Shown here: one piece after another, positions 1-64,000 of the stretch
Layout of the letters: each line of letters begins with the position of its first letter
How positions within the stretch are numbered: position 1 is the stretch's first letter
Virus record (IMG/VR): IMGVR_UViG_3300027891_000004
Coordinates: 32,001 to 96,000 of that record
From: a virus
Taxonomy: Duplodnaviria; Caudoviricetes
Length of the DNA: 64,000 nucleotides
Strand: one strand, 5' to 3'
Made by a program: the position numbers and the translations under genes
The notes under the pieces: generated by a model
The model's database searches: none
The model's input: the letters and a program-made list of their open reading frames with translations, nothing else
What the model was told of the DNA's origin: nothing

Positions 1-33
1 AATCGCCTTTATGGTATCGAAGCTCGTTCATGT

Positions 34-327
34 TTACATAGTTCCTTTTTTACGAAAGTACAGCCAAATTACGCCGGAGCCGGAAAAACAAGTCATTACA
101 ATAGCAGCAGTAGGCGGCGTAGTTACCGCTAGAAAAAGCATCCCCAAAAGGAATAAGAGGGCTAACACAAGTGCACCTAAAACGACCGCAAAAAGAGCTA
201 CTTTATCCAAAATCTCAAACATCAAAATTATCTCCCAAACAAAGTTTGTAAAATGAAATCTTCGCCGTCCGACGCTCCACCGCCCTGTCGGGCGGCCTCC
301 ACATATTGCGTAAATGGGGTTAGCCAC
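34..327 (-). CDS. hypothetical membrane protein (true start may be downstream)
   Basis: Two hydrophobic segments in the C-terminal half; co-directional with neighbours. Confidence 0.4.
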   Translation of the reverse strand: MANPIYAICGGRPTGRWSVGRRRFHFTNFVWEIILMFEILDKVALFAVVLGALVLALLFLLGMLFLAVTTPPTAAIVMTCFSGSGVIWLYFRKKGTM

Positions 328-557
328 CCGACCGTTTCGGCAAGAAATGTTATCATCGCCTGCTTTATCCGACCGTTACATTCCTCCGAAATCTCCAAAA
401 ATTCCGAAGTATACATGCCATCATCGTCTGGACCGTAATAATCCGTCGCCTGCTTCAATGCCTCGGTTTGTTCTTTAACAACGTCCATAAGAAAATGAAG
501 CTGTTTTGCAAATACCGTGTCTGTATCACGGTTGTTTCGCATCTTATATTCAAACAT
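228..557 (-). CDS. hypothetical phage protein
   Basis: 109-aa ORF, ATG start with AGGA upstream, in the minus-strand small-gene run. Confidence 0.55.
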   Translation of the reverse strand: MFEYKMRNNRDTDTVFAKQLHFLMDVVKEQTEALKQATDYYGPDDDGMYTSEFLEISEECNGRIKQAMITFLAETVGWLTPFTQYVEAARQGGGASDGEDFILQTLFGR

Positions 558-585
558 GAGTTTTATCCTGTGAAAAAATAATTCT

Positions 586-652
586 CCGGCATAGTGAATG
601 CTATGGGAAAGGGATTTAAAATCCCTAGCGTCTGCCGTTCCGCCACTCCAGC
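586..652 (-). pseudogene. truncated tRNA-Leu-like gene (5' part only; anticodon loop reads UUA)
   Basis: Minus strand GCTGGAG-TG-GCGGAACGGCAGACGC-T-AGGGA-TTTTAAA-TCCCT matches the tRNA-Leu acceptor 5' strand, D arm and anticodon arm; no TTC T-loop or 3' acceptor strand follows. Confidence 0.7.
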
Positions 653-1002
653 ATGTTTATATGCCATTATGACGCTACTTGTTCATAACAATTCACCGTT
701 TTTATGGTTCCCCACCAGAATCTGTGGGTAAAAAATAGGTTTTTTGAGGTATGTGGAACAGAAAAGTAGATAATGGACCTTGAAAGTAAAGTATTTCAGT
801 CACGTTGTATCGAAATAGTACATCTGGAAATATCTGTCAAATTTGAACCTCACTTTCTCGGCCACAAAAACAGTTGTAGGTATTTGATACAAAAGCAGTT
901 AGCTTCATTTTACTAAAAAACCACCCACAGATGTTGGTGAGGAGGCGATTTTATTAACCACCGATGGGCCGTGTATGTCCGCGACACAAACACATCTCAA
1001 GC

Positions 1003-1257
1003 TCATTGCATCTCCTTTTCAAGGATCTCAACCTGTATCCATTGATCTGAATACTCGTTCCACGCATTGAATAAACCGTCAACGTTTCTAACCTCCCACT
1101 CGTCGTCAGCGTCAATACCATTTGCTTCGAGTTCACCCGCGACTACATGCCCGAATCGTTCTCTGGCAGACTCCAACGAGGTGTGTACCGAATCAATGTA
1201 ATGGCCGGGATCAGTATGTCTTAGGTCCCAACTTTGTACAATCGCATAAACTCTCAT
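1003..1257 (-). CDS. hypothetical acidic phage protein
   Basis: ATGA overlap with the upstream gene; protein-like composition. Confidence 0.65.
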   Translation of the reverse strand: MRVYAIVQSWDLRHTDPGHYIDSVHTSLESARERFGHVVAGELEANGIDADDEWEVRNVDGLFNAWNEYSDQWIQVEILEKEMQ

Positions 1258-1544
1258 GTTCGTATCCCCAATTGTTGTAAAAAATGTTTATTCTTCACCT
1301 CGCGATTAGCCTCTTCAACGACTTCTTCAATTGTTTTGCACGCTTTTGTATTACCGGTTACGCGAGACATAACGCCCACATAGTAGCCCTTGTACGGGCC
1401 GTCTTCCGCTTCGTATATATTGCACATAAAACGCACACCACCACTGCCGGAAAACGGAACGGTTTTCACACTTTTTGACGTACAAAAGGCAGGTTCCCGC
1501 TCTTCCCGTCGTTCAATCTGTTTCTTTTTTCTTGGCATAATCAC
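1254..1544 (-). CDS. hypothetical phage protein
   Basis: 4-nt overlaps with both neighbours. Confidence 0.6.
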   Translation of the reverse strand: MIMPRKKKQIERREEREPAFCTSKSVKTVPFSGSGGVRFMCNIYEAEDGPYKGYYVGVMSRVTGNTKACKTIEEVVEEANREVKNKHFLQQLGIRT

Positions 1545-1822
1545 GCTCGCTTGTTGTTGGTATTGGTTAAACCAGTCGGGGTATCGTATTTATGGGGCAC
1601 ACGACATATCTTTCCTTCTTCCGGTTCACAATCAGGATGACATTCATCCTTAGATACACCGTCACAAATTTCCCTCTTCGCCAATTGACAATCTTGATTA
1701 AGTTCGTCGCACGGACAGTCCGCGTCACATCCGCAATTGAATTCGGAATTGTACAATGCTTCTACGCCCAAGAACTCAATTGCCCAATGTAACAAGTCTC
1801 CTACGTCGTTAAGTTTTTTCAT
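1541..1822 (-). CDS. small Cys-rich hypothetical protein
   Basis: CGC..CPC...C motifs; tightly packed in the operon. Confidence 0.65.
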   Translation of the reverse strand: MKKLNDVGDLLHWAIEFLGVEALYNSEFNCGCDADCPCDELNQDCQLAKREICDGVSKDECHPDCEPEEGKICRVPHKYDTPTGLTNTNNKRA

Positions 1823-1836
1823 AGCTTTCTTTTCAA

Positions 1837-2106
1837 TTAGTGTGTATTGATATTACAAATTACCTCGACAACTTCACCGTCAATGGGCCAGTTACTTTTA
1901 ATGTTGTACGAAAAGCCGCCTAGCATCCAGTCCTTATATACTTCCTCATCGACGTTGTAATCAGTAGTAACAGCGTCAACCGATCTGTCATAGAGGGACC
2001 GAAGTGCTTCTTCTTTCGTAGAACAGCATTCTGACTCATAGATAAGAGCATTCCAGTCCTCGTCAACACAATAATTAAGCCTTGCTTGATAGAGACGTAC
2101 TTTCAT
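1837..2106 (-). CDS. hypothetical phage protein
   Basis: ATGA overlap with the upstream gene. Confidence 0.6.
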   Translation of the reverse strand: MKVRLYQARLNYCVDEDWNALIYESECCSTKEEALRSLYDRSVDAVTTDYNVDEEVYKDWMLGGFSYNIKSNWPIDGEVVEVICNINTH

Positions 2107-2495
2107 TGTTCATCCTGTTCTTGTAAAAATTGTATTGCATCTTCAAGGGTTGCAAAATCCTGGTAGTCTTTACGATAAGGATATGCCGCATGAAAAGGAT
2201 ATGCTGCAAAAGGCAAACTACCCGGCTGGCGGCTGTCATAAGAAATCGACCCTATTTTTTTCGCGCCACGGGTAACAACCCACCGGGCGGGAGTTGCCTT
2301 AGCGGGTTCCTGCCATACTTCCCAGTCAGTCGCTAATGTATCGTCCTCCGAAAACGTCGTACCGCAATTAGAAATAGGCGTACAGCGTTTCAACTGATCG
2401 TCCTTGTAAAAGTAATACTTATCCTTACCGCCCCACGATTTTCTGCACACTCGCTCCCCACTATACAGTTGGTAACATGCTTGCACGATGTTCAT
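2103..2495 (-). CDS. DUF2829 / Thoeris anti-defence Tad2-like protein with C-terminal extension
   Basis: MNIVQAC..L.SGERVCRKSW ... SEDDTLATDWEV fits the family pattern A...L..G..V.R..W ... D.LA.DW; GGAG RBS. Confidence 0.7.
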   Translation of the reverse strand: MNIVQACYQLYSGERVCRKSWGGKDKYYFYKDDQLKRCTPISNCGTTFSEDDTLATDWEVWQEPAKATPARWVVTRGAKKIGSISYDSRQPGSLPFAAYPFHAAYPYRKDYQDFATLEDAIQFLQEQDEQ

Positions 2496-2697
2496 TATGT
2501 GTCTCCCTTAGTTTAATGTATTCTTCTGCCAGTTCCCGTGTATCAAAATCGGCGACCCAACAATCGATCCCATCATCGTCACTTTTATACACACCCCAGA
2601 GTTCCGCTTCGTCATCGTTGTCAACAGAATCATAAACGATACTGTGTTCGTCGGCATGAACGATCTTTGCTCCTCTACATCGGAATTGTTTACTCAT
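2461..2697 (-). CDS. hypothetical phage protein (start MSKQF)
   Basis: GGAGG RBS before the ATG at 2697; WGVY...VADF..RE.AEEY pattern typical of small phage proteins. Confidence 0.6.
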   Translation of the reverse strand: MSKQFRCRGAKIVHADEHSIVYDSVDNDDEAELWGVYKSDDDGIDCWVADFDTRELAEEYIKLRETHNEHRASMLPTV

Positions 2698-2879
2698 TGC
2701 TTGTCCTCCTTCCATTTCTCTTCGACCCATCGGACAGCTTTTCCGAGTGTTGGGTGGCGTTTAGGTTTTTTTTTTGTTCCACGCTTCAAACGGAAAATCT
2801 TGCGGCTCATCTCGCTCAACAAGGCCAATACACTCACCATCTTTAAGCACTCTCCACTTAACAGGAATTGTTTCAATCG

Positions 2880-3236
2880 TCATTTTGCCTCCTTTACAGG
2901 TGTTAAATCATCAAGAGTACAGACGTTAGTATCGTCTAACGTTTCCACAAAATCTTCGGCATCAAAGGCTACGTATTTACCATTGCGTTTTGTCCACGCT
3001 AGTTCATCTGCAACGTCCATCGGTTCTTTTGAACAGATGAAATAAGATTCGCCTTCATCGAGAACGTATGCTACATACGCAACTGTCCAATCGACGTCAA
3101 CGACGTACTCAACCACAAACTGCTTGCTCTTGGAGTTACAAAACTCCTCGAACTTCTCTTTAATAGAGGTTTCAGTGTAAGCATCGTAATCGTCGTAACC
3201 TTCGGGATCAGTTGTTTCAACTAGAAATAGTTTCAT
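2880..3236 (-). CDS. hypothetical acidic phage protein
   Basis: AAGGAG RBS, 118 aa. Confidence 0.65.
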   Translation of the reverse strand: MKLFLVETTDPEGYDDYDAYTETSIKEKFEEFCNSKSKQFVVEYVVDVDWTVAYVAYVLDEGESYFICSKEPMDVADELAWTKRNGKYVAFDAEDFVETLDDTNVCTLDDLTPVKEAK

Positions 3237-3293
3237 TATTCAGTCTCCTTGTTAGCATAACTTTCTTTGAATTTCTCCCATTCAATGTTGAGC

Positions 3294-3629
3294 TTAACTC
3301 TCATTGACAAACCCCTCACTTTCTAACAGTGCTAAAATTGCTTGATTATATTCATTGTGAAAGCCACATGCCCGACCGCCAGGAATATCTCTGCACAACT
3401 CGCCAAGTTTTTTACCACGTTTTGTCAATTGAAATCCAACCGATGTGTTGGTAACTAACCCATTATTTACGGCTCCTTGTAAATGATTCATAAACCCCAA
3501 AGTAGAACCAAAATATCTTGTCCCGTATCCTCCTTCGACAAGATCACGGCATATCGCCGCGTGACGAAAACTAATCCCTTCAATATCATAGGGCGTAGCT
3601 GGCGTATATTTTGGTTTCTTCTTTTTCAT
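3294..3629 (-). CDS. hypothetical protein, possible winged helix
   Basis: GLV....FQLTKRGK segment resembles a wHTH wing. Confidence 0.55.
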   Translation of the reverse strand: MKKKKPKYTPATPYDIEGISFRHAAICRDLVEGGYGTRYFGSTLGFMNHLQGAVNNGLVTNTSVGFQLTKRGKKLGELCRDIPGGRACGFHNEYNQAILALLESEGFVNES

Positions 3630-3997
3630 TGTTTTGTAGGCTAAAGCGTAGCGAATGGTAGGCTAAGAGCAGAAGGTGTTAAAATCAGCCACTATCTTTC
3701 ACCATTGCTATTCAAACGGCCTGCCCCGGCAAACGGGTAATTCACACGTGGTCTCTCGCATCCACCTCTTAGTGCAACTTGGGCCCACCAAACGCTACAT
3801 GTTTATCGTAATTCCTCTCACTTTTTCAGCAGTGCTCTTATGGCTTCTTGTAAACCATCAATAATCTCAGACTTGTTGACAAGTTCTGCTGCCAGGATGT
3901 CAACGATTGTTTCCAAACTAACATCGCCTTCGTGCTCTGGGCATTCGTAATCATAGCTGCGGCGTGCCCAATCAATCCAATCATTTTTCGTCATAAT

Positions 3998-4303
3998 TTA
4001 TCCGTCCGTTTCAACAAGTTCAAATTCTTTTCTTTTACGTTTTAGAAAATAACGTTTCCGCAACCGAGACAACGCTACCTTTGGATCAGGGTGAAAGCAT
4101 ATCTCGTGTAAAGCTGGCGGTTTTATATCTTCCTCATCAGGTGGACACTGCGCGGGTAGCTTAAACTCTTTAACCACCGCAACCAAGCTAGAAATCCTGG
4201 CCAACGTTCTGGTACTCTCCTCATCAATGTACCAGCGCATGCCCAACAAAGTCGCTAACTCGGCCACAAAGCCGGATACAAGCAATGCAATGAACGTAAA
4301 CAT
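3998..4303 (-). CDS. hypothetical protein with N-terminal hydrophobic segment
   Basis: AGGAG RBS; hydrophobic N-terminus. Confidence 0.5.
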   Translation of the reverse strand: MFTFIALLVSGFVAELATLLGMRWYIDEESTRTLARISSLVAVVKEFKLPAQCPPDEEDIKPPALHEICFHPDPKVALSRLRKRYFLKRKRKEFELVETDG

Positions 4304-4489
4304 GTGGGTCTCCTACGTAAATGGAATTTTTGTAATCATGGCGCTAATGTAGGCAAACTGAAAATGAAAAGTAGCGTTGGTGAATTCGTTTGTAGTTTTT
4401 ATATGGCGATTTTGAACCGTTTGTTGAACACTAAAATTATTTTGATAACACCGTTTCTCAAATAGATTCACAATGTGATACTCCCGCGT

Positions 4490-5158
4490 CTAAAGCCGTG
4501 GGATTTCCCACACGTTTGTCTTAAAAGTTTCAACTCGCATCCGTGCCTCGGCGATTCCGGCGGTTCCATTTTCTTTACCGTATGGGGTATGAAACGCGAT
4601 GCCGTCTAAAAATTCAATCGTCTTTTCAAGGTATTCGTCCCACCCAGTATACCGAAAACATTCGGAACGAATCCCAACTAAACAACCGAACAACGTATCA
4701 TTACAATACTGCATCATATCCGCGTCAAGAAGACACATGCGGTCGGCGGTTAAACATTCCAATTCATGCGGGTATTCCGTTGCCAAAATCAAATTCGCCA
4801 CCATATCAACATGGTAAGCATCGGGCGATATGTAAGGCTCTCGTTTCCTCTCGTTGTGAAAATGAAAATATCGGAACGCATCCGCCGCAATTTCAACATT
4901 TTTACCATCTGGGAACAAACCGCCGGAATGCCCAAAATCATGGAAAAGGGCTGCGAGCAAAACATGGACTGGGCATTCTTTTTCAAATCCCCATCGCCAC
5001 GAGTCCCAACATTTCTCGGCGTAAAACATAACGTAAAGCGAATGTTGGAGGTTATGGTACGGTAAAGCCTGCGAAGGATTGTTTTCCAGTATCCAACGGA
5101 CAACTGGGCCTAGTTGGTACTTTTCGATCAGTTGTAGAACGCTATCCGGAAATGACAT
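4490..5158 (-). CDS. HD-domain metal-dependent phosphohydrolase (PDEase-like)
   Basis: LPYHNLQH, AALFHDFGH and DAD motifs. Confidence 0.85.
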   Translation of the reverse strand: MSFPDSVLQLIEKYQLGPVVRWILENNPSQALPYHNLQHSLYVMFYAEKCWDSWRWGFEKECPVHVLLAALFHDFGHSGGLFPDGKNVEIAADAFRYFHFHNERKREPYISPDAYHVDMVANLILATEYPHELECLTADRMCLLDADMMQYCNDTLFGCLVGIRSECFRYTGWDEYLEKTIEFLDGIAFHTPYGKENGTAGIAEARMRVETFKTNVWEIPRL

Positions 5159-5179
5159 TATTTTGATGATAGAACGGCA

Positions 5180-5222
5180 GAAGTAGGCATATCGGCATGT
5201 AATACGCCGATATGCCTACTTC
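5180..5222. repeat. perfect 17-bp inverted repeat with a 9-nt loop
   Basis: GAAGTAGGCATATCGGC-ATGTAATAC-GCCGATATGCCTACTTC. Confidence 0.9.
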
Positions 5223-5366
5223 CGACGAAAACGCAAGAAAAATATCGGGATGATGCTAAGTCTACGAAAAAATTCTCTAGTGCGCCCGATTCCCAAAGTT
5301 TACTGATTTATGATATAAATCAGCGAAGGTTTTATTTCATTCGTAAACCTTATCCACAAAATTACC

Positions 5367-5407
5367 ATGCAAAAGTTAGCAGATATCTTCACGTTTTCGA
5401 GGGCCTA
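5367..5407 (+). pseudogene. frameshifted remnant of a type-A leader gene
   Basis: ATG CAA AAG TTA GCA GAT ATC (MQKLADI), then after a 2-nt offset GTT TTC GAG GGC CTA (VFEGL); runs straight into the palindrome. Confidence 0.75.
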
Positions 5408-5426
5408 CCCCGCCACGTGGCGGGGT
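5407..5426. repeat. CCCGCCACGTGGCGGG palindrome, probable terminator of the tail operon
   Basis: 20-bp perfect palindrome 1 nt after the stop of 5428..5664. Confidence 0.85.
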
Positions 5427-5427
5427 T

Positions 5428-5664
5428 TCAACGTTTGCCGCCGCAACAGCCGACCAAGTGAGTGTAGACGGGCGACGAAACGGGCGGCCCGTTGTACGTC
5501 GAGTTGGCCACCGGCATTTTATCATAAACAGGCGGACTATGTTGCATCTGGGTATGGAAAAATTCCTTCTTCCGGAAGCTACCGCAGGTACGGCATTGTG
5601 CTATGTCAAGCCCAAGATTACATTTGGCGGTCTCCGCCATTCGGAAGTGTAGGCACGGTCGCAT
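5428..5664 (-). CDS. small Cys-rich protein at the end of the tail operon
   Basis: Starts 2 nt after the giant gene stop; C..H, CNLG, CRTC, GCCGG. Confidence 0.65.
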   Translation of the reverse strand: MRPCLHFRMAETAKCNLGLDIAQCRTCGSFRKKEFFHTQMQHSPPVYDKMPVANSTYNGPPVSSPVYTHLVGCCGGKR

Positions 5665-5666
5665 CG

Positions 5667-8600
5667 TTATTGAAGTCGTTCTTTTGTCAGCGCACTAAAT
5701 TCCAACCGGTTAAACGACCGGTCCCATACGTATATTGTGTTGTTCCCGGAAACAACGAGTCTGCCGCTTTTATCCAACGGATCGTTCGCCACGCTCATTT
5801 CGCCGTTGTACATCGGGGCGGCGAGCCAAAAATCACCGGTCCCAGCTGCTTCGCTATAAAAAGTATTTTGCCAACAGTCAACGGGATCGTTTGCGGTTAG
5901 CCTATCGTACCTTACCGCCGTATTGTAATCGTTTACGTAAATACATCTATCTCGTAACGGATGCGTAATCGCATCCGCTTCGGACACTTCCTTCCGCTCG
6001 CCTATTTTATGGAACGGGATATACGGCACGTCGTCTTTGTGGATTTTTAGGGAATCGTGCAACTCACGATTCCAAACTATTATACACACGTTGGGGTACG
6101 ATTGTTTTATTTTGGCCCTTAGTTCGCAATCGCAGGGGTAGTCCCATATATTCATATCGTCGGGGCCTTTGCCGCCGAAACAGTCGTACCGCTCGTACAA
6201 CGGGAGCAGGTTCTTTACAACGGGCTGCTTCCGTGACCATGTAACAACCGATTGCCCAACCCCCATATCTTTCCAGTCCATGTGATCGTCCCGCTCGTTA
6301 TTCCAGGGATCGTCGTAGAACATAGAGTACGCCGCAATCCCGTGAAACACGGGTGCCGCTATTGTCCCTTTGTTCTCATACCGGAAACATACAATATTTG
6401 ATATACGGGGATCGGTAGACAACAATTTTGGCGGTTCGTTTGCAACCACGCGCTCCTCGGTGCTGTAGAAGACGTAGGCGGCCCGTTCATCCGGCGTTTC
6501 GCCCATATATTTGTATTTCCACGGCACGTAGCCGACGCGTTCTTCCTGAAGGAACCCGTGTCGCACGTAGCCTTCGTTGTTTGTGTCGAACGAATAGGCC
6601 AGGTCATGCTCAAAATAAACATCAACCTCATCGCCCCGCAAATCCTTGATCTTTGTTTTCCACCTTTTCGGTCGCTCGAATATGTAAAAATACTGCGGTT
6701 CCTGCCCCCCGGTCGGGCCTGTTTTATTCGGTTCCGTCTGTCCTTCGTACACCGCGATCTCTACCAACTCCGCCTCATATTCCAATTCAACGCCGTTTTC
6801 GTCCACGCTGACAAGTTTTACCTTTTGACCAAGTGGGCAATCTTGATAATAGTAAAAGAACATGCCCGACGTATCGGCACATGGCTCTACATCTCTGGGG
6901 CATTGACGTATTTCTGTGGTGATTTCAATATCCGGCCGTTTTCTATAGAAAGAGCCACGCTGCACCACGTAGTAATCTCGCCCGCAACAGGAAATACTGA
7001 AATTATCTTCGCCCAAAGACAATTTGTCGGTAGTCGGCAGTGTTCCGTTGCTGATCGGGGCCTCTCCGCTAACGTTAATGTTGCGTGTGCCGTTTATAAA
7101 AAGAACTTGGTCTCCGTCAGGAACGAGGGTAGGCTTGCCTTCGATAAAATGCACGGAGGTACCACGGAGAATCACGCCGTTCCCGCAGCACCCGGTTACT
7201 GTGTAATTTCTGAAATCCCCGTCTAGCTTTTTCGATTTGTAGTAGAAATTACCGCTCTCAAACAAAGCGTATTCCCCGTCGCCCAAAACGCCGTCCCCGC
7301 AACACGACGCGAACGGCGTGGTTTCATTCAACAAGGTATTGCCGTAATATGTCGTTATATTTTTGGTATCTACGTCTGTTATTTGGGTGTAGTTGCCGCA
7401 CCTTGCCGAGCTGCGACATGCACAAACCCAGCTTAACTCTCCCCGGTAGTGTACTATCTTATTCGGAACAACATGTCCGTCCGTGTCAACTGCGAGCATG
7501 GTATTACCGAAGGTAGAAATGCCCGCCATGTTGGGCGGGATTTGGCAGCACCAAATCACAGCGCTGGTATCGCCTGTTTCCCACCCTGACGATACTCCGC
7601 ACGAACTGCCACCCTCAAATCCCATACATTGAACCTTACCATCAAGCTCGCCTATATCTTCGGGATCATCGCTCGCCCACGCCGCAACTGCCGAGTTATA
7701 CTGCACAATATACGAATTAAACCCGCCTGTGGTCGTTTGCGAGTAATCGTAGTAGCTACCCATTATCTGGGCCTGCCGGGTATGTTTCGTTTCGGGGTCG
7801 GTGCTCAAGGCAGCACACCCACCCCAGCCCATACTGATGCCACGCGAAGACCCGCCACCCCCCATACTCCAGCGGGACTCGCCCCAGGCGTATATACCTC
7901 CGGGCATGTCGCCCAACATACTCCTCGGACACGTACTCCATACATGCTGCCCCGTAATACTCATATCAACGCTACAGCCGGTCGGGACCATCCGTTCGGT
8001 TTTGCTGTTCCATTTATACAGGGTAAAAGAAGCACCGATGACGCCGCCCGGTTCAGTTACATCGCCGCTATCCCCTACAATAAACAGCGACCAGTCGCCA
8101 ATTTCTGATAAGGGGAACAGACCCGTGCTAAGCGCATCGGATTCCATATAATAATCGCCCATACAAACACGAAGGAGTGATACCCATGTTTTGGAATCGC
8201 CCGCATCCGTAAAAACAGCCTTACGGATAGTGATACTTGTGCTGCAACCTCGCACGTGTTCCTCGCAATTAACGGTTTTAGCGAACATGCACGTTACAAC
8301 AATCGCGCCTCCGAGCAGAACTTGGGCACTGATCGCCTCATGCGCCACACGCCCGTCAAGCCAAACATCGACAGACGTATCGCCCGTACCACCGCACGGG
8401 TTAGGGCGGCCCTCGCCCGGTCGGTACACAAGAGCGTAACGCGGCCCGCAAATGCAATTACAACTTGTGCTCCCGTCCGCATACGTTTTGACCAACCGCC
8501 CCTTGTAGAACGCATAAAGAGTTGTCCCATCCCTCGATTGGACAAGAAGGTAGTTTTTCATAATGGCATTGCCGTACTTTTCGATGTCTGCGCGTGAGAC

Positions 8601-11600
8601 CCAACTGGATCGCAACGAAAAGATGTCCGGAACCTTGTCATAGTCGAACGATTGTGAGAATTCTTTTAGTACCGTCCGTCCCGTATTAACGGTGCTCTCC
8701 AACGATTCAGAAAAATCCAACATCCACAGCCGGAACATCTGGACGTTATCGCCTATACTATACGTTGCCACGGCATACGTATCGCCTAAACATCGCATCC
8801 CTTCTCTCATTTGCTCGCCGTTCGGGGCGATAAAAGCGCGGCTGCCCGCCTCAAGCGACCATAGAATATCGGCGTTTTTATACAATACTTTTCGATGCGT
8901 ACCGTCCGCGTCGAGGTTTACCGCGAGCATATCTCCGCAGGCGGTCATTGAAGCGACCTTGCCGACGAACAACGCCTTCGCCTGCGCACACGTCTCCCAA
9001 TCGCCGGTACTCGCTTGGTATTCCGTGGTAGGCCGCAGGTCCATCTGTCCCATGTTCTTGTAGAAAATGGCAAGTTCGCTGTTCGTCTTACCTCCGATTT
9101 CCGAGAAAGGTCTGCGCCCGTTTTCCCAATGGAACCCGGTCCAAAAGCAGTATTCATCTATATTTATCGGGTCCTGCGTAGGCGAGGATGCCTGAATCGA
9201 ATACCGCATATAATAAACATCGCCTTCCTGCGTCCCCACGCGGAGCGGCAGACCTTCGGGATCGCCCCAGCACTGTATCCATTGCCGCCACCAAATCCCT
9301 GATTCTTGGTCATCCTTCGGCGGGTGCGTTACGGTTATCAAATCCTCGCCTACAAGGATTTGTTCCGTAACCATCCTCGGAGGATCGGGCGGATCGAAAA
9401 TATCGTCCTTCCGGTATATCGGCCCCTGTACGTACCATTTACCAATTACGCCGGACGTTGAATCGGTCTCTCGGACATGCGCGTCTTGGGGCGGGACCGG
9501 CATCTTTCTTTCTAGCGTTTTCGGCTTGTCGTTTTCATCCCAATCGGGGATTTCATCGTCATCACCCCGCCCCCGCGATTTGAAATAATCGGTCCAATAA
9601 TCGGTCCAATACTGTAATATTTCCGTTTCGTCCTCGAAATGCCCCGTCGGGTTGTCCAGCTCTTTCTGAACATCGCGGGCGATAAGCCTGGCCCGTAAAT
9701 CCTTTACCTTGATAGGCGCGGTAAACCAATGCGCGTACCAAAACAACCCTTTTTTCTCAAACCGACCAAATTTCCATGTAGTGCCGTTCTCGTCTGGGAG
9801 ACTTTCGCTCGGCGGGCTGGGTATCGGGTACGTGTTGAATTTTGTTGTATCCTCTTCCAATTCCGTTTGCGGCGGGGACGGGGCGGAACCGCGTTCGTAC
9901 CTGTGCATCCGCTGATGTATATCGACATCATTCGGGATTTCAAACCCCGGTCGGGTCAGATAGGCGGGGTAGAAGAGTGTAAAATACTTGCGTAGCTCTA
10001 CCGGGTCGTCGTCTCGTGCCCATTGTTCCGTAAACCCGGTAGCGTTGTCGCGTTCTACCGTGTGCGGGGCGCGCAGCACCAACGCATGGACCGCGTTAAA
10101 CCCAAGCTGCGAATCGCTAACGTTATCGTTATCGGGTCTAACCATACCCGGCAGTTGCCGGTATAGCCCGTTTAGATTGACAACATCAATCCGCCCGATC
10201 ACCGTGTAATCTTTTTTCGTCCGGCAGTTCGCCATATCACGCACGATATAGGCGTAATTTGTCGCGTAGCCCGAATCCGAGCGGATCGGAAATATACGAC
10301 CGCCCAACGGCTCCAGTTTCGCAACGCAGCCTTCCCCATGACACTGTACAGTTCTTTTTATCGTCGCGGGTCGGCCTTCATCATCCTGTTTGCACGCGAT
10401 AAAATAGGCGTCGAACGTAGGGAGTCTGTATCCGATGCCGGGCATAACAATCCAGCCATCCTGATAGACGGGGTCATATTCGTCGCAAAACGTCGGATGC
10501 ACGCGTAGAATCCTATCGGCCAGATCGGGGTCGCACGATCCTCTCGGCCGGTGACTCCACGTCGGTTCCTTGTCTTTCCGGTCCTCTTCTGGCTCTTTAT
10601 CTGTGCCCGGCTTCCCGCCATTTATCTGGTAACAATCGCTACAGCCACTCGGCGGATCGCACCCGCACCCACCCCCGCAATTTAATTCGGAACATTCGCC
10701 TGACGAATCCTCGAAACAGACCAAGCAGCACTGTTCCATCCATTTGGAGAACGTTACTCGGACATCGTTAGGCAGGATATTACCCGACGAGCCTTCATAC
10801 CATGTTTTATGTCGCGGGTACGTCGGGACCTTATCTTCGCAATTATCGTGATACTCTACTTCCGAAAGATGGTATTGGAACTCATAATCGCACCCGAACA
10901 AAATCGACCCCAATTTTTCCTCCGGCAACGGTTTCGCCCAATACGCATCGTCCCGAAACGACCATAAAACGCGGTCGTCGATCAACGTTTCCAATTTCGT
11001 ATCGTCGATTGCTTCTTTTACCGCCCGCAGGTACGCAAGTTTCGTCCTGAGTTCAAATATGTCCGACCAACCATCCTGAAGCTCTTGTATGAAAATATCC
11101 CGTTGCGTTTTAGCGCTGTCAAGATTGCTGACGCATGACGTATGTTCCGTATTTCGGCTGCTTATCCGGCTATTCACAATTTGCAACCATGCTACCACCA
11201 TCGGATAGCGAGGGTCCGTATTGGTGTTATTGAGCAGCCATGTATCCCAAATACTTTTTTCAAGCGAAAGATCATACAAATCCGCTTCCAGTTGTGCAAT
11301 TCGACGGCCCAACGCGGTTATCTTACGCTCGTTCGCCTTGTACGCCTTGTTCTTCAGCAGTAGCGTTTTCGAGGTGGCCATCAATTCTGATTCCGCAGGT
11401 GTTACCAGGGCATCCATATCCGTCTCGTTGAACACGCCGGTTATTACGCCGGTGGCCGTCGCCACTTTAACCAACCCAAGCAATTCCCCCGACCGTTGGA
11501 GATCGTTCAACGCTTTGTTCCATTGTTCCGACGCAACCATAGCGGCTTCGTAATCCGGGAGCATTACGATCAGGTCATTTTCCAAACCGTCGCGTTCGGA

Positions 11601-12917
11601 TTCCAGACTGGGCAGTTTTCCTTCCAGCTCTCCCTTTTCATTCTTTGCGTTGGCCAGTAGCGTCTCCGTTTCGCCGTAATCCTGCCCGTCGATAGGGTTC
11701 GCCAACTTCTCTTCCGATTCTTGTATGAAATTTTCCAGGAACGCGATACGGTCTTCGGTATCGGCCACCTTTTGCGACGCGGCTATAAATAGCTCTTGGA
11801 CATCCCTAAAGCTAAGTTCTGCCTGCTCCGCCGCTTCCTGTTTCTCTTTTGCTTTCTTTTCGGCCTCGGTCCAATCAACGCTGCCCACCTCGAAAACACG
11901 GCATATCCGGGGATCGGGTACGGGCATTAAATCATCTTCCAACGGGGAGATCGGAAAATCGTATACGAATATAGGCAACACGGTTAGCCTTATTTCGTGC
12001 GGCTCTGGTTTCTGGGTGTCGTTCACGTTCGTATGGACCACGTTTCCGTATGTAATTTCGCCCTCCTCATTTATTTGCATGTCGCTGATGGCCTTATCCC
12101 ATAACGATTGGACAATAAACTGGAATTTATCGTCCACGGTCTTTTCCAGCCATTTTTGGAATTTTTCGCACGACCAGCCCAAAAAACCCCACGCGGTACA
12201 GCAGCCGGGATAGGGGCAGTATTTGACGCCGTGTGCAAACGTTACGGGGATGCCCGACGTATTCGCCTTCCCTTCGTATATCAAAGTGCCACGGTAGAAA
12301 ACAACGCAATGATCCTGCCCGTCTTGGAGGACGTAATAGCCGTTCGTAAACGGCATCTCCATAATATACGGTCGTTTCGGATTCTGCCAGAAATTGTTTC
12401 TCGGTATGATAAGCGTTTCCGCGCCGTCGCTGCTACTATTTGGGGGTGCCAACCGTGGCGGGTTACATTGTATTTTACCGGGCCGCCACGGGACCAAATG
12501 CCCGTGGCGTGGTCGTATAATTTGGGCCTTATTGTTGCCCCTGTTCGGGTTATCCCAACATATCGTAATCGTATCGGTAGTCGGCGGCTTGCATTCGGCA
12601 AGATTCTCGATAGGTGGCGGGACCAACTCCGCCGTAACATACGTATTCAACGGATAGATTTGCAGCATTGAATTGGAGCCGGGGTCGAGAAAGAAAACAA
12701 CTCCGTCCGGGTTGACCACGTAAACGCCGCCGTCCTCCGTAAGACAGTAATAGGGTTTCGTAACCGGGTGGCATACCGGCCTTTCGCAGCTACTCAGATC
12801 GTGGTCGGGCGGCCAGTAGACGCCGGGGTAAGCGTACCGATGCGTAGTTACGCCGTTTAAAATATACGCGCCGGTTTTTATCGTCCCGGCGCATCTGCTA
12901 CACTCAGATAATGGCAT
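5667..12917 (-). CDS. giant (2416 aa) Cys-rich virion/tail-associated protein with a coiled-coil block
   Basis: Uninterrupted ORF coupled (TAATG) to the upstream tail gene; heptad-rich segment at about aa 350-640; recurring C(C)G motifs. Confidence 0.85.
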   Translation of the reverse strand: MPLSECSRCAGTIKTGAYILNGVTTHRYAYPGVYWPPDHDLSSCERPVCHPVTKPYYCLTEDGGVYVVNPDGVVFFLDPGSNSMLQIYPLNTYVTAELVPPPIENLAECKPPTTDTITICWDNPNRGNNKAQIIRPRHGHLVPWRPGKIQCNPPRLAPPNSSSDGAETLIIPRNNFWQNPKRPYIMEMPFTNGYYVLQDGQDHCVVFYRGTLIYEGKANTSGIPVTFAHGVKYCPYPGCCTAWGFLGWSCEKFQKWLEKTVDDKFQFIVQSLWDKAISDMQINEEGEITYGNVVHTNVNDTQKPEPHEIRLTVLPIFVYDFPISPLEDDLMPVPDPRICRVFEVGSVDWTEAEKKAKEKQEAAEQAELSFRDVQELFIAASQKVADTEDRIAFLENFIQESEEKLANPIDGQDYGETETLLANAKNEKGELEGKLPSLESERDGLENDLIVMLPDYEAAMVASEQWNKALNDLQRSGELLGLVKVATATGVITGVFNETDMDALVTPAESELMATSKTLLLKNKAYKANERKITALGRRIAQLEADLYDLSLEKSIWDTWLLNNTNTDPRYPMVVAWLQIVNSRISSRNTEHTSCVSNLDSAKTQRDIFIQELQDGWSDIFELRTKLAYLRAVKEAIDDTKLETLIDDRVLWSFRDDAYWAKPLPEEKLGSILFGCDYEFQYHLSEVEYHDNCEDKVPTYPRHKTWYEGSSGNILPNDVRVTFSKWMEQCCLVCFEDSSGECSELNCGGGCGCDPPSGCSDCYQINGGKPGTDKEPEEDRKDKEPTWSHRPRGSCDPDLADRILRVHPTFCDEYDPVYQDGWIVMPGIGYRLPTFDAYFIACKQDDEGRPATIKRTVQCHGEGCVAKLEPLGGRIFPIRSDSGYATNYAYIVRDMANCRTKKDYTVIGRIDVVNLNGLYRQLPGMVRPDNDNVSDSQLGFNAVHALVLRAPHTVERDNATGFTEQWARDDDPVELRKYFTLFYPAYLTRPGFEIPNDVDIHQRMHRYERGSAPSPPQTELEEDTTKFNTYPIPSPPSESLPDENGTTWKFGRFEKKGLFWYAHWFTAPIKVKDLRARLIARDVQKELDNPTGHFEDETEILQYWTDYWTDYFKSRGRGDDDEIPDWDENDKPKTLERKMPVPPQDAHVRETDSTSGVIGKWYVQGPIYRKDDIFDPPDPPRMVTEQILVGEDLITVTHPPKDDQESGIWWRQWIQCWGDPEGLPLRVGTQEGDVYYMRYSIQASSPTQDPINIDEYCFWTGFHWENGRRPFSEIGGKTNSELAIFYKNMGQMDLRPTTEYQASTGDWETCAQAKALFVGKVASMTACGDMLAVNLDADGTHRKVLYKNADILWSLEAGSRAFIAPNGEQMREGMRCLGDTYAVATYSIGDNVQMFRLWMLDFSESLESTVNTGRTVLKEFSQSFDYDKVPDIFSLRSSWVSRADIEKYGNAIMKNYLLVQSRDGTTLYAFYKGRLVKTYADGSTSCNCICGPRYALVYRPGEGRPNPCGGTGDTSVDVWLDGRVAHEAISAQVLLGGAIVVTCMFAKTVNCEEHVRGCSTSITIRKAVFTDAGDSKTWVSLLRVCMGDYYMESDALSTGLFPLSEIGDWSLFIVGDSGDVTEPGGVIGASFTLYKWNSKTERMVPTGCSVDMSITGQHVWSTCPRSMLGDMPGGIYAWGESRWSMGGGGSSRGISMGWGGCAALSTDPETKHTRQAQIMGSYYDYSQTTTGGFNSYIVQYNSAVAAWASDDPEDIGELDGKVQCMGFEGGSSCGVSSGWETGDTSAVIWCCQIPPNMAGISTFGNTMLAVDTDGHVVPNKIVHYRGELSWVCACRSSARCGNYTQITDVDTKNITTYYGNTLLNETTPFASCCGDGVLGDGEYALFESGNFYYKSKKLDGDFRNYTVTGCCGNGVILRGTSVHFIEGKPTLVPDGDQVLFINGTRNINVSGEAPISNGTLPTTDKLSLGEDNFSISCCGRDYYVVQRGSFYRKRPDIEITTEIRQCPRDVEPCADTSGMFFYYYQDCPLGQKVKLVSVDENGVELEYEAELVEIAVYEGQTEPNKTGPTGGQEPQYFYIFERPKRWKTKIKDLRGDEVDVYFEHDLAYSFDTNNEGYVRHGFLQEERVGYVPWKYKYMGETPDERAAYVFYSTEERVVANEPPKLLSTDPRISNIVCFRYENKGTIAAPVFHGIAAYSMFYDDPWNNERDDHMDWKDMGVGQSVVTWSRKQPVVKNLLPLYERYDCFGGKGPDDMNIWDYPCDCELRAKIKQSYPNVCIIVWNRELHDSLKIHKDDVPYIPFHKIGERKEVSEADAITHPLRDRCIYVNDYNTAVRYDRLTANDPVDCWQNTFYSEAAGTGDFWLAAPMYNGEMSVANDPLDKSGRLVVSGNNTIYVWDRSFNRLEFSALTKERLQ

Positions 12918-15900
12918 TATGAAAGGTTTTCAACGTCAGGATCGGATGAGAATAGATGTATTCCGAAAAGGTCCAAATCGAGAAACATCCAATCGTCCGA
13001 GCCAGAGACAAGATTAGGGACTGGGAAAGCCGCATTATTTTTATGCAACGTGATTCTAAGCTCAAACCCGTGAAATTCAATGCCGCTATACGTGCTATCA
13101 ATCGTTCGCAATTCCATTTCATGCTCCGTTCCGTATACCACAGAATTGGACGCAAAAGAAAGAGGAGGAAGCGTGTCCAAAAGGTAACTGGAACCATTTG
13201 ACGTTTGCCCAGTATCGATAGTATTCGCACTGCCGTACGTTATGCCATACAATTCAACCTTTACATCCGCTTCTATACTCGCCGGGGACACGAGGCCCGG
13301 AGGAGGTCCGTAGGCCAACTTAAATCTCGGGCACCAATGGCTTACCTCATACTGTTTCCTGTTTCCTGTGCCCGATAAACGGTTCCCAAACCGGTATATA
13401 TACGCTATTTTGGAATCCGATCCGTACATTTGGGGAAAATCTTCGTGCCACGAATAAGTCAACGATGCAGCCGTGTGTATGCGTACACTTGCCGACGCAC
13501 CTGGGATGTTTGAAAAAGGCGCAAAGAAATTAGTCGCCGGACTCCAATTCTGCCATAAATTGTCTTTATTCGACCAAGCCCGGCCGTCAACGCCGATATA
13601 CGTAAAAACATCCAGGGTCGAAAGGTCGTGATAAAAGTTATAAAATAGCGAATCCAACACGCCCTCGTTTCCGTCGATGACGGATTGTTCCACGGGGTAA
13701 GAAACGGGAATAAAAGGAACAACTCGAATTTGTGAATTTCTCCACTTGTCGTAAGGAATAAACACAGGGACTGTTCTCGTATTTATGGCCCCTTTTGTTG
13801 GGGTGGAAATCAACGGATCGGAATCCTCGCTTATTAACACGGCCTCCTCTTCCCCGTCCGGTATGTACTCCGATTGCATGTTTACCCCCGTCTGTTTATC
13901 ATACGAAAACTCCCACGTTCCGTTTACGGCCGGTTCGTTATCGAAAGCGACCAAACTGTATGTAATTCTGTCCAACGTTAGATTTTCCAATTTAGAAACC
14001 AGCAATTCGTCGCCGGTTCTAAACACGATATCCAACGGCTCCGAAACCGCATTCGCAGACAGCGAGGGCGGGAATAGACCGTCTTTAACATGCGCGCGTA
14101 TCCTCGCCACGTAGTTTTCATTCGCATCCAAACCACGCAACGTAAACGACTGGGCGCGTATGTCGGTCAACACGTTATCGGCATCCGTAACTGTCTCCCA
14201 ATCAACTATCGTTTCGGGGCCTTCGCCGATACCGTACTCTATACTGTAATGGGAGAAATAGGGGGTCATAACCTCGTCTTCCCATTTCCAAAGCAGAGTA
14301 ACCGTATTCCAATATACCGTAAACCCGTCTTCTATAGCGCCCGGTCGCGTTTCCGGCGGCTGGACAATATCCGAGCTTGTTATCTCAATAGTTGCCCCAT
14401 CGATAATATAGCTCCAACTGGAACTCCCGATATGAGTAATCATTCGCATCCTATACGCATAACGGGTCTCCGGCATCAAACCTCTATCTACATACGAGGT
14501 AACGGAAATCGGATTGCTATTAGCATCTTGCAGCGGTATAGAAATTTCTTTAACGCTATCAGAATCAAACCCATCAGGATCACCAAATTCAATCCGTTGC
14601 AATTGGTAACGGATAGGAATCGCCTCTTCGCCGCATGGATGTTCCGGCTGCCTAATATCAAACGTCAAACTACCGAACGTAGGCGCAGGGGCGGGCAACA
14701 TCTCAATCTCCGGGGCAAGGGGCGTATTGGGGAACACGTCAAACGAGTAGGTGTACCGAACGATAAGAATTTGCTCCTCTTCCTTAATAATCGGATCGTC
14801 CTCAAAACTCACGCCGGAAATCACGTTTCCTACATAGGACGACCACCGATGACTTTTATTCACAACCATAGGCAACAGCCCATCAGACGTTACCATCATG
14901 TACCGTCGTTCGTCCTCCACGCCGAACAAATGATCTCGTAACCGTGTAAGCTGGTACTGATCGAAAACAAAACCAGGCTGATAATCGCTCGAAGCGCATT
15001 GTTTTACGTTTTTTGTTTTCGTAGGGCATTTCCACGTAAGGGGGCTGGTATCCTCTAATACATGTGTAAACGGCAGATAGTATTCGTTTCCAATAAGAGA
15101 ACCGGTACAATAAGCATTAGGGTCTGTAACATTACTGGAAGACGAAAAGGGCATTTGTCCGATAGCGTAGGGCAATACTGCGACTCTAACAGGCGGGCTA
15201 ACGTGCGCCGCCAAATTCGAGTACATGGCCGATTTCAAATAGGACGCCACATTTATTTTTAATTTGTAGACCCCGATACCGAACCCGCCCGGCTCCTTCG
15301 AGGTTTCTTCATAATCTCCGATACCCATACTGATAAAGATTTCAACGGTATCCTCGTCGGCCGTCTCCCCGCGACGTGCAACCATTACCGGTTGGCAGTT
15401 AGAAAAAGCTGCGGGGATTTCAAACGGGCACGTAACGACGCCCACGACGGCATTGTGGGAAGTACTTACCGTACCGTGTATTTGCGGCTGGACGGCGATG
15501 GACACTGTACGGGACCCGGCACCCCCCGCGTTTGATAGCGTAGCGATTGCCAACTTTATGGCACGTGTGCCGCCTTCGTCGTTTCCGGCAACCACACCAT
15601 GCCCCAAAACCATCCCGCCGCGTACCGTCGCGTTTATGTTTGTAACCGAGTTTGCGTTAAACAATTGGTTCGGTGATACCAAGTCGTTTAACATTTCCGT
15701 TTCTGTCGCGGTAGGCCCGCCTACCACGGCGGGTTTGCCGTAGTCGTAGTAGGCCATTTTTGACGGCGGCAATGACGCGACTCCCGTATCCTGATTAAAC
15801 GACACAGAGGGCACGGGCGCATACATAGCGTCGCCCCAAACCGTACCCGCACTGAAATTAGCGAACCTTTGCCGCGTCCGCACAAACGGAGCAAGCAAAT

Positions 15901-16858
15901 ACGTACCTATAGAAGTATTGGGCCGCAACCTTCGGGGCGCTCCGGGCATGTCGGAAGTGGTATAGCCACTCGATTTAGGCGCACCTTCGCTATAAGACGT
16001 TCCAGAAGTGCCACCGCCTACTGAGGGCCAGGCCGAATCCCATGTTTTATTGGCAAACGTTTGTGAAAACGAGGTATTGAGGTAGGCGTTAGAACGGCTG
16101 CTCCCGTATTCACCGGGGTAAACTCCCAATACCATACTATAGATTTCCGCAACGCCTTCGCTCTTCATATACCCGAACGTATACGAAGGATTGCCGTTAA
16201 GATTACTCCATTTGCATTCGCCCCAACTTAGTTGCATAAACCGTGCCCTGTCTTCCGACCGATCATGCCCAGACATTTGGACAACCGCCAAATTTCTATT
16301 TGATCCAAGTTTACCCACATTGTAGGGTTCGCCCCAATTGGGGAATATCATGGCCCTCGTAACCATGTTATCAACGCCGGACAAAGTATTATTGAAATAG
16401 GGTGGTATCTGCGTTGTTGCATCGACCCTACACGGCACGGACAACAGGAACACTCCGTAAGTGGCCCGACTCTCTTTGGAGGCGAACGTACCGCACGAGC
16501 ACCGTATTGCCTGATGCCCGTTTGTCTGCGTCACGCCGGTAACATCGGTAGCCGTTTTGGAATGGCTACCCAACATGGCACTGATCGGGTTGACTATAAT
16601 ATTGCGGGCCCGGTTATCTTCAGAAGCGGGCTGCCCGGAAATCGCATGGGATGGCGTAGGGTCGTCAATTTGGTGTCCGAAACGGACGGAATTATTATAG
16701 ACTCCAAGATTGCCAGCCATAAGCCAGCGGGCGAACGGTTCCGTCAGATGGTTCTGCTTGCGCACGTGTTTGACAACTCGATTGGTTGCCTTGTCGATAA
16801 GCAAAACATCAACAAACCCCTGCACGCCAAAATTATTATTTTTACAATTATCTTTCAT
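12917..16858 (-). CDS. tail fibre/appendage protein paralog 3 with fibronectin type III domains
   Basis: Shares N-terminal and internal blocks with 16864 and 20887; GLMPETRYAYRMR and GLDANENYVARIRA are FN3 signatures. Confidence 0.85.
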   Translation of the reverse strand: MKDNCKNNNFGVQGFVDVLLIDKATNRVVKHVRKQNHLTEPFARWLMAGNLGVYNNSVRFGHQIDDPTPSHAISGQPASEDNRARNIIVNPISAMLGSHSKTATDVTGVTQTNGHQAIRCSCGTFASKESRATYGVFLLSVPCRVDATTQIPPYFNNTLSGVDNMVTRAMIFPNWGEPYNVGKLGSNRNLAVVQMSGHDRSEDRARFMQLSWGECKWSNLNGNPSYTFGYMKSEGVAEIYSMVLGVYPGEYGSSRSNAYLNTSFSQTFANKTWDSAWPSVGGGTSGTSYSEGAPKSSGYTTSDMPGAPRRLRPNTSIGTYLLAPFVRTRQRFANFSAGTVWGDAMYAPVPSVSFNQDTGVASLPPSKMAYYDYGKPAVVGGPTATETEMLNDLVSPNQLFNANSVTNINATVRGGMVLGHGVVAGNDEGGTRAIKLAIATLSNAGGAGSRTVSIAVQPQIHGTVSTSHNAVVGVVTCPFEIPAAFSNCQPVMVARRGETADEDTVEIFISMGIGDYEETSKEPGGFGIGVYKLKINVASYLKSAMYSNLAAHVSPPVRVAVLPYAIGQMPFSSSSNVTDPNAYCTGSLIGNEYYLPFTHVLEDTSPLTWKCPTKTKNVKQCASSDYQPGFVFDQYQLTRLRDHLFGVEDERRYMMVTSDGLLPMVVNKSHRWSSYVGNVISGVSFEDDPIIKEEEQILIVRYTYSFDVFPNTPLAPEIEMLPAPAPTFGSLTFDIRQPEHPCGEEAIPIRYQLQRIEFGDPDGFDSDSVKEISIPLQDANSNPISVTSYVDRGLMPETRYAYRMRMITHIGSSSWSYIIDGATIEITSSDIVQPPETRPGAIEDGFTVYWNTVTLLWKWEDEVMTPYFSHYSIEYGIGEGPETIVDWETVTDADNVLTDIRAQSFTLRGLDANENYVARIRAHVKDGLFPPSLSANAVSEPLDIVFRTGDELLVSKLENLTLDRITYSLVAFDNEPAVNGTWEFSYDKQTGVNMQSEYIPDGEEEAVLISEDSDPLISTPTKGAINTRTVPVFIPYDKWRNSQIRVVPFIPVSYPVEQSVIDGNEGVLDSLFYNFYHDLSTLDVFTYIGVDGRAWSNKDNLWQNWSPATNFFAPFSNIPGASASVRIHTAASLTYSWHEDFPQMYGSDSKIAYIYRFGNRLSGTGNRKQYEVSHWCPRFKLAYGPPPGLVSPASIEADVKVELYGITYGSANTIDTGQTSNGSSYLLDTLPPLSFASNSVVYGTEHEMELRTIDSTYSGIEFHGFELRITLHKNNAAFPVPNLVSGSDDWMFLDLDLFGIHLFSSDPDVENLS

Positions 16859-16863
16859 GTCTA

Positions 16864-19800
16864 TCAGCTTTCAATTACTGGCGTATAATCGCCATCTATA
16901 ATAATACCCCACATAAACAAACTTAACTGAAGTTCTTCTTGGACCGAGTTATCTCCCAAATGACCGGGCACAGAGCCGGGGCCCTCTACCAACCAACCGG
17001 GCTGACCCGTTTCGTTCCATATCGTCCATTCCAACTCAAACCGCTCAAATGTTTTCGCTGCGTTCGGACCTTTTACTTGGACCAGCGGACGGCGGATAGT
17101 CGATAGCGAATTCGTAAAGGTGTTCGGATTTGAACTTGTTTGCGTTAAACCGCGAGCGTCGAAAATATTACCTATCTCGATTCTAGGGGGATTGGGGACG
17201 GAAATATCCTCGATCCCGTATAATTTCATATCGCATTGGACAGGGCTATTCCACGGCGTATGTATAGCCGATGTTGAGCTCCCTGTTCGCTTATACTTAC
17301 GCAAAAAGAAAGGCATCTTCCACGCGATACATTTAACGGCCGTAGGCGTATCTGAGCCTATCGCATTATTGAACCCAAGCTGGATACGAATATACCTTTG
17401 TTTATAAAACTCGGAACCCGTTTCATTTAATACGTCCGTGTTGGCGGCCAAGATAGCCGTAGGCCCCAAATCTAAATCATTTGCCGCTGCATTTACATTA
17501 GGCTTCAAGAATAGGCTAACCAAATTATTAACTCCCGGATTGGTATCAAAAAATCCGACGTTAGGCGTATATTCAAACGGCCCCGATTCCAGCAACGTTT
17601 TAGTGGACGCGCCGGTTATCTTGTGCAGACTACATTTCAAAGGGGGTGACGACTCGCTCGCGGCGCGGTACAACGCATGTGCCGTAGAAGCCTCTTCGGC
17701 CGCGTTCTCCGGAGTGTCCATAGGAAACGAGTCATTAAACGGCCACACTTGAACCCTAATATTACTCCACGTATCGTATGGTAGGCGGTCAAAACCCACC
17801 ACAGAATTTGCTTTTTCGAGAGAGATGGAATTAGTATAAACCACTTCTGTCTGTTGCGGGTCCGATTGATCGAATGGCGTAGACTCGTCGTCCTCCTCCC
17901 ACCGCACTTGGTAATTCATCAAACCGGCACCCTGATCTTCCCACTCGATCAGCATATCCCCTCTGTCAAAATGATAATTCGTCCGCGTTACGACAATATC
18001 GCCCACAGGCACGGGTTCCGGCAGGGAAGCGGTGGTGAATGAATTGCCGGGAATGCCCGACCATTCACTGAAATAGGGCACCGCGTCAAAACCGCCGTAA
18101 GGCACTTCGATATAATAATTACTATTTATCTCGGCCCTAATACGGACAAAATAGTTTGTACCGGGCGTCAACCCCGTTATCTGGATGGTGCCCGTATCGC
18201 GATTCAAAAGCTGGCTATCATCCACATCGATCCAACCGGGATCATCCGCCGGTAAATCTTCCACGTCGCCCCATGTATCGGAACCAACCTTCCTATATTG
18301 CAACCGGTATCGTGCAAAGAACAGGGAAATATCATCACGCATACCGGAGTCGTTGGACGGCGTCGGCTGCACCCATTCCCAATTAAGGGCGACGGCCCTT
18401 GCGCCTGTCGGCGGGTCTACGTTGAAATTGGTAACGGCCACCGGCTGATTTTGCAACGGCGGGGTAAGAATACCGTTCCCCATATTTGCATACACGGCTA
18501 TGGAACTACCGCCGGTATTTACGCCACGCAGGCTATAAAAATAGCGTGTATTGGGCAAAACGGTTTTATCGACAACGCCGTCGTCGTAAAATTCGGGGAA
18601 CAACATCGGCGGCAACAATGGAATTTTTACACTATTTACCAATTCGCCCGAACTGTCTACCGCCGTTGCCCGTCGCATAACGTACCGTTCCGTATGCGGC
18701 TTTTTCGCCCAGTCCAAAAGTACGCGGGTGGCGGACGGTGCCAATTGCGGGTAGTGCAGGGCAACAAAGTTAGAGGGCGCGGCGGGCGCGGGTGGCGATA
18801 TTTCAAACGTATACGTATACCTTACCACCAAAATTTGCGTGCCTAATTTTTCGATAGGTGTGTCCAAATTTAAGCCGGACATAACAAGGCCGTGCGAATG
18901 ATCCCAACGTTGCGTTGCGTTTACGCACACAGGCGAAAGCCCCTCTTCGTTTACGAGCATCGCAATACGGGGCGAAGTGAAAGCACCGGCACTAGAAAAA
19001 GGAGCAATAGCAAAGATACAATCGCTCATCGGATGCCTTATCAAACTGCCAGCATCACAATGGATACCCGGTTGAAAATCAGGCCCCGAACATAGCATAG
19101 GGGTCAACATGTCTACATCTAGTTCTGCCTCTTTCTCGTCAAAACTCCAATTATGTAGGCTTGTCCCCTTCAAGATATGCGAAATTGGAAGATAGTAACT
19201 ATCGTCTCGCACGACATCATACGAACCTACCGTGTACCTATTGCCAGGAAATGTAGTAGAAACCGGATAATTACTGGTGATAGTAACATCCGATTTGTTT
19301 CCGGAGCCGCCAGTATTGCCCGGAAATTGACCGATTGCATATGGCAACACGGCGACACGTCCGTAATTTGTAATCTCCGAAGGGTATGCGCCAAAAAAGT
19401 TGGTAAGGGTATAACTACCGCTACCTAGTAGATTTCGTAATTTTCCAATCTTTATTACAATTTTTTGGACCTCTATTCCGGTACCGCCGGGATGGACAAC
19501 GACTTTCCCCTCTATTGTTTCTGTAGATTCTTCAAAAGTACCCGAGCCCATAGAAACAAACACCTCAACAACATCGTCCTCAGGGGCAGCACCTCTTCTC
19601 GCCACCATAACAGGCGCGTTATTTTCGTATATCTGGCTATTTATGGGTGCTCTTTCAGTTGTTGACCCTTTAACCAACGACGACGTCAACTCCAATTTAG
19701 AACTTTCAAAGTATTGGACAGACGCACCTACTGTTTCCATAGTATCCTGCGTCGTCGTTAGCGCATATTGCGCACACAGCATAAGCTGACGTTTAACAAT

Positions 19801-20883
19801 CGTCCCAGTGGCAGATCCTGCGCTGTTTGTAGCGTGGACACCAGTGCCTGCCGTCCGGTTGTAGGCCCCTCGAACCACCCGGATAGCCACTCCGTTCCCA
19901 ATAGCGAACCCACCAGCGCATACCTTGCCTATGGCTTTAACTGGGTTCGAATTAAATGTCTCACCTGTAATACTGTTTGAACCAGAAGTATCGGAGGCAG
20001 CAGGAGAATCACTTATACGTCGTAATAACAAATCAAAATACCTCATACGCGACGTAGCCGCATGGGGCGCGTACAACCCATCCCCGTAAATCACGGTGCC
20101 TTCGGACAACGAGCGGCTCGAATGCCGGTTAAAAGCCGCAATTAAAAACCGGCCGTCGTCACTTAAAATCGCAGGCAAATTAAAAGATTTTTCAGCACCC
20201 GCCGACCATGTGTTATCCCACATAGTGGGCAACAATACGGGCGATTGGCGGACCGTAATGTGCGCGGGATAACCGTTACTAAACCCATCGGGAACTGCGC
20301 CTAGCACCACGCTATGTATGACCGCCGTGTCCGTATCATCTTTGACATACGTAGTTTGAAAAGAAGGGTTGCCGCCCAGCCGCGACCAGCGGCAGTTTGC
20401 CTCGCTTATGGACATTTCCTTCCCGGTATTTGAAGATGTCCGGGTTCCGTAATACTTAACGTTACTGGAAAGCTGCGAAAGGGATGGGCTAAAATAAGGC
20501 GGTATCTGCGTATTCTTCCCCAATTCAACACGTTTTTCTATCTGTCCCGACAAGTCAAAAAGAAATATACCAAAATCTCCGCTTCCGGTATGCGAAGTTA
20601 CTGTTTGTTGGTATTGATACGGGTAGCTGCCCAGAAGATCACTTATATTATTTTTTTCAAACGTTTTCGAGCCCGATAGCGTATCTGCCGTAGGGAGCGT
20701 AAGATTGCCGGTCAGTAGCCACCTTGCAAACGGTTCCGTAATTTGGTTCTTTTGACGTATGTGCTTTACAACTTTTTTTGTTTCGCGGTCAATTAAAAGG
20801 AATTCAACATAGCCCGCGAATTCAACCGGGTTGCATACTTCTGAAAATTTTATTTTTGCCATTTGTCTATAGGTGTTTATCAA
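16864..20883 (-). CDS. tail fibre/appendage protein paralog 2 with FN3 domains
   Basis: Paralog blocks; VLPNTRYFYSLRGVN and GLTPGTNYFVRIRA. Confidence 0.85.
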   Translation of the reverse strand: MINTYRQMAKIKFSEVCNPVEFAGYVEFLLIDRETKKVVKHIRQKNQITEPFARWLLTGNLTLPTADTLSGSKTFEKNNISDLLGSYPYQYQQTVTSHTGSGDFGIFLFDLSGQIEKRVELGKNTQIPPYFSPSLSQLSSNVKYYGTRTSSNTGKEMSISEANCRWSRLGGNPSFQTTYVKDDTDTAVIHSVVLGAVPDGFSNGYPAHITVRQSPVLLPTMWDNTWSAGAEKSFNLPAILSDDGRFLIAAFNRHSSRSLSEGTVIYGDGLYAPHAATSRMRYFDLLLRRISDSPAASDTSGSNSITGETFNSNPVKAIGKVCAGGFAIGNGVAIRVVRGAYNRTAGTGVHATNSAGSATGTIVKRQLMLCAQYALTTTQDTMETVGASVQYFESSKLELTSSLVKGSTTERAPINSQIYENNAPVMVARRGAAPEDDVVEVFVSMGSGTFEESTETIEGKVVVHPGGTGIEVQKIVIKIGKLRNLLGSGSYTLTNFFGAYPSEITNYGRVAVLPYAIGQFPGNTGGSGNKSDVTITSNYPVSTTFPGNRYTVGSYDVVRDDSYYLPISHILKGTSLHNWSFDEKEAELDVDMLTPMLCSGPDFQPGIHCDAGSLIRHPMSDCIFAIAPFSSAGAFTSPRIAMLVNEEGLSPVCVNATQRWDHSHGLVMSGLNLDTPIEKLGTQILVVRYTYTFEISPPAPAAPSNFVALHYPQLAPSATRVLLDWAKKPHTERYVMRRATAVDSSGELVNSVKIPLLPPMLFPEFYDDGVVDKTVLPNTRYFYSLRGVNTGGSSIAVYANMGNGILTPPLQNQPVAVTNFNVDPPTGARAVALNWEWVQPTPSNDSGMRDDISLFFARYRLQYRKVGSDTWGDVEDLPADDPGWIDVDDSQLLNRDTGTIQITGLTPGTNYFVRIRAEINSNYYIEVPYGGFDAVPYFSEWSGIPGNSFTTASLPEPVPVGDIVVTRTNYHFDRGDMLIEWEDQGAGLMNYQVRWEEDDESTPFDQSDPQQTEVVYTNSISLEKANSVVGFDRLPYDTWSNIRVQVWPFNDSFPMDTPENAAEEASTAHALYRAASESSPPLKCSLHKITGASTKTLLESGPFEYTPNVGFFDTNPGVNNLVSLFLKPNVNAAANDLDLGPTAILAANTDVLNETGSEFYKQRYIRIQLGFNNAIGSDTPTAVKCIAWKMPFFLRKYKRTGSSTSAIHTPWNSPVQCDMKLYGIEDISVPNPPRIEIGNIFDARGLTQTSSNPNTFTNSLSTIRRPLVQVKGPNAAKTFERFELEWTIWNETGQPGWLVEGPGSVPGHLGDNSVQEELQLSLFMWGIIIDGDYTPVIES

Positions 20884-20886
20884 AAG

Positions 20887-23800
20887 TTACGACGCGTGAA
20901 TTATATCAAGGACAGCCCACTCGCTTTCATTTAGGCCCGCCATATCGTAGTATTTCGGGTTGATGACGGCCCTTAGCCGAACCACATAATCTAAATTAGA
21001 AACGTATCCGGGCAGCGGTGCTTGCCTTGTTGTGTGCCGTTCCATATTATAGAAACCGATAGTTCTGAATTCCGAATCTGGTTCACTTGCAAACTTAAAT
21101 TGTAACTCCCATTTTAAAAAGAATCGCGTAATATCATCTTTTACAAACGGCGCAACGTTCATTTGAGGCCATTGCCAACTAACAATGTCATTATACCATA
21201 CCAAGTTGGTAGGGGCAACCGGCTTATCAACTAAAGCCGAAGTTATTATTTCACGAACGGTAGGCAAACTAAAATCCACACCGTTCCAAACTTTCATACG
21301 ATAGTAGTATTTGGTTTTTGGCAAGACGGTGCCGTCGCTAAACCTCATAACATCATGTTCGCTATCGAAAGAGGCACGCCGGGCATTCAAAGAAACGGTA
21401 TTGCCTCGAGCGAACAAATCCGACAACGCGCGGGTCAGCACAACAGAATTAGGGAACGGAACAGGGGGCCATGTAAAAGAACAAGATGTTGCCGAATTTA
21501 CCGTTACCTCAAAATCAACAGCCGACGGCGGTTCATCGTATACCTCCATTTCATACGAATAACTTACGTACAGCCGCTGGTCCTCGTTCTTAGTAACCGG
21601 TTCCTCCAAATTTAACGCGGACATCATCCATGACCATTGCGGCTGCCACCGCTGCATTTGGTTGACCGTGATCGGCACAAGACCGTCCGCCGTTGACAAC
21701 AAGGCTATTTTAACCCCGTCCACCCCGAACGGAAAATTCCGGATAAATTCAAATTCCGAATCTAATACTACGCCATGCTGGTATGTATCTGAAGAGCACA
21801 GCACAACATCTCTTGCGCTTTCTACTTCGTCATCGTAAAACCACGTAAAAGTAGAAACACCTCGTAAAAAATGGGTTACGGGCAGGTAGTACAGACCGTA
21901 CCCGGCTTCGCCGTGTGGGTCATAACCGCCGACAACGTAATCGCCGCCGAGTGTCGTCGTGTCGATCTCGGCATCTTTTTGTGAAGTCGTCCGGCCGACG
22001 GCGAACGGCAACACGGCGACCCTCCCGTGATACTGAAAAATACTGGGGTTGTTTCTGATATTAGGTCCGAACCCGGCGGTTGTCCAACGAACGTAAAAGG
22101 CGTTCAGAGTAAACTTGTGCAATTCAACGCCCACGCCTCCGGGGTGGACCCCGTGCTCGTCTTCGTATTCCTCAAATTCGCCCACGCCGAGCGACATGAA
22201 AATTTCAATTTTGTCTTCCCGCTCGGAATTCCCACGAACGGCGACCATTACGGGCGCGTTTTCCTGCCAAATAGAAAGCGGGATACTATTTCCGCCGGTG
22301 GCGTATACGATGTCCGTCTCAAACTGTTGCTTCATTCCGGACCCACCGCCGGAAAGACTATCTTGGTAGTCGATCACAAACGTTCTACCGATACACCGAA
22401 AGACGCCGGTTTCCTTACCGTCTTTTATACGCTGCTCCAACCGGTCCCGTTCATTCTGCAGGTTTAGAAGATCATTTTCTAAAATAGCAATCGAATTTAA
22501 TGTGGATGCTACAAAGTTATCGATTAAACCACTCTCATCTTCTGAACCGTACACAACTGCAATCGCCTGCATTACGTATGCGTACACTGTGTAATACGCC
22601 TCTATACGAGCCATATCGATGGCCTTATTTAACGCTAACTGTAACAAGAAATCTGCCTCGATTTCTGTTATAAGCCCGTTATTCAAATCATCATGGATTT
22701 CCTGTACAATATCTGTATATATGCTTCCCAATATCCCAATAATAGTCGTTTCTAAGTCTTGGATAATTTGCGCCACACCATTTTCCAGCTCCTGCCTCAA
22801 GTTGACGATCCTTCCAGACGTTGACACAATATCGGCATTAACTTGATCCAGTTGATCTTCCAGTTCGTCCAAATGTTCAAATATCGCTCGGCCCTTGTTG
22901 ACGCGGAACGCCTTCCCGTTCCCGATAGCGAACCCCCCGGAAACAAGGGGTGCAACAAAACTTTCCGGGGTCGTAGTGTACCGTTCGCCCGTAATGATGT
23001 TGGTAAACGAAGGCATTCCCGCTCTATTGTCGTCAAATTGCAGCGACAACAGATCGTAGAAATTGATAAAACCGTATGGGCCGACGGCGTACAGACCATC
23101 GCCAAACCGTCCCTCTCGGTACAGCATACCTGGCGGGTCAACAAAAGTAGATTTTTCCGGTTTGATAGTTGCGGACGCACGCAAAAACGGGGCAATCAAA
23201 AAGTAATCCGACCGTTTGTTTGCGACAATGGCGGGCACCCCCGATTGGGAAGGGTCTTTCCACCAATTATGCCATGCGGTATCCCACGATTCGGGCAGCT
23301 CTGCAGGCGACTGGGCTATGGCAATCGCCGTCTTATCCCTATTTCCTGGCATCGCGCCCATAACGACGCTACTAAACGTACCCGCCCCGTTGTCCTTGTA
23401 ATAGCACGTTGTGAATTTAGGGTTCGACCGTACTTTATCCCAATGACTCGCGTGTCGATGATCGGGCACTAAAAATCGCGGGTCATCTGCTTCTTTCGTA
23501 TACGAATTGCCGTAAAAGACAACAACGGATTCCTCTTCATCTCGTTCTGTGGTTATGGAATTCAAAGAAATATCGAACGTAGGAGGGATATAAGATTGCG
23601 GGTTTACAAAAACAAGGCGGGACATCAAAAACATACTAAACTGGCCGGTGCCTGAAGTATGACGTACTATTTGGTACCCCTGCATTAAATTTGTATCGTA
23701 GACAACGTTCGTGTCTTTGTCAACAAGCGGCGACGTTGCTTTCAAATACGGATTGCTTCGCAAAAACAAACTAATCGGATTGGCGTTCACGTGATCCAAT

Positions 23801-24018
23801 ACTATTTGTTCCCCCTGGTATACTTCTTCCTCCTCGTATACCTTCATACGCTTAACAGCGACCGAATCTTTTGGAGTGGGGTTGGCAAGCAGAAGCCATC
23901 GGGCGAACGCTTCCGTTATCTGGTTCCGTTGGCGCACGTGTTTATCTACCCGCCCGGTTTTTTTATCAACCAGCCAAATATCAACGTACCCGTTAAGAAG
24001 AACCAACGAATTTGCCAC
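20887..24018 (-). CDS. tail fibre/appendage protein paralog 1 with FN3 domains and a coiled-coil insertion
   Basis: Paralog blocks; VLPKTKYYYRMKVWN; helical insert at about aa 380-535. Confidence 0.85.
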   Translation of the reverse strand: MANSLVLLNGYVDIWLVDKKTGRVDKHVRQRNQITEAFARWLLLANPTPKDSVAVKRMKVYEEEEVYQGEQIVLDHVNANPISLFLRSNPYLKATSPLVDKDTNVVYDTNLMQGYQIVRHTSGTGQFSMFLMSRLVFVNPQSYIPPTFDISLNSITTERDEEESVVVFYGNSYTKEADDPRFLVPDHRHASHWDKVRSNPKFTTCYYKDNGAGTFSSVVMGAMPGNRDKTAIAIAQSPAELPESWDTAWHNWWKDPSQSGVPAIVANKRSDYFLIAPFLRASATIKPEKSTFVDPPGMLYREGRFGDGLYAVGPYGFINFYDLLSLQFDDNRAGMPSFTNIITGERYTTTPESFVAPLVSGGFAIGNGKAFRVNKGRAIFEHLDELEDQLDQVNADIVSTSGRIVNLRQELENGVAQIIQDLETTIIGILGSIYTDIVQEIHDDLNNGLITEIEADFLLQLALNKAIDMARIEAYYTVYAYVMQAIAVVYGSEDESGLIDNFVASTLNSIAILENDLLNLQNERDRLEQRIKDGKETGVFRCIGRTFVIDYQDSLSGGGSGMKQQFETDIVYATGGNSIPLSIWQENAPVMVAVRGNSEREDKIEIFMSLGVGEFEEYEDEHGVHPGGVGVELHKFTLNAFYVRWTTAGFGPNIRNNPSIFQYHGRVAVLPFAVGRTTSQKDAEIDTTTLGGDYVVGGYDPHGEAGYGLYYLPVTHFLRGVSTFTWFYDDEVESARDVVLCSSDTYQHGVVLDSEFEFIRNFPFGVDGVKIALLSTADGLVPITVNQMQRWQPQWSWMMSALNLEEPVTKNEDQRLYVSYSYEMEVYDEPPSAVDFEVTVNSATSCSFTWPPVPFPNSVVLTRALSDLFARGNTVSLNARRASFDSEHDVMRFSDGTVLPKTKYYYRMKVWNGVDFSLPTVREIITSALVDKPVAPTNLVWYNDIVSWQWPQMNVAPFVKDDITRFFLKWELQFKFASEPDSEFRTIGFYNMERHTTRQAPLPGYVSNLDYVVRLRAVINPKYYDMAGLNESEWAVLDIIHAS

Positions 24019-24020
24019 AG

Positions 24021-25346
24021 CTAAAACAGGTAAATGGACCCGGTTAAATCCTCATATCCCATAACATTGGAAGGCGGCTCACGAGGGGGCGTTTCATTCG
24101 GATCGCCGACGAATACATGTTCTTGGGAAATATCCGTCAAAAGCGTAACATCCGGCTGCGTGATGTGTGGCGCAACCGGTTGGTGTACTATATCCCAAAG
24201 CAGCAACGGCTCACTCATTTCATGGAATACGCTACCGCGATGCCCTATTTCCTCGTAATACGTCAAAATATCCTCAACGCCACCATGTAGCGTGTCGTTC
24301 TTAATCTCGCCGCTTGCCCAAATAAACACGGGTTCCACAAAAGCAACCGAAACTCCGAATCTAGGTGTCTCAAACCTGTCTCGAATACGGAGGTGAATAT
24401 CGTAAATATCGTGTATGGTGCTTTCGGTAGTCCCGTAAGAAATTAGGCTACTTGCCGACCAGCCGTCCCGAACATCGAATATAGCATTTGTAAGCGCATG
24501 GTACTGGACGAAATCATCTATCGTAAAATGAGAATATACATCCTTTTCGATAATTACCTGCCATTGATAATTTACATGACCTTTGACCGTAAACGAATCG
24601 TAAACATCATGCGATATCGTAACAAGATACGAATGAGTTACGAAATCTTTTTTTGAACGGAGCCAACTTACGCCTGCATCAAAATAAACAAAATCTACGG
24701 AATAGGCCGACGTGCTATCTGAGATAACCAGAATATCGTCCAAAAAGGCGCGGCTGCTACTGGGTATAGTCATCGGAGCCTCCAGCCAACCGATTGGGGT
24801 AGACCAACCCAATTCATCGGGGGAACCGATGAAATTTGTCACTCGGTACACGTACTTGCCCGGCGCAACATACAAAACCGTAAACTGCCTACTAAAAACG
24901 CGGACCGTATACGAGCCTGCGTATTCATCCGTTCCGGTAAACATAATATCCGTAAAATCAGGGGTAAGACCCCACTGCCACCAGATACGCGTCATACCCG
25001 TAACGGGATCGTAGCGATACCCAATTTTACGGAGGAGAATATCGTCCGGCGTAAACGTTTTCAACGTTTTCAACGGTCCGATTATTTGCGAAGTGCAACC
25101 GGACCTATTACACGCGGTAAGTTTGAAATAATACGCCGTATTTGGTTCTAACGCGGTTGCCGTAAACGTATGCGCATCGCCCGAAAGTGGAAATTCGTCG
25201 ATAACCACGTCCGTTTGCCATATAGCCACTGGCGGATTCTTTGTTGTATCCCAGCCTACAACGTATTTGTCAAACAAACGCGACGTGCTTACGGAGACGG
25301 TATAATAAGAAACGAAGGTCGGGTCGGCCAAAACAAAGCTCCGCAA
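24021..25346 (-). CDS. FN3-domain tail protein
   Basis: ALEPNTAYYFKLTACNRSG FN3 signature; position in the tail operon. Confidence 0.75.
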   Translation of the reverse strand: MRSFVLADPTFVSYYTVSVSTSRLFDKYVVGWDTTKNPPVAIWQTDVVIDEFPLSGDAHTFTATALEPNTAYYFKLTACNRSGCTSQIIGPLKTLKTFTPDDILLRKIGYRYDPVTGMTRIWWQWGLTPDFTDIMFTGTDEYAGSYTVRVFSRQFTVLYVAPGKYVYRVTNFIGSPDELGWSTPIGWLEAPMTIPSSSRAFLDDILVISDSTSAYSVDFVYFDAGVSWLRSKKDFVTHSYLVTISHDVYDSFTVKGHVNYQWQVIIEKDVYSHFTIDDFVQYHALTNAIFDVRDGWSASSLISYGTTESTIHDIYDIHLRIRDRFETPRFGVSVAFVEPVFIWASGEIKNDTLHGGVEDILTYYEEIGHRGSVFHEMSEPLLLWDIVHQPVAPHITQPDVTLLTDISQEHVFVGDPNETPPREPPSNVMGYEDLTGSIYLF

Positions 25347-25352
25347 CGAAAT

Positions 25353-27908
25353 TTACAATGTAGTAAGCGTGCTACAGGGGACGTAACACGCAGCGGCGAG
25401 CATCAGTTGGAAATTAGTATCGTCCCTTACCAACCGGTATTGTTGACCCACCAATTGCGGGGCACAATTCTCCTGCGCCGTCGCCTTATAAAAACAGGAG
25501 GGGGTCTTGCTGGGCACCGCGTACCCGAACGGGACAAAAGTCAGATTGACCGAGTTCGGGTACTCCAACGAGAACCGGTCCCGCTTCATAAAAAGCGCGA
25601 TACTCGCCTTATTTTCACAATCGTTGAACGCCCCGAACGGCTCCCGCATATCCGGCTTACTATTGCCTTCCGTAAGTCTCATCGCGGCGTAGTAAATATG
25701 GTTCGGCTCACGGAGATTCGGTAGTTCTTTAATATATGCCCGCTTAGTGATCCAAAAATCATCTTCCGTTATTATTTTCTGAACATCAATTTCGTCGTTC
25801 GTTGGTCGCCGTCGGGCGATGTCCACAAATTTGATGTGCGGGGTGCCTTCTATATCCGTTAAATAGCGTTCCGGTGGAGTTACCTCCGCGTACACAAAAT
25901 CAACGGGGTACTCATACCACGTTTTTGTGGGATCGTCGGGGTCTTTGATAAAATCACGGTGAACGTAATATAACAGTTCGATAGCTTTCATTTCGTACTG
26001 AATACGTTCGCCGGGTATGAGTATTTCGTTCCGGTCGCTTTCTTTACAAAACGCCGGTATCCATTGTTTTGTCTCTTTATGCGCGAGCCGTGGCTTCGAC
26101 GTTACCATCATCCGGTTCACGGACGTAATACCGGGCCAGAACGGAAACGAATTGATCTGATCGTATTCGATATATTTTGGTGTAAACTCCCACGTACATT
26201 CCCCGGTCTGCGGATCGCATGAAACAAGGTCATACATGCCGTAATTGGTATCGCCGTTGATCGGCTGCTGCGGATTCCGCTTGTACGTTTTGATGCTGCC
26301 GCCATCTTCATATTCAAATGTGGCCTCGCCTGTACTTGCATCGGCTTCTTTAAACACGCCGATAATAGCCGGGTTCGGACGTGGTAACTTAATAATCTCT
26401 TTTTCCACCTGCGGCGAGCTGCCACCGGCACCACTGCCCCAATCATATTCAAATTTCAGCCAGCCGCAGGTGGACGGTTCTTCTGAACCATCGATAAGCT
26501 GATGGATGCCGGGCGTGTTTCCCAACGCATCGACGCGGACACGTCGCATGTACGCCGGTTTGGTTTTTGTGAACGGGTCCAAAAACATTTGCACGCCAGT
26601 AGTATGTGGCGTATACTTACCCCCCCCTTCATAAACAACGTATTCTTCGTCCGTACTCGATTTGAAAGAGAATAACTGCGTCCAAACCCACCCAGTTTCG
26701 ATATTATGGTGCCTGCCATCAAGGTATTCTTGCGGGACTTTGGTAGGGGCCGCGTCGCCCTTTTTTATCATCGCAAACGTTTCGATGGGCACTTTGTCTG
26801 CGCCCGAATAATACGCACATTGCGGCAAACCCAGATCGCCCAAAACGGGTTCGATCAGTCCCATACTTTTTGCGCCCAGATACGACGCGGCTATTTGGGT
26901 GGCGTCCAATACGTCATGTTGCAGAAATCCCAATTTGTCGGCATCGGAAGATGTGCCCCTCGACTTTGTGTACCCGTTCGGACGCGGGTTGACGTCGGCG
27001 AACGACAATTGTGGCGAAATAGGCAATACCACGAGGGCCTCCCCACCCTCCAAGTCGGTATCGGGCACCGGTTTGTACAACGCCTCGACATACCCGGACG
27101 TTCCCGGAAGGTCATCCGGTATTATCGGGTCTACCATAGAACCAATACCGGATATATTTCCGTTTATATCCACCCCCGGCGGGCGCGGCCATACGTTATC
27201 AAGGTAGAACCCCTGCTGATCTCCCAAACGAGGGTCGGCAGGGTGCGGGCTCATCTCAAAACCGATCTCGACCTTACCTCTAATCGGCCCGTACCCTTCC
27301 AACCGGAGCGGATTGAAAAGCGGGTCGGCATTCATAGCGTTCAAAACGGGTGCTTCGGGCGGCCCTGTCACCTGATGCCTGAGAACGATGAATTCTGCCT
27401 TTAGCTCATTGCTTGAGGCGATCAGCCGTTCTCCGTCCCATTCGCACAACTGGCCCTCCGCCATAAAACCGGGCTGCGCTCGCAGGACGTATTTCTTGCC
27501 GGGGATCAACGCTTCGCACGCGATCATCTTCCGTTCGCCCTTACCCGTTATTTGCGGCGGCGAATAGGGCGCGCCGGTTATATCCGTTTTTTGCGAGCCT
27601 ACGACGTCTATACTCGAATTGCCGAGCGTGTAGAAAGGCTGCGAACCGCGACGGCGGACGGTGGACCATTTATGCGCGGATTCCGTCGGCTTGCAATAGA
27701 TAACCGAATGCGACTTTACGGTCCCCACGTCGGAATCTGTCAAATCCGCCATCGATTGTTCGTTAAGCGGGGACGGAATAATGAAATTCATACCGTCCCC
27801 AAATATCCCGTTCTGCGCGGACGGACCGCCTGAGTTGCGGAGCAACCTGTTGACCGTATCGGCCTGTAATTGTTCGCCGGGCTTGTAGGGACGGAGTGGA
27901 AGCGTCAT
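25353..27908 (-). CDS. tail tip/hub-type structural protein
   Basis: 851-aa ORF in the post-tape-measure module; N-terminal KPGEQLQADTVNRL resembles phage tail protein N-termini. Confidence 0.7.
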   Translation of the reverse strand: MTLPLRPYKPGEQLQADTVNRLLRNSGGPSAQNGIFGDGMNFIIPSPLNEQSMADLTDSDVGTVKSHSVIYCKPTESAHKWSTVRRRGSQPFYTLGNSSIDVVGSQKTDITGAPYSPPQITGKGERKMIACEALIPGKKYVLRAQPGFMAEGQLCEWDGERLIASSNELKAEFIVLRHQVTGPPEAPVLNAMNADPLFNPLRLEGYGPIRGKVEIGFEMSPHPADPRLGDQQGFYLDNVWPRPPGVDINGNISGIGSMVDPIIPDDLPGTSGYVEALYKPVPDTDLEGGEALVVLPISPQLSFADVNPRPNGYTKSRGTSSDADKLGFLQHDVLDATQIAASYLGAKSMGLIEPVLGDLGLPQCAYYSGADKVPIETFAMIKKGDAAPTKVPQEYLDGRHHNIETGWVWTQLFSFKSSTDEEYVVYEGGGKYTPHTTGVQMFLDPFTKTKPAYMRRVRVDALGNTPGIHQLIDGSEEPSTCGWLKFEYDWGSGAGGSSPQVEKEIIKLPRPNPAIIGVFKEADASTGEATFEYEDGGSIKTYKRNPQQPINGDTNYGMYDLVSCDPQTGECTWEFTPKYIEYDQINSFPFWPGITSVNRMMVTSKPRLAHKETKQWIPAFCKESDRNEILIPGERIQYEMKAIELLYYVHRDFIKDPDDPTKTWYEYPVDFVYAEVTPPERYLTDIEGTPHIKFVDIARRRPTNDEIDVQKIITEDDFWITKRAYIKELPNLREPNHIYYAAMRLTEGNSKPDMREPFGAFNDCENKASIALFMKRDRFSLEYPNSVNLTFVPFGYAVPSKTPSCFYKATAQENCAPQLVGQQYRLVRDDTNFQLMLAAACYVPCSTLTTL

Positions 27909-27921
27909 TAGCTAAGTTAGT

Positions 27922-29142
27922 TTAGGATTCAAGAACAATAGGCAGTTTATCCCACGTGAACACGTTAGAGCCTATAAATAAGGCATCGTCAACTACGGCG
28001 TTGGTCAAGTAGGTGTCTACAACCAACTTTCGTAACGACACGAAAATATTTCGATACAACCAAAAATAGGTACCGTTCCCCGTTTTAGCTTTCGGATCGT
28101 AATCTGGATTGTACCGAAATGTTCTTACGATATAATCATCGCCCATCATTTGATCTTCGGCGAGCGGCCCCGCCACGGGGAGACCATCAAGGGGGCCTCC
28201 CTCATGCAAGCCTTGATCCGGGCGGCTGTCGAAAGTCAAAACGGGGAACGGAGCTGGCGTGTACAGCCAATACGGGGCACCTTTGTACATAATCCGATCC
28301 ACCCCGTGCGGGCGTTGGAAATTGTTCCAACCAATCGGGTTCCAGTTTAGTTCAAACTGTAGATTCCATTGCGACGACACGGTAGGATCGTCGGTCAAAT
28401 TGATCTGCCGGTCCATAGAGACGGGGTTAAAAAGTAACTGACCGGGCTGCGCAACAAAAGAAGGAACGTACACAGGCTCCCCATCACTATCGTACACAGG
28501 CTTCCCTGTTAGCGGATCAATCTTTATCTGGGCCGATATAATATCTGACCATACATTCGAGTTGCATTTCCCGGCCAGTAGGAAGAACCAACGGGGGATA
28601 CGGCGGACCCCGCTAAGGGTCCGCGATATTTTGAGTGAAAACGACATAGCTGCGGGTGCCTCCTTATCCAACACGGGCGACCCGTCCGAATGCCAGTAAT
28701 AGCCCCAAGAAGGCAGCGTTCGCATCCCGATACTCGGCGTAACGGTTTGTTGTACCGCGCCGTTAAATCTGGCCACGCCTTCGTAGCTTGCGTCAATCTG
28801 GCACATGGTATGCGGCTGCCATACAAGATTGCTCGATTGATTCCAACCGACGGGCGGTGTCTGTCCTTCGGCTCCGAGCGGTTTCGACGACAGCGAAGAA
28901 CATATAGGGGGGTAATAAGTACTAAAAAAGAATGCGTCCTCGTCCACGCTATTAAACATAGGTTGGTATATGGACCGGGACGCTCTTTGCATGACCATGG
29001 CGCGGTGTTTCCATTCGCAAATATACGATATACTTGCGGTAAACTTCTCTTTCGCCCACTGCTCGGACCGGCTCCCGTTTACCTCCCAAACGAAACCGAC
29101 AGGTAGCCACGAAGTATAGTTTGGACGTACAGTATCAGCCAT
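27922..29142 (-). CDS. distal-tail-like structural protein
   Basis: First large gene of the tail operon downstream of the tape measure gene; beta-rich. Confidence 0.65.
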   Translation of the reverse strand: MADTVRPNYTSWLPVGFVWEVNGSRSEQWAKEKFTASISYICEWKHRAMVMQRASRSIYQPMFNSVDEDAFFFSTYYPPICSSLSSKPLGAEGQTPPVGWNQSSNLVWQPHTMCQIDASYEGVARFNGAVQQTVTPSIGMRTLPSWGYYWHSDGSPVLDKEAPAAMSFSLKISRTLSGVRRIPRWFFLLAGKCNSNVWSDIISAQIKIDPLTGKPVYDSDGEPVYVPSFVAQPGQLLFNPVSMDRQINLTDDPTVSSQWNLQFELNWNPIGWNNFQRPHGVDRIMYKGAPYWLYTPAPFPVLTFDSRPDQGLHEGGPLDGLPVAGPLAEDQMMGDDYIVRTFRYNPDYDPKAKTGNGTYFWLYRNIFVSLRKLVVDTYLTNAVVDDALFIGSNVFTWDKLPIVLES

Positions 29143-29409
29143 AGCAGGGGCAGGGGAATATGTTTACGGGAATGTTTATGCCGAGGCAACCGACATATTA
29201 TATCAAGAACTGTGAAAGAAACAACCGAACCGCCAAAAATTTAGTAGCATCCGCCAAATAAAGTTTGCGAAATTCCGTTCTGAAAAACTTTTATAGAGCC
29301 GAAAGGTTTGGCCAGCGGTTCCTTGATAGGAGGCTTTTACGTCACATGGAACTCACGGCGAAGGTTTTTATGTTAATCTAACCATTTAGGTTCTGACCTA
29401 TTGCAACGT

Positions 29410-29931
29410 TCAATGGCAACTGCCTTCAGTTATAGGTCCTATCCATTTCATTATGTTTTTACGAGGGAATTCCCAAGCAACTTCTTCCGGAGGCAGTGAT
29501 GATTGGAATACGGGGTATCGTTGTCTGCCGTATTTTTCTACCAATTCGTGCGCTTCTTGTTTGTCTTTGGCCCTGACGCAAAATGCACCCGAACGAAAAT
29601 AAGTAATCTCTACCTCATAGCATTTTTTTGCATCAGACTTTCCCGCATCGCGAATCATCGCGGGCAGTACACGTTTAGATTCTCTTACCGCATTAATGCC
29701 GTGTACATTCGGTGGGCTGCCCACGGCCCGAAACTCCCACCCGATAAGAGGCGATTTTTTATTTGAATTTTTTTCGGGGAATGTAAAGCAAGCTCTTGAA
29801 GAGTATTTCCTACATTGATTTTCTACCAATGTGATTGCTTCTGTTGTGCCTGTCGCGTAAACAAAAAATTTCCCTGTATACGTAAGCATAACGGGCACTT
29901 TATAGTTATTCTTTTTCATTGCCTTTTCCAT
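29410..29931 (-). CDS. leaderless partner of the HigB-like cargo; two tandem DpnD/PcfM-like repeats
   Basis: YKVPVMLTYTGKFFVYATGTTEAITLVE versus YEVEITYFRSGAFCVRAKDKQEAHELVE; starts 6 nt after the toxin stop. Confidence 0.7.
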   Translation of the reverse strand: MEKAMKKNNYKVPVMLTYTGKFFVYATGTTEAITLVENQCRKYSSRACFTFPEKNSNKKSPLIGWEFRAVGSPPNVHGINAVRESKRVLPAMIRDAGKSDAKKCYEVEITYFRSGAFCVRAKDKQEAHELVEKYGRQRYPVFQSSLPPEEVAWEFPRKNIMKWIGPITEGSCH

Positions 29932-29937
29932 GTGTTG

Positions 29938-30450
29938 TTAGTGATAATCCGTAATTTCCTGTATTTCAATTTCTGTAACTTTCGACCAATCTAAATTACC
30001 GTTTGCATCTACGGGAATTGGATCATGCTTTGGCACAAAGATTAAACGCCACCCACCATGCAAAGCGCCAGCAAGTTGCCCTGCCCTATCGTCTTTTAAG
30101 CTGTGAAAATTACCTTTATTGTCACGAACTCCCCGCAATTCTTTACGCCCCTTCAATTCTTCAAGTGTTATAGCTCTTTCAAGTCTCTTTAATTGCTTTT
30201 CAAGCACAATATGATTTTTTGGATTTCCACCATCGCCTCCAAATTCGATATTTCCGGGCGTACATTCAGCTTCTACCTGAGGATTAGCGTAGGAAATGCC
30301 AACCATATTATCAACGGCGTCATCATTCCAAACCTTGCCGTCTGCCGACTGACATTCTTTTATGGTTTGGAACGACGCATTGCCGCCGATGCAACGACAA
30401 TCGCCAGAACCAGGCAGTTCGCTAAAACTGTTTACAACATTCATTTTCAT
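29938..30450 (-). CDS. type-B leader fused to a HigB/RelE-family toxin domain
   Basis: FHSLKDDRAGQLAGALHGGWRLIFVP...DW.KVTEIEIQEITDYH is a HigB signature; 48-aa extension VVNSFSEL...ASFQ...AVDN before MVGISYAN. Confidence 0.85.
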   Translation of the reverse strand: MKMNVVNSFSELPGSGDCRCIGGNASFQTIKECQSADGKVWNDDAVDNMVGISYANPQVEAECTPGNIEFGGDGGNPKNHIVLEKQLKRLERAITLEELKGRKELRGVRDNKGNFHSLKDDRAGQLAGALHGGWRLIFVPKHDPIPVDANGNLDWSKVTEIEIQEITDYH

Positions 30451-30462
30451 TCTCCTTTTTAT

Positions 30463-30490
30463 AGTATGCCGATTTCTTAAAATAAATCAA
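30463..30490 (-). promoter_or_regulatory. sigma70-like promoter TTGATT-N16-CATACT
   Basis: Same motif recurs at 59773-59800, 44792-44818, 45605-45632 and 56372-56400. Confidence 0.6.
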
Positions 30491-30514
30491 CAAGCATGGA
30501 TTCAAAAAGGCAAA

Positions 30515-30534
30515 AGCCCGCCACGTGGCGGGCT
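30515..30534 (-). terminator. palindromic intrinsic terminator after the tape measure gene
   Basis: AGCCCGCCACGTGGCGGGCT followed by TTT on the minus strand, 8 nt after the stop. Confidence 0.8.
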
Positions 30535-30542
30535 CGCCCATT

Positions 30543-33500
30543 TCAATAGTTCCTGTTTGCCCCGCCCGCCAGTCCGGCCGGGCGGTTGTAATTGTTGGTC
30601 ACGTACTCATTGCGACCCTGCGGCATCATCGCTCGCTGTTGCGTGGCCTGGATCAATTGCGGCATAGAGGTTGTCAGGAACGTCATCAAATTCGCGTGTT
30701 GCAATTGCATATTACGGTCCATTGTGATCGTTGCATCGGCGGCGGGGTCCGTAACATGCCCGAACGCGGCGGCCTGTATCCGTTCCCACGTACCCTCCAT
30801 CGAATCCTTACCGCCCACGTCCTCACTAATCAGACCCCGGTACGTACCGCTTGCGGCCATACGGTCGGAGATCGCCTCGGCTATTTGTTTACTATTGTCC
30901 ATTTCCGCCCTTTGGTTGGCGTATTTCTCTTGGATTTGCGCCATTTCCGATTCGGTTACGCCGCGTTCTTTGGCCCGTTCGGTTTCGCGTTTCTCCTGCA
31001 CCGTTAAATCACGCGATTGCCGTTCGTATTGGAGTTCCCGGTTGCGTTTTTGAATCGCCTTCATCCAATCGGCACCGGTTTGCGCACCGGCCATATCGAC
31101 GGCGAATTGTGTATTGATATTCCCCTCGCGCCGTTGGGATTCGCCGCGTGTTTTTATCATATCGGCTTGGAAACTATCGGCTCTTTTCCTACGTTCGGCA
31201 TCAAGTTTTACCCTTTCTTCTTCAAGTTTTTGGGCGCGTTCCTGTTCTTTTTTTGACGCCGTATTTCTGGCTTCCCGTCTGTCGTCGGCTTCCATTTTTT
31301 GTCTTTTCTGTTTCGCGTCCAGATCGTCCTGCGCCATTTGATGTTGGCCTTTTTTGGTAGCTTGGTCCATAGCCAATTTACCCAATTGTGCTGTCCCTTC
31401 CTTGTAGCTTGCAGCCAACGTTTCCAGACTTGCCTTTTGATCGCCGTTATTGATGCCTAGTTGCTTCAATATATCTGCCAATATGTTGTTGCCCTGCATA
31501 GCTTGCGCAAGCTGCGCATCGCCCGCCGCGGCGGCGGCCTTCATAGCATCTGATATATCTGCGTTGGCTTCTTTGAGACCCTCTTTCATTGCTTCTTTCG
31601 CTTTGTCGTCTGCTACCTGTTCATCTGTCAGGCCGGGCGTTGTTTGAGAAGGTGGACCGCCACTTGTTACTGCGCCTGTCCCTGAAATCTCGCCCGGTTT
31701 CGCTTTCTCAATCTGCTCCTTAAAATAGTCGCGTATTTCAATAGCCGTTTTTTCATCGCCATCTTTTGAAAGCGCATTATTTATCATACCTTGTACTTTT
31801 TTGCGTTCCTCAGGACTTAAATCTGCCGTCTTAAGATAGGAAGCCATTCCTGTTGAAAGTTCTCTTGTCGCGGATGCCGCACTATCTTTCTCAGCAAACA
31901 AATTCCAACCGCTTCTTTCTTTATTGCTCTTATTTGCTTCTACAACGGTAGAACTATCCGCATACAATTTACGGAGTTCCTGCAAGTTTTTCAGTTGCTC
32001 AGGCGTTAATTCAGGCGTTTGTTCCTGTTGCCCCTGTTGTCCTTGCGTCTGCTGTTGCGGCGGCTGTTGTGGGACATTCGGGGTATTCGCCCATTGCTGC
32101 ACGTCCTCGCGGGCGGCCAATTCGCGCAGTTTTTCAACACGTTTATCGCCCGTCAAACCTCTGACTGCATCGTTAAATTCACTTATTTTCCCCTCTTTTT
32201 GGAAAAATGCTTGAAGGCTGCTCTCCAACTTTTGGCTACCTGCAGTAAACCCTTCCATTATTTCCCTTGCCAACGCTCTCTTGTCGTCGTCCGTAAGCTC
32301 TGCCTTGACCTTTTTCTCTGCCTCTGCTTCGGACATACCCTTGCCCATAAGGTCTTTTTTCTGCTGCTCCAAACTAGCGATAAACGCCTGATCGCGGCCA
32401 CCTCCTAAAGACGCCGATTGTGCTAGTGTTTTTTTCATTTGTTCCCAGCCCATATTTTCTATGGGTTTTGCCCACGTCGTAGGATCGGTCAGCGCGGCCG
32501 CTGCTTTCGCCTGTGCTTCTTCCATCTGCTTCCGGTATTCGACTTCTTTCTTGATATACTCCAACTGCATAGCGAACCGGATCGCCATCATTTGAAGTTC
32601 CAATTGGTGTTTCATCTCAACCATTTTCATTTCAAATTGGGCTTGATCTTCGTTCTGCTGTTGTTGGAGCGCGTGTTTTTCCTTCATCGCGGCATCGTCT
32701 TCCTGATTCTTTTCGGCGGTGTCCAACGTGGCCTGTCTCTCTTCCATTTTCGTGACAATCCGGTCGAATTTTTCGGCGATTTCAATAAGCTGCAAATCAC
32801 GCTGAATGTCGAACGGGGATTTGCCGTATGTGTCCATCGTTACGATTTGACGGTCCAGAACGCGGTCGAGCGTCCGTTGGAACAAATCGCGTTCTCGTTT
32901 CCGGTTCGCCAACACGGTCTCGAATGTTCGTATTTCGTTGTTCTTTCGCAACTTGTTGTACTCCACGGCCATATCGACCATTTTCTGGTGCAAATCAAGC
33001 GCGATCTTTTGTTCCAGATCGAACCGGGCCTTTTGGTACTCGGCTTCATGCTCAACGCGGGCCTCGAACATTGATTTTTCCGCTTCCAACCGTACCTCCA
33101 TTTCTCTTTTGGCATCTTCTCCCTGTAGAGCGGCGATACGCATCTGCGAGGCTTCGTACGCGACGAATTCCCGCTTCTGTCTACCGGCCCACTGCGAACC
33201 TCCGGACATATCTTTCCAATCGCCTGCCGACGCCGCGGCTTGCTTGGCCAAATCATGCAATTTATTACGGAATTCTTTCTCTGTGTTAATTTCGAGTTCG
33301 ATGCGCGCCTTTTTGGCGGCCTGCAGCTCTTTTTCTTTATCCGCCAATTCATTGGTCATTCTTATTTCTTCATTTTTCCATTTGTCAAATTCATCAAAAG
33401 CCTTCTTTTGATTTTCACGCGCCTTTTCAACTTGTGCTCGCACTTCCACGTACCGTTTGGCTATCCGTTCCTCGGTTTCCACGTACACGTTTCCTTTTTC

Positions 33501-36500
33501 ATCTGCGTACGTATACTTATTCCCTTGTTTAACGGCCCGTTTTTTCACGCCCTCAACGCCGCCCTCCCACACAGCTACAAGTTTCGCATCCATCGAGTTT
33601 GCAAGTTTATCAAACTCATTTTTGAACCTTTCATTCATTTGTTCTACACGTTCTTTAAACGAATCGGGGATTTCCCAATCTCCCGCGAGAATTACGTCAA
33701 GCGCGCCTTCATAGCTTTTGAACAACTCCTCGAATTTTGTCTTGACGGATTCCGCTATTTGATTGTCCCAGTTTTCCAAATCCGACTGTAACTTAGCTGC
33801 CTTTGCCTGGTCAATACCGGGCATCCCAAGAAAACCATGCCCCCAACTTCTTACGGACGCGCTTACCTCGTTGCTATACGTGTGGCCCTGCCCCGAGCGC
33901 AATTTGGGCAACAGATCGCCCTTCAAACTGGCGACGGCCAGACCAACAGCGCCACCGGCTACGGCTCCGATGGCCCCGCCAATAACCGCACCGAGGGGCC
34001 CTGCAGAAAGGCCAACGGCGGCTCCCAATTTAGCGGCAAAAGCAGAACTTGCGACTGCGGCAGTCAAACCTGTGGCAGTGGCCGTAATAATACCTGCCCC
34101 AGCGCCGATCCCCACAGCTCCGGGCATAATACCCGAATCTCCGTGCAACCCCTCACGCCGTGCCGCCTGTTGCTGCTTCCAATGCTCCATTTGTTTTTCA
34201 AACCTTTCGCGTACCTGCTGCACGCCTTTCTGCTTAACCTGGGCATCTTCCTGCGATTTTTTACGACGCTCATCAATATCAAGCAGCCGACGTTGGGCAG
34301 CCAAATCTGCCGCCGTCATCGTGAGGCTATCGGCGGCCATTTTCTCACGATTCCTTGCCCTCAATTTTTCCATATTGAACTCGGCCTGCATAGCGGCCAG
34401 CCGCAGTTGCGATTCTTGTTGGACCGCCAGTATACGCATTTCAGAAAGCTGTTTATTGAGCAGCATTTCTCTTTTATACGCCTCGTTTCTACGCTTTTCC
34501 CATAACGACCAAAAAGACGCGATTCCAGCCGCGATTAGCCCTACCCCCACCAAAATGCCTGTAGTGGCGGCAGAACCGCCAATTTTAGCAAACCGGCCGC
34601 CGCCCGACTCTGCCAGGGCTACATTGGCTGCATTTTGCGTCCCTACTCGTTGCGCTCCCGTCTGGAAAGCGTCCTTCGCCGCCTGCGGAGCCTTAGACTG
34701 CGCGAGCACGCTATCCGTATATTTTTTTATATCTTTAGTGTACAAATCCCCCACGATTTTCGTCAAATCGCCGCCCCTCTCGGCAACGATCTTTTTCCCC
34801 TGCGCAAGCGCCGACTGCATTGCCTTTTCGGACGCCGCCTTAAATTGGGTCATATTCACGCCAGCATCTTTGGCAAGCCCGGCAAGACCTGCTATGCCTT
34901 TCTTAGCGTTTCCAAACGCGAGAATGGTATCCAAAGATTTACCGGCGTTCGTCATGGTAGTCATAACGTTCTTCATACCCATCAGGCCCGCGCTTGCCTG
35001 ATCGACAATTTTTAGAAAACCATCGGGAATAGGAACGCCGAACGCTCGCATATCGCGCATCGTTTGGTTCACCTTGCCCAACGCGCCGTGCAGACGTTCG
35101 ATAGAGCCAACGGCGGATTTGAATTTAGTGATTTCCGTATGCAGTTTTTGGAAATCGCCCCGGATCGAAACGGCCTGTTGCCCCAACTCCTTTTGCTTCT
35201 GGATCAGCGCATCGAACTGTTTGACCTCCTCCGGCGTAATAATGCCCAAAGATTCCTTCTGTTCCATCTTCTTGATTTCATCCCCTATATCTTTGGCTTT
35301 TTCCCTTACCTCATCCATTGAAGACGACAATTCAACGAACTTTTCCTGCATAGCGATAACGGTAGCCGGGTCCAACGTCCGGGAAGGATCGATACCCGCT
35401 ATAGCGCCATCAACTTCCCCCAAAGCATCCGCAACGCCGTCCAACTGACTCTGTATACCATCCGTATCCAACGACAAACGAAGATCGCCGCTGGTTAGCG
35501 CATCAATCTGTTCTTTCGTCATTTTCGCGCCGGTGCCCAATTGCCGGGTAACATCGAGTATTTCCAACAGCGAGGTAGGGGGCGCACCGTCTGATTTAGA
35601 GATAGCCTGTATAGTGGCAATCGCGTCGCCCATATCGAACGCGATGTCGCGGGCCACCCGTTGCGATTCCTCGCCGACCTCAACAATATGCTTTTTCAAA
35701 TTCTCGTATACACCTGCAGTATCAATATCGGAGACGGACACGCCCGCCTTGTTTGCGCTCTCCTCAAACTTAGCCATCGCCGCGTTGACAGTATCAATTC
35801 CCGCCTTCCCATTCTGAAAATCGGCCAGCGCAGCGTTAAGCATCTGGAACGCCGTCGATACCTGTTTGCCACTTTTGGGGATCGCCTTAATCGCCTCGTC
35901 CATTTTCCCGGCTTCGGCGGCGTACTGAGTAAATTCGGACACGGGCAATTTCATGCCGCCGAGTTCTTCCAGTTTCTTCCGGTACTTTTCAACTTTTTCA
36001 ATGTCCGCGTCGCTAACAAGAGCACCCGTCGATTGGATGTCTTTGAACGATTGTTGCAATTGTGGCGGGAGTTCCAATTTTTCCAATTTGCCGCCGATAG
36101 TTTCGACGTACTTGGCGAACGTTTGGGTGGATATACTACCCTGATCTAATTTCTCTTTTGCCCCGTCCAAGATGGTCAGCAGGCGTTCGGCTTCCGCCTT
36201 ATCGCCGAAATCCAATTCAAAACCCTGCAAAGCGTCTTTTGCCGTCTTGAACTTTTGCTCGAATTCAGTCAAATTAGACTTGGCGTTCGAGAGCATCTTT
36301 TCAATCTCGGCGTCGGCCTCTTTCAACTTCTCCGTCAGCCCGCTGGAAGAGATCGCCGTGTTCATACGGCTAAACAACGAACTGACAAGCGTAGTCATCG
36401 ATTCGGCGACTTTTCCGGCCTGCTCCGTCATACCGTTATTCATAAGGAGCATGAACTGTTCGATCTGGCCCTTAATCGCGCCGGTATCCGTCTTGAACTG

Positions 36501-36794
36501 CATCGAGAGCGCAGGCTGCGATTTGAGTATCTTGTCGAACATGTTCATCGCCTTCGTAGCAAACGCGGCCAGTTCGCGTTCGTCTACCTTAGAATCCTTC
36601 GTGAAAAGCTGCAACGATTCCTTTTCATTAAAGAATTTCTGGACCTGCGCCACTGTCCTTTTCAAGTCTTTATCGTCCGTAGAGAAACCTACCTTGATAT
36701 TAGAGGCGGCGGTGGCGAGCGCGTTTGTTAGCTGTTTAACCGCGTCTTGAAAAAGCAACTTAACCTGCACATCTACTTCGGGCGTCTTTGGCAT
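30543..36794 (-). CDS. tail tape measure protein
   Basis: 2083 aa, Ala/Gln/Lys/Glu-rich and helical, with central Gly/Ala hydrophobic segments; lies between chaperones and tail-tip genes. Confidence 0.9.
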   Translation of the reverse strand: MPKTPEVDVQVKLLFQDAVKQLTNALATAASNIKVGFSTDDKDLKRTVAQVQKFFNEKESLQLFTKDSKVDERELAAFATKAMNMFDKILKSQPALSMQFKTDTGAIKGQIEQFMLLMNNGMTEQAGKVAESMTTLVSSLFSRMNTAISSSGLTEKLKEADAEIEKMLSNAKSNLTEFEQKFKTAKDALQGFELDFGDKAEAERLLTILDGAKEKLDQGSISTQTFAKYVETIGGKLEKLELPPQLQQSFKDIQSTGALVSDADIEKVEKYRKKLEELGGMKLPVSEFTQYAAEAGKMDEAIKAIPKSGKQVSTAFQMLNAALADFQNGKAGIDTVNAAMAKFEESANKAGVSVSDIDTAGVYENLKKHIVEVGEESQRVARDIAFDMGDAIATIQAISKSDGAPPTSLLEILDVTRQLGTGAKMTKEQIDALTSGDLRLSLDTDGIQSQLDGVADALGEVDGAIAGIDPSRTLDPATVIAMQEKFVELSSSMDEVREKAKDIGDEIKKMEQKESLGIITPEEVKQFDALIQKQKELGQQAVSIRGDFQKLHTEITKFKSAVGSIERLHGALGKVNQTMRDMRAFGVPIPDGFLKIVDQASAGLMGMKNVMTTMTNAGKSLDTILAFGNAKKGIAGLAGLAKDAGVNMTQFKAASEKAMQSALAQGKKIVAERGGDLTKIVGDLYTKDIKKYTDSVLAQSKAPQAAKDAFQTGAQRVGTQNAANVALAESGGGRFAKIGGSAATTGILVGVGLIAAGIASFWSLWEKRRNEAYKREMLLNKQLSEMRILAVQQESQLRLAAMQAEFNMEKLRARNREKMAADSLTMTAADLAAQRRLLDIDERRKKSQEDAQVKQKGVQQVRERFEKQMEHWKQQQAARREGLHGDSGIMPGAVGIGAGAGIITATATGLTAAVASSAFAAKLGAAVGLSAGPLGAVIGGAIGAVAGGAVGLAVASLKGDLLPKLRSGQGHTYSNEVSASVRSWGHGFLGMPGIDQAKAAKLQSDLENWDNQIAESVKTKFEELFKSYEGALDVILAGDWEIPDSFKERVEQMNERFKNEFDKLANSMDAKLVAVWEGGVEGVKKRAVKQGNKYTYADEKGNVYVETEERIAKRYVEVRAQVEKARENQKKAFDEFDKWKNEEIRMTNELADKEKELQAAKKARIELEINTEKEFRNKLHDLAKQAAASAGDWKDMSGGSQWAGRQKREFVAYEASQMRIAALQGEDAKREMEVRLEAEKSMFEARVEHEAEYQKARFDLEQKIALDLHQKMVDMAVEYNKLRKNNEIRTFETVLANRKRERDLFQRTLDRVLDRQIVTMDTYGKSPFDIQRDLQLIEIAEKFDRIVTKMEERQATLDTAEKNQEDDAAMKEKHALQQQQNEDQAQFEMKMVEMKHQLELQMMAIRFAMQLEYIKKEVEYRKQMEEAQAKAAAALTDPTTWAKPIENMGWEQMKKTLAQSASLGGGRDQAFIASLEQQKKDLMGKGMSEAEAEKKVKAELTDDDKRALAREIMEGFTAGSQKLESSLQAFFQKEGKISEFNDAVRGLTGDKRVEKLRELAAREDVQQWANTPNVPQQPPQQQTQGQQGQQEQTPELTPEQLKNLQELRKLYADSSTVVEANKSNKERSGWNLFAEKDSAASATRELSTGMASYLKTADLSPEERKKVQGMINNALSKDGDEKTAIEIRDYFKEQIEKAKPGEISGTGAVTSGGPPSQTTPGLTDEQVADDKAKEAMKEGLKEANADISDAMKAAAAAGDAQLAQAMQGNNILADILKQLGINNGDQKASLETLAASYKEGTAQLGKLAMDQATKKGQHQMAQDDLDAKQKRQKMEADDRREARNTASKKEQERAQKLEEERVKLDAERRKRADSFQADMIKTRGESQRREGNINTQFAVDMAGAQTGADWMKAIQKRNRELQYERQSRDLTVQEKRETERAKERGVTESEMAQIQEKYANQRAEMDNSKQIAEAISDRMAASGTYRGLISEDVGGKDSMEGTWERIQAAAFGHVTDPAADATITMDRNMQLQHANLMTFLTTSMPQLIQATQQRAMMPQGRNEYVTNNYNRPAGLAGGANRNY

Positions 36795-37030
36795 CGTAAT
36801 TCAAAGCGTAAGGGGGCGCTCACCTTCCCAAAACAATCAAGAGTTTTCCGAAAATGCGGAAAACATAAATTTGCATGTAGTATAGCCTAAAACCCTCAAA
36901 AAACAACCACCGGAATTACCAAATATACGGTTTATACGACCACGACGTTTCATTCTTACAATTCGTTTTAAAACAGACGATACAACGCGGTGTCTGCCCG
37001 TTTTAATCAAGCGTACAAAATAATAGAAAC

Positions 37031-38197
37031 ATGCCCACGCAAAAGAAACAAAAAATGACGCCAGAAAACGATTTCCGTGAAATACTCCAAGAGACATTCC
37101 AAAAAATTGCACACGCGGCCACAGAAAATGAAAAACACTTAAAAAAACAAGAGACCAACAGCAGCATGACCGAGACGGAAACGATCTCTATACTGATCGA
37201 GCCGCTTATTACCATACTGGGGTACGACAAGAACGATCTTCGGGAAATCAGACAAGAATACACAGCAAAAAAGCAAACAACAAAAGGGAACAAAAGAGTA
37301 GACATTGCGATTCTCCAACGGCAGGATGGGAAAGCAATAATGGTCTGGGAATGCAAGGCAAGAAGAGTGCCGCTCGGCAACTCAGGGGTTTCGCAGCTTA
37401 GGGGATACTTTAAAACTCATAGGGCTGCCATTGGCGTTCTTACAAACGGCATCCACTACCAGTTCTACACAAACATCGACAACCCCGAAAGTAACGAAAT
37501 GGACAACGAACCTTTTCTGGAATACAACACAGGCAATAGTCTACCTCCCAATCAACTTGATGTTTTTGAGTACCTTAGAAAAGACAAGTTTAATCTGAAA
37601 CAAATACACGAAATAGGAAAAGAACAAAAGGACATCAACAGGATCAAACGGGTACTATACAGCCTTTTTTTGGAAACAGGCCCAGACGAATTTTACCAAA
37701 TAACAGCGGCAATGGCCAAACTCGGGAAAGGACTCGCCGAATCAAAACAGATTATCAAATCCGCCTTCATACGCATGGTAGAAGACGGCGTAATCCCAGC
37801 CGAAAGCACAGGAATTTTATACAAGGAAAAATTCGACGAATGGAAAACCAGTTTGTCAGAAACGACCGTGAAACTTTTTGAAAAATTAGAAAAGTACGTG
37901 TTAAGTCTCGAAAATGTCAAAACAAACCTTTCAAGTGCGTACAAAAGCTACGCGGCCCGCAAACAATTCATGCAAATGATGTACTGCGGCGGAAGAAAGA
38001 AACTAAGAATTCTACTGCTGGGATTGAACGTAGAAGAAATGGGAAAAGCCAAAAAATCATTGGAAAACACAGAGATACAATATCACGGCAAAGAACTTAG
38101 ACTCTTTATAGAGAACGAGGACAATTTGGAGAGAGCCAAACCGATTATTGAAAGAGCATACGAAAAAGCATACGAAAAAACGACAAAAAGAAAATAG
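37031..38197 (+). CDS. HsdR N-terminal (PD-(D/E)XK) nuclease domain protein with DUF5655-like C-terminus
   Basis: LIEPLITILGYD...EY...RVDIAI...ECK...QLRGYF...GVLTNGIHYQFY. Confidence 0.85.
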   Translation: MPTQKKQKMTPENDFREILQETFQKIAHAATENEKHLKKQETNSSMTETETISILIEPLITILGYDKNDLREIRQEYTAKKQTTKGNKRVDIAILQRQDGKAIMVWECKARRVPLGNSGVSQLRGYFKTHRAAIGVLTNGIHYQFYTNIDNPESNEMDNEPFLEYNTGNSLPPNQLDVFEYLRKDKFNLKQIHEIGKEQKDINRIKRVLYSLFLETGPDEFYQITAAMAKLGKGLAESKQIIKSAFIRMVEDGVIPAESTGILYKEKFDEWKTSLSETTVKLFEKLEKYVLSLENVKTNLSSAYKSYAARKQFMQMMYCGGRKKLRILLLGLNVEEMGKAKKSLENTEIQYHGKELRLFIENEDNLERAKPIIERAYEKAYEKTTKRK

Positions 38198-38203
38198 CGC
38201 CAA

Positions 38204-38231
38204 CAATTCCCGGCCACGTGGCCGGGAATTG
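38204..38231. terminator. 28-bp perfect palindrome between convergent genes
   Basis: CAATTCCCGGCCACGTGGCCGGGAATTG. Confidence 0.8.
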
Positions 38232-38250
38232 CAATTTCTGCTCGTTTCTC

Positions 38251-38925
38251 TTAGCCGTCGAGCGAGGCAATAAAATCTTTAATTTCGTTGACCTTCGCCT
38301 CAAACGCATCCCGGTACTTTGGGTCTACTTTCACGTCCGGGCGGTTCATGTGCATCCGCCCTATAGTGATCCATTGTTGTATCCCTTCGATATTTTGCTT
38401 AAACGACGCATCCATTTTATTCAAAAAGCGTTCTTTTTCCGCCAACTTATCTCCCCATTTGGAAGGATCGGATTTCGCAAAATCGCCCAAAAACTTTTTT
38501 GAAGTAGCGTCAATATCTTTCCACTTCAAATCCGAACGCAAATCTCGCAAATCCCTTGTCATCACATCTAAAACAGAGCCAGGAGTACGCGGCCCAGTCA
38601 ACGTGCTCATATCCGTATACCCGCTGCTCGGATCGTATACGTACTTGATTTCGTTGAACGCGGCCTGGCTCGACCCGGCCGGACGCGATTGCCCGCCGGT
38701 GTTACGCTCGAAAACGCTAAGATCGGCCACCCCGTCGCTACTGTAGTATTCCCTATCGCTCATATCATCCTCATCTTCTTTAACTTCATAAGTGTCGGCT
38801 ACGAGTGCCCTATAGTTCTTCCAATCTTCCCACGTAACGCCGTTCCACAAGGCAACAAGGAAAAAGTAGCCCAGAATCAAAACTGGCGTTAGCACAACAC
38901 CGATTATAACAAAAGGTATAAACAT
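38251..38925 (-). CDS. membrane-anchored protein with an internal type-A leader (alternative start 38763)
   Basis: N-terminal TM helix; VADLSVFERN...QAAFN from about aa 66; GAGGA upstream of ATG 38763. Confidence 0.7.
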   Translation of the reverse strand: MFIPFVIIGVVLTPVLILGYFFLVALWNGVTWEDWKNYRALVADTYEVKEDEDDMSDREYYSSDGVADLSVFERNTGGQSRPAGSSQAAFNEIKYVYDPSSGYTDMSTLTGPRTPGSVLDVMTRDLRDLRSDLKWKDIDATSKKFLGDFAKSDPSKWGDKLAEKERFLNKMDASFKQNIEGIQQWITIGRMHMNRPDVKVDPKYRDAFEAKVNEIKDFIASLDG

Positions 38926-38982
38926 AGCAACATAGTCGGGTGAAAAAGTGTGGGAAAAACGGAAAATAGTCGCCGCTAAAGG

Positions 38983-39633
38983 TTAAATCGAAGCCGGAGA
39001 TTCATTGATTTTTTTGAGTTCTTCGACGCTCTGTTCCATCCGGTCCAAAGCGTTCATTGCTTCTTGGGCCATCGCGGACGAGCCGCCAGCCACTTTTTCT
39101 TTAATGTCTTCTCGCAACAGGTCGGCCATTACTTCGTCGGGTTCGCCGTCCGCGTTTACCGGGGTATTGATTTCTACAATTTTTTCGATGAGCGTATCTA
39201 CATCGGGCTGTATCTCGCCTGTATTGGTAAGCGAGAGCATCTTTCCTAGCAGGTCCATACCTTCCACGTTCACAAAACCTTCGGGGAACAGCATATCACG
39301 GAATTGCTCGAACGTGAACGGCGGATTTTGGATCATCTGATACATCAGACGGGACATCCCGTAGGCACTCCCAAAAAGGATGTCACGCCCGTCCCCGTAT
39401 TGGAACGTTAGTTTTGCACAATAGGCCAGCGCCGCCATAAGCAACTCCTGCTTTTCAACCGCGTTCATACCGTCGGTAGCGAGCGTTACGTTCTTCATAT
39501 ACTGTTGCCGTACCCAAACGTCGAGTTCTTCGTAATCCTTCGCCGTTATATGCTTGAGGATAACGGGGGTCCCGTTCGGCAATGTGAACGGATGTGCAAC
39601 GGTACGCGGGTCAACTTGTTTTTCTTCTGACAT
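38983..39633 (-). CDS. tail assembly chaperone (gpG-like)
   Basis: PFTLPNG..VILKHIT.KDY.ELD.W pattern; upstream of the tape measure gene; paralog of 44815..45576. Confidence 0.65.
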   Translation of the reverse strand: MSEEKQVDPRTVAHPFTLPNGTPVILKHITAKDYEELDVWVRQQYMKNVTLATDGMNAVEKQELLMAALAYCAKLTFQYGDGRDILFGSAYGMSRLMYQMIQNPPFTFEQFRDMLFPEGFVNVEGMDLLGKMLSLTNTGEIQPDVDTLIEKIVEINTPVNADGEPDEVMADLLREDIKEKVAGGSSAMAQEAMNALDRMEQSVEELKKINESPASI

Positions 39634-39644
39634 CGTGATAGTTA

Positions 39645-39683
39645 TTGCTAAGGGCTATCGGGGCGACGGTTCCAAATATGGCT
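39645..39683 (-). repeat. 39-bp copy of the 3' end of the Lar-like gene (40531-40569)
   Basis: 38/39 identical; encodes SHIWNRRPD(S/N)P-stop. Confidence 0.9.
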
Positions 39684-39692
39684 GCCATCCTC

Positions 39693-40058
39693 TTAATCTT
39701 TTCCTAAACTGTCATTATCATCCTGGATAATATCGGTTTTAATGTTGTGGATTGCCGTTCTGCCTTCCGGAGCGCATCGAGAACTGAACGCCTGTACAAT
39801 TTCTAAGCGAATGTAGCGGTATGGGCACATCTGTTCCGCTTCAAGTTCCGGCGGCATCAAAACATTTTCAACGTTGAATGCGGCTATGCGGTCGTTGTGT
39901 TTCACAAAATTGCGTATCGTTACCTGCAATTCGTCGATAACCAATTTGTCGCCCCGGACAAACATTTCAACAAACTCATCTATTGACCGGACATCCCAAA
40001 TCGTACAACCGGGTAGCGTCCAACCTCTGGGCGGCCTTATTGTTATTTTAATTTTCAT
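39693..40058 (-). CDS. leaderless partner of 40055..40474
   Basis: ATGA overlap with the leader gene. Confidence 0.65.
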   Translation of the reverse strand: MKIKITIRPPRGWTLPGCTIWDVRSIDEFVEMFVRGDKLVIDELQVTIRNFVKHNDRIAAFNVENVLMPPELEAEQMCPYRYIRLEIVQAFSSRCAPEGRTAIHNIKTDIIQDDNDSLGKD

Positions 40059-40474
40059 TGTGATCCGCCATATTTTTCTTTAAAATAATCATCGTATTGG
40101 ACAATATCTGATATTGTATAAACGCCCAATTCCATTAGCTCTTTTTTTCTATCTGCGTAATCATCTTTCCGTTTATCAATCATCGACATCATCGCCTTAT
40201 TAAGGTGCTGTTGAATTCTATCGCCGTCAGTTGGCATCCTTAAACGCCGCGATTCTTCGATAACTTCCTCTTCTAGCCCTAGAATAATATCTTTTTGTTT
40301 TTCCGCATCCCATTCGTTCCACGGTTGTGGTTTGCCTATAAACTCAGCATTATCAACCGTTGCGCCTTCGGTCGTGTTTTCCTCTTGAAACGCTGACATA
40401 TTGCCGCTACCACCGGCTTTGCCCGTTTCAAGCAATTCATTGAAACTACTCGCTACTCTCATTTTATGTTTCAT
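40055..40474 (-). CDS. type-B leader plus unknown helical cargo
   Basis: MRVASSFNELLETGKAGGSGNMSAFQ...TVDN. Confidence 0.8.
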   Translation of the reverse strand: MKHKMRVASSFNELLETGKAGGSGNMSAFQEENTTEGATVDNAEFIGKPQPWNEWDAEKQKDIILGLEEEVIEESRRLRMPTDGDRIQQHLNKAMMSMIDKRKDDYADRKKELMELGVYTISDIVQYDDYFKEKYGGSQ

Positions 40475-40533
40475 TCAAAAAAGTAACAAACGCAAACATC
40501 CGTAGTATGCCTGTTCCTATTATTTATCTGTTG

Positions 40534-40851
40534 CTAAGGGTTATCGGGGCGACGGTTCCAAATATGGCTCACGTACTGCAACACGTTTTTAATCGAAACT
40601 TCATTATCTGCAGCACAATCGTGGTATGTCCGTAACAAACAAGGAAAACAAGCAACGTGGAAGTAATGGGGGTCTGCGTTAGACGGCGTATAGCTGTAAA
40701 CAACATACACATCTGTTTTTCCGCATTTAGGACATGGCAGCAATTCGCTCTCTGTCTGTCGGATTAAACGCTTTAATTCATAAGCATCCTCCAAATCGTC
40801 CAAAGAGTATCGCAATTTTTCAGGAATATTTTGTTTTATTGTCGTTTTCAT
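40534..40851 (-). CDS. Lar-family (restriction alleviation-like) Zn-finger protein
   Basis: LLPCPKCG...V.C..C...WNRR. Confidence 0.8.
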   Translation of the reverse strand: MKTTIKQNIPEKLRYSLDDLEDAYELKRLIRQTESELLPCPKCGKTDVYVVYSYTPSNADPHYFHVACFPCLLRTYHDCAADNEVSIKNVLQYVSHIWNRRPDNP

Positions 40852-40869
40852 GTTTTTCTAACAACAGTG

Positions 40870-41199
40870 CTATTCAAACCAGCCGTGCCCGTATTTCCAT
40901 TTGCCAAAACCATGCGTATTCTTAAATTGATCCGCCTGTTCTCTTGTAATTGACCGATAGCCTTCAAGAAAAAACGGATTGCCTTCAGAACCCGGTTCTG
41001 TTACAACAATGTCATACCCATCTCTATCCTGCGCAATATACAGCGAAATATCATAAAAAGATACGGGAGATAAATCCTCAACGGGCTTTTCTCCGGTCGG
41101 CATATTCTCCACTGAAACAGATTGAAACGCTGACATATTGCAGCTGCCACCGGCATTGCCCGTTTCAAGCAATTCATTGAAACTACCCACTACTCGCAT
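40870..41199 (-). CDS. type-B leader plus cargo X
   Basis: MRVVGSFNELLETGNAGGSCNMSAFQSVSVEN-MPT...; cargo similar to those of 50525 and 47795. Confidence 0.8.
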   Translation of the reverse strand: MRVVGSFNELLETGNAGGSCNMSAFQSVSVENMPTGEKPVEDLSPVSFYDISLYIAQDRDGYDIVVTEPGSEGNPFFLEGYRSITREQADQFKNTHGFGKWKYGHGWFE

Positions 41200-41255
41200 A
41201 ATATGTCCCTTTCAAAAAGAGTAACAAACGCAAACGTCTACGGTATGCCGGATTT

Positions 41256-42365
41256 TCATTCATTTCCCGCCTTGAAATTATACAACGGTTTTATTATTTT
41301 GACAACTTCCATCGTATCGCGGCTGTTCTCGATAATCTCGTTCATCGGCTTGTACGCCTGCGGTGCCTCGTCAATAGTCGCCCGGTTCACGGTGGACGAA
41401 CAGATTCCTTTCATCGATTTCTCGTATTCGATTAGCGTGATCTTTTCCTTCGCCTCTTTGCGGCTCATTACACGCCCGGCACCGTGCGGAGCCGAAAAGT
41501 TCCAATTGGCGTTCCCCTTCCCTACGCAAAGGAGGCTACCGTCCCGCATATTCATAGGCACCAATATACAGTCGCCGCTTCGGGCCGATACCGCACCTTT
41601 TCGTAAGATCATCGCATCCAAATCAATGTAATTGTGTACGACGGAAAACGTATCGACGATCTTGAACTTCGCCTGTTTTGATATGTCGCGGGCAATGGCC
41701 CGTCGGTTTAAGTCGGCGTATTGTTGGACGATGCCCATATCATGTAAATAATCGGACATCGGGGAGCCTTCCAAGTAGGCCAGTGCCCTATCGTCGCCTT
41801 CCTTTGTCCGACCCAACGTGTCGGCGGCCACGTTCTGATAATAGTCGCAAACCTGTTTGCCCAGATTGCGACTTCCGGAATGGACAATCAAATAGAGCTG
41901 TCCGTCATCGTCTTGCCCCAATTCAATAAAATGGTTCCCTCCGCCGAGCGTGCCCATTGAATGGGACGCACGGTGTAAATCGACGTGTTTTACGCATTTC
42001 AATTCAAATAAATCAATATCCTCGTTGAAATGATGCGGATCGTGTCGGGTGTTAAAACCAGCGGGTATGTTTTTTATAATCGCCTTGTCGAGTTGGTTTG
42101 GATCGACCCGTTTCTCCTTTATCAACGCGACGAACATCCCGCAACAACCGTCCGTCCCCACTAAATTGGGGACAATCTTATCCGTAATCGTCATGGTCAT
42201 TCCGACCGTACCGACCTGCCCGCTGTGGACATCGGGCATTACGCGGATTTGGCTTCCTTCGACAAATGGCTGGTTCAGGATATGCCGAATCTGCGCAATT
42301 GCGCCGGGTTCGGTGGTATCCGTGAATATCTTTGCCGTATTGTATGTTCCTTGTAATTCAATCAT
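41256..42365 (-). CDS. rtcB: RtcB-family RNA ligase
   Basis: MPDVHSG, GTLGGGNHFIE, HSGSR, HNY, RKGA, SAPHGAGR, DEAPQAYK. Confidence 0.97.
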   Translation of the reverse strand: MIELQGTYNTAKIFTDTTEPGAIAQIRHILNQPFVEGSQIRVMPDVHSGQVGTVGMTMTITDKIVPNLVGTDGCCGMFVALIKEKRVDPNQLDKAIIKNIPAGFNTRHDPHHFNEDIDLFELKCVKHVDLHRASHSMGTLGGGNHFIELGQDDDGQLYLIVHSGSRNLGKQVCDYYQNVAADTLGRTKEGDDRALAYLEGSPMSDYLHDMGIVQQYADLNRRAIARDISKQAKFKIVDTFSVVHNYIDLDAMILRKGAVSARSGDCILVPMNMRDGSLLCVGKGNANWNFSAPHGAGRVMSRKEAKEKITLIEYEKSMKGICSSTVNRATIDEAPQAYKPMNEIIENSRDTMEVVKIIKPLYNFKAGNE

Positions 42366-42552
42366 TGTTTTTCATTCTGTGCTTGTCGCCTTTCGGTTTT
42401 GGGACGCTCTTGTTCGGTTCCGTTTTGTTCGTTTATCCTCATGCGTGCCTGCACCGCCACATCGTGGCGAATGTCCGGTCCGCTTTTTGACCTTTATAAT
42501 GAGTATGCAAGTTTTCTTCTTCTTCTTTTTCATTTTTATTTTTTTTTCAAAA

Positions 42553-42625
42553 TAGGCGATGCAGGGATCGAACCTGCGACCTACGGATTATGAGTCCGCA
42601 GCTCTAACCGCTGAGCTAATCGCCT
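42553..42625 (-). tRNA. tRNA with CAU anticodon (elongator Met or Ile2), no encoded CCA
   Basis: AGGCGAT/ATCGCCT acceptor stem, GCTC..GAGC D stem, GCGGA-CTCATAA-TCCGT anticodon arm, GCAGG-TTCGATC-CCTGC T arm. Confidence 0.95.
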
Positions 42626-42748
42626 TTTTCCAGTTGCTTCTTTGCTTGTTGTCGTTCGCGTTTCTTCTGCGGACGGTAAACAGACTGTCTCGTTTCTTTT
42701 GACCAACGCTTTTTCCAGTACGATTTAGTAGCGTCATTTCCGTATGGC

Positions 42749-43126
42749 CTAATTTTTGTTCGTAATCTCATTCTTCGCTATCTCGAATTTTTTGAAGTCT
42801 TGCGCGTCAAACAACAATTCCAAGTCCCACCAATAAAATTCAAAAACATACCCGCATTCAAACCGTGATGTTTGCGCCTTATAGTATTCCACATTTTGAA
42901 TGTTTTGTTGATTGGCGTTTTGAAAAAACGGGCAGTAAGAACGCGGTATCCGGTAAGTTGCAAATGATGTACTTATAACAAAATCAGTATCCGTTACTGA
43001 ATGTACTTTTATCAAGGCATTTCGACGGTTGTTTTTCCCTCTGATTTTTTTTCTCGACGGGAAAAGCCTGTCGGGGGCGTTTTTAATCCGCTTCTTTATG
43101 CGCGTTATCTTTCGTCGATTGTTCAT
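42749..43126 (-). CDS. DUF2442-like antitoxin
   Basis: YRIPRSYCPFFQNANQQNIQNVE...FYWWDLE fits the DUF2442 pattern P...P.L.NA...NVE...W..LD. Confidence 0.65.
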   Translation of the reverse strand: MNNRRKITRIKKRIKNAPDRLFPSRKKIRGKNNRRNALIKVHSVTDTDFVISTSFATYRIPRSYCPFFQNANQQNIQNVEYYKAQTSRFECGYVFEFYWWDLELLFDAQDFKKFEIAKNEITNKN

Positions 43127-43131
43127 TTTTA

Positions 43132-43263
43132 CTAAACTAAAGGAAGGGAATGATCTGGGTTGTTTTCGTTCCAATTTTCAATGTATTTATTCGGGTTATT
43201 CGCCATGTCCATTTGAACCGCCTTAATGATGTCTTTATCCACTCTTGTGGGTTCCATCAACAT
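43132..43263 (-). pseudogene. C-terminal fragment of a DUF4160-like toxin (43 codons)
   Basis: VDKDIIKAVQMDMANNPNKYIENWNE aligns with IPAPIVSDIKKHIKKNRNGFVKDWQD of 46949..47386; ends 5 nt before the DUF2442-like start. Confidence 0.55.
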
Positions 43264-43404
43264 GCGGCTACTTAAAAGCAATCGAGTTAATCATCTTTTA
43301 CGTGCCTGGGATTCGCGGTCCGCCAACGGTCAGCCGCCTTTTCGTACTTTTTAACAAATTTTCGTCAAAACGCAACCGATCAAAACTGCCCGACGCAACA
43401 AAAC

Positions 43405-43420
43405 CCCGCCACGTGGCGGG
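43405..43420 (-). terminator. CCCGCCACGTGGCGGG palindrome terminator
   Basis: 4 nt after the stop of 43425..43895; followed by GTTTTG on the minus strand. Confidence 0.8.
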
Positions 43421-43424
43421 ATCG

Positions 43425-43895
43425 TTACGCCCAATAGGTCAAACTTGTTCCAGGTATCCGTCGCAGGTCCCAATTTTTCGTCGGCCGATCAAACAAATCT
43501 TCGACCTTGTTACATTGCGGGCAGGAATCGTCTTCGCAGGGCCAGCAATGCCCGCAAATCTCACAATGGTTATGCAGACATTCCGGGCATGTCAGCCATT
43601 CGTCTTCCGGTTCAAAAGCATATCTACAATTTTTGCACATCATTTTAACGTCGATACACTCGGACGTATGCGGCTTTGGTTTTTCGGCAACTATTACAAT
43701 CATGTCGATTCTCCTTTTATTATTTTGATTTCTTTTCGTATATTCATTGTTTGAAACAATCGGCACAGAGCAGGTAAGGGGGTCGGGGCAACTACAAAGA
43801 CCGGGCAGGGCTTCGCACCAGGCGCACCGGTAAGTATCATCGCATCGAACATATCTAGGCATCTGCGTCTCCTTTCTGGTTTTGTATTTATGCAA
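43425..43895 (-). CDS. Cys-rich zinc-ribbon protein
   Basis: Multiple CxxC pairs. Confidence 0.65.
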   Translation of the reverse strand: MHKYKTRKETQMPRYVRCDDTYRCAWCEALPGLCSCPDPLTCSVPIVSNNEYTKRNQNNKRRIDMIVIVAEKPKPHTSECIDVKMMCKNCRYAFEPEDEWLTCPECLHNHCEICGHCWPCEDDSCPQCNKVEDLFDRPTKNWDLRRIPGTSLTYWA

Positions 43896-44103
43896 ACAAT
43901 TTCACGCGGGGAACGCAAACAACGCGGCCTTCCGGGCCTGGGACGATCCTCAATTTATCCTTCGATACCCACCCAAATCCGCGTATGTAAATATGAAGGG
44001 TCGTCATATCGTCGATAACGCTAAACGTATCAAACGGTATGTGATTCTTTGTTTTTTCGGTTATGAGTATCTCTTTCCCGATTTCAAACGTTTCTCTTTT
44101 CAT
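43888..44103 (-). CDS. hypothetical protein (start MKRETF)
   Basis: AGGAG RBS upstream of the internal ATG of track ORF 43888..44304. Confidence 0.5.
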   Translation of the reverse strand: MKRETFEIGKEILITEKTKNHIPFDTFSVIDDMTTLHIYIRGFGWVSKDKLRIVPGPEGRVVCVPRVKLFA

Positions 44104-44143
44104 TTCTATTTCTCCTATTTGAAAATGTGCGGTGTAACAACGT

Positions 44144-44374
44144 TCAGTTAAAAACAATAACATCCCATTCCGACGTATTGTATTTATTGGCCTTCTTTTC
44201 AAGCCGGATAACGCCGTCTTCAACAAGTTGCGAAATATGCGTTTTGAACTGGCGCCGCGTCCAACCGAAGTAAGCCATACCCAAGAGGTAAACGTCGTAT
44301 TCAAACAGGGCGAATCCGCCGTTTGAAAGATGTTCGCAAGCCTTTACGAACTGCGTCAAAAGTGTGTTTTGCAT
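44144..44374 (-). CDS. hypothetical protein, possible winged helix
   Basis: AGGAG RBS; F...ISQLVEDGVIRL. Confidence 0.55.
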   Translation of the reverse strand: MQNTLLTQFVKACEHLSNGGFALFEYDVYLLGMAYFGWTRRQFKTHISQLVEDGVIRLEKKANKYNTSEWDVIVFN

Positions 44375-44494
44375 CGTCCCGATCTCCTATTGAAAAAGGT
44401 CTTGAACTTGCGGGGATCGTTCCCCGCACCTGTTTTTCAATAGATTCGTAGAGCAAGTTTTCAGGCAACTATGCAAAACATTACAAAGAAGTTT

Positions 44495-44734
44495 TTAATC
44501 AATAAGCAACTTTATCTTATCAGCAACTTCCTTTCCGTAATGTTCGGCCAACAGCGAATACATTGAATGCCCGGCTTCCTCATAGTTACCGTGTTGTTCA
44601 TGTAGCCATTTATCGAACTTGTACGGGTCTAAAAACGGTCTGCCCGTCAGCCACGAGAGCATACCGTCAAGGAAATTGCATATTTGCATATCGAACGTAT
44701 CCCTAAAAAATTTGATCGCTTCCTGGTGAGACAT
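44495..44734 (-). CDS. hypothetical phage protein
   Basis: 79-aa ORF downstream of the promoter motif at 44792. Confidence 0.65.
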   Translation of the reverse strand: MSHQEAIKFFRDTFDMQICNFLDGMLSWLTGRPFLDPYKFDKWLHEQHGNYEEAGHSMYSLLAEHYGKEVADKIKLLID

Positions 44735-44814
44735 ACGCCAATTCCCGTTCTAAAAAAAATACAAGTTAAATCAAAAAAAAACTTCCAACTAAGTATGCCG
44801 GATTATAACGCGAA

Positions 44815-45576
44815 TCAATTTGTTTTTTCTTTTTCGGCGTTCTTTTCGGCAAGCCACGCGAAGTATTCATCGGGGCTACTGAACTGTATTTGGCCTGCCT
44901 TCGGGGTGGGGAGCGGGGCCGAGTTTGCGTCTTTCCTGGTCTTGTTCGCCAGCTTATTCAATTCTTCAAGATGCGCTATTTCTTCGGGCAACAAGCGTAG
45001 CATCCAATGTATTTGATAACTCGTCAAATCAAGAATTTGGTCAACCGTCCAACCGTACTTTTCGGCCAACCCTTTGAAGATACGGGCCACGTTTTCGTCA
45101 GGAGTCGATTCGACACGCGGACTATCACTCTCAGGCTGCGGCGGATCGGGCGGGAGCGGGCAAAAAGTAGCTTGTTGCATCTCCGCGAGGAGCAACCGCG
45201 AGGTTTCGGAGATGCCGTTCGGAAAAAACAGCTTTTTTAGCTTTGCATCGGCCCACGCTGGTGCGTCGCGGATAAGCAACTTAATAAAACGAACCAAATA
45301 ATCAATATGAGAATATAAAAACTCATGGCCGATACCTACTTGGAAATCAAAGTCTTCGATTTTATTCAACGCAAGATCAACAAACTCGGCACGTTCGCTT
45401 TCGGGCACCAACTTAATCTGATCGTCAAACTGTTTGGCATACTTGTATTTAAGCCACGTATTGAAATCAATAAGATCGCGTTGTCGCAAAGGGTATACCC
45501 ATAGCGTATGCCGGTCCAATTCGTAGGGGACCGGCGATTGCGACATAGCCGATTTGTGCGTGTACGGTAAGATCAT
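44815..45576 (-). CDS. tail assembly chaperone, gpGT-like
   Basis: N-terminal half paralogous to 38983..39633; C-terminal LAEKYGWTVDQILDLTSYQI resembles gpT/gpE' segments. Confidence 0.7.
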   Translation of the reverse strand: MILPYTHKSAMSQSPVPYELDRHTLWVYPLRQRDLIDFNTWLKYKYAKQFDDQIKLVPESERAEFVDLALNKIEDFDFQVGIGHEFLYSHIDYLVRFIKLLIRDAPAWADAKLKKLFFPNGISETSRLLLAEMQQATFCPLPPDPPQPESDSPRVESTPDENVARIFKGLAEKYGWTVDQILDLTSYQIHWMLRLLPEEIAHLEELNKLANKTRKDANSAPLPTPKAGQIQFSSPDEYFAWLAEKNAEKEKTN

Positions 45577-45639
45577 GTGAATTGAAAACGATTCATTTAC
45601 CGTATGTATGCCAGAACGCGCCAGAAATTCAAGAACAAA

Positions 45640-46089
45640 TTAGCATCTTCGCCGGGGGAAACGCGCCGGGACCGCCTGCAGGGTAGGGACAAACGATTGT
45701 CGGCCCTGCAATGCCAATTCCGTATCCGCCATGCGCTGGGCAAGGCAGTTATTCGGATCGAGCAGCATCGCCTGCTGCCCGTGCAAAGAACCTCGAAGGA
45801 ACGCATCGGTAGTCATAGCATACGCCTCGCTGGCCGCGCCGACCGATTTTGAGGTAACAACGCCGGTAGATACCTGGAACTGGTGCGCCGCTAGATAAAG
45901 CGTAATCGCCTCGATCTGCTCAGGCGTATAATTTGCCATACACCCGTTCAAAATACTTGTCTGGACCATAAGCGACGCGGTTTTGATAGCCATATCCAAC
46001 GTCGCGTCGGCGGTCGGCGGTATGTTCGGGTACACCTCCCGTACTTTTCCGTGCGTTGTGTAGGGCGGGGTCATGTCTTTCGGTGCCAT
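45640..46089 (-). CDS. head-tail adaptor (DUF4054 / SPP1 gp15-like)
   Basis: YLAAH...VTSKSVGAASEAY...HGQQAMLLDP. Confidence 0.85.
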   Translation of the reverse strand: MAPKDMTPPYTTHGKVREVYPNIPPTADATLDMAIKTASLMVQTSILNGCMANYTPEQIEAITLYLAAHQFQVSTGVVTSKSVGAASEAYAMTTDAFLRGSLHGQQAMLLDPNNCLAQRMADTELALQGRQSFVPTLQAVPARFPRRRC

Positions 46090-46119
46090 TGCTGCTATAT
46101 TGTATGATTGGTTATTGTC

Positions 46120-46482
46120 CTATTTTTTCCGTTTCAATGCCTCGCGCACTTGGCTATCCTGTTCGTCGGCGATTTCGTAGGCAACGGTATCGTTCGCGTT
46201 GTGCGCATCCCGCAGCTGAATCCTAAAAAAATTGACGAGTTTATTCAAATCATCAACGCTATAGGCGGCGTACTCTTTGATGTTTTGTTCTCTTTCGCTT
46301 ACCAATTTCTTCAGGTCCTCGGAACCGACGGCACCCTGAAAACTAAGCGTCCAGTCCAATTTTCCTTTTGGTTCCCGCATCGAGGGTAGCGGACCAACCG
46401 GGACGGGCATCGCCGCGTTAAATGAGGCATTAGCGCATTGTTGCAAATGCTCAAACTGTGATATGTCTGCCAATTTTTTCAT
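46120..46482 (-). CDS. type-A leader plus unknown helical cargo
   Basis: MKKLADISQFEHLQQCANASFN. Confidence 0.8.
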   Translation of the reverse strand: MKKLADISQFEHLQQCANASFNAAMPVPVGPLPSMREPKGKLDWTLSFQGAVGSEDLKKLVSEREQNIKEYAAYSVDDLNKLVNFFRIQLRDAHNANDTVAYEIADEQDSQVREALKRKK

Positions 46483-46512
46483 TGTGATTCCACTAAAAAT
46501 TACGCACGTCCG

Positions 46513-46947
46513 TCATATAACAAATGAATCTTGGCTGTCGTTCCAATGCCGCCTATCAATATAATTTACGGATAATTCCAAACCTGCGATAGTACAAACA
46601 AAGTGGTGTCCGCAATGATCCGTATGCGTATCCCAATGATAACCAAGCGATATTAAATCATCAACCAGGGCCATTTCAAATTCCAACAATTTGTGTTTTG
46701 GTCGTCGCCATAGTTTAGAAAGTAGCACAAAACCTGGATTTCCACGTCGTCCCAACGCGGCATAGTATAGCCCTTTAGTTAGCCAACATATAGGATTTAA
46801 TTTGTTCAAAACATACGGCAATTTGAAATTGAATTCTAAACCGTAGTCTAAAACCACAAATCGAAAAAACAAACCTAAAAACGCCAACTTAATTGCGACG
46901 TTAATCACGCTATGCCTACTGTACCACCATTCTTTTAAACTGTCCAT
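46513..46947 (-). CDS. leaderless partner (putative antitoxin) of the DUF4160 cargo
   Basis: ATG 1 nt after the toxin stop (TAG-A-ATG). Confidence 0.65.
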   Translation of the reverse strand: MDSLKEWWYSRHSVINVAIKLAFLGLFFRFVVLDYGLEFNFKLPYVLNKLNPICWLTKGLYYAALGRRGNPGFVLLSKLWRRPKHKLLEFEMALVDDLISLGYHWDTHTDHCGHHFVCTIAGLELSVNYIDRRHWNDSQDSFVI

Positions 46948-46948
46948 T

Positions 46949-47386
46949 CTAATCCTCTCGTAACAGCTGTTGCCTTGCCTGCTCATCTTGCCAATCTTTT
47001 ACAAAACCATTTCTGTTCTTTTTAATGTGTTTTTTGATGTCGCTTACAATAGGGGCAGGTATGCCATTATTTTCGGCCAACTCGACAACGGCCTGACCAT
47101 TGTATTCAAGCCAAAATTTTGCTTTTCCTTCCGGCGTATAGACGTGAACGTGCATAGGTTCTGTTCTGCCGCCATGCTGTTCTTCGTCAACGTAAACAGA
47201 AAATGAAAAACCACGAAATGGCGGCGTATTCTTTGATTTGGGCGACATATTGCCGACAACGGCACTTTGAAATGCACCTGACAACTTGGAAACTGCCGCA
47301 CCATCATTAAACATGGACATTTCGCTTCGAGGCATATCCCAGTTCCCCAACGATTCAAACATTGATATATCAGCCAACCTTTCCAT
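46949..47386 (-). CDS. type-A leader fused to a DUF4160 (HicA-like/DhiT) toxin domain
   Basis: GFSFSVY..E.H...EPMHVHV....GKAKFWL...W; leader MERLADISMFESLG...MSMFN...AFQ...VVGN. Confidence 0.85.
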   Translation of the reverse strand: MERLADISMFESLGNWDMPRSEMSMFNDGAAVSKLSGAFQSAVVGNMSPKSKNTPPFRGFSFSVYVDEEQHGGRTEPMHVHVYTPEGKAKFWLEYNGQAVVELAENNGIPAPIVSDIKKHIKKNRNGFVKDWQDEQARQQLLRED

Positions 47387-47418
47387 TATTCTATCTTTCT
47401 TCGTGATTCGGCGAGTTG

Positions 47419-47802
47419 TTACTCTTGGAGATACCTACGATTCCATGATTCGCATATACGTCTTAGAGATTCTTTGAAATCTTCTTCATCGTCTTCCGCA
47501 TACCATGTTACTGTTTGCATACCGCATTCTGGATTGCTGCAACTAGCGTATAATCCATGAGGATTTATTGTAAATTCCACGCCGTAAGTGCCATCTTCTT
47601 TTTTCACGCTTCGTCCACCATTTTTTCCGGGATAAAAGGCGTATTCAATACGAGGCTTTTCCTGCCCACAATTTGCGCACGGTAACAATGAAACCTCAAA
47701 CGGTTCTATTAACGCTAGAATTTCGGCTTCATTTTCCAACATGCAGGCATAAAAACAAGCGGCAGAACCGGGCTTGAATTCTGGGGTCAATTTACTATTC
47801 AC
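47419..47802 (-). CDS. Lar-family Zn-finger protein
   Basis: LLPCANCG...C...CG...WNRR; paralog of 50108 and 40534. Confidence 0.8.
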   Translation of the reverse strand: MNSKLTPEFKPGSAACFYACMLENEAEILALIEPFEVSLLPCANCGQEKPRIEYAFYPGKNGGRSVKKEDGTYGVEFTINPHGLYASCSNPECGMQTVTWYAEDDEEDFKESLRRICESWNRRYLQE

Positions 47803-48199
47803 AGCTCACCTCTTCATTTTCAAATTTTACCAAACCTTCTATACTGTCGCCCCAAGTAGAACCGGAACGAACGCGGTTTATGTATTGTAACGCCTCTGCC
47901 CGGTCCGTAAAAGGCGATCCTTGTACAACAAATGAATCTTCCATCGGGTTATCTGGGTTTGTCGCAATTATATCCAAACCTTTGCCTTCCGGATTTTTTC
48001 GTAACGAAAATTTATACTGTTTTCCGGTCATCTTGCTTTTAGGCTTACTAAAATTTGGCGACATACTATCTACGATGGCATCTTGAAAAATCTCCGACAG
48101 GCGAGCAACCGCACCACTATTAAACATGGACATTTCGCTTCGAGGCATATCCTCGCTCCCCAACGATTCAAACATTGATATATCTGCCAACTTTTCCAT
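47795..48199 (-). CDS. type-A leader plus cargo X
   Basis: MEKLADISMFESLGSEDMPRSEMSMFN...IFQ; YKFSL...GLDIIATNPD. Confidence 0.8.
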   Translation of the reverse strand: MEKLADISMFESLGSEDMPRSEMSMFNSGAVARLSEIFQDAIVDSMSPNFSKPKSKMTGKQYKFSLRKNPEGKGLDIIATNPDNPMEDSFVVQGSPFTDRAEALQYINRVRSGSTWGDSIEGLVKFENEEVSCE

Positions 48200-48237
48200 A
48201 GCAGTATGCAAAAAAAGAAAAAATACTGATCAAAATT

Positions 48238-48768
48238 TTATTTCAATCCGGCCCGCACATTGTTGTCCATATCTTCAATATCGTTTTTGAATGTTTCGTA
48301 TGCCGCATCGAGGTCTTTGTCGCCGTTCTGCAATTGATCGAAAATTCTGTATTGTTTATCCGCCTCTTGCGACAACTTGGTATGCGAGTGCAAAAACGTA
48401 CCCAACGAATCCAACATCCCCTGCTCGCCCTGGGCTACTTTTGCCAGTGTCTGTATCTCTTTTTTCGGTATACTGGGAAACTGTTTGACGACTGATTTAA
48501 GCGTCCGTTTACCCCCGTTCAATTCACGCAGGGCCGAATAGACCTTTTTGAATTCGGGTCCCGTCACGCCCCGGCTCTCAAACTGTCCCATAAACGCCTC
48601 TTTTTGCGCCCGGAAATCATCGCCCGCCTGTGCCGCCTCGTAATGGAACGGCTTTACTTTTTCAACGAACCCGTCCGATAATTGCGAGTTGAAACACGAC
48701 ATGGGCGACATCATGCGTTGATTCGCGTGTGCCTGCAACGATTCAAATTGTGAAATATCTGCCTGCAT
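48238..48768 (-). CDS. type-A leader plus unknown helical cargo
   Basis: MQADISQFESLQAHANQRMMSPMSCFN. Confidence 0.8.
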   Translation of the reverse strand: MQADISQFESLQAHANQRMMSPMSCFNSQLSDGFVEKVKPFHYEAAQAGDDFRAQKEAFMGQFESRGVTGPEFKKVYSALRELNGGKRTLKSVVKQFPSIPKKEIQTLAKVAQGEQGMLDSLGTFLHSHTKLSQEADKQYRIFDQLQNGDKDLDAAYETFKNDIEDMDNNVRAGLK

Positions 48769-48772
48769 TGTC

Positions 48773-49291
48773 TTACTTTTGTTGTGCGTAGTATTGCATC
48801 GCTTCCTCTTTGGTAGCGAATTTTGGCATTTCTTTTTTCGGTTGCGCCGTCCCGCCGGGCAATTCTACGGGTTTGAAAGCGTCGCCGCCCAACAGGTACG
48901 TATTGCCCAAAAACGACTTGGCTATCGCCGCCTGTTTTTTCATCAAGCGGTCATGCGCTTTCGGATCGTCTTTAACCTGTTCGCCTTCCTGTCGTATCTC
49001 GCGGCTAACTTCGCCGACCCCGGCTTTCATAGTATCGACCGCGTTATCGATTTCCGGGCGGATCGATTTGTATGTTTGCTGCGCCTGCCGCACTTCCTGC
49101 TCGTTTCGGGAATGCCAAATATCCTGCTGCGTTTCGTAGACTCCGCGCAAACCGCCTTTCAATATCTCATAGGCGCGGTCCATCGATTGGAGCGTCTGGT
49201 CCAATTCGGGCGAATTGAAGCATGACATAGCAGATACCCCGCCACGTGGCGGGGTATCCAATAATTCGTTAAATGAATTTACAACTCGCAT
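48773..49291 (-). CDS. type-B leader plus unknown helical cargo
   Basis: MRVVNSFNELLDTPPRGGVSAMSCFN; ATG 2 nt after the upstream stop. Confidence 0.8.
   Translation of the reverse strand: MRVVNSFNELLDTPPRGGVSAMSCFNSPELDQTLQSMDRAYEILKGGLRGVYETQQDIWHSRNEQEVRQAQQTYKSIRPEIDNAVDTMKAGVGEVSREIRQEGEQVKDDPKAHDRLMKKQAAIAKSFLGNTYLLGGDAFKPVELPGGTAQPKKEMPKFATKEEAMQYYAQQK
49233..49258. repeat. 26-bp palindrome inside leader coding sequence
   Basis: GATACCCCGCCACGTGGCGGGGTATC. Confidence 0.9.
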
Positions 49292-49293
49292 GG

Positions 49294-49641
49294 TTATCTT
49301 TGGGCTATTGCCTGTTCTATCCGATCCAAACGAGTATTTGTATCGCTTTGCAACCGGAGTAGTTTTGCATCTACGTTTGCAAAACCGTTCTTTGTGGTGA
49401 TTTCCAAATTGTCCATTCGGCTTTCTAATTTTCCAAACCGTTCGTCTATTTTTCCAAATCGCTCGTCCACCTGCTTCCTCCACTCAACCAATGGAAGATT
49501 ACTCTGTATAGGCGTAGCTGAACTTATGGGACTTATGCCACTCGGCGCATTTTGCACAGGATTAAACGCCCCCAAACCGGAAACAGGGGCACCCACGGCT
49601 CCCAACGATTCAAACATACCAATATCAGCGAGCTTTTCCAT
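49294..49641 (-). CDS. type-A leader plus coiled-coil cargo
   Basis: MEKLADIGMFESLG...LGAFNPVQN; paralog of 51261. Confidence 0.8.
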   Translation of the reverse strand: MEKLADIGMFESLGAVGAPVSGLGAFNPVQNAPSGISPISSATPIQSNLPLVEWRKQVDERFGKIDERFGKLESRMDNLEITTKNGFANVDAKLLRLQSDTNTRLDRIEQAIAQR

Positions 49642-49646
49642 GTTTA

Positions 49647-50069
49647 TCACTTTCGTAAAAGTTGTTCCCGGTACGCTTGGTAGCTTTCGGGCGTTAGGTT
49701 CAGGTAACGGAGCATTTCCTGCGAAGGCGTCTCCGTTTTTCTAATCGCATCCTGTACTTGCAACATCCCCTTTTCGCGTGAGGCTCGTTCGGCGCCCCAA
49801 TCGTCATACGGATCATCCTGCCGGTCCCCGGCGGCGTCGCCCGTAGCGAAATCGGGGTAGACCCGCTTGATCGTTTTGGCTACATCGCGTGGGTGCATCC
49901 GACCCCCGTCGTCCAAATAAGAGAGCATATCGGGCAGGGTAGTGCCCTGGAACGCGGCGTTTACGCTCACGGCGCGCAGGCTACGGTCATCAAACGTAAA
50001 CATAGCGGGTATGCCAAATGCCGCGTTCTGTTGCGTCTGTAGCTGCGAAAATAGTGGGATACTGTCCAT
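49647..50069 (-). CDS. type-C leader plus unknown cargo
   Basis: First 41 aa identical to 50525..50887 (MDSIPLFSQLQ...VNAAFQ). Confidence 0.8.
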   Translation of the reverse strand: MDSIPLFSQLQTQQNAAFGIPAMFTFDDRSLRAVSVNAAFQGTTLPDMLSYLDDGGRMHPRDVAKTIKRVYPDFATGDAAGDRQDDPYDDWGAERASREKGMLQVQDAIRKTETPSQEMLRYLNLTPESYQAYREQLLRK

Positions 50070-50107
50070 TTCAATTTATAGGCGTTGACGTTACTACAAC
50101 AGTATGA

Positions 50108-50506
50108 CTACTTACCTGTCCTTTTATTCCATGCGCTGCAGACGCGCCTTAACGCTTCTACAAAATCGTCTTCGGTATCTTCGGCATTCCACACTCTTGT
50201 TTGGATTCGGCAATCTTCAATATCTGAGGGCGGATCAGTAGCAGCATTTCGGCAACACACAACATACAACTCATGCGGGCATTCCTTCATGGGGATTTCG
50301 CCGTTTGGTTGCAGCTGAGTTGGGAACATATTACCGGGGCGGTACATGTAATGTACATGCGGACGATCATTTCCGCAATGCGCACAGGGCAGCAAGGTGG
50401 CATCAGCCTCGTTAATGAGGGTAGCTATTTCGGACTCGTTTTCAAGCTCGTACAAAAAACAACGAGTACGGCCATCACAATTGCCTGTTTTTAGTTTTGT
50501 ATTCAT
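50108..50506 (-). CDS. Lar-family Zn-finger protein
   Basis: LLPCAHCG...PH.LY..C...C...WNKR; GAGG RBS. Confidence 0.8.
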   Translation of the reverse strand: MNTKLKTGNCDGRTRCFLYELENESEIATLINEADATLLPCAHCGNDRPHVHYMYRPGNMFPTQLQPNGEIPMKECPHELYVVCCRNAATDPPSDIEDCRIQTRVWNAEDTEDDFVEALRRVCSAWNKRTGK

Positions 50507-50524
50507 TATTGCACCTCATAAAAG

Positions 50525-50887
50525 CTAAAATAAGTACCCCCACTTATCAAACTTATGCGTATTTTTGAACGCGATTGCTTCTTGAGCCGTTATATTATCC
50601 ATATCTTCGATATACGCTGTTTGTTTGCCGCCATCGGGGTCTGAAACGGCAATCCCACACCTGTCCGTTCCTTGAACAGGGTGTAGCGAAAAAACGTAAT
50701 GTCTGTCTGGACGCAATTCTGATAAAGAGATTAAGCCGCTCGGAAAGTTTTCTACGGAAACGTCTTGGAACGCGGCGTTTACGCTCACGGCGCGCAGGCT
50801 ACGGTCATCAAACGTAAACATAGCGGGTATGCCAAATGCCGCGTTCTGCTGCGTCTGCAACTGCGAAAAAAGAGGGATAGAATCCAT
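50525..50887 (-). CDS. type-C leader plus cargo X
   Basis: Leader followed by SVEN-FPSG...YVFSL...FKNTHKFDKW. Confidence 0.8.
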   Translation of the reverse strand: MDSIPLFSQLQTQQNAAFGIPAMFTFDDRSLRAVSVNAAFQDVSVENFPSGLISLSELRPDRHYVFSLHPVQGTDRCGIAVSDPDGGKQTAYIEDMDNITAQEAIAFKNTHKFDKWGYLF

Positions 50888-50898
50888 ACTGATTTCCT

Positions 50899-51258
50899 TT
50901 ACAATCGTCTCAAAATGCCCTTGCGAACTGCGTCGTTTATTTTACTCTTTACTTCACGTTCCAATTGGGCCATACTGATTTCATCGTCTGGCCGACGCGC
51001 CTTCACGCCTTCCAATTTGAACCGCATCTTTTCGCCCACCCGGTTCATCACAAGTGTGCCGATAGTGCGTCGTAGATTCTCCTGTGTCGCGAGCGGTATT
51101 TTACGATTCTGTCGTTCTCTGGGGTCTCGCCGGTCCGTAACGCCCTTCTTGCGAAGTTCGGCAAGCACTTCATTTTTTACAAACTGCTCTACTTTATTCG
51201 TTACTCGTTGTCGGACCGCCTTGTGTATAGCGGCTTCTATCGTCTTTTGTAGACTCAT
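50899..51258 (-). CDS. basic hypothetical protein (leaderless)
   Basis: Arg/Lys-rich, starts 2 nt after the upstream stop. Confidence 0.65.
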   Translation of the reverse strand: MSLQKTIEAAIHKAVRQRVTNKVEQFVKNEVLAELRKKGVTDRRDPRERQNRKIPLATQENLRRTIGTLVMNRVGEKMRFKLEGVKARRPDDEISMAQLEREVKSKINDAVRKGILRRL

Positions 51259-51260
51259 AG

Positions 51261-51605
51261 CTATCTTTGCATAAGAGCTTGTTTGATACTTGCCACATCC
51301 TGCTCCAAACGATCAAATCGCGTATTTGTGTCGTTATGCAACCGTTCTATTTTTGCGTCTACGTTTGCGAAACCGTTCTTTGTAGCAATTTCCAAATTAT
51401 CAATTCGGGCTTCAAGGCCATCGACCCGCTTGCTCAAATTCTGGCCCCATTGTGGCATAGGAAGGTTACCCTGGACGGACGCGGGGGAACCGACGGGGTT
51501 CACGCCCGGCGCGTTCTCAATCGTATTGAACGCGCCCAAATTCGACAATCCGACGTTTCCGGTTCCAAGCGATTCAAACATCCCAATATCTGCGAGTTTT
51601 TCCAT
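51261..51605 (-). CDS. type-A leader plus coiled-coil cargo
   Basis: MEKLADIGMFESLG...LGAFNTIEN; paralog of 49294. Confidence 0.8.
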   Translation of the reverse strand: MEKLADIGMFESLGTGNVGLSNLGAFNTIENAPGVNPVGSPASVQGNLPMPQWGQNLSKRVDGLEARIDNLEIATKNGFANVDAKIERLHNDTNTRFDRLEQDVASIKQALMQR

Positions 51606-51634
51606 AATTATCACTTCCGTAAAAGTTGTATTTG

Positions 51635-52027
51635 CTATTGTGGCAATTCGTCGGGCGAGCCGCTACCAAAACTAGGCGAGCCGATAAGGGCTGGCGGGCC
51701 GCCTGAGGGGACGCTCGGCGTGTCTGAGGACTGGTCATTCCCCATACCGCCTTTTTGCAGGTCGGCCACGGCGGTCCGCGTACCACGCATACCAGCATCC
51801 AATCTATTATTCAACTCGTCAAGAACCCCCTCAAGTTTCGCTTGTTCGGCCTCGGCCTCGGCGTCCGCCCGGAGCCTGCGAAGCGAATCAATTTGCGTCA
51901 TCCAACTTTCGACGCTTGTTTTAATATCCTCAACAGTCGCGTTAAACACGGACATGGGCGACATCATGCGCCGGTTCGCGCTCGATTGGAGATTCTCAAA
52001 CATTGAAATATCGGCAAGTTTTTCCAT
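51635..52027 (-). CDS. type-A leader plus helical cargo
   Basis: MEKLADISMFENLQSSANRRMMSPMSVFN. Confidence 0.8.
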   Translation of the reverse strand: MEKLADISMFENLQSSANRRMMSPMSVFNATVEDIKTSVESWMTQIDSLRRLRADAEAEAEQAKLEGVLDELNNRLDAGMRGTRTAVADLQKGGMGNDQSSDTPSVPSGGPPALIGSPSFGSGSPDELPQ

Positions 52028-52039
52028 AGTAAATCCTCA

Positions 52040-52258
52040 TTAAATATCAATGATTTCGTTGACCGCCTCCGCGGCGGTCTTCAAATTAAACTGCGCATTC
52101 GCAATATCGACGGCGGACGGCGGATGACGACGTGCTTCAAGCTGCAACAAATACAACTCATGTCGCAAATCGTCCCGCTTCTTCTCCAAACGCCACAGGG
52201 CAGCTTCAACTTCTTTGAGCCCCTGCTCCACGGCGTATATTCGATCTGAAATAGACAT
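52040..52258 (-). CDS. small coiled-coil protein (leaderless)
   Basis: ATG (MSISDR) 7 nt after the upstream stop. Confidence 0.55.
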   Translation of the reverse strand: MSISDRIYAVEQGLKEVEAALWRLEKKRDDLRHELYLLQLEARRHPPSAVDIANAQFNLKTAAEAVNEIIDI

Positions 52259-52265
52259 TATCGGT

Positions 52266-53060
52266 TCAATAGTCGCTGGCCGCCTCGAACCTGGCCTTTT
52301 CTTTTTCAAACTTAGCTTGATATTCTGCTAACTCTTGCCTCGCTTTTTCAATATATTCGGATTCAGAAACAGGGTCTTTTGAATAGGGAAACCGCCGCTC
52401 CAACTGCGCTAATTTCATCTCAGCCTGTTCAAACCGATCTTGGGCATCAAACATCCAACGTCGTAATGCTGGCGTGTTTTGGGAATCTTCCCATTTCTTT
52501 ATCTCGTCAAATTTTGGGATTGTGCGCTTTATATCGTCAAGCTGCTCTTTAATGACAGATGGGCGTTCGTCATAGTCACGTTCGTTTCCTTTTTCATCGT
52601 ATTTATCGGGGTTTCCCGTGGCAATCCTTTTCGCCCGCTCCAATTTGTCGCTTTCGCTTTCTGTTATTTGCCGCTGCGGTCGATCATCCTCTATCGGCAA
52701 CTTTTTTTGGACCGGCTGTTGGTCAATTTCGGCCAACAATTGCTGAGCTTTCGCCTGCGTGTCTTTGCCGACACGACGGCGGGTAGTTGCGACAGCATCA
52801 AAAAACTGACGAGCGACTTCTCTATCTCGTTCGTCCCAGCTACCAATTACGTCCGCCAACGTATCCGGCAACTCCAATTGGTTTTGGTCCAACGGACCAC
52901 TTTCATCTCTTAGCTCGTTTAATTTTTCTTGATAATATGCGGCACGGGCGCCGTTAAACGTATGTTTGTAGTTAAACACGCTCATCTGCGACATGCCCAT
53001 CGCGTTGTGTGCGCCGGATTGAAGGTTCTCAAACACAGAAAGGTCTGCTAGTTTTTGCAT
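52266..53060 (-). CDS. type-A leader plus charged helical cargo
   Basis: MQKLADLSVFENLQSGAHNAMGMSQMSVFN. Confidence 0.8.
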   Translation of the reverse strand: MQKLADLSVFENLQSGAHNAMGMSQMSVFNYKHTFNGARAAYYQEKLNELRDESGPLDQNQLELPDTLADVIGSWDERDREVARQFFDAVATTRRRVGKDTQAKAQQLLAEIDQQPVQKKLPIEDDRPQRQITESESDKLERAKRIATGNPDKYDEKGNERDYDERPSVIKEQLDDIKRTIPKFDEIKKWEDSQNTPALRRWMFDAQDRFEQAEMKLAQLERRFPYSKDPVSESEYIEKARQELAEYQAKFEKEKARFEAASDY

Positions 53061-53183
53061 GGAAAATTCTGCTATTAAAGTTGTGTGTTGTTTTGTTCCG
53101 CCTTATAGGACGACGAAACATGTTTCCTAACTGAAACAAAAAACAAAAGGTTCGTAATGCAAGTTTCCGGGCAAAAAACTGCG

Positions 53184-54878
53184 TTAAGCCGCCATTTTGA
53201 ATTCATCGCCATCTTCTTCCAAACGCGACGCTTCGTCGGCGACGATAAGTTTCTTCAATTCCGGCGACATGTCCAACAAAAACGGGTACCGGGACGCCAG
53301 CGAATGGAGCTGCGCAAGGTAGACACGTTTCATATCGTCCGACGATTCGCCCAGGTACATCGCCATAGCGTTCCGCGTCTCGGCGAATACCTCGTTCATC
53401 GCCTTCGTAAACGCGGTATCTACGCTTTTTCCGCTTATCGCGTCCGCCCCGTCATCGGTAGTTGACTGGGCGATCCGCGTAGCATCGGGCAACGAATCGG
53501 CTTTGGAATCCCCGTACTTTTTAATATGGGACAACACGGCGGCCTGCGCCGCCTTCAATTCCACGTCAAGGTTTTCCAACTCACGCAAGTCGGCGGGATC
53601 GAGCGGTTTCTTAGCCTTGAGCAATTTTGCGTTCTTTTCCTCCAACTCCGCGATCCGTGTCCGAATGTCTACTGCAATAGCACGCAACCGCTTGCGCTCC
53701 GCATTCTTTTTTTCAACCTCTTCACTATCGAACGAACCCTTCGGTCGCCCGGTCGAGGCCGACTCCCACAACCCGTCCTCAGTCTGCCGGAACTTAAACC
53801 CGCCACGCGCGTCGTTCAGAAGGTTCAGAATCAACGCCTCATTGAATGAGGTAACGAGTACCTGTGCCGCGTTTCTTAATTTCTTAACCGTACTTACGAA
53901 CAGGTCTTCACCCTCTTCCAAATCGTCGGAGGCCACGATTTCGGGGTTATCCTGCATCTCCTCACGAGCGGGCACCTCCTCAAGAACAATTTCGGGCGTG
54001 TCCGGCATAGCTTCGGACAAACTTGCCACTTTCGCGGGACCTGTCGGCGGCTCAATTGTGATTTTGTAACCCTCGGCTGTTGTAAACGATTGCACGCCGG
54101 GCATGACCGGGCCCGCGCCCATTGATTCCAAAGGCGGCGCGACGGCTACTTTTATTTCTGTATGCGCCGTGCCGTGCGCATTCGCGTTTTTCGCATCGGT
54201 GTGTCCCTGTTCTTCTCTAAAAAGTCGTGTAGATTCCATAACCGGCGACCCCGCAAGATAATCATTGTTGATGTACGTAGTAATGATATTCAACGTTTCT
54301 CCCGCTTTCATTTCTTTTCGTTCGTTAATGAGCAACCCGGCCCCATCCGATAGGCTACAAGCGCCCTGTTTACGGGGCAGGATAGCGAGATGGTCGGCCC
54401 GGATGTTGATGATACGCCCGATATACGGTTCGCTATTCCATACGCCCTCATCCATGATGAGTTCGGAGAACAGACCGGTCGATATTTCCATCGGGAGCCG
54501 GTGTTTGATATGCTCAAGCAGGGTAGGGCACTTCTCCTCGGCCTTGCGTCTATCGATCCACGCTTCGGCCTTGAGCTTACCGTCCACAAAATGCGTATTC
54601 ATAATCATCCCGACCGCCTGCCGCTTGTAGACTTCGAGATCGGTCGCCGTATCGCCCCGGAACGGATGTTCGATTACGACGGGCTTGAAATTCCACATTT
54701 TGGGCGTTTTTGCCAACTCTTCGGTATCGTAATAAACGGGCCCCTGCGAGCCGGTATGGACCCCTTCGAGGATCATCGTCATCGGGGCGACGACGTATTC
54801 ACGGTCGTCAAGCGTTTCGTACCGAACCGTCGGGTCGATAGTTACGTTCCAAATGGTTTCTATTTTGTTGCGTGGCAT
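53184..54878 (-). CDS. DUF2213-type prohead maturation protease with long C-terminal region
   Basis: EGVH.G..G...Y..EEL...WN.KPVVIEHP, EISTG, DHLAILP...GACS..DG.GL. Confidence 0.9.
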   Translation of the reverse strand: MPRNKIETIWNVTIDPTVRYETLDDREYVVAPMTMILEGVHTGSQGPVYYDTEELAKTPKMWNFKPVVIEHPFRGDTATDLEVYKRQAVGMIMNTHFVDGKLKAEAWIDRRKAEEKCPTLLEHIKHRLPMEISTGLFSELIMDEGVWNSEPYIGRIINIRADHLAILPRKQGACSLSDGAGLLINERKEMKAGETLNIITTYINNDYLAGSPVMESTRLFREEQGHTDAKNANAHGTAHTEIKVAVAPPLESMGAGPVMPGVQSFTTAEGYKITIEPPTGPAKVASLSEAMPDTPEIVLEEVPAREEMQDNPEIVASDDLEEGEDLFVSTVKKLRNAAQVLVTSFNEALILNLLNDARGGFKFRQTEDGLWESASTGRPKGSFDSEEVEKKNAERKRLRAIAVDIRTRIAELEEKNAKLLKAKKPLDPADLRELENLDVELKAAQAAVLSHIKKYGDSKADSLPDATRIAQSTTDDGADAISGKSVDTAFTKAMNEVFAETRNAMAMYLGESSDDMKRVYLAQLHSLASRYPFLLDMSPELKKLIVADEASRLEEDGDEFKMAA

Positions 54879-54881
54879 AGT

Positions 54882-55232
54882 CTATTCAGTTTCTTGTTCG
54901 GGCACGCCGGGCGGGTAAAGCACATTGGTTTTAGCGATAAAATACGCGCGGACAAACGGGATAGCATCCAAAGTATGTATCGCAAACGACGAGCATATAC
55001 TTACCAACCCGCCGTATAGAAACAACGAGACAAGGCAGGGCCACCCGAAAGATGCCGTCGTTAGGCAAAAGTACAAAACGCCGACCCAGAACCCGACGCA
55101 CATCGGACATTGCGCCCCGTACCGCAAACCATCGGTCGGGAGCGAATCCCGCAGCGACTGAAGTATCGCCGAACGGGTAAGTATATTAACCAAACCGACA
55201 AGCGATATAAGTTCAAGTATTGCTATGTTCAT
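54882..55232 (-). CDS. DUF1360-like membrane protein
   Basis: ILTRS.I...LR...CPMCVGFWVG with TM segments. Confidence 0.7.
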   Translation of the reverse strand: MNIAILELISLVGLVNILTRSAILQSLRDSLPTDGLRYGAQCPMCVGFWVGVLYFCLTTASFGWPCLVSLFLYGGLVSICSSFAIHTLDAIPFVRAYFIAKTNVLYPPGVPEQETE

Positions 55233-55326
55233 TTTCGTTATAAAAGAAGGGGCGACGGCAGAACCGCCGCCCCAACCACCTTTTTCCCAAACCTTCTCTT
55301 GCGCGGGCAAGAACTCCCGCACCCGT

Positions 55327-55479
55327 AGTATACCAAATTTTCAGCTACCGTGTAAAAAACGCGCACTAGAGAATTTTTTTAGCACATTTACCAAAAATAT
55401 GCCAAAATACACAAGAACAACCATCGAAGTTTACCAAAAATGCGCCGCTTTTACACGGAACGAATTTTTATGATATAAT
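55327..55479. promoter_or_regulatory. divergent sigma70-like promoter pair
   Basis: Minus: TTTACA-N18-TATACT (55356-55327); plus: TTTACA-N18-TATAAT with extended TG (55450-55479). Confidence 0.7.
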
Positions 55480-55521
55480 GCGAAGGAATCGAATTTCTAC
55501 TTCTTTCACGGAGACAATAAA

Positions 55522-56055
55522 ATGTTTGCTGATATATCCGTTTTTGAGAATTTACAGCGGGGCGCACACAGCGCTATGGGTCTGTCACATATCGCCGTTT
55601 TCAACGGGTTCGTTGACGACGAGGCGAAGCGAAGAGCCGAATGGTGCGACGCCGAAATCGGTAAAATGAAACAAGAAATAACTGAAATACGCGATGAGCT
55701 GCTAAAAGCGCACAATAGCTACAATTTTCAACAGTATTTAATGGAACGTGGCGAAAGCGATAAATCACGAAAGGAAGAGTTGACAAGAAAAATAGAATAC
55801 CTTGACGAACGAAACAAGCAACTACAGGCGACGGACACAGATGGAAAATTTGTTACCGTATGTGCAGGAATTGAATCGTGCCTTGAGGACTTTCAAACAC
55901 AAATTAGCAGGGCAATAGACAACCCGGCGCGACCAATACCACCAAAAAGACCACCAGGACAATTACCAAAACGCCCTCCTCAAGGATTTCATAATTCTAC
56001 GCATGGCACGCCACTCTGTTTAGGGCTCTCCGTGTTTAATAAACCTTCCGAATAG
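55522..56055 (+). CDS. type-A leader plus helical cargo (inverted orientation)
   Basis: MFADISVFENLQRGAHSAMGLSHIAVFN; GGAG RBS; own promoter. Confidence 0.8.
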   Translation: MFADISVFENLQRGAHSAMGLSHIAVFNGFVDDEAKRRAEWCDAEIGKMKQEITEIRDELLKAHNSYNFQQYLMERGESDKSRKEELTRKIEYLDERNKQLQATDTDGKFVTVCAGIESCLEDFQTQISRAIDNPARPIPPKRPPGQLPKRPPQGFHNSTHGTPLCLGLSVFNKPSE

Positions 56056-56333
56056 GCTATACGGTGCATGGAAAAAAATACGCGGCACATACTATCCGAG
56101 TAGCAATTTAATAACTGCTCAGGGGAGAACCACGGATAAAATTCTGAAGCCTCGGCTCTAAAAATATAATTGATAAGCATATCTACCCTATACCCGTTAT
56201 GTATGTCAAGACGCACATTTTCACAATCCAAATCTTCCTGTAGCGCCTTTTTCCATTTGTACCGTTGCTCGGCCCTAGAACGTGGGCCAACCTTTGGAAT
56301 CTCAGCCAATACCTTATCCAGTTGTGAACCCAT
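55989..56333 (-). CDS. hypothetical protein, weakly DUF2442-like
   Basis: YPWFSPEQLLN...SEGLL; promoter motif at 56372-56400. Confidence 0.5.
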   Translation of the reverse strand: MGSQLDKVLAEIPKVGPRSRAEQRYKWKKALQEDLDCENVRLDIHNGYRVDMLINYIFRAEASEFYPWFSPEQLLNCYSDSMCRVFFSMHRIAYSEGLLNTESPKQSGVPCVEL

Positions 56334-56426
56334 GATACTGCCACGCCTTTCCTGCTTTGAACAATAGCCACAATATGCCAAAAACAAACGAAAAGATCAA
56401 GACGTTCTGAAAACGAAACAGCCGCG

Positions 56427-56446
56427 ATCCCGCCACGTGGCGGGAT
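56427..56446. repeat. palindrome ATCCCGCCACGTGGCGGGAT after the ibrB-like gene
   Basis: 20-bp perfect palindrome 15 nt downstream of the stop. Confidence 0.85.
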
Positions 56447-56461
56447 TCTCAACGGGAAGCA

Positions 56462-57016
56462 TCATTTATCTGCGACCGCCTGCGAGTAATCGCGGTCCGC
56501 GAACAGTTCGGCAAGACCCGAAATCTGCGACAACCGCAGTACCTCGTCCGGCTCCATGCCCAACTCACGGCCGATCTTTTTATCCGACCAGTTCCGACGC
56601 TTCAACTCAACCACAATATCGCTCATAGAAGACACCAGATGAACGCCGCGTGCGCGGTTATGCCGTATGGTCGCCGCGATACGATCACAGCGATCCGTGC
56701 GCGATTCGTTGATAACAACAACCGGTAGATGCGATAGTTTCAATTTGTCTTTGCCGATAATATGACGATGGAAACCGTCCACTACCTCAAACAAATCGCC
56801 ATTAAAAAACGTTACGATAGGCTGCGTGAAACCGTCCGCCCTGATCGATAGTTCAAGAAGTTTCAATTCGGGCGTAGCGACCTTATTGGGGTTGTAGTCG
56901 TTCGCAACGACCAACTCGGAGGGCACCCAATAGACCTTTGAAACGGGGTGCTCGCCTGCCCACGCGGGCGCGTGTTCATACGCCGAAAAATCGCGTGTAT
57001 CACCTACAGCCCCCAT
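56462..57016 (-). CDS. ibrB: IbrB/YbdM-like ParB N-terminal domain protein
   Basis: ANDYNPNKVA.PE..LL..SI..DGFTQPIV, VVDGFHR, ATIRHNRARG. Confidence 0.92.
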   Translation of the reverse strand: MGAVGDTRDFSAYEHAPAWAGEHPVSKVYWVPSELVVANDYNPNKVATPELKLLELSIRADGFTQPIVTFFNGDLFEVVDGFHRHIIGKDKLKLSHLPVVVINESRTDRCDRIAATIRHNRARGVHLVSSMSDIVVELKRRNWSDKKIGRELGMEPDEVLRLSQISGLAELFADRDYSQAVADK

Positions 57017-58191
57017 GCGGCCCTCCGCTTTTTCATTAAAATTTTGTACTTTTCGTAGGCGTCCGATTTCGTGGGCGAAAACGAAAGCCCCTTGCACCAA
57101 TAGTCGTTCCGCAACAGCGCCCGGCATATCCGACGCCAGCTGGGTTTACGATCCGAAACGGCATTTTCTTGTTTAAGCGGCAACTCATCGGGTATCTCCG
57201 CGTACCCGCGATCTCGCCACCATTTCAAAAACACAGCAATTTTGTTCTCGTAATGTTCGCAAAGATGGCCCGGCATGGAATCGAGCAGCAACCGTGCGAA
57301 CGCCTGCCACGTGATGCCCGCCGGTTTGGAAACCTTTATATTACCCAATATATTGCCCGACGTTTGCGAATAGAGCGAGCCCGCGTTCGCACCGTTTACG
57401 CGGGCAACGACGCGGGCCCATGTCTCCGGCTCGATCCGGTGGAACAGCCACAAACCTTTCCGCTGATCGTCGCCGTAAGGCTGACAAATCCGCATCTGAT
57501 GTATCGAAAGGCCCGCCTTGTGCATCAGATCGTACAACAGGTTATAGGGCAGCCGCGTCTTACCGAAAAAAGTCCATATATCTTCCGTTTTCCAATCGAA
57601 GATCGGGTACGCATTGTAGACGCCGCCCGGCATACGGGTCGTCCACGCCTTATTTGCGAACCGTTCTTTGCTCTCGCTCCAAATGGTACGCCGCCGGTTC
57701 AAACTCTCCGCCATCCGGATACCGACAAGGCAACACGTAGAAACGCCGCCACCGTACCATACGCCAAACTGCGGCACAAACTCTTCAAACTCCATCCCGT
57801 ACCGGAAAAAGGGGAAGTCGGCACCCGTCTTCACTGGATAATTGGGCAACGGGCGTACCCAATCTTTTTCACGACCCGGCTCCCAACAAATCCAACGCGG
57901 CTCAAACTGTGAAACGGCGTTACGCAAAAGGATAGGAAGCGTACACCAAAAAGGCTCGATATGCTCCGCGTACAAAGAAAACAGCTCGGAAACATGCGCA
58001 ATCGTATGCGCGTACTGGGCCTCCAAATCAATAAAGAACAAGCCGACTTTTCGACCGCGACGGGCCGCTTCTGCCAACGCAAGATGCGTCATCACCGACG
58101 AATCCTTCCCGCCCGAGAAAGATACGCAAACGCGGTCAAAACTATCGAAGCAAAACGCGATCCGCTCTTGGGCGGCTTCAAGCACATTCAT
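57004..58191 (-). CDS. ibrA: IbrA/YbdN-like PAPS-reductase-family protein (DUF3440)
   Basis: VSFSGGKDS PP-loop, IDLEAQY, GIR..ESLNR, YPIFDW..EDIW, QMRICQPYGDDQRKGL, PSWRRIC..LL.NDYWC. Confidence 0.95.
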   Translation of the reverse strand: MNVLEAAQERIAFCFDSFDRVCVSFSGGKDSSVMTHLALAEAARRGRKVGLFFIDLEAQYAHTIAHVSELFSLYAEHIEPFWCTLPILLRNAVSQFEPRWICWEPGREKDWVRPLPNYPVKTGADFPFFRYGMEFEEFVPQFGVWYGGGVSTCCLVGIRMAESLNRRRTIWSESKERFANKAWTTRMPGGVYNAYPIFDWKTEDIWTFFGKTRLPYNLLYDLMHKAGLSIHQMRICQPYGDDQRKGLWLFHRIEPETWARVVARVNGANAGSLYSQTSGNILGNIKVSKPAGITWQAFARLLLDSMPGHLCEHYENKIAVFLKWWRDRGYAEIPDELPLKQENAVSDRKPSWRRICRALLRNDYWCKGLSFSPTKSDAYEKYKILMKKRRAAWGL

Positions 58192-59729
58192 TTTACAATG
58201 CGGTACAACAGCGGGTCAAATTCGGTGTGTTTCTTCTGTATACGCAAAATATCGTCATCTTCAATCCAAACGGCGGCGTTGAGTTTCTTTTTTGCAGCCG
58301 TCATCCCGTTTTTATCATGCGGGTTCGATCCCGGCTTCACCTCGTACAACGTGCCAGTCCGCTCGTCAAGGAAATCGGGGAACCAACGGCGGCAAACGCC
58401 ATCATCGGTAACGTAGCCGATAAAAACATTGTCCGACCGGTAAAGCCGCTTCAAATGCGGGTTATCGTAATGGAAAAGCAACTCCCACGACGAATCGTAA
58501 TGAACGCCGTCGCGGACGTACTTCGCCGAACACAGCGGGCATTTCGTCTTACTATAGTATAGCTGGCTAGGCTTCACTGTCCAGATTTGGTTATGCCGCC
58601 CGCACAAAAAAGTAGTACGGCGCGTAAAACCGTCCCATTCTCCGTGCAACGAAATCTGCACATCATAGCCCGCCAGCCACTCCAAAAACGCCTCTTTCGG
58701 CCACGGGACCAACCCGGCGCATTTCGGGCATCCGTTGGGTTTGCAACCTTTTTTGCCGATAATAACGCTTCTTGCAGACGTTGTCCATTCGTATCCGTCT
58801 ATTCGGCACCTAAACCGTGCGGGCTTCCTTAAAAACTGAAAATCGCCGACCAGCTCTATATTGGGGTTCACGACGGCCAGTTTCGCCACAAACATCTCTT
58901 CCGTCCAACGCTCTTGACGCGAACAACGCGGACAGCATTTATCACGCGGTCTCGCGGCCACAAAATTACACGGCTTAGCCGACCATCGACCATCCGCCCC
59001 GTACCCGCACACGTTGCACCGAACGGCAATCCGAGTCGTTATATTGACAAACGGGGACATACGGACGATATGCGGGAAACGTTTCGCCATCAGCGCATCA
59101 AACGATTCCTGCGTGTACCGCTCCCGTTTGGAACAACGCGGGCACCCAAACCCATTCAAAACATCGGCAAGATGCGGATGCCATTCATAGCCACAGCCAT
59201 CTACCAAACAACGAAAATGCGTTTTTTCTTTTTTCTTTGTGAAACCGCCGACCATCTCCAACAAACGACCCTGTTCTCGGAGCTGCGCATTCACTTTCTC
59301 AGGCCCCCAATCGTCGCCGAGCATCGTAGCCACCCGCTTCTTTGAACGGCGGGCCGACTCCTCCTTGTCTTTCAACAGATGGGCTACGCCGTACCGCTTC
59401 AAATGGGTAGCTCGGGACGACTCGACAACCGCAGAAACGTCTTTTTCAACGCCCAACTCTAACAACCTCATCCCAACCGCACGACGACAACAGCCATAAA
59501 ATTCGGCAATCTCCTCTTGCGTCTTATTCTCCACCAAATAAAGACGACACAACTCCTCTTTCGTCGCCTGCGCTACCCGGGACGACTCTTTTTTTATGCC
59601 GTATTTCCTGCAATAATTATTGACTGTCTGCAAGCTACACCCAAGACGCCTCGCAACCTCTTCCTTCACAAGGTCCTGGACAATGTATAAATCAACCAGC
59701 TGCTCTTTAGAAAAACCTAACGATCTCAT
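58188..59729 (-). CDS. homing-endonuclease-like protein: tandem HTH, repeated Zn ribbons, C-terminal PD-(D/E)XK domain
   Basis: Two L..LY......E(I/V)A...GC HTH repeats; four C..(C)G..W...CP.C repeats; YDSSWE...WFPDF...YEVKP. Confidence 0.85.
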   Translation of the reverse strand: MRSLGFSKEQLVDLYIVQDLVKEEVARRLGCSLQTVNNYCRKYGIKKESSRVAQATKEELCRLYLVENKTQEEIAEFYGCCRRAVGMRLLELGVEKDVSAVVESSRATHLKRYGVAHLLKDKEESARRSKKRVATMLGDDWGPEKVNAQLREQGRLLEMVGGFTKKKEKTHFRCLVDGCGYEWHPHLADVLNGFGCPRCSKRERYTQESFDALMAKRFPHIVRMSPFVNITTRIAVRCNVCGYGADGRWSAKPCNFVAARPRDKCCPRCSRQERWTEEMFVAKLAVVNPNIELVGDFQFLRKPARFRCRIDGYEWTTSARSVIIGKKGCKPNGCPKCAGLVPWPKEAFLEWLAGYDVQISLHGEWDGFTRRTTFLCGRHNQIWTVKPSQLYYSKTKCPLCSAKYVRDGVHYDSSWELLFHYDNPHLKRLYRSDNVFIGYVTDDGVCRRWFPDFLDERTGTLYEVKPGSNPHDKNGMTAAKKKLNAAVWIEDDDILRIQKKHTEFDPLLYRIVK

Positions 59730-59772
59730 AACGATTACATCTCAAAGAAAAACAAAATCGGAGCGCAGACCA

Positions 59773-59800
59773 AGTATGCCAGAAAGACAAAAGAAATCAA
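59773..59800 (-). promoter_or_regulatory. promoter TTGATT-N16-CATACT for the endonuclease-ibrAB unit
   Basis: Recurrent motif, placed just after the capsid terminator. Confidence 0.6.
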
Positions 59801-59814
59801 GAAAGACAAAAGAA

Positions 59815-59841
59815 AGGGGGCTGACAATCCGTCAGCCCCCT
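59815..59841 (-). terminator. intrinsic terminator after the major capsid gene
   Basis: AGGGGGCTGAC-GGATT-GTCAGCCCCCT then TTCTTTT. Confidence 0.9.
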
Positions 59842-59872
59842 CAAACTCAGCATAACGTTTCGAGGATTATGC

Positions 59873-61024
59873 CTAAATAACGGGCTTCGGCGCAGACAAT
59901 CTCGCGTGCAAGATACCTGCCCTTCCGTAAAAGTCCGATTTAAGACGAGGCAACAAAATGCAGATTACCTTGAAGTGGATTTCAAATCCTCCTTCTGTTT
60001 GCCACTGGACGGTGGTGATATCCATACCGGTAACGGCTTGGATGGTATTCTGGTCGAGTTCGATCATGACGAAAGTTCCGTAGGGTAGGAACTCGGAGCA
60101 ATTGATCGACTTGATTTCTTTGATCTTTTCCAACCGTTCTCGGAGCGTAATAGTGCTCGTTTGCCCGGCGGTATGATCGTTATAATCATCGTCGAGGATT
60201 TGGTCAAAATCGGGGCTATGGTAGATAGCGAACGGTCCGTAGTGCCGGATGTCGTGCAGGTTCCGTCGAGCGTCGAGGATTTGCCTGTAGAGGATAGCTG
60301 GCGACCAATCGGGATCGCGTGATCCATCGACCCTTGCCCAGTTGGTAAAGACTTTTGTAAGTCTTTGCGGGTAGTTGCACACGCCGTAGACGTTTCCGCC
60401 TCCGAACTGGAAATCGGGTTCGACGCCGAGCGCGAGTCTTTCGACTTTTTCGGCGACCATCCGGGACGCCATACCTGCGGTGGTTACGTCGATGGGCATA
60501 TTGGAGTTCCGGGAGACGGCGATTTGCCGTGCGCTGAAGCTGAAATCCTTGTGGATGATCGGCAACGGCATCTGATCCATGTCGTACATGGGCCGGTCCG
60601 CGTCCCCTTTGCGAAGCCCGTCCATACTGACGGTTGCGCCGGTGATATTGGATTGCCGTTCGTACTGCCACACGGTTTTCCCTAGCGCGTTTGGCAGGTT
60701 GACGTTAAGCCCGGCGGCTCGTAGGTCGTTGAAGAACCGGAGTCGTGGCATTGCTGCGGCGACGACGGTTTCGTCGATCATAACCCAGTCATCCTTTCGG
60801 AGCGTAGCTGCGTTTGTGGTCTGCACGTTTTTGAGAACGGGCTTCCCGTCTTTCCAACCGATTTGTTGCGAGATGAGCGAGGTATGCCCGTCATCGTGCA
60901 GGAACGGTCGGATGCAGCGGGGGTCGAAGTTGTAGGTAAGCAACCGGGTGGCAACGTCGCCGGACCCGCCGATTAGACTTGCGCCGTTCGTAATAGAAAC
61001 GGGCATCGCGTTCAGATTTTGCAT
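59873..61024 (-). CDS. major capsid protein (encapsulin/Linocin-M18-like HK97 fold)
   Basis: NAATLRKDDW..ID..V, A.VSMDG, PLPIIHKDF....RQ...SR, VAEKVE.L, YG..NYP.R; AAGGA RBS; strong terminator. Confidence 0.92.
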   Translation of the reverse strand: MQNLNAMPVSITNGASLIGGSGDVATRLLTYNFDPRCIRPFLHDDGHTSLISQQIGWKDGKPVLKNVQTTNAATLRKDDWVMIDETVVAAAMPRLRFFNDLRAAGLNVNLPNALGKTVWQYERQSNITGATVSMDGLRKGDADRPMYDMDQMPLPIIHKDFSFSARQIAVSRNSNMPIDVTTAGMASRMVAEKVERLALGVEPDFQFGGGNVYGVCNYPQRLTKVFTNWARVDGSRDPDWSPAILYRQILDARRNLHDIRHYGPFAIYHSPDFDQILDDDYNDHTAGQTSTITLRERLEKIKEIKSINCSEFLPYGTFVMIELDQNTIQAVTGMDITTVQWQTEGGFEIHFKVICILLPRLKSDFYGRAGILHARLSAPKPVI

Positions 61025-61366
61025 TGTTTATTCCTTTCGTAAAAGGAGTTATTGGCACCCGTACAAGATGCCCGTTTTTTCTATTCCGCACCCGGAAACA
61101 TAGGGTTGGCGTGCGCCAACAGCGTATTAGTGAAACAGGTCTTGATTCCCCGTTAAAACTTTTGTAAAATGGGTTGGTTATTACCCTTAAACTTTTTTCA
61201 AACTAGTGGCAATGTACGAAACGATTATTTGCGAGCAGGCCAAAAAAATACTAGAGTATATGGCTCTTGAATCATTAGTGGTTTATTGTTGTGGTCATCC
61301 TGACAGGCTGTACACGGAACTACGTCATTTGGACAACTTGTCGGGTTGCAACCGTCATATTGACGA

Positions 61367-61621
61367 TTACGACATCCCGCAATTGATCGCGGCGTTCAAA
61401 CGAACGGTACGTTCAAGTGCGTAACTGGCCTGATCGTTGTACAAATCCAATGTTTGTTTGAATTCTTGTTGCAACCTTTCGGCTGCTTGGTACAATTCTT
61501 CGTGGGACAATTCTTTCCCTTTTAGGTCGTCGATTTTCTGTTTGTAATCGTCGAGGAGCGGGATCATCTCGCCCGCGTAATACGGTTGTACGTATTCAAA
61601 AACTGGAGTAGTTGCGGGCAT
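61367..61621 (-). CDS. hypothetical helical protein
   Basis: 84-aa ORF with protein-like composition. Confidence 0.5.
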   Translation of the reverse strand: MPATTPVFEYVQPYYAGEMIPLLDDYKQKIDDLKGKELSHEELYQAAERLQQEFKQTLDLYNDQASYALERTVRLNAAINCGMS

Positions 61622-61703
61622 GGGTTTGTTTTCTTGTCGTATACACCAGTTTTTGCGGCATATTTGATAGTAGCCTTTTCCTGCCTGTTTCCCGATTCGA
61701 TTT

Positions 61704-62117
61704 TTGGTAGAATCAAACGTTGTTTTATTGATTTTCTATTTTGTTTTTCCGATGCGTCCTAAAATACACGAGGCGATGTTTCCCGAAAAAAAACCGGAAA
61801 GGACCGGTCCACGCCGGACACAATCGGAAATCGAGTTTTATAGGCAGCGGCACATGCCCGACAGTATCAAACGCGATATTTCGCATATTGGTTTGATTGA
61901 CAAAGCATTAGTTGATATTAAGCAGGGGACATTCGAGTACCCTGAAAAAAAGTTGTTCGACGACCGCTACAAAACAATTGATTATCTATTTGGACAACTA
62001 TTGGATTTCGATTCTGAACCGCATGGCCATCCCGAATTCGCAGACTACATGGAGTACCTTGAAACGCCCGGATGGACTCCTTACCGACGCCCAAAAAGGA
62101 AACGCAACAAAAAGTGA
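61704..62117 (+). CDS. hypothetical protein convergent with leader gene 62119..62550 (true start likely 61752 or 61776)
   Basis: The two stop codons are 1 nt apart; GAGG upstream of an internal ATG. Confidence 0.6.
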   Translation: MVESNVVLLIFYFVFPMRPKIHEAMFPEKKPERTGPRRTQSEIEFYRQRHMPDSIKRDISHIGLIDKALVDIKQGTFEYPEKKLFDDRYKTIDYLFGQLLDFDSEPHGHPEFADYMEYLETPGWTPYRRPKRKRNKK

Positions 62118-62118
62118 A

Positions 62119-62550
62119 CTATTCTTGTATTTCTCTTTTTTTATGGCCTTTTGATTTTTCTTTAGCACCGTACCAAAGTGGCGGTCCGTATGTTAGCGCA
62201 TCTTCAAACGTATCCTCATAGCCCATTTTGTTGCCATCCAAATCTCTTCCCAACGCGATGCGCCCGAGTGCTTCTCCTTGTTTTTGTATATTTCTTTCTA
62301 CGCCTTCCTCTATTTTCTTTTGCAATTCTGCGTTTACATCCTGTGCTTTCGCAAGCAATTTGGTTCTTTCTTTTTGGCTTGTTTCTCTATTAGCCGCCTC
62401 GGACAAACCTTCATATTTTCGTTCTAAAGGCTGTTCGCTTTGCGACCCGAAATTATCTGCGAACACGCTCATGGGCGACCGCGTGGCCATTTGTTGGTTA
62501 GCTGTCGCCTGTAAATTTTCAAAAACTGAAATATCTGCGAGTTTTTGCAT
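62119..62550 (-). CDS. type-A leader plus charged cargo
   Basis: MQKLADISVFENLQATANQQMATRSPMSVFADN. Confidence 0.8.
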   Translation of the reverse strand: MQKLADISVFENLQATANQQMATRSPMSVFADNFGSQSEQPLERKYEGLSEAANRETSQKERTKLLAKAQDVNAELQKKIEEGVERNIQKQGEALGRIALGRDLDGNKMGYEDTFEDALTYGPPLWYGAKEKSKGHKKREIQE

Positions 62551-62562
62551 CGTTTATTTCGA

Positions 62563-62970
62563 TCAAATCTGGCATTGGATCACGACCCTTTCGGACATGA
62601 AATCTGGCGGGTACTGTTTCTGTTCCCAACCGAGTTCTGCTATTGTCGATTGTGATACGATCCGTTTTGCGTTTTTCAACAAATTCGGATTTGCCTTTTC
62701 ATCGGGCGTTAGCCCCTGTAGCGTCTCTTCGGTTCCCAGCATCACGAAACTCCCGACGACGAGCACGCGGTCGGGGAACACCGTGTTTTGTTTTGCGTTT
62801 GTTTGTACGGTGTCGTCTTTTTGTATCTCTTCGGTTACGGTATCCCACCGGCATTTGATAACGACCGGTTCGGTGAATATATCCTCGAACTGTTCGTCAA
62901 CGCCGGTAAGTTTCCAATAGATACAATCGTCGGTCAGTGTAAGGTAATAAACAAACATCACAATCAACAA
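62563..62970 (-). CDS. head-closure (stopper) protein
   Basis: YW...G.D......F.EPV.IKCRWD pattern of gp16-like proteins. Confidence 0.75.
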   Translation of the reverse strand: MLIVMFVYYLTLTDDCIYWKLTGVDEQFEDIFTEPVVIKCRWDTVTEEIQKDDTVQTNAKQNTVFPDRVLVVGSFVMLGTEETLQGLTPDEKANPNLLKNAKRIVSQSTIAELGWEQKQYPPDFMSERVVIQCQI

Positions 62971-62993
62971 CTGCGCCGCTACTTTCTAATTCC

Positions 62994-63266
62994 CTACTTG
63001 AAATACAAATGGTCCTTACGGCTATCTTCGGACACGGTGTACAACCCGTTATCCTCGATCAATTCGTCTTGTCTCTTGGCCAGCGCGTTATAGTCGGGCC
63101 ACCGGGTCGATTCTCGCAACGCGCCCGAAACGGCGTCCAGTTCGCATAAACTACACGAATCGCCCTTGTTTGCGTTGTATACATCCTGGAAGGAACTCAT
63201 GGCATTTACACTGGTCCCTCCCACGAACGTATCGAAAAAATTAGTAATTGGTTGTCTATCGTTCAT
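62994..63266 (-). CDS. divergent (type-D) leader plus short cargo
   Basis: ITNFFDTF..GGTSVNAMSSFQDVYN. Confidence 0.65.
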   Translation of the reverse strand: MNDRQPITNFFDTFVGGTSVNAMSSFQDVYNANKGDSCSLCELDAVSGALRESTRWPDYNALAKRQDELIEDNGLYTVSEDSRKDHLYFK

Positions 63267-63277
63267 GGCTTTACTTG

Positions 63278-64000
63278 TTAGGTCCAGTTAATCATTGCCG
63301 GGTCCAGGTTAAGGAAATCAATCGCGTCCACTTCTGTCCACGTTTGTGGAGAACCCGGTGTGAATTTCCCTCCGGGGTAGAACTGGATATACCCGTAGGT
63401 ACAGGTCCCTTCTTTGCCCGTTTCTGCACTTTTTGGGAATGCGTTGTATTCCATATTACAGGTGAAAGAGATAGGAGCGGTACTTGCCGTATCCACATTC
63501 AAACCGCCGAAAGAACCAAGAAACATTTTCTTAAACTGCCAATAGGCTTTCTGTACCTGGCACGCATAGAATACAGCCTCTCGGTAATCTTCCTCAAGAG
63601 CGTAATGCTCTCTTAATATAGGGTCGCCATCATGGGCCACTTGATCGGTTGAGGAACCGTAGCCTATTACTTTTTCAAGCGTATTAAGATTTCCGCCTTC
63701 TTTGCGTATTAAAGTACCGTGCACAATATCGCCACCGCCAATATAGATACGTGTAAAACGATCTACGCCCGGTAAATGGTTCGTTAGGAACTCATTAAAA
63801 TTACTGCCGTGTACGGTAGTTGCGATAGTGCAGTTTGTCGGCCCCACAACTCCGGATTGCCACCCGCCTGCGGCAGCCGAACACGAGTTTGCAAACGTAG
63901 CGATATCGGTAGAAAACGTGATATTTGCGGTTTGTAAACAAGTGCGAATCATCGAGTCCAGTAATGACGCCGATCCCCCCGCTTCTTCCGGCGATTTTTC
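63278..64000 (-). CDS. probable tail tube protein, 5'-truncated by the window edge
   Basis: Frame is open to position 64000; ANITFSTD....ANS....GGWQSGVVG resembles tail tube N-terminal motifs; next to the stopper gene. Confidence 0.55.
   Translation of the reverse strand, partial: EKSPEEAGGSASLLDSMIRTCLQTANITFSTDIATFANSCSAAAGGWQSGVVGPTNCTIATTVHGSNFNEFLTNHLPGVDRFTRIYIGGGDIVHGTLIRKEGGNLNTLEKVIGYGSSTDQVAHDGDPILREHYALEEDYREAVFYACQVQKAYWQFKKMFLGSFGGLNVDTASTAPISFTCNMEYNAFPKSAETGKEGTCTYGYIQFYPGGKFTPGSPQTWTEVDAIDFLNLDPAMINWT

Follow-up and report, generated by a model that had tools for sequence, protein, structure and literature searches.

The head protease gp21 of phage T4 cuts after L/I-x-E. In phages P2 and Mu, gpO and gpI each combine an N-terminal protease with a C-terminal scaffold, make a self-cut between the two parts and trim the capsid; we know of no cargo leader family in either. 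Toxins also travel in phage capsids, as in the MuF polymorphic toxins of temperate phages, where toxin domains are joined to a head-associated module. In the large phages phiKZ, 201phi2-1 and SPN3US, a single prohead protease is reported to remove N-terminal propeptides from paralogous head or ejection proteins (PMC5694885, PMC7411985, PMC10052503). Pseudomonas phage Pa193 encodes gp24, a member of PF09979 (DUF2213, now Pa193_gp24), the same Pfam family as the gene 53184..54878 described here. A helix-turn-helix in the C-terminal part of gp24 (residues 286-326) remains under the five-fold vertices of the capsid, and its authors suspect cleavage; the protein is described as a scaffolding protein only, without protease activity or a cleavage rule (PMC11456595).

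The window analysed here is a 64,000-nucleotide stretch of an uncultured 168-kb phage. Asparagines at the end of its protease domain, ahead of its capsid core and at the ends of N-terminal leaders suggest that one protease may cut all three after Asn, and so free a set of cargo proteins that includes toxin-like ones. This would be a targeting-plus-protease scheme of the T4/phiKZ type, but with an Asn rule, in this phage and its relatives.

Leader genes and their cargoes

Every junction quoted in the preliminary description was recovered at its position, all of them in genes on the minus strand, as are all features below unless noted. Type-A leaders headed 51635..52027 (leader 51941..52027, 29 aa, ending S-V-F-N29|A and matching the leader profile), 52266..53060, the gene that follows the protease (52971..53060, 30 aa, S-V-F-N30|Y), and 62119..62550 (62452..62550, V-F-A-D-N33|F). 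Leaders ending S-C-F-N27|S and S-M-F-N27|S belonged to 48238..48768 (48688..48768) and 47795..48199 (48119..48199), and a second junction in 47795..48211, I-V-D-S|M-S-P, had Ser replacing Asn. A short leader of 46120..46482 (46417..46482) ended A-S-F-N22|A, and a type-B leader of 48773..49291 (49214..49291, with the Met start at 49291) ended S-C-F-N26|S. The earlier claim that x-F-N ends the remaining leaders was correct for the genes beginning at 46120, 47795, 48238, 48773, 51635 and 52266, but not for 62119..62550, with V-F-A-D-N, nor for 49647..50069, where a type-C leader (49947..50069) ended A-A-F-Q41|G without Asn, an exception to the Asn rule.

Two further leaders carried two sites. The genes 51261..51605 (leader 51513..51605) and 49294..49641 (49549..49641) had G-A-F-N27 followed by T-I-E-N31|A and P-V-Q-N31|A, respectively. 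In the type-C leader of 50525..50887 (50747..50887), A-F-Q41 preceded S-V-E-N47|F; the type-B leaders of 40870..41199 (41104..41199) and 40055..40474 (40349..40474) had A-F-Q26 then S-V-E-N32|M, and A-F-Q then T-V-D-N42|A. A degenerate leader with a weak HMM match, S-S-F-Q27 then D-V-Y-N31|A, was seen in 62994..63266 (63174..63266). Long leaders headed two recognisable toxin types: 46 aa with four motif copies, ending V-V-G-N46|M-S-P, in the DUF4160 gene 46949..47386 (47249..47386), and 48 aa ending A-V-D-N48|M-V-G in the HigB-like gene 29938..30450 (30307..30450). On the plus strand, 55522..56055 opened with a leader (...I-A-V-F-N|G) and had another motif copy, L-S-V-F-N|K-P-S-E, four residues from its C-terminus.

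A search with the leader profile matched 323 metagenomic clusters. Among 146 diverse metagenomic leaders drawn from these clusters, conservation ended at the Asn of M/L-S-V-F-N: information content was 3-4.5 bits at P5-P1 (M/L, S/A/G, V, F, N), 0.73 at P1' and approximately 0.2 further on. The pairwise ends of leader similarity were noisy. The two-site module, F-N plus x-[VI]-[ED]-N, was also present in metagenomic leaders. Leader genes adjoined close relatives of the protease and capsid on other contigs; protease relatives with 77-79% identity shared contigs with leader genes, and the close relatives L092 and L093 each encoded the capsid, the protease and at least 8 and at least 12 leader genes, respectively. 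No leader genes were found near capsid relatives of only 35-47% identity.

The claim that the toxin folds begin at the Met after Asn was supported by comparison, this Met matching the native start of leaderless relatives for both the HigB-like and the DUF4160 cargo. The HigB-like protein matched PHROG 3066 (toxin of a TA system, E 1.2e-4), and in the Atlas structure comparison (TM 0.82) its residues 49/50-170 aligned to whole HigB-like proteins of 109-120 aa. A paralog elsewhere in the genome had an unrelated leader and yet an S-V-D-N|M-V-D junction, so that both paralogs share V-D-N|M-V. In 46949..47386, Pfam DUF4160 covered residues 60-133, and the cargo from Met47 corresponded to whole DUF4160 proteins of 79-105 aa. 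The N|M junction was present in five of five DUF4160 cargoes; on a related contig, F-V-G-N|M preceded DUF4160, and the Pfam domain began 9 residues later. One further cargo occurred behind a type-B leader (40870..41199) and a type-C leader (50525..50887), with S-V-E-N| in both. Thus, the sequences indicate that the Asn junction survives leader swapping.

Boundaries in the protease and the capsid protein

The gene 53184..54878 encodes a head protease-scaffold fusion of 564 aa (Pfam PF09979; PHROG head maturation protease), with the protease domain at residues ~15-185 and the scaffold part at 186-564. The modelled domain has the fold of T4 gp21 (Z 11.8 to 5jbl) and of herpesvirus assemblins (Z 7-8.4), and His71, Ser133 and His163, which are invariant among relatives, are likely the catalytic residues. 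The expected G-L-L-I-N185 was indeed found just after the catalytic domain, and the proposed self-cut follows Asn185 (codon 54324..54326). Counting from the invariant G-A-C-S..D-G-[AC]-G block, 53/59 IMG/VR relatives and 60/61 from an independent protein collection had an Asn at +4/+5; among 120 distinct relatives this was true of 113, and of 119 when +2 to +7 was allowed, the sole departure having Gln instead. Similarity among the relatives stopped at this Asn. The tail itself was modelled with low confidence, and placement of Asn185 in the active site was not supported by the structure. An internal V-T-S-F-N346-E-A-L, previously likened to a type-B leader, was present, but the likeness was not kept in 23 close relatives. 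When the genome was searched for a rival enzyme, one PF09979 gene only was found, and neither an S78 nor a Prp protease.

The major capsid protein (59873..61024, 383 aa) has an encapsulin-like HK97 fold (DUF6260 from residue 71; Linocin_M18) and a 71-residue N-terminal extension. Candidate cuts lie after Asn66 (V-L-K-N66|V) and Asn71 (Q-T-T-N71|A-A-T-L-R-K; codon 60812..60814). V-L-K-N66|V fits hydrophobic-x-Asn better than Q-T-T-N71, where P3 is Thr and not aliphatic; both asparagines were kept in L092 and L093, while the four intervening residues varied. The model matched encapsulins at Z 24, with residue 7 of EncA aligned to residue 70, and the profile alignment began at encapsulin residue 8, so that encapsulin residues 7-8 correspond to capsid residues 70-72. 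Confidence (pLDDT) fell below 50 only at residues 1-22 and 68-72. The candidate capsid site lies in this low-confidence linker, where co-linearity with full-length encapsulins begins. The conserved core had been said to start at QTTN|; this holds for Pfam DUF6260 and for distant relatives (start 71), but closer relatives were similar from approximately residues 11-22.

All 61 capsid relatives had an Asn 3-5 residues before the invariant L-R-K-[DE]-[DE]-W anchor, with Ala at P1' in 55, V/L/I at P3 in 45 and Pro at P4 in 39; variable spacing of this kind is expected of a linear motif. A distant capsid clade had S-P-V-F-N|A-T, matching the cargo leader end S-V-F-N|A-T, and the capsid site of relative L002, P-V-Q-N|A, was identical to the leader end of 49294..49641. 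An aliphatic P3 with Asn at P1 is thus supported, as far as sequences indicate, as a boundary motif common to the three substrate classes.

The capsid bond might instead break by cyclisation of its own Asn, as in an asparagine peptide lyase, with the leader and protease motifs unrelated; such self-cleavage occurs in nodavirus, tetravirus and picornavirus coat proteins, and the nodavirus bond is likewise Asn|Ala. Asparagine peptide lyases are a recognised class (PMC3207474). However, the motif also occurs at the end of the protease domain and in the disordered leaders of ~30 unrelated proteins, where a folded catalytic environment is unlikely, and a dedicated gp21-type protease is encoded, fused to the scaffold; we consider self-cleavage highly improbable.

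The sole relative with virion proteomics is Sf11, a distant one. Mass spectrometry of its virions covers capsid residues 40-356 of 356, and its capsid has Asn-Ala bonds at 33/34, 36/37 and 45/46 (PMC12724387). These data show that the N-terminus of the Sf11 capsid is trimmed off near Asn-Ala bonds. Since coverage spans the counterpart of N71|A72, this bond appears not to be fully cut in Sf11, and the real capsid cut may lie at an upstream Asn.

This bears on the possibility that the protease processes the capsid, itself and the cargo at a different bond, after x-F-E|, solely at an upstream Asn or displaced by one residue, with Asn serving in recognition. The upstream position in Sf11 would agree with this, as would the cutting after Glu by the gp21-fold proteases of T4 and phiKZ and the nearly invariant F-E that ends the first leader block, K-L-A-D-I-S-x-F-E-x-L. 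Yet Glu replaced Asn at protease or capsid boundaries in none of 181 sequences, and among all classes of substrate the most variable residue was the one preceding Asn (F, T, A, R, Q), unlike a P1. A different scissile bond is accordingly judged improbable.

Position of the asparagine

The loose pattern [VILM]-x-N occurred 1.14 times per 100 residues of this proteome; the scaffold held 5 against 3.4 expected, which is no enrichment, and the folded protease domain held 6. Because the pattern is frequent, even within folded domains, it proves little by itself, and Asn alone cannot define a site. What exceeds chance is the position of the Asn and not the pattern: among protease relatives 119/120 kept it at the boundary, among capsid relatives 61/61 and among leaders 144/146, while neighbouring residues varied freely. 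The comparison of relatives therefore placed the core of the Asn observation on firmer ground than the sequence alone had allowed.

Leader genes of one genome are paralogs, so that part of their agreement comes from inheritance. Common descent together with a frequent tripeptide might then account for the leaders, with the capsid and protease asparagines as unlinked structural residues; the frequency of the loose motif, the unconserved S-F-N-E-A-L match in the scaffold and the noisy leader ends would fit. This is quite improbable, however, given that Asn persists despite variable flanks and spacing in families with no more than 35-47% identity, that the distant capsid clade converges on a full leader end, and that the junction outlasts leader exchange.

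A more serious alternative is that the motif serves for docking alone, as a capsid-targeting signal that binds the scaffold, protease or shell interior, with the leader retained and Asn conserved for binding. The strict motif behaved as a tag on either terminus. Among its 25 copies in ~51,000 residues, 16 were in N-terminal leaders, four proteins had it at the exact C-terminus and two more at most 14 residues from it. Reading frames do not extend past the C-terminal copies; cleavage is impossible at exact C-termini, and a docking role fits these copies better. Leaders carry 2-4 copies, sometimes in tandem (P0002, P0116), and encapsulins, to which the shell is structurally close, load cargo through short terminal peptides. 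Docking alone nevertheless leaves unexplained the Asn at the end of the protease domain and in the flexible linker ahead of the capsid core, as well as the removal of the Sf11 capsid N-terminus; nor would it predict that conservation halts sharply at Asn with a weak small-residue preference next, a pattern usual for sites that are recognised by their non-prime residues. It is regarded as unlikely.

Proposed processing and comparison with known systems

The best explanation, to which we give slightly better than an even chance, is an Asn-specific gp21/assemblin-type protease that processes itself, the capsid and ~30 leader-tagged cargoes. The head would be assembled with the protease-scaffold fusion, whose N-terminal domain would act as the serine protease and cut after Asn with an aliphatic P3 (Val, Leu or Ile), the consensus being [small]-[V/L/I]-x-N, and P1' being preferably small or acidic. 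A self-cut after L-L-I-N185 would separate the enzyme and the scaffold in the manner of P2 gpO, and cutting of the capsid at N66, N71 or both, at the end of the extension, would leave a core co-linear with encapsulin. The small unrelated proteins would each bear a 22-48-residue leader ending in the cut site; its first block would direct entry into the prohead, and a cut after its last Asn would free the cargo at, or a few residues from, its native N-terminus, which applies to the cargoes that are complete foreign genes (HigB-like, DUF4160).

The preliminary description had the DUF2213 protease cutting after Asn in the capsid, itself and the cargo. Comparison supports this in part, through the shared boundary motif, the protease fold, the capsid linker and the toxin Met starts, and the cleavage itself is putative. 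What the sequences and models show is that the motifs exist and are conserved in position, which folds the proteins have, and that leaders co-occur with the protease/capsid clade; from these we infer packaging, the scissile bond and the identity of the cutting enzyme.

The closest parallel is the T4 capsid targeting sequence (IPI-III, Alt) with gp21 (MEROPS S77). Like the leaders here, it is a short N-terminal tag on unrelated proteins; in T4 these are internal proteins, which the tag brings into the prohead before a head protease with the fold predicted here takes it off. Both sites combine an aliphatic P3 with a free P2 and a fixed P1, but the proposed P1 is Asn and that of T4 is Glu. The T4 tag has ~10 residues and the leaders here 22-48 with 2-4 motif copies; in addition, this phage has a PF09979 protease fused to the scaffold, an encapsulin-like capsid and some C-terminal tags, and its processing is a proposed one. 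The phiKZ, 201phi2-1 and SPN3US proteases (gp175, gp245) cut after S/A/G-x-E, again with Glu at P1; these phages have no known long conserved leader common to ~30 genes, and their capsid and protease families differ. P2 gpO and Mu gpI share the protease-scaffold fusion but belong to other sequence families, while Pa193 is without a known set of leader-tagged cargoes. Encapsulins mark cargo by a short terminal peptide, and the tag here is sometimes C-terminal likewise; however, encapsulin peptides have another sequence and are not removed, whereas most of the present tags are N-terminal and the system includes a protease. Finally, MuF toxins lie at the C-terminus of a large head protein, whereas here whole small toxin-type genes stand behind a short leader.

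Asparagine at the borders of leaders, protease and capsid

All genes concerned lie on the minus strand of the 167,820-bp IMG/VR virus record (estimated to be 94% complete) from which the window takes bases 32001-96000. Directly downstream of the protease-scaffold gene (53184..54878) is an array of small genes with a common N-terminal leader; an HMM built from obvious members recovered approximately 27 leader-bearing ORFs across the genome, 16 of them in the window. Within the leaders, two related motifs, [S/G]-x-F-[E/N/Q] and [S/T]-[V/I]-x-N, recur to a total of two to four copies per leader. The leader-end junctions quoted in the preliminary description were each found at the gene named, with three exceptions: the second junction of 47795..48211 has Ser, not Asn; the leader of 49647..50069 ends in A-F-Q with no Asn; and 62119..62550 does have the Asn, but reads V-F-A-D-N rather than x-F-N. 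The loose pattern, hydrophobic-x-Asn, had a frequency of 1.14 per 100 residues across a proxy proteome, was not enriched in the scaffold part of the protease-scaffold (5 seen, 3.4 expected) and was present six times within the folded protease domain. Since this pattern is weak alone, the worth of the observation rests on the position of the Asn, which was tested in relatives. The boundary residue was Asn, rarely Gln, in 119 of 120 proteases, 61 of 61 capsids and 144 of 146 leaders; the Asn-boundary observation is confirmed.

A profile of ten window leaders matched 323 protein clusters (E <=1e-3; mutual identity at most 50%) among 1.84 billion representatives, nearly all with the leader at the exact N-terminus. 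A profile anchored on the terminal block of 146 leaders carried 3-4.5 bits of information at P5-P1 (P1 being the residue before the proposed cut, here marked ↓): M/L at P5, S/A/G at P4, V at P3 (in 131), F at P2, and N at P1 in 144 with Q in the other 2. Information dropped to 0.73 bits at P1', where A, D, S and G occur, and to about 0.2 bits beyond. In approximately one third of these leaders a second [VILMAC]-x-N followed within the next 12 residues, often as x-[VI]-[ED]-N and 4-8 residues past the first; some leaders were tandem. The anchored profile was used instead of pairwise paralog alignments, where Asn/Asn was the commonest end of leader similarity, yet in only 18 of 138 pairs; charged coiled-coil cargoes prolong such alignments and made them too noisy.

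Two further genes on the minus strand contain similar elements internally. The product of 38251..38925 has an N-terminal hydrophobic, membrane-like segment and, at about residues 66-92, a leader-like unit reading A-D-L-S-V-F-E … S-Q-A-A-F-N↓E, while the 121-residue, leaderless product of 39693..40058 has I-A-A-F-N↓V-E-N↓V at residues 58-65, which looks like a tandem pair of proposed sites.

Two other origins for the junctions were considered. Leaders of the double-glycine bacteriocin or RiPP kind were rejected: they would end in G-G and be served by a C39 transporter, neither of which was present, and the cargoes, at 60-230 residues, are folded domains. As for Prp-type cleavage by the host, which acts on an L27-like N-terminal motif in Firmicutes phages, the Prp gene is absent from the phage and the motif is different.

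The protease-scaffold has 564 residues, with a PF09979 (DUF2213) domain at residues 48-169 (32.2 bits against a curated cut-off of 22; 34.8 bits when the genome was searched) and an extended C-terminal part, and PHROGs labels the family head maturation protease. Exactly one PF09979 gene is present in the genome. Profile searches of the genome found no S78 (PF04586) or Prp protease; the S77 profile (PF03420) had no match either, but its control also gave no signal. Among 59 distinct IMG/VR proteases, 53 have Asn at +4/+5 after the last invariant block, G-A-C-S..D-G-[AC]-G; counting positions +2 to +6 raises this to 58, and the sole exception has Gln. An independent second set of 61 relatives from a large protein collection had Asn at +4/+5 in 60. 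Similarity among relatives stops at the boundary Asn, and the downstream part varies in length and sequence. In many distant relatives a second x-x-N↓E-(L/M)-S opens the next conserved block, so that the variable linker has Asn on both sides. In two distant relatives (L068 2671..8157 and L069 1167..4178), a large insertion, possibly an intein, interrupts the last block immediately behind its invariant G-A-C and lengthens the protease to 1,000-1,800 residues.

The AlphaFold model of protease residues 1-203 (mean pLDDT 87.6) resembled T4 gp21 (5jbl_B; Z 11.8 over 138 aligned residues, rmsd 3.5) and, at Z 7-8.4, herpesvirus assemblins; the Foldseek probability was 1.00. By this model, the protease domain has the herpesvirus-protease-like fold of the gp21/assemblin type of prohead serine proteases (MEROPS S77, S78, S21 and S80). 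H71, S133 and H163 were invariant in 32 aligned sequences; in order and spacing they are reminiscent of the His-Ser-His triad of assemblins, and they are putative catalytic residues. The tail after residue 180 was of low confidence, and therefore the model does not place Asn185. The internal V-T-S-F-N-E-A-L of the scaffold part, which had been likened to a type-B leader element, was not conserved in 23 close relatives, although many of these nonetheless carry Asn near that column; the likeness is probably accidental, judging by the alignment.

The capsid protein (59873..61024) is an encapsulin-like HK97-fold capsid (DUF6260/Linocin_M18) by both Pfam match and fold. DUF6260 began at residue 71 (83.5 bits) and Linocin_M18 scored 24.8 against a cut-off of 24.3; the model matched encapsulins at Z 22-24, with residue 7 of M. 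xanthus EncA aligned to model residue 70, and the family profile matched 6nj8 (E 3.6e-14) from encapsulin residue 8. Model confidence was low at residues 1-22 and 68-72 only. It follows from the alignment and the low-confidence linker that residues 1-71 form an extension absent from encapsulins and joined on by a flexible linker carrying the conserved Asn. The start of the conserved core at residue 71, as claimed earlier, held for the Pfam domain and for distant relatives, but closer relatives are similar from about residue 11-22. All 61 distinct capsid relatives have Asn 3-5 residues before the invariant L-R-K-[DE]-[DE]-W anchor, followed by Ala in 55, with V/L/I at P3 in 45 and Pro at P4 in 39. 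A distant capsid clade reads S-P-V-F-N↓A-T-S-L-R-K, the same end as the cargo leader of 51635..52027, and the capsid of one relative (L002) reads P-V-Q-N↓A, as does the leader of 49294..49641. Alternatively, the capsid could be an asparagine peptide lyase, cleaving itself at Asn in a folded environment; the Asn↓Ala dipeptide is the sole feature shared with such proteins, and the presence of the same motif in disordered leaders argues against it.

Two candidate sites are present in the query capsid, V-L-K-N66 and Q-T-T-N71. Both are kept in the close relatives L092 and L093, where the four intervening residues vary. Shigella phage Sf11, which has the same gene order as this phage, provides an experimental comparison: the protease profile recognises its gp41 (E 5e-28), in which the last block is followed by G-I-F-A-T-N↓G, and the capsid profile recognises its capsid gp39 (PDB 9ocb). 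Virion mass spectrometry of gp39 covered residues 40-356, the cryo-EM model comprises residues 46-355, and the authors inferred that the N-terminus is removed (PMC12724387); there is thus experimental backing for processing in this capsid family. The border of the missing part is flanked by Asn-Ala bonds at 33/34, 36/37 and 45/46, and Asn45 is the homolog of the family-wide capsid Asn. As coverage starts at residue 40, cutting of the homologous bond 45/46 is incomplete in Sf11, which makes Asn66 of the query at least as good a candidate as Asn71.

Leader genes do co-occur with close relatives of this protease. A protease of 77% identity (P0158) shares a 101-kb contig with leader proteins P0025 and P0043, and another of 79% identity (P0155) shares an 8.6-kb contig with leader protein P0152. 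The contigs L092 (138.8 kb) and L093 (83 kb) contain capsid, protease and leader genes, at least 8 and at least 12 of the last in 22 kb, in arrays adjoining protease and capsid. At 80 IMG/VR loci with capsid relatives of 35-47% identity, the HMM found no leader genes within 10 kb, and a leader search of IMG/VR gave nothing confirmed by alignment and no match to a degenerate DNA pattern. At 70 of these loci the protease-scaffold gene is directly upstream of the capsid gene, unlike region 54882..61024 of this phage, where ParB-like, PAPS-reductase-like and other genes stand between the protease gene and a capsid gene 5 kb further upstream. Two other contigs, from other uncultured phages, carry dense arrays of leader-tagged genes beside DNA methylase genes: L086 (Logan, 22 kb) with at least 13 in 15 kb, and L091 (ENA, 101 kb) with at least 12 in 18 kb and also a Cas5d-like gene.

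Motif copies at protein termini

The main alternative to cleavage is that the motif is a docking signal on terminal tags. The strict motif, [MLVIF]-[SAG]-[VAMCI]-F-[NQ], occurred 25 times in about 51,000 residues: 16 copies were in N-terminal leaders, 4 at the exact C-terminus (all A-F-Q), 2 within 14 residues of the C-terminus and 3 internal. No reading frame continues beyond the C-terminal copies. A C-terminal copy cannot be a cleavage site, and this is the main support for docking. The four proteins ending in the leader-type motif are encoded at genome 25900..26451 (window -6100..-5549, plus strand), 98203..98754 (66203..66754, minus), 126904..127479 (94904..95479, plus) and 161874..162077 (129874..130077, minus); they end in M-S-A-F-Q or A-M-A-A-F-Q before the stop, and three of the four also begin with a type-A leader. 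The metagenomic relative P0046 has the same C-terminal end.

The C-terminal copies also lend support to a more speculative and rather improbable idea, that the substrate groove of the protease is itself the cargo receptor, loading and release being one recognition event by one enzyme. The tag M/L-S-V-F-N would dock as a substrate on the protease-scaffold filling the prohead, and any tag-bearing protein would therefore be co-assembled; N-terminal copies ending in Asn would then be cut, freeing the cargo. Copies ending exactly at the C-terminus in A-F-Q-COOH would mimic the product and resist cleavage, remaining bound to the protease or delaying it, and in the first leader block the invariant F-E would serve as a pseudo-site that cannot be cut. 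The broader proposal, that one protease cuts capsid, itself and cargo after Asn, is borne out in part by the positions of Asn in relatives, from which we infer the cutting; the full claim of a single protease with an Asn cut in all substrates has about an even chance of being correct.

Cargo genes and their native starts

The cargo of 29938..30450 matched PHROG 3066 (toxin of a TA system; E 1.2e-4) and PDB 6f8s (E 0.23), with no Pfam match to the HigB/RelE-type toxin (PF05015) at E up to 1. Residues 49/50-170 aligned to whole HigB-like proteins of 109-120 residues (Atlas structural TM 0.82), and the HigB-like assignment is held with moderate confidence. As the structural alignment begins at 49/50, the Met after Asn48 thus matches a native start position. 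In a HigB-like paralog encoded at another place in the genome, the leader is unrelated but the junction is the same, S-V-D-N↓M-V-D. DUF4160 (PF13711) in 46949..47386 is a firm Pfam match (41.6 bits against a cut-off of 23; residues 60-133), also obtained for its paralogs and the L093 copy; a word-based homolog search with this cargo returned the query only. Leaderless DUF4160 look-alikes have 79-105 residues, and the cargo from Met47 has 99. The junction was N↓M in 5 of 5 DUF4160 cargoes from this genome and metagenomes. In the L093 copy the junction behind a type-B-like leader reads F-V-G-N↓M-T-P-V-V, with the start of the Pfam domain 9 residues on, the usual distance from start codon to domain in DUF4160. 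The earlier claim that whole genes were captured behind the leader held for both families, since cargo starts match native starts, and is well supported for them.

A check for Shine-Dalgarno sequences before internal Met codons was uninformative because the phage genes show no clear Shine-Dalgarno; none was clear upstream of the minus-strand starts of head and cargo genes (38925-61024). Several leader genes have an upstream box, A-A-C-T-T-T-T-A-C-G-[AG]-A-A-G-T-G-A-T-A-A (51605 and 49641; similar at 61024). A two-gene cassette occurs three times on the minus strand (40534..41199, 47419..48211 and 50108..50887). Its first gene is leader-tagged, with a cargo end of F-K-N-T-H-x-F-x-K-W (diverged in the 47795 copy). 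A small zinc-ribbon gene comes immediately after it; in two copies out of three, this gene matched Pfam Lar_restr_allev below cut-off (E 1.8e-5 and 3.3e-3). Amid the leader-cargo array, adjoining HigB-like and other toxin-type cargo genes, lies a gene for an RtcB RNA ligase (41256..42365, minus strand; Pfam E 5e-66).

Implications and comparison with known systems

If PF09979 proteases cut after Asn, the ends of mature capsid, scaffold and cargo would be predictable from sequence, and in this clade about 30 proteins per genome would be flagged by the rule as probably packaged in the capsid and delivered with the DNA. Candidates for delivery include the HigB-like and DUF4160 toxin-type domains and many proteins of unknown function. 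The leader would be a short portable tag directing foreign proteins into an encapsulin-like phage head, with a near-native N-terminus on release. Head protease-scaffolds of the PF09979 family are found widely among cultured phages of Pseudomonas, Klebsiella, Shigella and Brevundimonas. The Pa193 paper behind the current family name treats gp24 as a scaffold only and shows residues 286-326 to remain beneath the five-fold vertices (PMC11456595). A published cleavage rule for PF09979 was not found, and literature on cleavage in DUF2213, XkdF, DUF6260, KpV2811, MaInes or 9NA yielded nothing relevant.

The finding would link the loading of phage internal proteins to that of encapsulin cargo. As in T4, an N-terminal peptide is shared by unrelated proteins encoded near the head genes (about 27 ORFs in the genome, 16 in the window), and the scheme would work like that of the T4 capsid targeting sequence and gp21 (L/I-x-E), or of the phiKZ/SPN3US propeptides cut after S/A/G-x-E. 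P2 gpO has the same protease-scaffold architecture. However, the L/I-x-E rule of T4, with cleavage at Glu, does not apply here, the boundary residue being Asn; this system differs from those of T4, phiKZ/SPN3US and P2 in Asn at P1, in its long multi-motif leader and in its protease family, as well as in its encapsulin-like shell and its C-terminal tags.

Follow-up and report, generated by a model that had tools for sequence, protein, structure and literature searches.

In the genome of an uncultured phage, 168 kb long and represented by a single metagenome assembly record, two gene cassettes stand in tandem, and the second is built on the frame of an X/Lar-type unit: its 5' region, its leader and the last 39 nt of the Lar-like gene have been kept. 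The comparisons give good support for an exchange of the interior of this unit for a foreign module of ~700 nt, made up of a cargo gene and a partner gene (cargo2 and partner2). On balance, we favour as the probable history that an X/Lar-type unit was duplicated and its interior swapped for cargo2-partner2, the product being a leader-directed cargo with its binding partner. The locus was analysed in a stretch of 64,000 nucleotides of this genome, referred to as the window; all positions are those of the window, and the features of the locus and its two flanking genes lie on the minus strand (-).

Two tandem units with shared ends and unrelated interiors

Unit 1 (41249-40531) consists of an upstream block, a leader (leader B), a cargo gene called X and a gene for a Lar-like zinc-ribbon protein. 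Unit 2 (40511-39645) has the upstream block and leader B, followed by cargo2, partner2 and a 39-nt copy of the Lar-like gene end. The interiors are unrelated, with 552 nt of X and Lar-like sequence in the one and ~700 nt of cargo2 body and partner2 in the other. This tandem layout had been claimed in an initial annotation of the DNA, and sequence comparison reproduced every coordinate. Upstream, both units are flanked by an RtcB RNA ligase gene (41256-42365; Pfam PF01139, E 5e-66), whose stop lies 6 nt ahead of the 5' repeat. The downstream flank is a gene of the tail module (38983-39633) encoding 216 aa, a weak paralogue of 44815-45576 for which a family match is absent in Pfam, PHROGs and NCBIfam. 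A 19-nt spacer (40512-40530) joins unit 1 to unit 2; its resemblance to the 3' end of RtcB was too slight for homology to be claimed. A head protease gene (53184-54878; phrog_530, phrog_12864, phrog_2229) is located nearby, as is the major capsid protein gene, whose nearest phage matches are siphovirus capsid proteins (25-32% identity) and not those of T4.

The shared 5' block (41122-41249 against 40385-40511) aligns with 12 mismatches and 5 gap columns in 128, and is composed of ~50 nt before the ATG and 26 leader codons. Its first part is the upstream repeat, the non-coding 5' region of unit 1 (copy 1, 41200-41249) aligning to copy 2 at 40463-40511. Its second part is leader B, with copy 1 of 26 codons at 41122-41199 (MRVVGSFNELLETGNAGGSCNMSAFQ) and copy 2 at 40385-40462 (MRVASSFNELLETGKAGGSGNMSAFQ); the two differ at 6 of 78 nt, and 4 of these differences alter a residue. 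The homologous start of copy 2 is the ATG at 40462, a start shared by public gene calls (P0002, 135 aa), and the homology of the block ends exactly behind the Gln codon of ...MSAFQ. Leader B belongs to a bipartite leader family, F..L / (M/L)(S/G)xF(N/Q), that is carried by ~20 genes of the phage. A promoter in the upstream repeat is not established, since the sole sigma-70-like match in the scan is weak (9/12) and its -10 overlaps the ATG. GGCATAC, with which the upstream repeat starts, was rejected as a specific motif (~60 occurrences in the genome), and no stem-loop was found in either repeat.

At the 3' end, 40531-40569 matches 39645-39683 at 38 of 39 positions, as the initial annotation had reported, and a search of the window at up to 3 mismatches returned only these two copies (0 expected in 100 shuffles). 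Copy 1 consists of 11 terminal Lar codons with their stop, plus 3 nt, and encodes SHIWNRRPDNP-stop, the WNRR C-terminus of the Lar-like protein (40534-40851); this product aligns with both other Lar-like paralogues of the genome, and the WNRR region is covered by Lar HMMs. Copy 2 reads SHIWNRRPDSP-stop and is a non-coding Lar remnant, located in the 59-nt gap between the partner2 stop (39693) and the start of the next gene (39633). No Lar body precedes it, and unit 2 contains no further Lar sequence; a tblastn match of Lar to 39651-39734 (E 0.006) was dismissed as longer homology, being carried by the 39-mer alone.

X and its Lar-like partner

The leader-B-tagged cargo X (40870-41199, 109 aa) has no match in Pfam, PHROGs, NCBIfam or PADLOC. 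Two paralogues of X are present in the genome, one at 50525-50887 (41% identity, E 6e-15) and the other at 47795-48211 (28%, E 0.06). Its partner (40534-40851, 105 aa) scores 25.3 bits against PF14354 (cut-off 28.6) and 26.5 bits against TIGR03655 (cut-off 39.6), and matches phrog_599 at E 1e-5; as both curated cut-offs are missed, we name it "Lar-like" only. The two Lar-like paralogues (47419-47802 and 50108-50506) each stand immediately behind an X paralogue; in the Lar family comparison the former scores 18.1 bits and the latter gives no hit. Residues C40, C43, C68, C71 and W98-N99-R101 are invariant in an alignment of the three. The X partner therefore resembles the Lar family (PF14354 / TIGR03655) in its CxxC zinc ribbon, in its C-terminal WNRR and in a match that spans the full length of the Lar models. 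It departs from that family in a 35-residue N-terminal extension, conserved among the three paralogues, and in the constant pairing of its gene with X in this phage.

A portable cargo2-partner2 module

Cargo2 (40055-40474) is leader B joined to a 109-aa helical body of a rare family, with homologues P0013/P0016, P0014, P0015 and P0003. Partner2 (39693-40058, 121 aa) has no leader, and its start overlaps the cargo2 stop (ATGA). An exhaustive HMMER search yielded ~9 true partner2 homologues at 33-57% identity, a count that leaves out a tenth match, the 3236-aa repeat protein P0007, judged spurious; word-index searches with partner2 and the cargo2 body returned only the query proteins. Neither protein has a family match in Pfam, PHROGs, NCBIfam or PADLOC, and the ESM Atlas yielded nothing usable on cargo2 or partner2.

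Outside this phage, the adjacency of the two genes rests on one metagenome contig, L002, which carries the pair twice with the ATGA stop/start overlap both times, in the order cargo2a-ATGA-partner2a fused to cargo2b-ATGA-partner2b. One copy stands behind a different leader; the second lacks a leader and forms an in-frame fusion with the partner before it. The contig derives from a related phage (93% identity to a type-A leader, same CCCGCCACGTGGCGGG palindromes) and is collinear with window positions 40210-39711, at 65% nt identity, across the gene junction. The initial annotation had proposed that cargo and partner move together, and held that homologues of the 40055 and 39693 genes never adjacent elsewhere would speak against this; as the pair is adjacent twice on L002, with the same overlap, the proposal stands, and the leaderless pair that it suggested looking for is present there as the fused copy.

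Leader B on cargo2 appears to be resident here and not native to the cargo, since the other leader-bearing homologues, P0013/P0016 (= L002:3464-3886), P0014 and P0015, have a different leader, MSEIDQFLQ...SFQN. P0003 is a natural fusion of a partner2 domain and a cargo2 domain (38% identity, E 8e-16), the C-terminal half of which is a leaderless cargo2 copy, and in L003 two tandem partner2 copies follow each other without an intervening cargo2. By these alignments, cargo2-partner2 is a real, portable and foreign module.

Partner2 is modelled by AF2 as an alpha/beta fold (pLDDT 91) with no clear relative in the PDB, where Foldseek found generic alpha/beta matches only; a wide VIA-align search likewise gave only generic matches (best Z 5.5), with GhoS at Z 4.3 amid many tied rows. 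Cargo2 modelled alone is a helical hairpin of pLDDT 49, too low in quality for a fold search, rising to 83 in complex with partner2. The model of the complex between the cargo2 body and partner2 reached ipSAE 0.83 in three runs, with the best control at 0.00, a partner2 pLDDT of 89-90 and a contact agreement of 100%; the ipSAE mark is reached by 58 of 80 solved complexes and by 2 of 110 mismatched pairs. The predicted interface includes cargo2 residues 86-87, 90, 94 and 101 and partner2 residues 72, 75, 77, 85, 89 and 101. Since partner2 has no known solved relative and cargo2 no known family, this result is unlikely to reflect structures memorised by the predictor. The modelling thus supports the prediction that partner2 binds the cargo2 body.

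Joints and recurrence

The alignments place the left-hand joint at the Phe-Gln codons that close the leader, and the same boundary is seen in other leader families of the genome. In units B and C, the Phe-Gln codon marks a sharp end of the leader homology, and the leader boundary falls at Phe-Gln both here, with leader B, and in L002, with the other leader. The right-hand recombination joint is placed at 39684-39705 because partner2 is without the C-terminal PLKSPxAExxRR tail of its family; partner2-family homology ends at or after 39705, and Lar homology runs from 39683. The TAA that ends partner2 shares its frame with the Lar remnant and precedes it by 9 nt. As read from these alignments, the predicted right-hand joint removed the last ~10 partner2 codons and all of Lar except 11 codons, although a frameshift may be the cause of the short partner2 C-terminus.

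The layout leader-X-Lar-leader-Y occurs three times in the genome. Behind every X+Lar pair (3/3) stands a gene whose leader is of the same subtype, with an nt identity of 89-96%, which points to a recurrent process and not to a one-off event.

The initial annotation had read the locus as a tandem duplication followed by substitution. The substitution survives: unit 2 has both X-Lar-type flanks around a foreign interior, which argues for interior replacement or an equivalent recombination. Duplication as the first step is less secure, as identity is 97% in the 3' repeat against ~87% in the 5' repeat (Fisher p = 0.076) and the spacer matches neither flank, so that the insertion of a donor unit or an unequal crossover fits these two observations about equally. 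The divergence counts against the favoured history, the 5' repeat being the more diverged even though it alone is coding; a younger 3' duplication or a donor-derived leader fits it better than one simple duplication. The lack of a counterpart to the spacer at either outer flank counts against it as well.

Other possible origins of unit 2

The alternative that survives best, although we consider it unlikely, is that a related phage was the donor of a segment of ~850 nt, made up of the spacer, a leader-B 5' region of its own, cargo2 and truncated partner2, and that this segment was inserted into the Lar end by two staggered illegitimate joints, with 39 nt of Lar duplicated. On this view, the copies of leader B would be orthologous, each from a different phage, and not local duplicates. 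Such an insertion requires two joints only, and would account both for a 38/39 3' repeat beside a 5' block of ~87% identity and for a spacer foreign to the outer flanks. However, the known leader-bearing relatives of cargo2 have a different leader, and X's leader subtype recurs in the next gene at all three X-Lar loci, which would not be expected from random illegitimate insertion and which indicates local duplication or leader-guided recombination.

Less probable again is the joining of two alleles, leader-B-X-Lar and leader-B-cargo2-partner2-Lar remnant, by unequal crossover or by the integration of a mini-circle that had been cut out between leader repeats. The replacement would be real but earlier than the tandem state. 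The 128-nt and 39-nt direct repeats could serve as exchange substrates, mini-circles between short repeats are documented in T4-type phages (PMC2839356), and the same-leader neighbours at 3/3 loci fit leader-guided integration, but the same replacement event is still needed, plus one extra step.

That the 39-mer is a functional element (a terminator, regulatory RNA or recombination site) kept after cassettes, and not a scar, seems very improbable. Its 97% identity is high for a non-coding position; yet it has no stable RNA structure (z -0.49 and +0.41), no match in Rfam and no terminator-like site. Beyond the two copies in the window none was detected in the 168-kb genome, it is absent from the cassettes behind the other two Lar genes, and the unit 1 copy is plainly Lar coding sequence with the WNRR motif. 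We give least credence to an assembly artefact in which the metagenome assembler placed two strain variants of the locus one behind the other. Although the sequence comes from one assembled record and both units have repeats at their flanks, the unit 1 3' repeat leads into the unique spacer and a diverged (87%) leader copy instead of a shared right flank, and the same layout exists at two other loci.

Viral contigs were searched for a relative of the phage or locus with the 216-aa flank protein, with RtcB, with the partner2, cargo2 and X alignments and with exact 26-28-mers of both repeats, and none was found; genome contigs searched with the partner2 alignment returned nothing. The ancestral single-unit state is therefore unseen, no close relative of the phage having been found.

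Proposed mechanism and comparison with known systems

Both cassettes are of one kind: a short 5' region is followed by a leader of ~26 residues that closes with Phe-Gln, then by a variable cargo and by a partner gene that has no tag. Under the favoured history of duplication and interior exchange, the frame of unit 2 would stem from local duplication of the leader-B X-Lar unit, with the conserved leader serving as left-hand homology for recombination and the right-hand joint being illegitimate. The leader would direct cargo2 into the assembling head, where the head protease (53184-54878) would remove it. Partner2 would bind the helical hairpin of cargo2 in the producing cell, as a chaperone or neutraliser, and the two genes, translationally coupled, would be inherited only as a pair.

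The capsid targeting sequence (CTS) is the one conserved part of the internal proteins of T-even phages, whose bodies are a varied set of anti-defence proteins (PMC3012670). The arrangement described here resembles that of the T4 internal proteins (IPI, IPII, IPIII and Alt) in its short conserved N-terminal leader, its unrelated and diverse small bodies, its position near head genes and the presence of a head maturation protease gene in the same phage. The leader differs from the T4 CTS in being longer, bipartite and ended by Phe-Gln or Phe-Asn, and the cargos have an untagged, translationally coupled partner, which those of T4 do not. We know of no sequence relation between the leader and the T4 CTS. 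Packaging and cleavage are candidate properties here.

The polymorphic toxins CdiA-CT/CdiI and Rhs-CT/RhsI are accompanied by displaced "orphan" modules (PMC3150448). There, as here, a constant N-terminal part ends at a short motif (VENN or PxxxxDPxGL; Phe-Gln in this phage), a variable C-terminal part is exchanged behind it jointly with the gene for its partner, whose binding is a prediction in this phage, and scraps of earlier modules persist downstream. The present locus differs in belonging to a phage, in its small proteins, in the lack of a secretion apparatus (the 64-kb window holds no secretion genes) and of a toxin family match for cargo2 or X, and in a remnant that is 39 nt of a former partner gene and not a whole orphan pair. 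By this analogy, the resemblance to CDI/Rhs toxin/immunity swaps is one of logic and not of membership.

Two further comparisons are partial. The PeSLs of T4-type phages are likewise short repeats on either side of accessory genes, located in a plastic region bounded by core genes, and act as substrates for insertion, deletion and replacement; unlike the repeats here, of which the 5' one is mostly coding (leader) and the 3' one an unstructured gene remnant, a PeSL is non-coding and combines a strong early promoter with a stem-loop terminator. Type II toxin-antitoxin loci share with cargo2-partner2 the overlap of two small genes and the binding of their products, which is predicted here, and leader-tagged HigB-like and DUF4160 genes elsewhere in this genome also have partners. 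In contrast to such loci, the first gene of the pair is the tagged one, partner2 is without a DNA-binding domain, and neither cargo2 nor partner2 matches a toxin or antitoxin family.

A wider reading, which we offer tentatively, is that of a phage polymorphic effector system, in which the Phe-Gln leader would be both capsid ticket and recombination handle, pairs of effector and neutraliser would be swapped behind it between phages, and partner2/cargo2 would be a new effector/immunity or effector/chaperone family. The locus would then record one such swap, with its two scars still readable. On this reading, the partner2-cargo2 fusion of the relative may gain access to the head through binding to a tagged copy, its retained Asn-Phe-Gln site serving for release there. 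If the leader is a capsid-loading tag, the locus would also provide a sequence rule for packaged effectors and their neutralisers, namely a leader boundary at Phe-Gln/Asn with a coupled gene behind it that bears no tag, and the rule could be used on uncultured phages.

In summary, the locus shows the way in which candidate capsid-loaded proteins of a phage are exchanged jointly with their predicted binding partners. The junction map is a concrete, datable case of modular exchange within a phage structural operon, and cargo2/partner2 is a new two-protein family with a predicted and directly testable interface. If the leader is a capsid-loading tag, the locus would show a phage renewing its injected arsenal, module by module, behind a constant leader, a renewal that would resemble the turnover of CDI and Rhs toxins in bacteria.

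Shared ends of the two leader-B units

Alignment of the two minus-strand units upheld both the shared 5′ block and the shared 39-nt 3′ end reported in the initial annotation. Unit 1 (41249-40531) comprises the block with leader B, X (40870-41199) and a Lar-like gene, and unit 2 (40511-39645) carries cargo2 (40055-40474) under its own leader-B copy, followed by partner2 (39693-40058), whose reading frame overlaps that of cargo2 by ATGA. The 5′ block (41122-41249 and 40385-40511) was found concordantly by repeat search, pairwise alignment and blastn; of its 128 alignment columns, 12 are mismatched and 5 contain gaps. It spans about 50 nt before the start codon and 26 leader codons, and similarity stops exactly past the Gln codon of ...NMSAFQ; the two leader-B copies differ at 6 of 78 nt, four of these changes altering the residue.

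The 3′ repeat (40531-40569 versus 39645-39683) is identical at 38 of 39 positions; the window holds no further match with three or fewer mismatches, and none is expected by chance. In unit 1 it encodes SHIWNRRPDNP-stop, in which the motif W-N-R/K-R is invariant in an alignment of this genome's three Lar-like paralogues and falls inside the stretch covered by Lar models. The unit 2 copy, SHIWNRRPDSP-stop, lies between the partner2 stop and the start of the next gene with no Lar body found ahead of it, and is a gene remnant. RNA folding predicted no structure for the 39-mer (z -0.49 and +0.41), and it contains neither an Rfam match nor a terminator-like site.

Leader family and genomic setting

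Leader B belongs to a bipartite N-terminal leader family, ...F-x-x-L ... (M/L)-(S/G)-x-F-(N/Q), which some 20 genes of the phage carry, mostly close to the protease. Two paralogues of X, 50525-50887 (41% identity) and 47795-48211 (28%), directly precede Lar-like zinc-ribbon genes at 50108-50506 and 47419-47802, respectively. Since each X paralogue is followed in this way, X and the Lar-like gene form a conserved pair behind three leader subtypes (B, C and A). "Lar-like" denotes resemblance only, because the gene scores under the family cut-offs of Pfam (25.3 versus 28.6 bits) and NCBIfam (26.5 versus 39.6 bits).

The IMG/VR source record, of which the window covers bases 32001-96000, has 167,820 bases and an estimated completeness of 94%, and searches of viral contigs and genome contigs found no close relative of the phage. 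Both units lie on the minus strand within the structural region, which includes genes for the tape measure protein (30543-36794), the head maturation protease (53184-54878) and the major capsid protein (59873-61024; phrog_771), which among phage proteins is most similar to annotated capsid proteins (25-32% identity). They belong to a roughly 5-kb accessory island with 40-44% GC, compared with about 50% in flanking genes, that also contains RtcB (41256-42365), a tRNA-Met and several small ORFs. The island is bracketed by weakly paralogous tail-module genes upstream of the tape measure gene (44815-45576 and 38983-39633; 22% identity, E 1e-6). A solitary endonuclease gene on the plus strand (37031-38197; phrog_4225, E 2e-35), located between the tape measure gene and the genes of the tail module, looks like a homing-type insertion.

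Cargo2 and partner2 in other contexts

Neither cargo2 nor partner2 matched a family in Pfam, PHROGs, NCBIfam or PADLOC. An exhaustive HMMER search recovered about nine true relatives of partner2 (33-57% identity); a tenth match, to the 3236-aa repeat protein P0007, was rejected as spurious and omitted from the family alignment. One of these homologues, P0003 (233 aa), joins a partner2 domain to a C-terminal cargo2 domain; the latter shares 38% identity with cargo2 residues 42-137 (E 8e-16).

P0003 is encoded on the metagenome contig L002 (5791 nt), which we assign to a related phage because its type-A leader gene is 93% identical to 51565-51607 over 43 nt and it carries three copies of this phage's palindrome CCCGCCACGTGGCGGG (2312-2331, 2827-2849 and 5031-5057). 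There, cargo2a (3464-3886), an in-frame partner2a-cargo2b fusion with leaderless cargo2b (3883-4584) and partner2b (4581-4970) follow one another with ATGA overlaps; the fusion was seen on this contig alone. L002 is collinear with 40210-39711 of the window at 65% nucleotide identity, running through the cargo2/partner2 junction. The leader of cargo2a and of two further homologues, P0014 and P0015, is MSEIDQFLQ...GYNTSFQN and differs from leader B, and only Asn-Phe-Gln, presumably the leader boundary, is left at the seam of fused cargo2b. By this layout, cargo2 and partner2 are paired three more times, under a different leader or none, so that the check suggested in the initial annotation comes out in favour of its proposal that the pair travels together. 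The partner2 family can evidently also expand by itself, as another contig (L003, 1043 nt) has two tandem members at 3-581 with no cargo2 gene between them.

Upstream of the pairs on L002, a 94-aa ORF (2517-2801) resembles VapD/Cas2-type proteins and a 70-aa ORF (3255-3467) an excisionase-type helix-turn-helix, both judged by eye. In the window, CCCGCCACGTGGCGGG is present at 49224-49253, 5395-5424, 30503-30532 and 56415-56444. It recurs intergenically in the manner of a terminator or site motif; one copy falls within the leader-coding part of the type-B gene starting at 49291 (...DTPPRGGVSAMSCFN).

Predicted binding of cargo2 to partner2

Partner2 was modelled confidently as an alpha/beta domain (pLDDT 91, pTM 0.84), for which neither Foldseek (E 0.2 at best) nor VIA (best Z 5.5, with many tied ferredoxin-like rows) gave a convincing solved relative. 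Cargo2 alone was modelled poorly (pLDDT 49); in this model the leader is disordered, and residues 51-77 and 84-115 form a helical hairpin. Three runs of the complex model gave ipSAE values of 0.82, 0.83 and 0.84, whereas the highest of the three control values was 0.00; contact agreement was 100% and partner pLDDT 89-90. In the calibration, 58 of 80 solved complexes attain this ipSAE mark, as do 2 of 110 mismatched pairs, counts that apply only roughly to modelling with custom alignments. In the predicted interface, partner2 residues 11-18 and 69-103 face the cargo2 hairpin (residues 59-109). Binding of cargo2 to partner2 is thus supported by the models, and memory of a solved complex is an unlikely source of the score, since no solved relative of partner2 is known and cargo2 matches no known protein family.

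Recombination joints and history of the units

At the left joint, identity between the units stops at the Phe-Gln codons, and similarity between cargo2 and its L002 homologue begins near the same residues (NMSAFQ versus NTSFQN). The partner2 family ends in ...DDxDPLKSPxAExxRR, and the window protein in ...DDNDSLGKD-stop, about 10 residues shorter. Because partner2 homology extends to at least 39705 and Lar homology begins at 39683, the right joint falls within 39684-39705. The partner2 TAA stop shares the reading frame of the Lar remnant and precedes it by nine bases (39684-39695), a match that may be due to chance, at odds of 1 in 3. With read-through of this stop, or with an in-frame fusion in an ancestor, EDGSHIWNRRPDSP would be added.

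Since two flanks of the same origin surround a foreign core, the simplest reading is that an X-Lar-type frame had its interior replaced. This part of the history first proposed for the locus is well supported, and a tandem duplication may have come before it. Divergence is greater in the coding 5′ block than in the non-coding 39-mer (17/128 versus 1/39; Fisher p = 0.076), and the 19 nt separating the units have no match in either outer flank. Both observations would also fit a crossover of two alleles, or an inserted donor unit that brought a leader-B copy of its own, although random insertion is at odds with all three X-Lar pairs preceding a gene of the same leader subtype.

In these three units, the leaders of each pair share 89-96% nucleotide identity, with matches between 41122-41235 and 40385-40497 in unit B, 48109-48199 and 47296-47386 in unit A (92% over 91 nt), and 50766-50879 and 49948-50061 in unit C (96% over 114 nt). 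Leaders from different units are not alignable as DNA. The same-leader gene directly follows the pairs 47795/47419 and 50525/50108. In unit A (46949-48211) it encodes a DUF4160 domain and has 72 N-terminal residues in common with X, and in unit C (49647-50887) the shared part stops at Phe-Gln. Both of these loci lack an upstream repeat and a Lar 3′ remnant, and among the three units the 3′ scar is still visible in unit B only.

Several known systems offer analogies, and we claim membership of none. The leader is closest in idea to the T4 capsid targeting sequence (CTS), which alone is conserved across the diverse set of internal proteins (PMC3012670), although a role of the phage leader in packaging or cleavage is putative. 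The exchange logic is closest to that of polymorphic toxins of the CDI and Rhs types, which come with immunity genes and with orphan modules that have been displaced (PMC3150448), although toxicity of the phage cargos is likewise putative. As in PeSL cassettes and mini-circles (PMC2839356), short repeats resemble substrates for shuffling; PeSL repeats, however, are a promoter and a terminator, whereas those described here are a coding leader and a gene remnant.

A leader-bearing unit was probably duplicated locally, or recombined under guidance of its leader, and its body then exchanged. Because all three X-Lar pairs precede a gene with the same leader subtype, this is a recurrent process in the phage.

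Follow-up and report, generated by a model that had tools for sequence, protein, structure and literature searches.

T-even phages encode small internal proteins that are unrelated to one another and have only an N-terminal, procapsid-directing leader in common (PMC12373910, PMC3012670). The loci encoding them are polymorphic among related phages, and a shuffling mechanism has been proposed for them (Repoila 1994, as related in PMC4122927). In T4-like phages, short conserved repeats termed PeSLs flank variable genes, which are shuffled by homologous exchange at these repeats with no dedicated recombinase (Arbiol 2010; PMC4122927). Giant phages, such as SPN3US and the phiKZ-like phages, have an essential prohead protease that processes many of the proteins inside the head (PMC5694885, PMC10052503).

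Here we describe leader-tagged genes in the 168-kb genome of an uncultured Caudoviricetes phage (IMG/VR record IMGVR_UViG_3300027891_000004), analysed in a window of 64,000 nt (positions 32,001 to 96,000 of the record) whose numbering is used throughout. The closest precedents appear to be the T-even internal-protein loci with their capsid-targeting sequence (CTS) and PeSL-mediated shuffling. As in the T4 CTS system, unrelated proteins have only a leader in common and the phage encodes a gp21-fold protease; as in T-even loci, the locus is polymorphic between related phages (L002 versus L004); and as with PeSLs, repeats, in this case of leader DNA, flank variable two-gene units at four loci.

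One leader family tags unrelated small proteins

Leader alignment and a hidden Markov model (HMM) revealed one N-terminal leader family tagging at least 29 otherwise unrelated small-protein genes in the 168-kb genome, with 25–29 genes supporting a single family; the cargos of the 29 tagged genes form approximately 20 clusters. The leader is 25–46 aa long and consists of phi-x-x-F-[ENS]-x-L (motif 1) and M-S-x-F-[NQ] (motif 2), with the consensus M-x-KLADIS-x-FE-x-L...MSVFN, and no Pfam or PHROG family matched it. In public data (1.84 billion representatives searched), the leader profile matched 221 protein clusters at E ≤ 1e-3, nearly all at residues 1–30, and 138 leader-bearing representatives fell into 103 cargo clusters. 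A separate palindrome, CCGCCACGTGGCGG, is present 18 times in the genome.

An earlier note on this DNA had distinguished leader types A, B and C. These variants do differ, but alignment and HMM place them in one family rather than in separate ones, and from their common two-motif architecture it can reasonably be inferred that they are functionally interchangeable. Leaders and cargos are separable modules, as the note proposed: homologous cargos (X; DUF4160) bear differing leader variants. At genome genes 5933 and 6772, and likewise in one relative, the F-N motif is directly followed by MSP, which we take to be the customary start of DUF4160 proteins. Synonymous sites have reached saturation in most leader pairs (pS 0.5 to >1 outside the four pairs described below), and more than 50 of these pairs combine conserved residues with saturated synonymous sites. 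In the greater part of the family, selection at the peptide level apparently maintains the leader while its DNA has diverged.

Table 1 Features of the leader-tagged locus (window positions).
Feature	Position	Strand	Remarks
Leader variant B + orphan cargo	40055..40462	-
Leaderless gene after leader-orphan gene 40055..40462	39693-40058
39-nt repeat of the Lar_B 3′ end (40531-40569)	39645..39683		97% identical
Lar_B: leaderless Lar-like zinc ribbon, partner of X_B	40534..40851	-	Pfam Lar_restr_allev E 1.8e-5
Leader variant B + cargo X (X_B)	40870..41199	-
Direct repeat B	40385-40511 / 41122-41249		Leader B + ~48 nt 5′ untranslated DNA
Main array, 11 leader-tagged genes	46120..53060	-	Leader HMM 31–57 bits
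Main array start codons	53060, 52027, 51605, 50887, 50069, 49641, 49291, 48768, 48199, 47386, 46482	-
Leader variant A (extended) + DUF4160 domain	46949..47386	-	Pfam E 1.5e-10
Leaderless gene after leader-DUF4160 gene 46949..47386	46513-46986
Leaderless Lar-like zinc ribbon, partner of X_A	47419..47802	-	Weak Pfam Lar_restr_allev match, below cut-off
Leader variant A (extended) + probable divergent cargo X_A	47795..48199	-
Direct repeat A	47236-47386 / 48053-48199		Core + weaker remainder
Leader variant C + unrelated orphan cargo	49647..50069	-	Leader DNA 49947-50069
Leaderless Lar-like zinc ribbon, partner of X_C	50108..50506	-	Paralogue of 47419-47802 and 40534-40851
Leader variant C + cargo X (X_C)	50525..50887	-	Leader DNA 50765-50887
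Direct repeat C	49948-50069 / 50766-50887		122 nt, 8 mismatches
Prohead protease-scaffold gene, 564 aa	53184..54878	-	Directly upstream of main leader array
Major capsid protein	59873..61024	-	DUF6260, HK97/encapsulin-like

Four pairs of neighbouring leaders have near-identical DNA

Only four leader pairs showed low synonymous divergence (pS 0.15–0.33). All four consist of neighbours with starts 737–899 bp apart; identity over the whole repeat is 79–93%, the genes are intact and in frame, and forced alignments of the cargos give matches at only 17–30% of residues. When the 168-kb genome was compared with itself by BLASTN, repeats A, B and C had E values of 3e-30, 1e-35 and 5e-46, respectively. 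In pair C, string comparison reproduced the 83-nt identity between 49948-50030 and 50766-50848 that the earlier note had reported, which stops at the third base of the Gln codon of AAFQ; beyond it the cargos are unrelated, as claimed (18/78 residues in a forced alignment, no BLASTP match). The eight mismatches of this repeat are all synonymous and all lie within the 39 nt adjoining the ATG, a clear mosaic in which 39 nt with eight mismatches are followed by 83 identical nt (P about 1e-4). Pair A carries near-identical leaders on DUF4160 and X, 47306-47386 and 48119-48199 matching at 76/81 nt, with weaker homology (~60% identity) in the rest of the repeat, as far as the MSP codons (about 47236 and 48053). 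The type-B leader and its upstream DNA are likewise common to two cargos (87% over 128 nt, including ~48 nt upstream of the ATG). These three observations had all been anticipated from the first reading of the sequence. Near-identical leader DNA stands on unrelated cargos, and leader and cargo histories therefore disagree.

The boxes of identity run from the ATG to the leader/cargo junction, except that pair B begins 48 nt upstream of the ATG. Because the boxes are bounded in this way and one pair is mosaic, the sequences indicate recent, leader-limited homologous exchange between neighbouring leaders.

Each of the four near-identical pairs flanks a unit made of a leader-cargo gene and a leaderless partner, and three of the four units consist of X and a Lar-like zinc ribbon; the earlier reading had overlooked the two-gene unit between each near-identical pair. 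A leaderless partner gene stands after X in three cases and after DUF4160 in another three, and all three X+Lar units (3/3) are flanked by near-identical leaders (post hoc P about 0.01, 14 adjacent pairs). X does occur with three leader variants (A at 47795, B at 40870, C at 50525), as the note had it, with the 47795 copy a probable X only. Homology is clear between the 50525 and 40870 copies (39% over 76 aa, E 4e-16), and the 47795 copy is marginal by sequence (hhalign probability 54%, E 1e-4), its identity being supported by the Lar-like paralogue that follows all three X genes. The Lar-like paralogues match one another with E values of 6e-23 (50108-50506 versus 47419-47802, 38%) and 3e-7, and the X_B partner scores 25.3 bits for Lar_restr_allev, under the 28.6-bit Pfam cut-off.

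Comparison with related genomes, suggested by the note as a check, revealed one leader gene in L002 against five in L004 between conserved flanking genes, and only 77 nt of leader could be aligned in the cassette region. Relatives also contain double leaders within single genes, including a sigma-70 protein in one of them. Because tandem leaders in the relatives are only 67–80% identical in DNA, recent leader exchange may be peculiar to this genome.

Probable local exchange and its alternatives

The repeats are the coding DNA of the single leader-peptide family. We propose that at the four places with leader-cargo gene, leaderless partner and next leader-cargo gene in tandem, the flanking leaders have recently swapped sequence by ordinary homologous recombination, through gene conversion or unequal crossing-over, and a RecA-like gene, present in the genome outside the window, could serve this process. 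Exchange tracts would end together with the homology, at the leader/cargo junction. In principle, recombination between leaders could also remove, duplicate or bring in entire in-frame cassettes. A dedicated recombinase had been thought absent, and indeed neither the window nor the whole 168-kb genome contains a match to the tyrosine or serine recombinase families (PF00589, PF00239). The note's wider interpretation stands in part: the modules and local leader exchange hold, but the identity is limited to four neighbouring pairs, the others being saturated. That the repeated leader DNA is a platform for cassette exchange is no more than plausible, and local events between adjacent leaders, whether gene conversion or unequal exchange, account for the pattern no less well than cassette swapping does.

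The near-identity could also stem from recent duplication rather than conversion, an explanation that we consider possible but doubtful. Whole units (5′ UTR, leader, X and Lar) would have been duplicated in tandem and the interior of the second copy replaced by foreign DNA, leaving the leader, and once the 3′ end of Lar, as leftover flanks. The B locus has this appearance: both unit ends are repeated (UTR plus leader, 87%; last 39 nt of Lar, 97%) and enclose an unrelated two-gene interior. The Lar segment, matched by tblastn with Lar_B residues 78–105, is what remains of a fourth Lar-like gene, downstream of the leaderless gene at 39693-40058. However, the A and C loci have no Lar remnant, the mosaic of pair C requires later conversion regardless, and three independent, precise replacements ending at the leader junction would be demanded.

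Alternatively, X+Lar might be a mobile two-gene cassette that enters leader/cargo junctions via leader homology, for example as a circle excised between leaders that re-integrates in the manner of T4-type PeSL mini-circles (PMC4122927), leaving a leader on each side. Campbell-type integration predicts this exact layout, the mini-circles provide a precedent, and all three units are flanked by leaders of the same variant, the variant differing between loci. This is nevertheless unlikely: the three X and three Lar copies are only 20–40% identical among themselves, compared with 87–100% for the flanking leaders, which argues against recent spread inside this genome, and the fourth pair flanks a different unit. 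Neither X nor its Lar-like partner has relatives detectable outside this genome, and the movement of their cassette is therefore untraceable.

Two further explanations are very improbable. Selection on a regulatory or structural DNA or RNA element, instead of recombination, could hold nucleotide identity, and the first dozen codons of many leaders are alike at the DNA level, but low-degeneracy codons account for this likeness, the more than 50 other residue-conserved pairs are synonymously saturated and the identity is between neighbours only. The repeats or the surrounding gene order could be artefacts of metagenomic assembly, given that the sequence comes from an assembled viral contig in IMG/VR and that an 83-nt exact repeat exceeds usual assembly k-mer sizes, but four independent loci have repeats at differing identities, in frame and with intact genes, and unique sequence lies within read length of each junction.

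A putative capsid-targeting propeptide

The protease gene upstream of the main array matches Pfam DUF2213 (PF09979; E 1.3e-7, 32.2 bits against a family cut-off of 22), and thus passes the cut-off of the DUF2213/Pa193 gp24 head protein family; it also matches the PHROG head maturation protease. Foldseek searches with a model of its N-domain (pLDDT 83.5) returned T4 gp21 as the best match (probability 1.0, TM 0.46–0.54) and herpesvirus assemblins next, and H41, H71 and S133 are invariant across 34 homologues. The leader was found in four phages with a 75–76% identical protease N-domain (25 matches in 89 kb), two further phages gave weaker leader matches, and it was absent from 80 loci of phages whose protease is 39–52% identical.

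Because the leader genes follow a gene of gp21/assemblin fold, we read the leader as most likely a capsid-targeting propeptide for small accessory proteins and, by analogy, as most likely the counterpart of the T4 CTS without sequence kinship. It would direct these proteins into the procapsid and would probably then be removed by the prohead protease. The exact cleavage position within it is uncertain: in X and in one DUF4160 gene, F-Q is succeeded by an extra V-x-N-[MF]-P motif, and ...MSAFQ forms the end of some proteins, so motif 2 could be a binding rather than a cleavage site. Motif 2 is also found at the very C-terminus of four proteins, a position more in keeping with a binding peptide than with a cleavage site. 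This speaks for a different type of tag, for which an export signal, a degron, a RiPP-type leader and an uncleaved encapsulin-like loading peptide are candidates. We regard such a tag as distinctly unlikely, as the leader genes belong to the late structural block and lie behind the prohead protease, the leader occurs together with one protease lineage and the cargos are folded domains (DUF4160 and a sigma factor, for example); next to the array, no genes for modification or export were seen.

Overall, modular targeting leaders combined with recent local leader exchange probably explain the locus best. Only tentatively do we suggest that the leader coding sequence doubles as an in-frame recombination site, making the arrays a recombinase-free cassette system. 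If so, any leader–leader crossover would delete, duplicate or import effector-partner cassettes while always regenerating a tagged, packageable protein, and the phage clade would gain a fast-evolving arsenal of injected proteins. If the targeting reading is true, the leader marks the injected-protein repertoire of an uncultured large-phage clade (at least 221 clusters, mostly of unknown function), a set in which factors for anti-defence and host takeover are likely to abound, and injected proteins could be found by a simple profile search. A portable leader of ~30 aa could load foreign proteins into capsids, as has been done with the T4 CTS. More generally, the DNA sequences show that homologous exchange can take place within a coding leader even when the genes concerned are otherwise unrelated, and leader exchange offers a concrete mechanism for fast turnover of cargo genes.

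Comparison with known systems

The T4 CTS is a peptide of roughly 10 aa with an L/I-x-E cleavage site. The leader here, in contrast, is long, bipartite and ends in F-[NQ], and its consensus end has no conserved L/I-x-E; it appears not to be homologous to the CTS, as judged from the consensus and from Pfam and PHROG searches. This genome has ~29 tagged genes; T4 has three, and about ten have been reported for T4 relatives. Also unlike T4, the protease is a DUF2213 protease-scaffold fusion and several cargos have a leaderless partner gene. Giant-phage propeptides have a short cleavage motif in common and are not known to share a conserved 30-aa module recognizable by a profile.

Whereas PeSLs are non-coding promoter-terminator stem-loops, the leader repeats are coding and start at the ATG except in pair B; because the repeat is coding, exchange would stay in frame and regenerate a tagged protein. 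PeSL mini-circles are known, whereas the leader system is described here from assembled sequence. Polymorphic toxins (CdiA, Rhs) are built similarly, with conserved delivery sequence at the N-terminus, a variable C-terminal part and a small partner gene next in line, and as in their orphan modules, downstream units keep a piece of conserved sequence that permits recombination. Here, however, delivery would fall to a short leader in place of a large trafficking domain, and only DUF4160 is toxin-like, by family annotation. Integron-like and other site-specific cassette systems differ in their tyrosine or serine recombinase, of which this genome has none. We suggest that the leader system is a new version of the T4 internal-protein strategy, in which the leader is probably the ticket into the capsid.

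Leader repeats and their cargos

The earlier note described three pairs of neighbouring genes, A, B and C, in which near-identical DNA for an N-terminal leader precedes different cargos (the protein parts behind the leader), and all three repeat pairs proved real by sequence comparison. The C pair spans 122 nt (49948–50069 and 50766–50887): the 83 nt on the junction side are identical, and the 39 nt on the ATG side contain 8 mismatches, all synonymous, with P about 1e-4 for all 8 landing there by chance. In the A pair, 76 of 81 core nucleotides match (47306–47386 and 48119–48199), followed by about 66 nt at roughly 60% identity up to the codons for MSP. The B pair (40385–40511 and 41122–41249) is 87% identical and takes in about 48 nt 5′ of the start codon. 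Past each junction the proteins are unrelated (17–24% identity in forced alignments), and BLASTP between the cargos of each pair gave no match.

One cargo, X, had been reported under three leader variants. The copies at 50525 (C) and 40870 (B) indeed form one family (39% identity, E 4e-16), but for the copy at 47795 (A) the sequence evidence is marginal (hhalign probability 54%); its identity as X is supported by the conserved downstream partner, a leaderless gene for a Lar-like zinc ribbon (Lar). Word-based searches with X from 50525 and with the Lar-like alignment returned only this genome's own copies, relatives of both being absent from searchable data outside it, and ESM Atlas matches to X were of low confidence and uninformative.

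A single leader family

The leader types A, B and C are not separate: alignment shows them to be variants of one leader, composed of motif 1, phi-x-x-F-[ENS]-x-L, and motif 2, M-S-x-F-[NQ], with a second F-Q in some variants. An HMM identified at least 29 leader genes, plus frameshifted copies, on both strands of the whole genome, a single virus record of 167,820 bp (estimated 94% complete) of which the window covers bases 32001–96000. That some leader-tagged genes are frameshifted or interrupted points to turnover in the family. When 1.84 billion representatives were searched with a profile of 32 leaders (E ≤ 1e-3), it matched 221 protein clusters, almost all at residues 1–30, and 138 of these matches fell into 103 cargo clusters. 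No Pfam family covers the leader, the degenerate DNA pattern of the C leader had no match in viral contigs, and a literature search on the leader motif found nothing relevant. Three relatives' proteins from the profile search (P0051, P0052 and P0055) each have two leaders in tandem; in P0051 they precede a full-length sigma-70 factor with regions 2 and 4, a hint that a transcription factor is packaged.

In the window, the leader-gene region lies on the minus strand within the late structural block, where transcription runs from the capsid gene through a few accessory genes to the DUF2213 gene, eleven tagged genes, a connector-like/RtcB/tRNA-Met segment and two more tagged genes. The RtcB RNA ligase gene (E 5e-66) and tRNA-Met split the leader genes into two clusters, and a ParB-like gene and a PAPS-reductase/DUF3440 gene occupy an unusual location between the capsid and DUF2213 genes.

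Features of the leader-gene region and related sites (window coordinates unless marked genome)
Feature	Position	Strand	Remark
Major capsid protein	59873–61024	−	DUF6260, HK97/encapsulin-like
ParB-like and PAPS-reductase/DUF3440 genes	56462–58191	−	
DUF2213 gene	53184–54878	−	564 aa; between accessory genes and main tagged array
Eleven small genes	53060 down to 46120	−	common N-terminus
Head–tail connector-like gene, RtcB, tRNA-Met		−	3′ of eleven-gene array in transcription order
RtcB and tRNA-Met	41256–42625	−	
Two further tagged genes	41199 down to 40055	−	
Broken leader-tagged genes	about 5319–5897; genome 116807–117321	+	frameshifted or interrupted
Proteins with C-terminal motif 2	genome 25900–26451, 98203–98754, 126904–127479, 161877–162098		
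57-nt repeat	55324–55380; genome 25659–25716, 97674–97730, 101362–101416		

A candidate propeptide

The 200 N-terminal residues of the DUF2213 protein have a confident predicted fold (pLDDT 83.5), whose best match is the T4 gp21 capsid assembly protease, followed by herpesvirus assemblins; H41, H71 and S133 are invariant in 34 homologues. Because this Pfam family is named for Pa193 gp24, a putative scaffolding protein observed within the capsid (PMC11456595), we regard the gene as a protease–scaffold fusion. When 54882–55322 and 53184–54878 were compared with homologues P0003–P0048, the protease N-domain was 70–77% identical among relatives, and the scaffold part was variable (total length 372 to 966 aa). 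Four phages with a 75–76% identical protease N-domain yielded 25 leader hits in 89 kb, two further relatives gave a few weak hits, and none was found in 80 loci of phages with a 39–52% identical protease. A search for related loci in viral contigs with the protease alone as query found no relative.

In two DUF4160 genes the leader's F-N is followed directly by MSP, where we take DUF4160 proteins normally to begin, and the same join occurs in one relative. Taken together, the protease fold, the leader/MSP joins, the order of the genes and the leader's confinement to one clade are best read as pointing to a capsid-targeting propeptide that would be cut off by the prohead protease, on the model of the T4 capsid targeting sequence (PMC3012670, PMC12373910). 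Motif 2 could be either the cleavage site or a binding site, and cleavage could fall at more than one point, in view of an additional V-x-N-[MF]-P motif that X and one DUF4160 gene have after F-Q, and of motif 2 at the extreme C terminus (...MSAFQ or ...MAAFQ) of four proteins outside the window, three of which also have an N-terminal leader. Among protease homologues, F-[NQ] occurs scattered through the scaffold parts, without positional conservation, and these occurrences do not define a cleavage motif. A predicted complex of leader and protease N-domain scored 0.02, which counts neither for nor against.

Origin of the DNA identity

Of the leader pairs with conserved residues, all but four have saturated synonymous sites (pS 0.5 to above 1). 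The four exceptions (pS 0.15–0.33) are C, B, A and, outside the window, a DUF4160 pair at genome 5933/6772. Selection has thus maintained the peptide, and identity at the DNA level is a local and recent feature. Each of the four pairs consists of neighbouring genes with starts 737–899 bp apart, and each flanks one unit of a leader–cargo gene followed by a leaderless gene. In three of the four this unit is X plus Lar, and all three X–Lar units are so flanked (post hoc P about 0.01, 14 adjacent pairs). Since X and Lar copies are only 20–40% identical, the units are old and the flanking leaders young.

Gene conversion or unequal exchange limited to the leader would produce what is observed: identity in the shape of a box, a mosaic in the C pair and an end to identity where homology ends. 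At the B locus at least, a 39-nt copy of the Lar 3′ end (97% identical) behind the second unit shows that an entire unit was duplicated, with other DNA taking the place of its interior. The 33–46-nt matches among dispersed MEKLADIGMFE leaders were rejected as a sign of long-range conversion, as low-degeneracy codons account for them. The earlier proposal that exchange proceeds without a dedicated recombinase agrees with the genome, in which no tyrosine or serine recombinase was found; a RecA-like gene is present (31.6 bits, above cut-off).

Two related phages, L002 and L004, are collinear at 72–75% DNA identity. In an interval bounded by conserved genes, a single leader-tagged gene in L002 stands against five in L004, with unrelated cargos, and the one stretch of DNA there that aligns is 77 nt of leader. 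This is a comparison of the kind that the earlier note called for: it shows that tagged cassettes are rapidly gained and lost at hot spots, but not that the leaders are where crossovers take place. Tandem leaders in these relatives have only 67–80% DNA identity.

Further repeats accompany the leader genes. CCGCCACGTGGCGG, a perfect palindrome that in most cases extends to 20–28 nt, is present at 18 genome sites, with 5 copies in the window (5410, 30518, 43406, 49239 and 56430) against 0.03 expected. Several copies lie 70–150 nt upstream of leader genes, and two fall within leader-coding spacers (49239, in gene 48773–49291, and 5410, in a leader gene with a frameshift). Like PeSLs, the stem-loops of T4-like phages implicated in modular shuffling, the palindrome may serve as a terminator/promoter element. 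Leader genes on both strands also have a 57-nt repeat (87–97% identical) nearby, and the palindrome adjoins two of its sites.

Comparison with known systems

The arrangement resembles the T-even internal proteins, unrelated injected proteins with only a packaging leader in common, whose loci vary between related phages, and also PeSL elements, which permit shuffling through repeats without a dedicated recombinase (PMC4122927). New with respect to these systems are the leader family, its size and bipartite form and the number of tagged genes, together with a protease lineage of the DUF2213 type, the leaderless genes that often follow as partners, and a recombining repeat that is itself coding.

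Follow-up and report, generated by a model that had tools for sequence, protein, structure and literature searches.

Within a 64,000-nt window of the genome of an uncultured termite-gut phage (168 kb; 167,820 bp), three small leader-bearing genes, here called X, are each followed by a gene for a Lar-like zinc-finger protein. The locus raises the question of what this repeated gene pair is, and of what its two products might do. Positions given are those of the window, of which one strand was read, and all genes, leaders and repeats described below lie on the minus strand. The sequence-only reading had proposed three X genes, each with a Lar-like gene 3' of it, and this was borne out, with all six open reading frames recovered. 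In the first cassette (c40), X (40870-41199) consists of a leader of flavour C (41122-41199) and a cargo (40873-41121), and is followed after a gap of 18 nt by a Lar-like gene (40534-40851) encoding 105 aa, a short form without the ribbon insertion. In the second (c47), X (47795-48199; subgroup X-b; P0005) consists of a leader of flavour A and a cargo (47798-48082); its open reading frame spans 47795-48211 with the ATG start likely at 48199, and its end overlaps by 8 nt a Lar-like gene of 127 aa with a GTG start (47419-47802). In the third (c50), X (50525-50887) consists of a leader of flavour B (50766-50887) and a cargo (50528-50764), and a gap of 18 nt separates it from a Lar-like gene encoding 132 aa (50108-50506; model pLDDT 91.9). 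Both genes of every pair share the same orientation.

Profile searches of the entire 167,820-bp genome recovered these three pairs and no further X or Lar-like gene. The depths of the cassettes in Logan unitigs of the source run were 41.5, 49.4 and 44.2, close to those of the flanks (38–42), which argues that the tandem arrangement is real and single-copy rather than the product of an assembly that merged alleles. Scans of the region for promoters and terminators remained near chance level, and the sole match in a megablast search was a tRNA.

The pair is conserved in a second phage. On the metagenomic contig L001, an X-b homologue (4996-5364) overlaps by 8 nt a Lar-like homologue (5357-5755), with a homing endonuclease, a DUF4259 gene and other accessory genes as neighbours and no head genes among them. 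The only other X relative, P0013, and P0032, a homologue of the Lar-like protein, are each assigned to an ENA contig 41,198 nt long. X and Lar-like genes were adjacent in 4/4 cases examined, drawn from two phages and from two kinds of genomic context; in two of the four, start and stop overlap. X homologues lacking a Lar-like neighbour had been named in advance as the observation that would count against the pair, and in the available relatives (L001; P0013 and P0032) the outcome favours linkage. As is looked for in toxin-immunity pairs, the genes are adjacent, co-oriented and tightly spaced, and their linkage is kept in another genome. Together these observations support the cassette as a real, conserved two-gene unit.

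The X proteins are strongly diverged. The cargos of X c40 and X c50 are 38% identical, and X c47 is 19–27% identical to the other copies; profile–profile comparison of the two X subgroups gave a probability of 93% (E 2.9e-7). The sequence motif first proposed for X holds for the copies at 40870 and 50525, the copy at 47795 being far more diverged. A search of 1.8 billion representative proteins yielded only two relatives of X. Queried singly in the word index, X sequences found only their own genome, and no further relatives were returned by tblastn of X against isolated phages or by IMG/VR scans with P0013 and P0014. Giant proteins matched by the X profile were rejected as homologues, the match being to fibronectin type III repeats over ~30 columns (Y-x-F-x-L ... 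G). X gave no match in Pfam, PHROGs, NCBIfam or PADLOC. The X model was confident (pLDDT 81), and a fold search gave nothing above chance (best Z 4.0, rmsd 3.0, 61 residues aligned). Foldseek was also run on X and pointed to no known fold or family, with nothing at E ≤ 0.001 against PDB and BFVD. Within this genome the X proteins are acidic to neutral (pI 4.6–5.0), and the only residues invariant across the five sequences are P, Y, S, A and W, none of which is of a catalytic type, so that X does not resemble an enzyme toxin. A charge check of X and the Lar-like protein showed no pattern of basic toxin and acidic antidote.

The Lar-like partner belongs to a subfamily of 32 metagenomic clusters, and the kinship to Lar that had been proposed for it was confirmed as a remote one, lying below the Pfam and NCBIfam cut-offs. 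Two of the three proteins scored 25.3 and 18.1 bits against PF14354, where the curated cut-off is 28.6, and the third gave no match; TIGR03655 scored 26.5 bits with one of them (cut-off 39.6) and did not match the other two. The 25.3 and 26.5 bits both belong to the short protein of c40. Escherichia coli RalR scores 53.5 bits against PF14354, placing the Lar/RalR of Rac in this family. When the 32-sequence subfamily was aligned to E. coli RalR/Lar by hhalign, the probability was 82.6% (E 9.6e-6), and 11 of the 32 members matched PF14354 at E ≤ 0.01, the best at 1.7e-8. In the protein atlas, the nearest clusters are named Lar family (0.94), and a TM of 0.75 to a PF14354 cluster is given by row. 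On these profile comparisons the subfamily is a divergent branch of PF14354, with a relationship to Lar that is real and remote. Nothing was found by searching PDB sequence profiles with the Lar-like alignment, and no further relatives came from that alignment against IMG/VR and GTDB genome contigs, from P0036 in IMG/VR, or from tblastn of the Lar-like protein against isolated phages; single Lar-like sequences in the word-index search found only their own genome. The best match in a fold search was to ribosome hibernation factors and was within the chance range (Z 5.9, rmsd 3.8, 87 residues). Kinship to the zinc-ribbon antitoxin MqsA was considered and was backed by no search result.

Like Rac Lar/RalR, the subfamily has a four-cysteine zinc ribbon followed by a C-terminal helix that ends in W-N-(K/R)-R. 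Invariance is complete or almost complete at C41, C44, C84, C99, W126 and N127, and almost complete at R129. Of the zinc-finger motif proposed at the outset, the first knuckle (C-x2-C) is invariant, whereas the second takes the form C-x2-C only in the copy at 40534, being C-x4-C at 47419 and C-x14-C at 50108. The Lar-like proteins here are larger than RalR (105–132 aa against 64 aa), to which they add an N-terminal helix, a ribbon insertion of up to ~30 residues, a His that is invariant and a row of acidic residues (D-x-E-x-D) whose two Asp are invariant and whose Glu is nearly so. The His and the acidic row may reflect an activity of the Lar-like protein's own. The gene partner also differs, being a protein gene here and an antisense RNA for RalR. 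The Lar of Rac and RalR are one and the same protein, reported to be a non-specific DNase toxin whose antidote is a small RNA and not a protein (PMC4041452), so that kinship to Lar cannot simply be equated with anti-restriction.

The leader distinguishes the two genes of the pair. It is common to roughly 17–20 otherwise unrelated open reading frames, occurs in three flavours of 26–43 residues, and its genes cluster downstream of a DUF2213 head maturation protease (53184-54878; PF09979/phrog_530) that heads the array. The T4 gp21 family was absent from the matches listed for this protease, and an IMG/VR scan with it gave no further relatives. A leader is present on all five known X proteins and on no Lar-like cluster of the 32, which share a short conserved N-terminus instead. 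The Lar-like open frames reach only 1–3 codons further upstream, leaving no room for a leader. T4 Ip1-3, which have only a packaging leader in common, are injected anti-restriction proteins encoded in a hypervariable hotspot (PMC12373910). The likeness to Ip1, Ip2 and Ip3 extends to small, unrelated or fast-diverging proteins that share an N-terminal leader alone, to a variable hotspot in the head region, and to several paralogous or alternative cargos per phage. In contrast to T4, the leader here is longer (26–43 residues against ~10), a DUF2213-type protease takes the place of gp21, and several cargos, X included, have an untagged partner gene where the T4 ip genes have none.

Each cassette is flanked by a direct repeat of leader DNA. 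The upstream element and leader C of X c40 (41122-41249) repeat the upstream element and leader C of the next gene, Y (40385-40511; 87% over 128 nt). Leader A of X c47 (48109-48199) is 92% identical to leader A of a DUF4160 gene (47296-47386), and leader B of X c50 (50766-50887) is 93% identical to that of the gene at 49647-50069 (49948-50069), these being the only two copies of leader B in the genome. The best genome-wide DNA match of each X leader is thus the leader of the next downstream gene (87–93%), and the interiors of the three cassettes show no DNA similarity to one another. Y (40055-40474) is a leader-C cargo gene with no recognised family and with slot flanks as for X c40, and it shares an ATGA start/stop overlap with its untagged partner Z (39693-40058), for which no family was found. 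The intergenic DNA after Y–Z retains 39 nt from the 3' end of a Lar-like gene (39645-39683), a relic that holds the last 10 codons and the stop and is 97% identical to 40531-40569. Placed between the upstream-plus-leader repeat and this relic, Y–Z represents an allelic alternative to X and its partner in a slot of the same type. The direct repeats, the dissimilar interiors and the relic indicate that the cassettes occupy exchangeable slots. The sequence-only reading had also described toxin/antitoxin pairs in the same layout; this is supported in part, the leader-A gene with DUF4160 cargo (46949-47386; PF13711, E 1.5e-10, above cut-off) and its untagged 3' partner (46513-46986; no family found) having been confirmed. 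The HigB-like gene at 29938-30450 had no Pfam match at E ≤ 0.01.

The reading we favour, with a probability of roughly 0.4, is that X is loaded into the capsid and injected as an effector, with the untagged Lar-like protein as its cognate binder, serving either as neutraliser or as loading chaperone. X (~75–90 aa when mature, its leader presumably having been removed at a V-x-N site) would be loaded into the capsid via the common N-terminal leader and then probably ejected along with the DNA into the next host, like T4 internal proteins, where any effect on the host would follow. The Lar-like protein would be translated from the message of X, often by coupled translation, and would bind X and remain in the cell that produces the phage, where it would either neutralise X before packaging (immunity) or keep it ready for loading (chaperone or adaptor). 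Cargo and partner would form one cassette, swapped at leader-defined slots through recombination at leader DNA. Other leader genes with untagged 3' partners, namely the DUF4160 gene with 46513-46986 and Y with Z, count for this reading. Complex prediction for X c50 and its Lar-like partner, performed with alignments, scored 0.00 in both runs, which were without controls, and is neutral on binding. Several points count against it, among them the lack of resemblance between X and an enzyme toxin, and the invariant His and acidic row that may give the Lar-like subfamily an activity of its own. If X were a harmless defence inhibitor like T4 Ip1-3, a neutraliser would be unneeded. The Lar-like proteins are more conserved than X (pairwise identities mostly 39–47% against 19–49%) and the two sets of identities are uncorrelated (Spearman 0.27, n = 10 pairs), which does not suit a binder fitted to a fast-changing partner. 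Finally, for ~27 clusters of the Lar-like subfamily no relative of X is detectable in the protein library, as counted at the level of proteins.

These last observations would also fit two proteins of independent function, linked only by moving as one cassette, with X an internal head protein and the Lar-like protein a late restriction-alleviation or modification-enhancing protein in the producing cell. The two additional free-standing Lar-domain genes of L001 point the same way, as does the precedent of lambda Ral and Rac Lar, since progeny DNA would be protected if modification were enhanced at a late stage of infection. We nonetheless hold it to be rather improbable, given adjacency of the pair in every case examined, across both phages and both contexts, and the two start/stop overlaps. 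Conservation of the partner, higher than that of X and fairly even across the family, could instead reflect a conserved target. The Lar-like protein would then be the effector of a two-part anti-restriction module and would, like Rac Lar, act on type I restriction-modification, with X the leader-bearing adaptor into the capsid and the three copies serving different restriction families. Kinship to Lar/RalR favours such a module, coupled translation fits a 1:1 complex, and phage P1 offers a parallel in its Dar anti-restriction proteins, whose loading into the head follows a dependent order. Some of these head-loaded proteins need others for entry; Dar proteins are large, and we know of no sequence relationship with them. 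T4 Ip1-3 provide a further precedent as injected anti-restriction proteins (PMC12373910). The partner, however, does not reach the curated threshold of either Lar model and, with its added N-terminal helix and insertion, is double the size of Lar, and we consider the module unlikely.

The confirmed PF14354 membership of RalR, a 64-aa protein reported as a non-specific DNase toxin (PMC4041452), invites the converse arrangement, in which the Lar-like protein would be a nuclease toxin of that type and X its protein inhibitor or regulator. The invariant His and acidic row of the subfamily are compatible with this. The RalR antidote is nevertheless a small RNA rather than a protein (PMC4041452), the leader is borne by X and absent from the supposed toxin, and the fold search gave no nuclease-like match, so that the arrangement seems very unlikely.

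The injected-effector reading has a broader and more doubtful form. Polymorphic toxin-immunity cassettes such as CdiA-CT/CdiI and Rhs-CT/RhsI likewise have a small cognate gene 3' of a variable cargo; their exchangeable cargos are joined in frame to an N-terminal delivery part that stays constant, recombination takes place at this part, and relics remain. Here, by contrast, a phage capsid would serve for delivery, no toxin domain is recognised in X, and the partner belongs to a conserved family where that of CDI and Rhs is hypervariable. It is tentatively possible that the locus represents a capsid-delivered polymorphic effector system, in which tagged effectors are injected, an untagged cognate partner protects or prepares each of them, and cassettes are exchanged between phages at leader DNA. 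If so, the Lar-family zinc ribbon would gain a protein-binding role, as immunity protein or adaptor, that is undescribed for that family.

Leader-tagged phage proteins can be recognised from sequence alone as candidate injected effectors, and those of T4 proved to be specific anti-defence proteins. With five known sequences and no known fold, the X family is one in which any activity demonstrated would be new. Untagged partners and exchangeable slots would carry the effector-plus-immunity logic of bacterial polymorphic toxins over to the phage capsid, and the poorly understood Lar/RalR family would gain a testable protein partner.

The virus record, a linear sequence of 167,820 bp with a completeness of 94% (CheckV), originates from a termite-gut metagenome, and no close relative was found among the isolated phages searched. 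The region analysed is part of the head module, with the major capsid protein (DUF6260, phrog_771) encoded at 59873–61024 and the head maturation protease (DUF2213, phrog_530) at 53184–54878. Between these two genes (57004–59729) lie a PAPS-reductase-like gene (phrog_2302, E 7.7e-83) and a 513-aa HNH/homing-endonuclease-like gene. The array of small genes downstream of the protease is wholly on the minus strand, and many of its members open with a related leader, F-x-x-L followed by M-S-x-F-N or A-F-Q, found in three flavours (A, B and C). Pairs of a small leader-bearing cargo protein, X, and an untagged zinc-ribbon partner, the Lar-like protein, had been noted at three sites by the sequence-only reading. 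Profile searches confirmed these pairs, with exactly three X and three Lar-like genes in the whole genome. X of cassettes c40 (40870–41199, leader C), c47 (47795–48211, probable ATG at 48199, leader A) and c50 (50525–50887, leader B) is in each case followed directly by the Lar-like open frame (40534–40851, 47419–47802 and 50108–50506, respectively), all six being on the minus strand. The Lar-like frames have no space for a leader.

Logan unitigs of the source run end precisely at the repeated leaders. The cassette unitigs of 766, 839 and 795 nt showed depths of 41.5, 49.4 and 44.2, respectively, against 38–42 in their flanks, which shows that the tandem arrangement is genuine and that virtually all genome copies have it. 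Contigs from the same run also show joints, whose short sides measure 26–31 nt, that link approximately 44433–44460 to the starts of leader A at 49609 and 51605; these joints are probably a further copy of the upstream element behaving as an assembly repeat. An RtcB-type RNA ligase gene (phrog_1075, E 9.6e-129) and a tRNA-Met gene (41256–42625) separate cassette c40 from the remaining leader-gene array, placing an RNA repair gene beside candidate injected effectors. A Cys-rich protein of 156 aa, which has multiple C-x2-C pairs and matched no family, is encoded at 43425–43895. Two leader-A genes (49294–49650 and 51261–51614) are full-length paralogues (115 nt at 80%) and carry similar coiled-coil cargo; after the second comes an untagged, basic ORF of 119 aa (50899–51258), possibly making a further cargo-partner pair.

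The leader DNA of each X recurs in the next leader gene downstream. These flanking repeats pair 41122–41249 with 40385–40511 at c40 (87% over 128 nt), 48109–48199 with 47296–47386 at c47 (92% over 91 nt) and 50766–50887 with 49948–50069 at c50 (93% over 122 nt), and for flavours B and C they are the sole matches in the genome. Homology ends at the leader/cargo junction. No DNA similarity was found among the three cassette interiors, so the repeats must be much younger than the split of the cassettes, a sequence pattern that points to separate insertion events or local gene conversion rather than recent triplication. A neighbouring pair, consisting of the leader-C cargo gene Y (40055–40474) and its untagged partner Z (39693–40058), is followed by a relic of Lar-like c40, 39 nt that cover its final ten codons and stop (97% identical). 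The slot that holds X with its Lar-like gene is thus of the same type as that of Y with Z, running from the upstream-plus-leader element to the Lar-like 3' end. After cassette c47 lie a leader-tagged DUF4160 gene and an untagged partner.

The X cargo is 38% identical between c50 and c40, whereas c47 shares 19–27% with the other two. When 1.84 billion representative proteins were searched exhaustively with the X profile, only two outside relatives, P0013 and P0014, were returned. Large multi-stretch matches of the X profile were to fibronectin type III repeats over approximately 30 columns and were not counted as relatives. The five sequences form two subgroups, X-a (c50, c40 and P0013) and X-b (c47 and P0014), which match each other in profile-profile comparison (93% probability, E 2.9e-7); only P, Y, S, A and W residues are invariant. 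All X proteins carry a V-x-N site directly after the leader, and the three window copies are acidic (pI 4.6–5.0). The cargo model (pLDDT 81.2) has the order strand-strand-strand-helix-strand. No above-chance fold match was found by Foldseek against PDB and BFVD or in a full VIA scan (top match Z 4.0, rmsd 3.0 over 61 aligned residues), nor a family match in any library searched. These features of X suggest a binding protein more than an enzyme.

The window Lar-like proteins are 29–43% identical, with an invariant C-x2-C, two further cysteines and a W-N-(K/R)-R end. A profile search with four Lar-like proteins gathered a subfamily of 32 clusters, every one of metagenomic origin and almost all without a name. 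This subfamily is well conserved, with a short conserved N-terminus, an N-terminal helix, a ribbon with a variable insertion and a C-terminal helix, together with an invariant His and an acidic D-x-E-x-D row. PF14354 matched 11 of the 32 members at E ≤ 0.01, and all three window copies fall under the curated cut-offs of both models, PF14354 and TIGR03655. Escherichia coli RalR (formerly Lar) scores 53.5 bits on PF14354 and matches the subfamily profile with 82.6% probability (E 9.6e-6); even for Lar-like c50, the nearest protein atlas clusters are named Lar family. In the c50 model (pLDDT 91.9), a pair of helices packs against an antiparallel sheet; fold searches gave no match above chance.

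X homologues apart from Lar-like genes would have counted against the joint module proposed from sequence; the outcome instead favours linkage, in a small sample. The gene for P0014 (4996–5364 of JGI contig Ga0099364_10013274) is overlapped by 8 nt by that of a 132-aa Lar-like homologue, and P0013 and the Lar-like homologue P0032 each come from an ENA contig of 41,198 nt. The context on the JGI contig is not a head module, the neighbours being a NUMOD/HNH homing endonuclease, a DUF4259 gene, two ordinary Lar-domain genes and unknowns. The ends of this contig (1–379 and 10881–11063) are mutually inverted copies encoding the same peptide on opposite strands, either a fold-back of the assembly or a true inverted repeat at the termini. 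Within 7185–8080, a canonical Lar-domain protein (PF14354, 31.5 bits) and the next ORF have in common a C-terminal motif of the K-P-K-W-T-x-x-T-P-T-E-x-G-L-Y type, and apparently represent another modular family based on Lar domains. On another JGI contig, of 4,935 nt, lie two mutually different subfamily members (P0025 and P0046), so multi-copy arrangements may recur in other phages.

In the reading we tentatively prefer (probability about 0.4), X would be an effector loaded into the capsid, and the Lar-like protein a cognate binder of X that remains in the producing cell. The main points against it are that X is less conserved than the Lar-like protein, with uncorrelated pairwise identities, and that no relative of X is detectable for most Lar-like clusters; the invariant His and acidic row of the partner may also hint at an activity of its own. 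It is doubtful that the two functions are independent, with cassette mobility the sole link. A two-part anti-restriction system, in which X would carry the Lar-like protein in, is similarly unlikely. RalR is a reported DNase toxin whose antidote is an RNA (PMC4041452), and Lar kinship alone therefore does not imply anti-restriction. Least probable is that the Lar-like protein is itself a RalR-type nuclease, with X as its inhibitor.

For X as a candidate capsid-loaded effector, the closest working model is provided by the internal proteins of T4, which carry a leader, are packaged and injected, and vary within a hotspot (PMC12373910). Unlike the T4 proteins, X comes with an untagged partner gene, and it is this gene that is new relative to T4.
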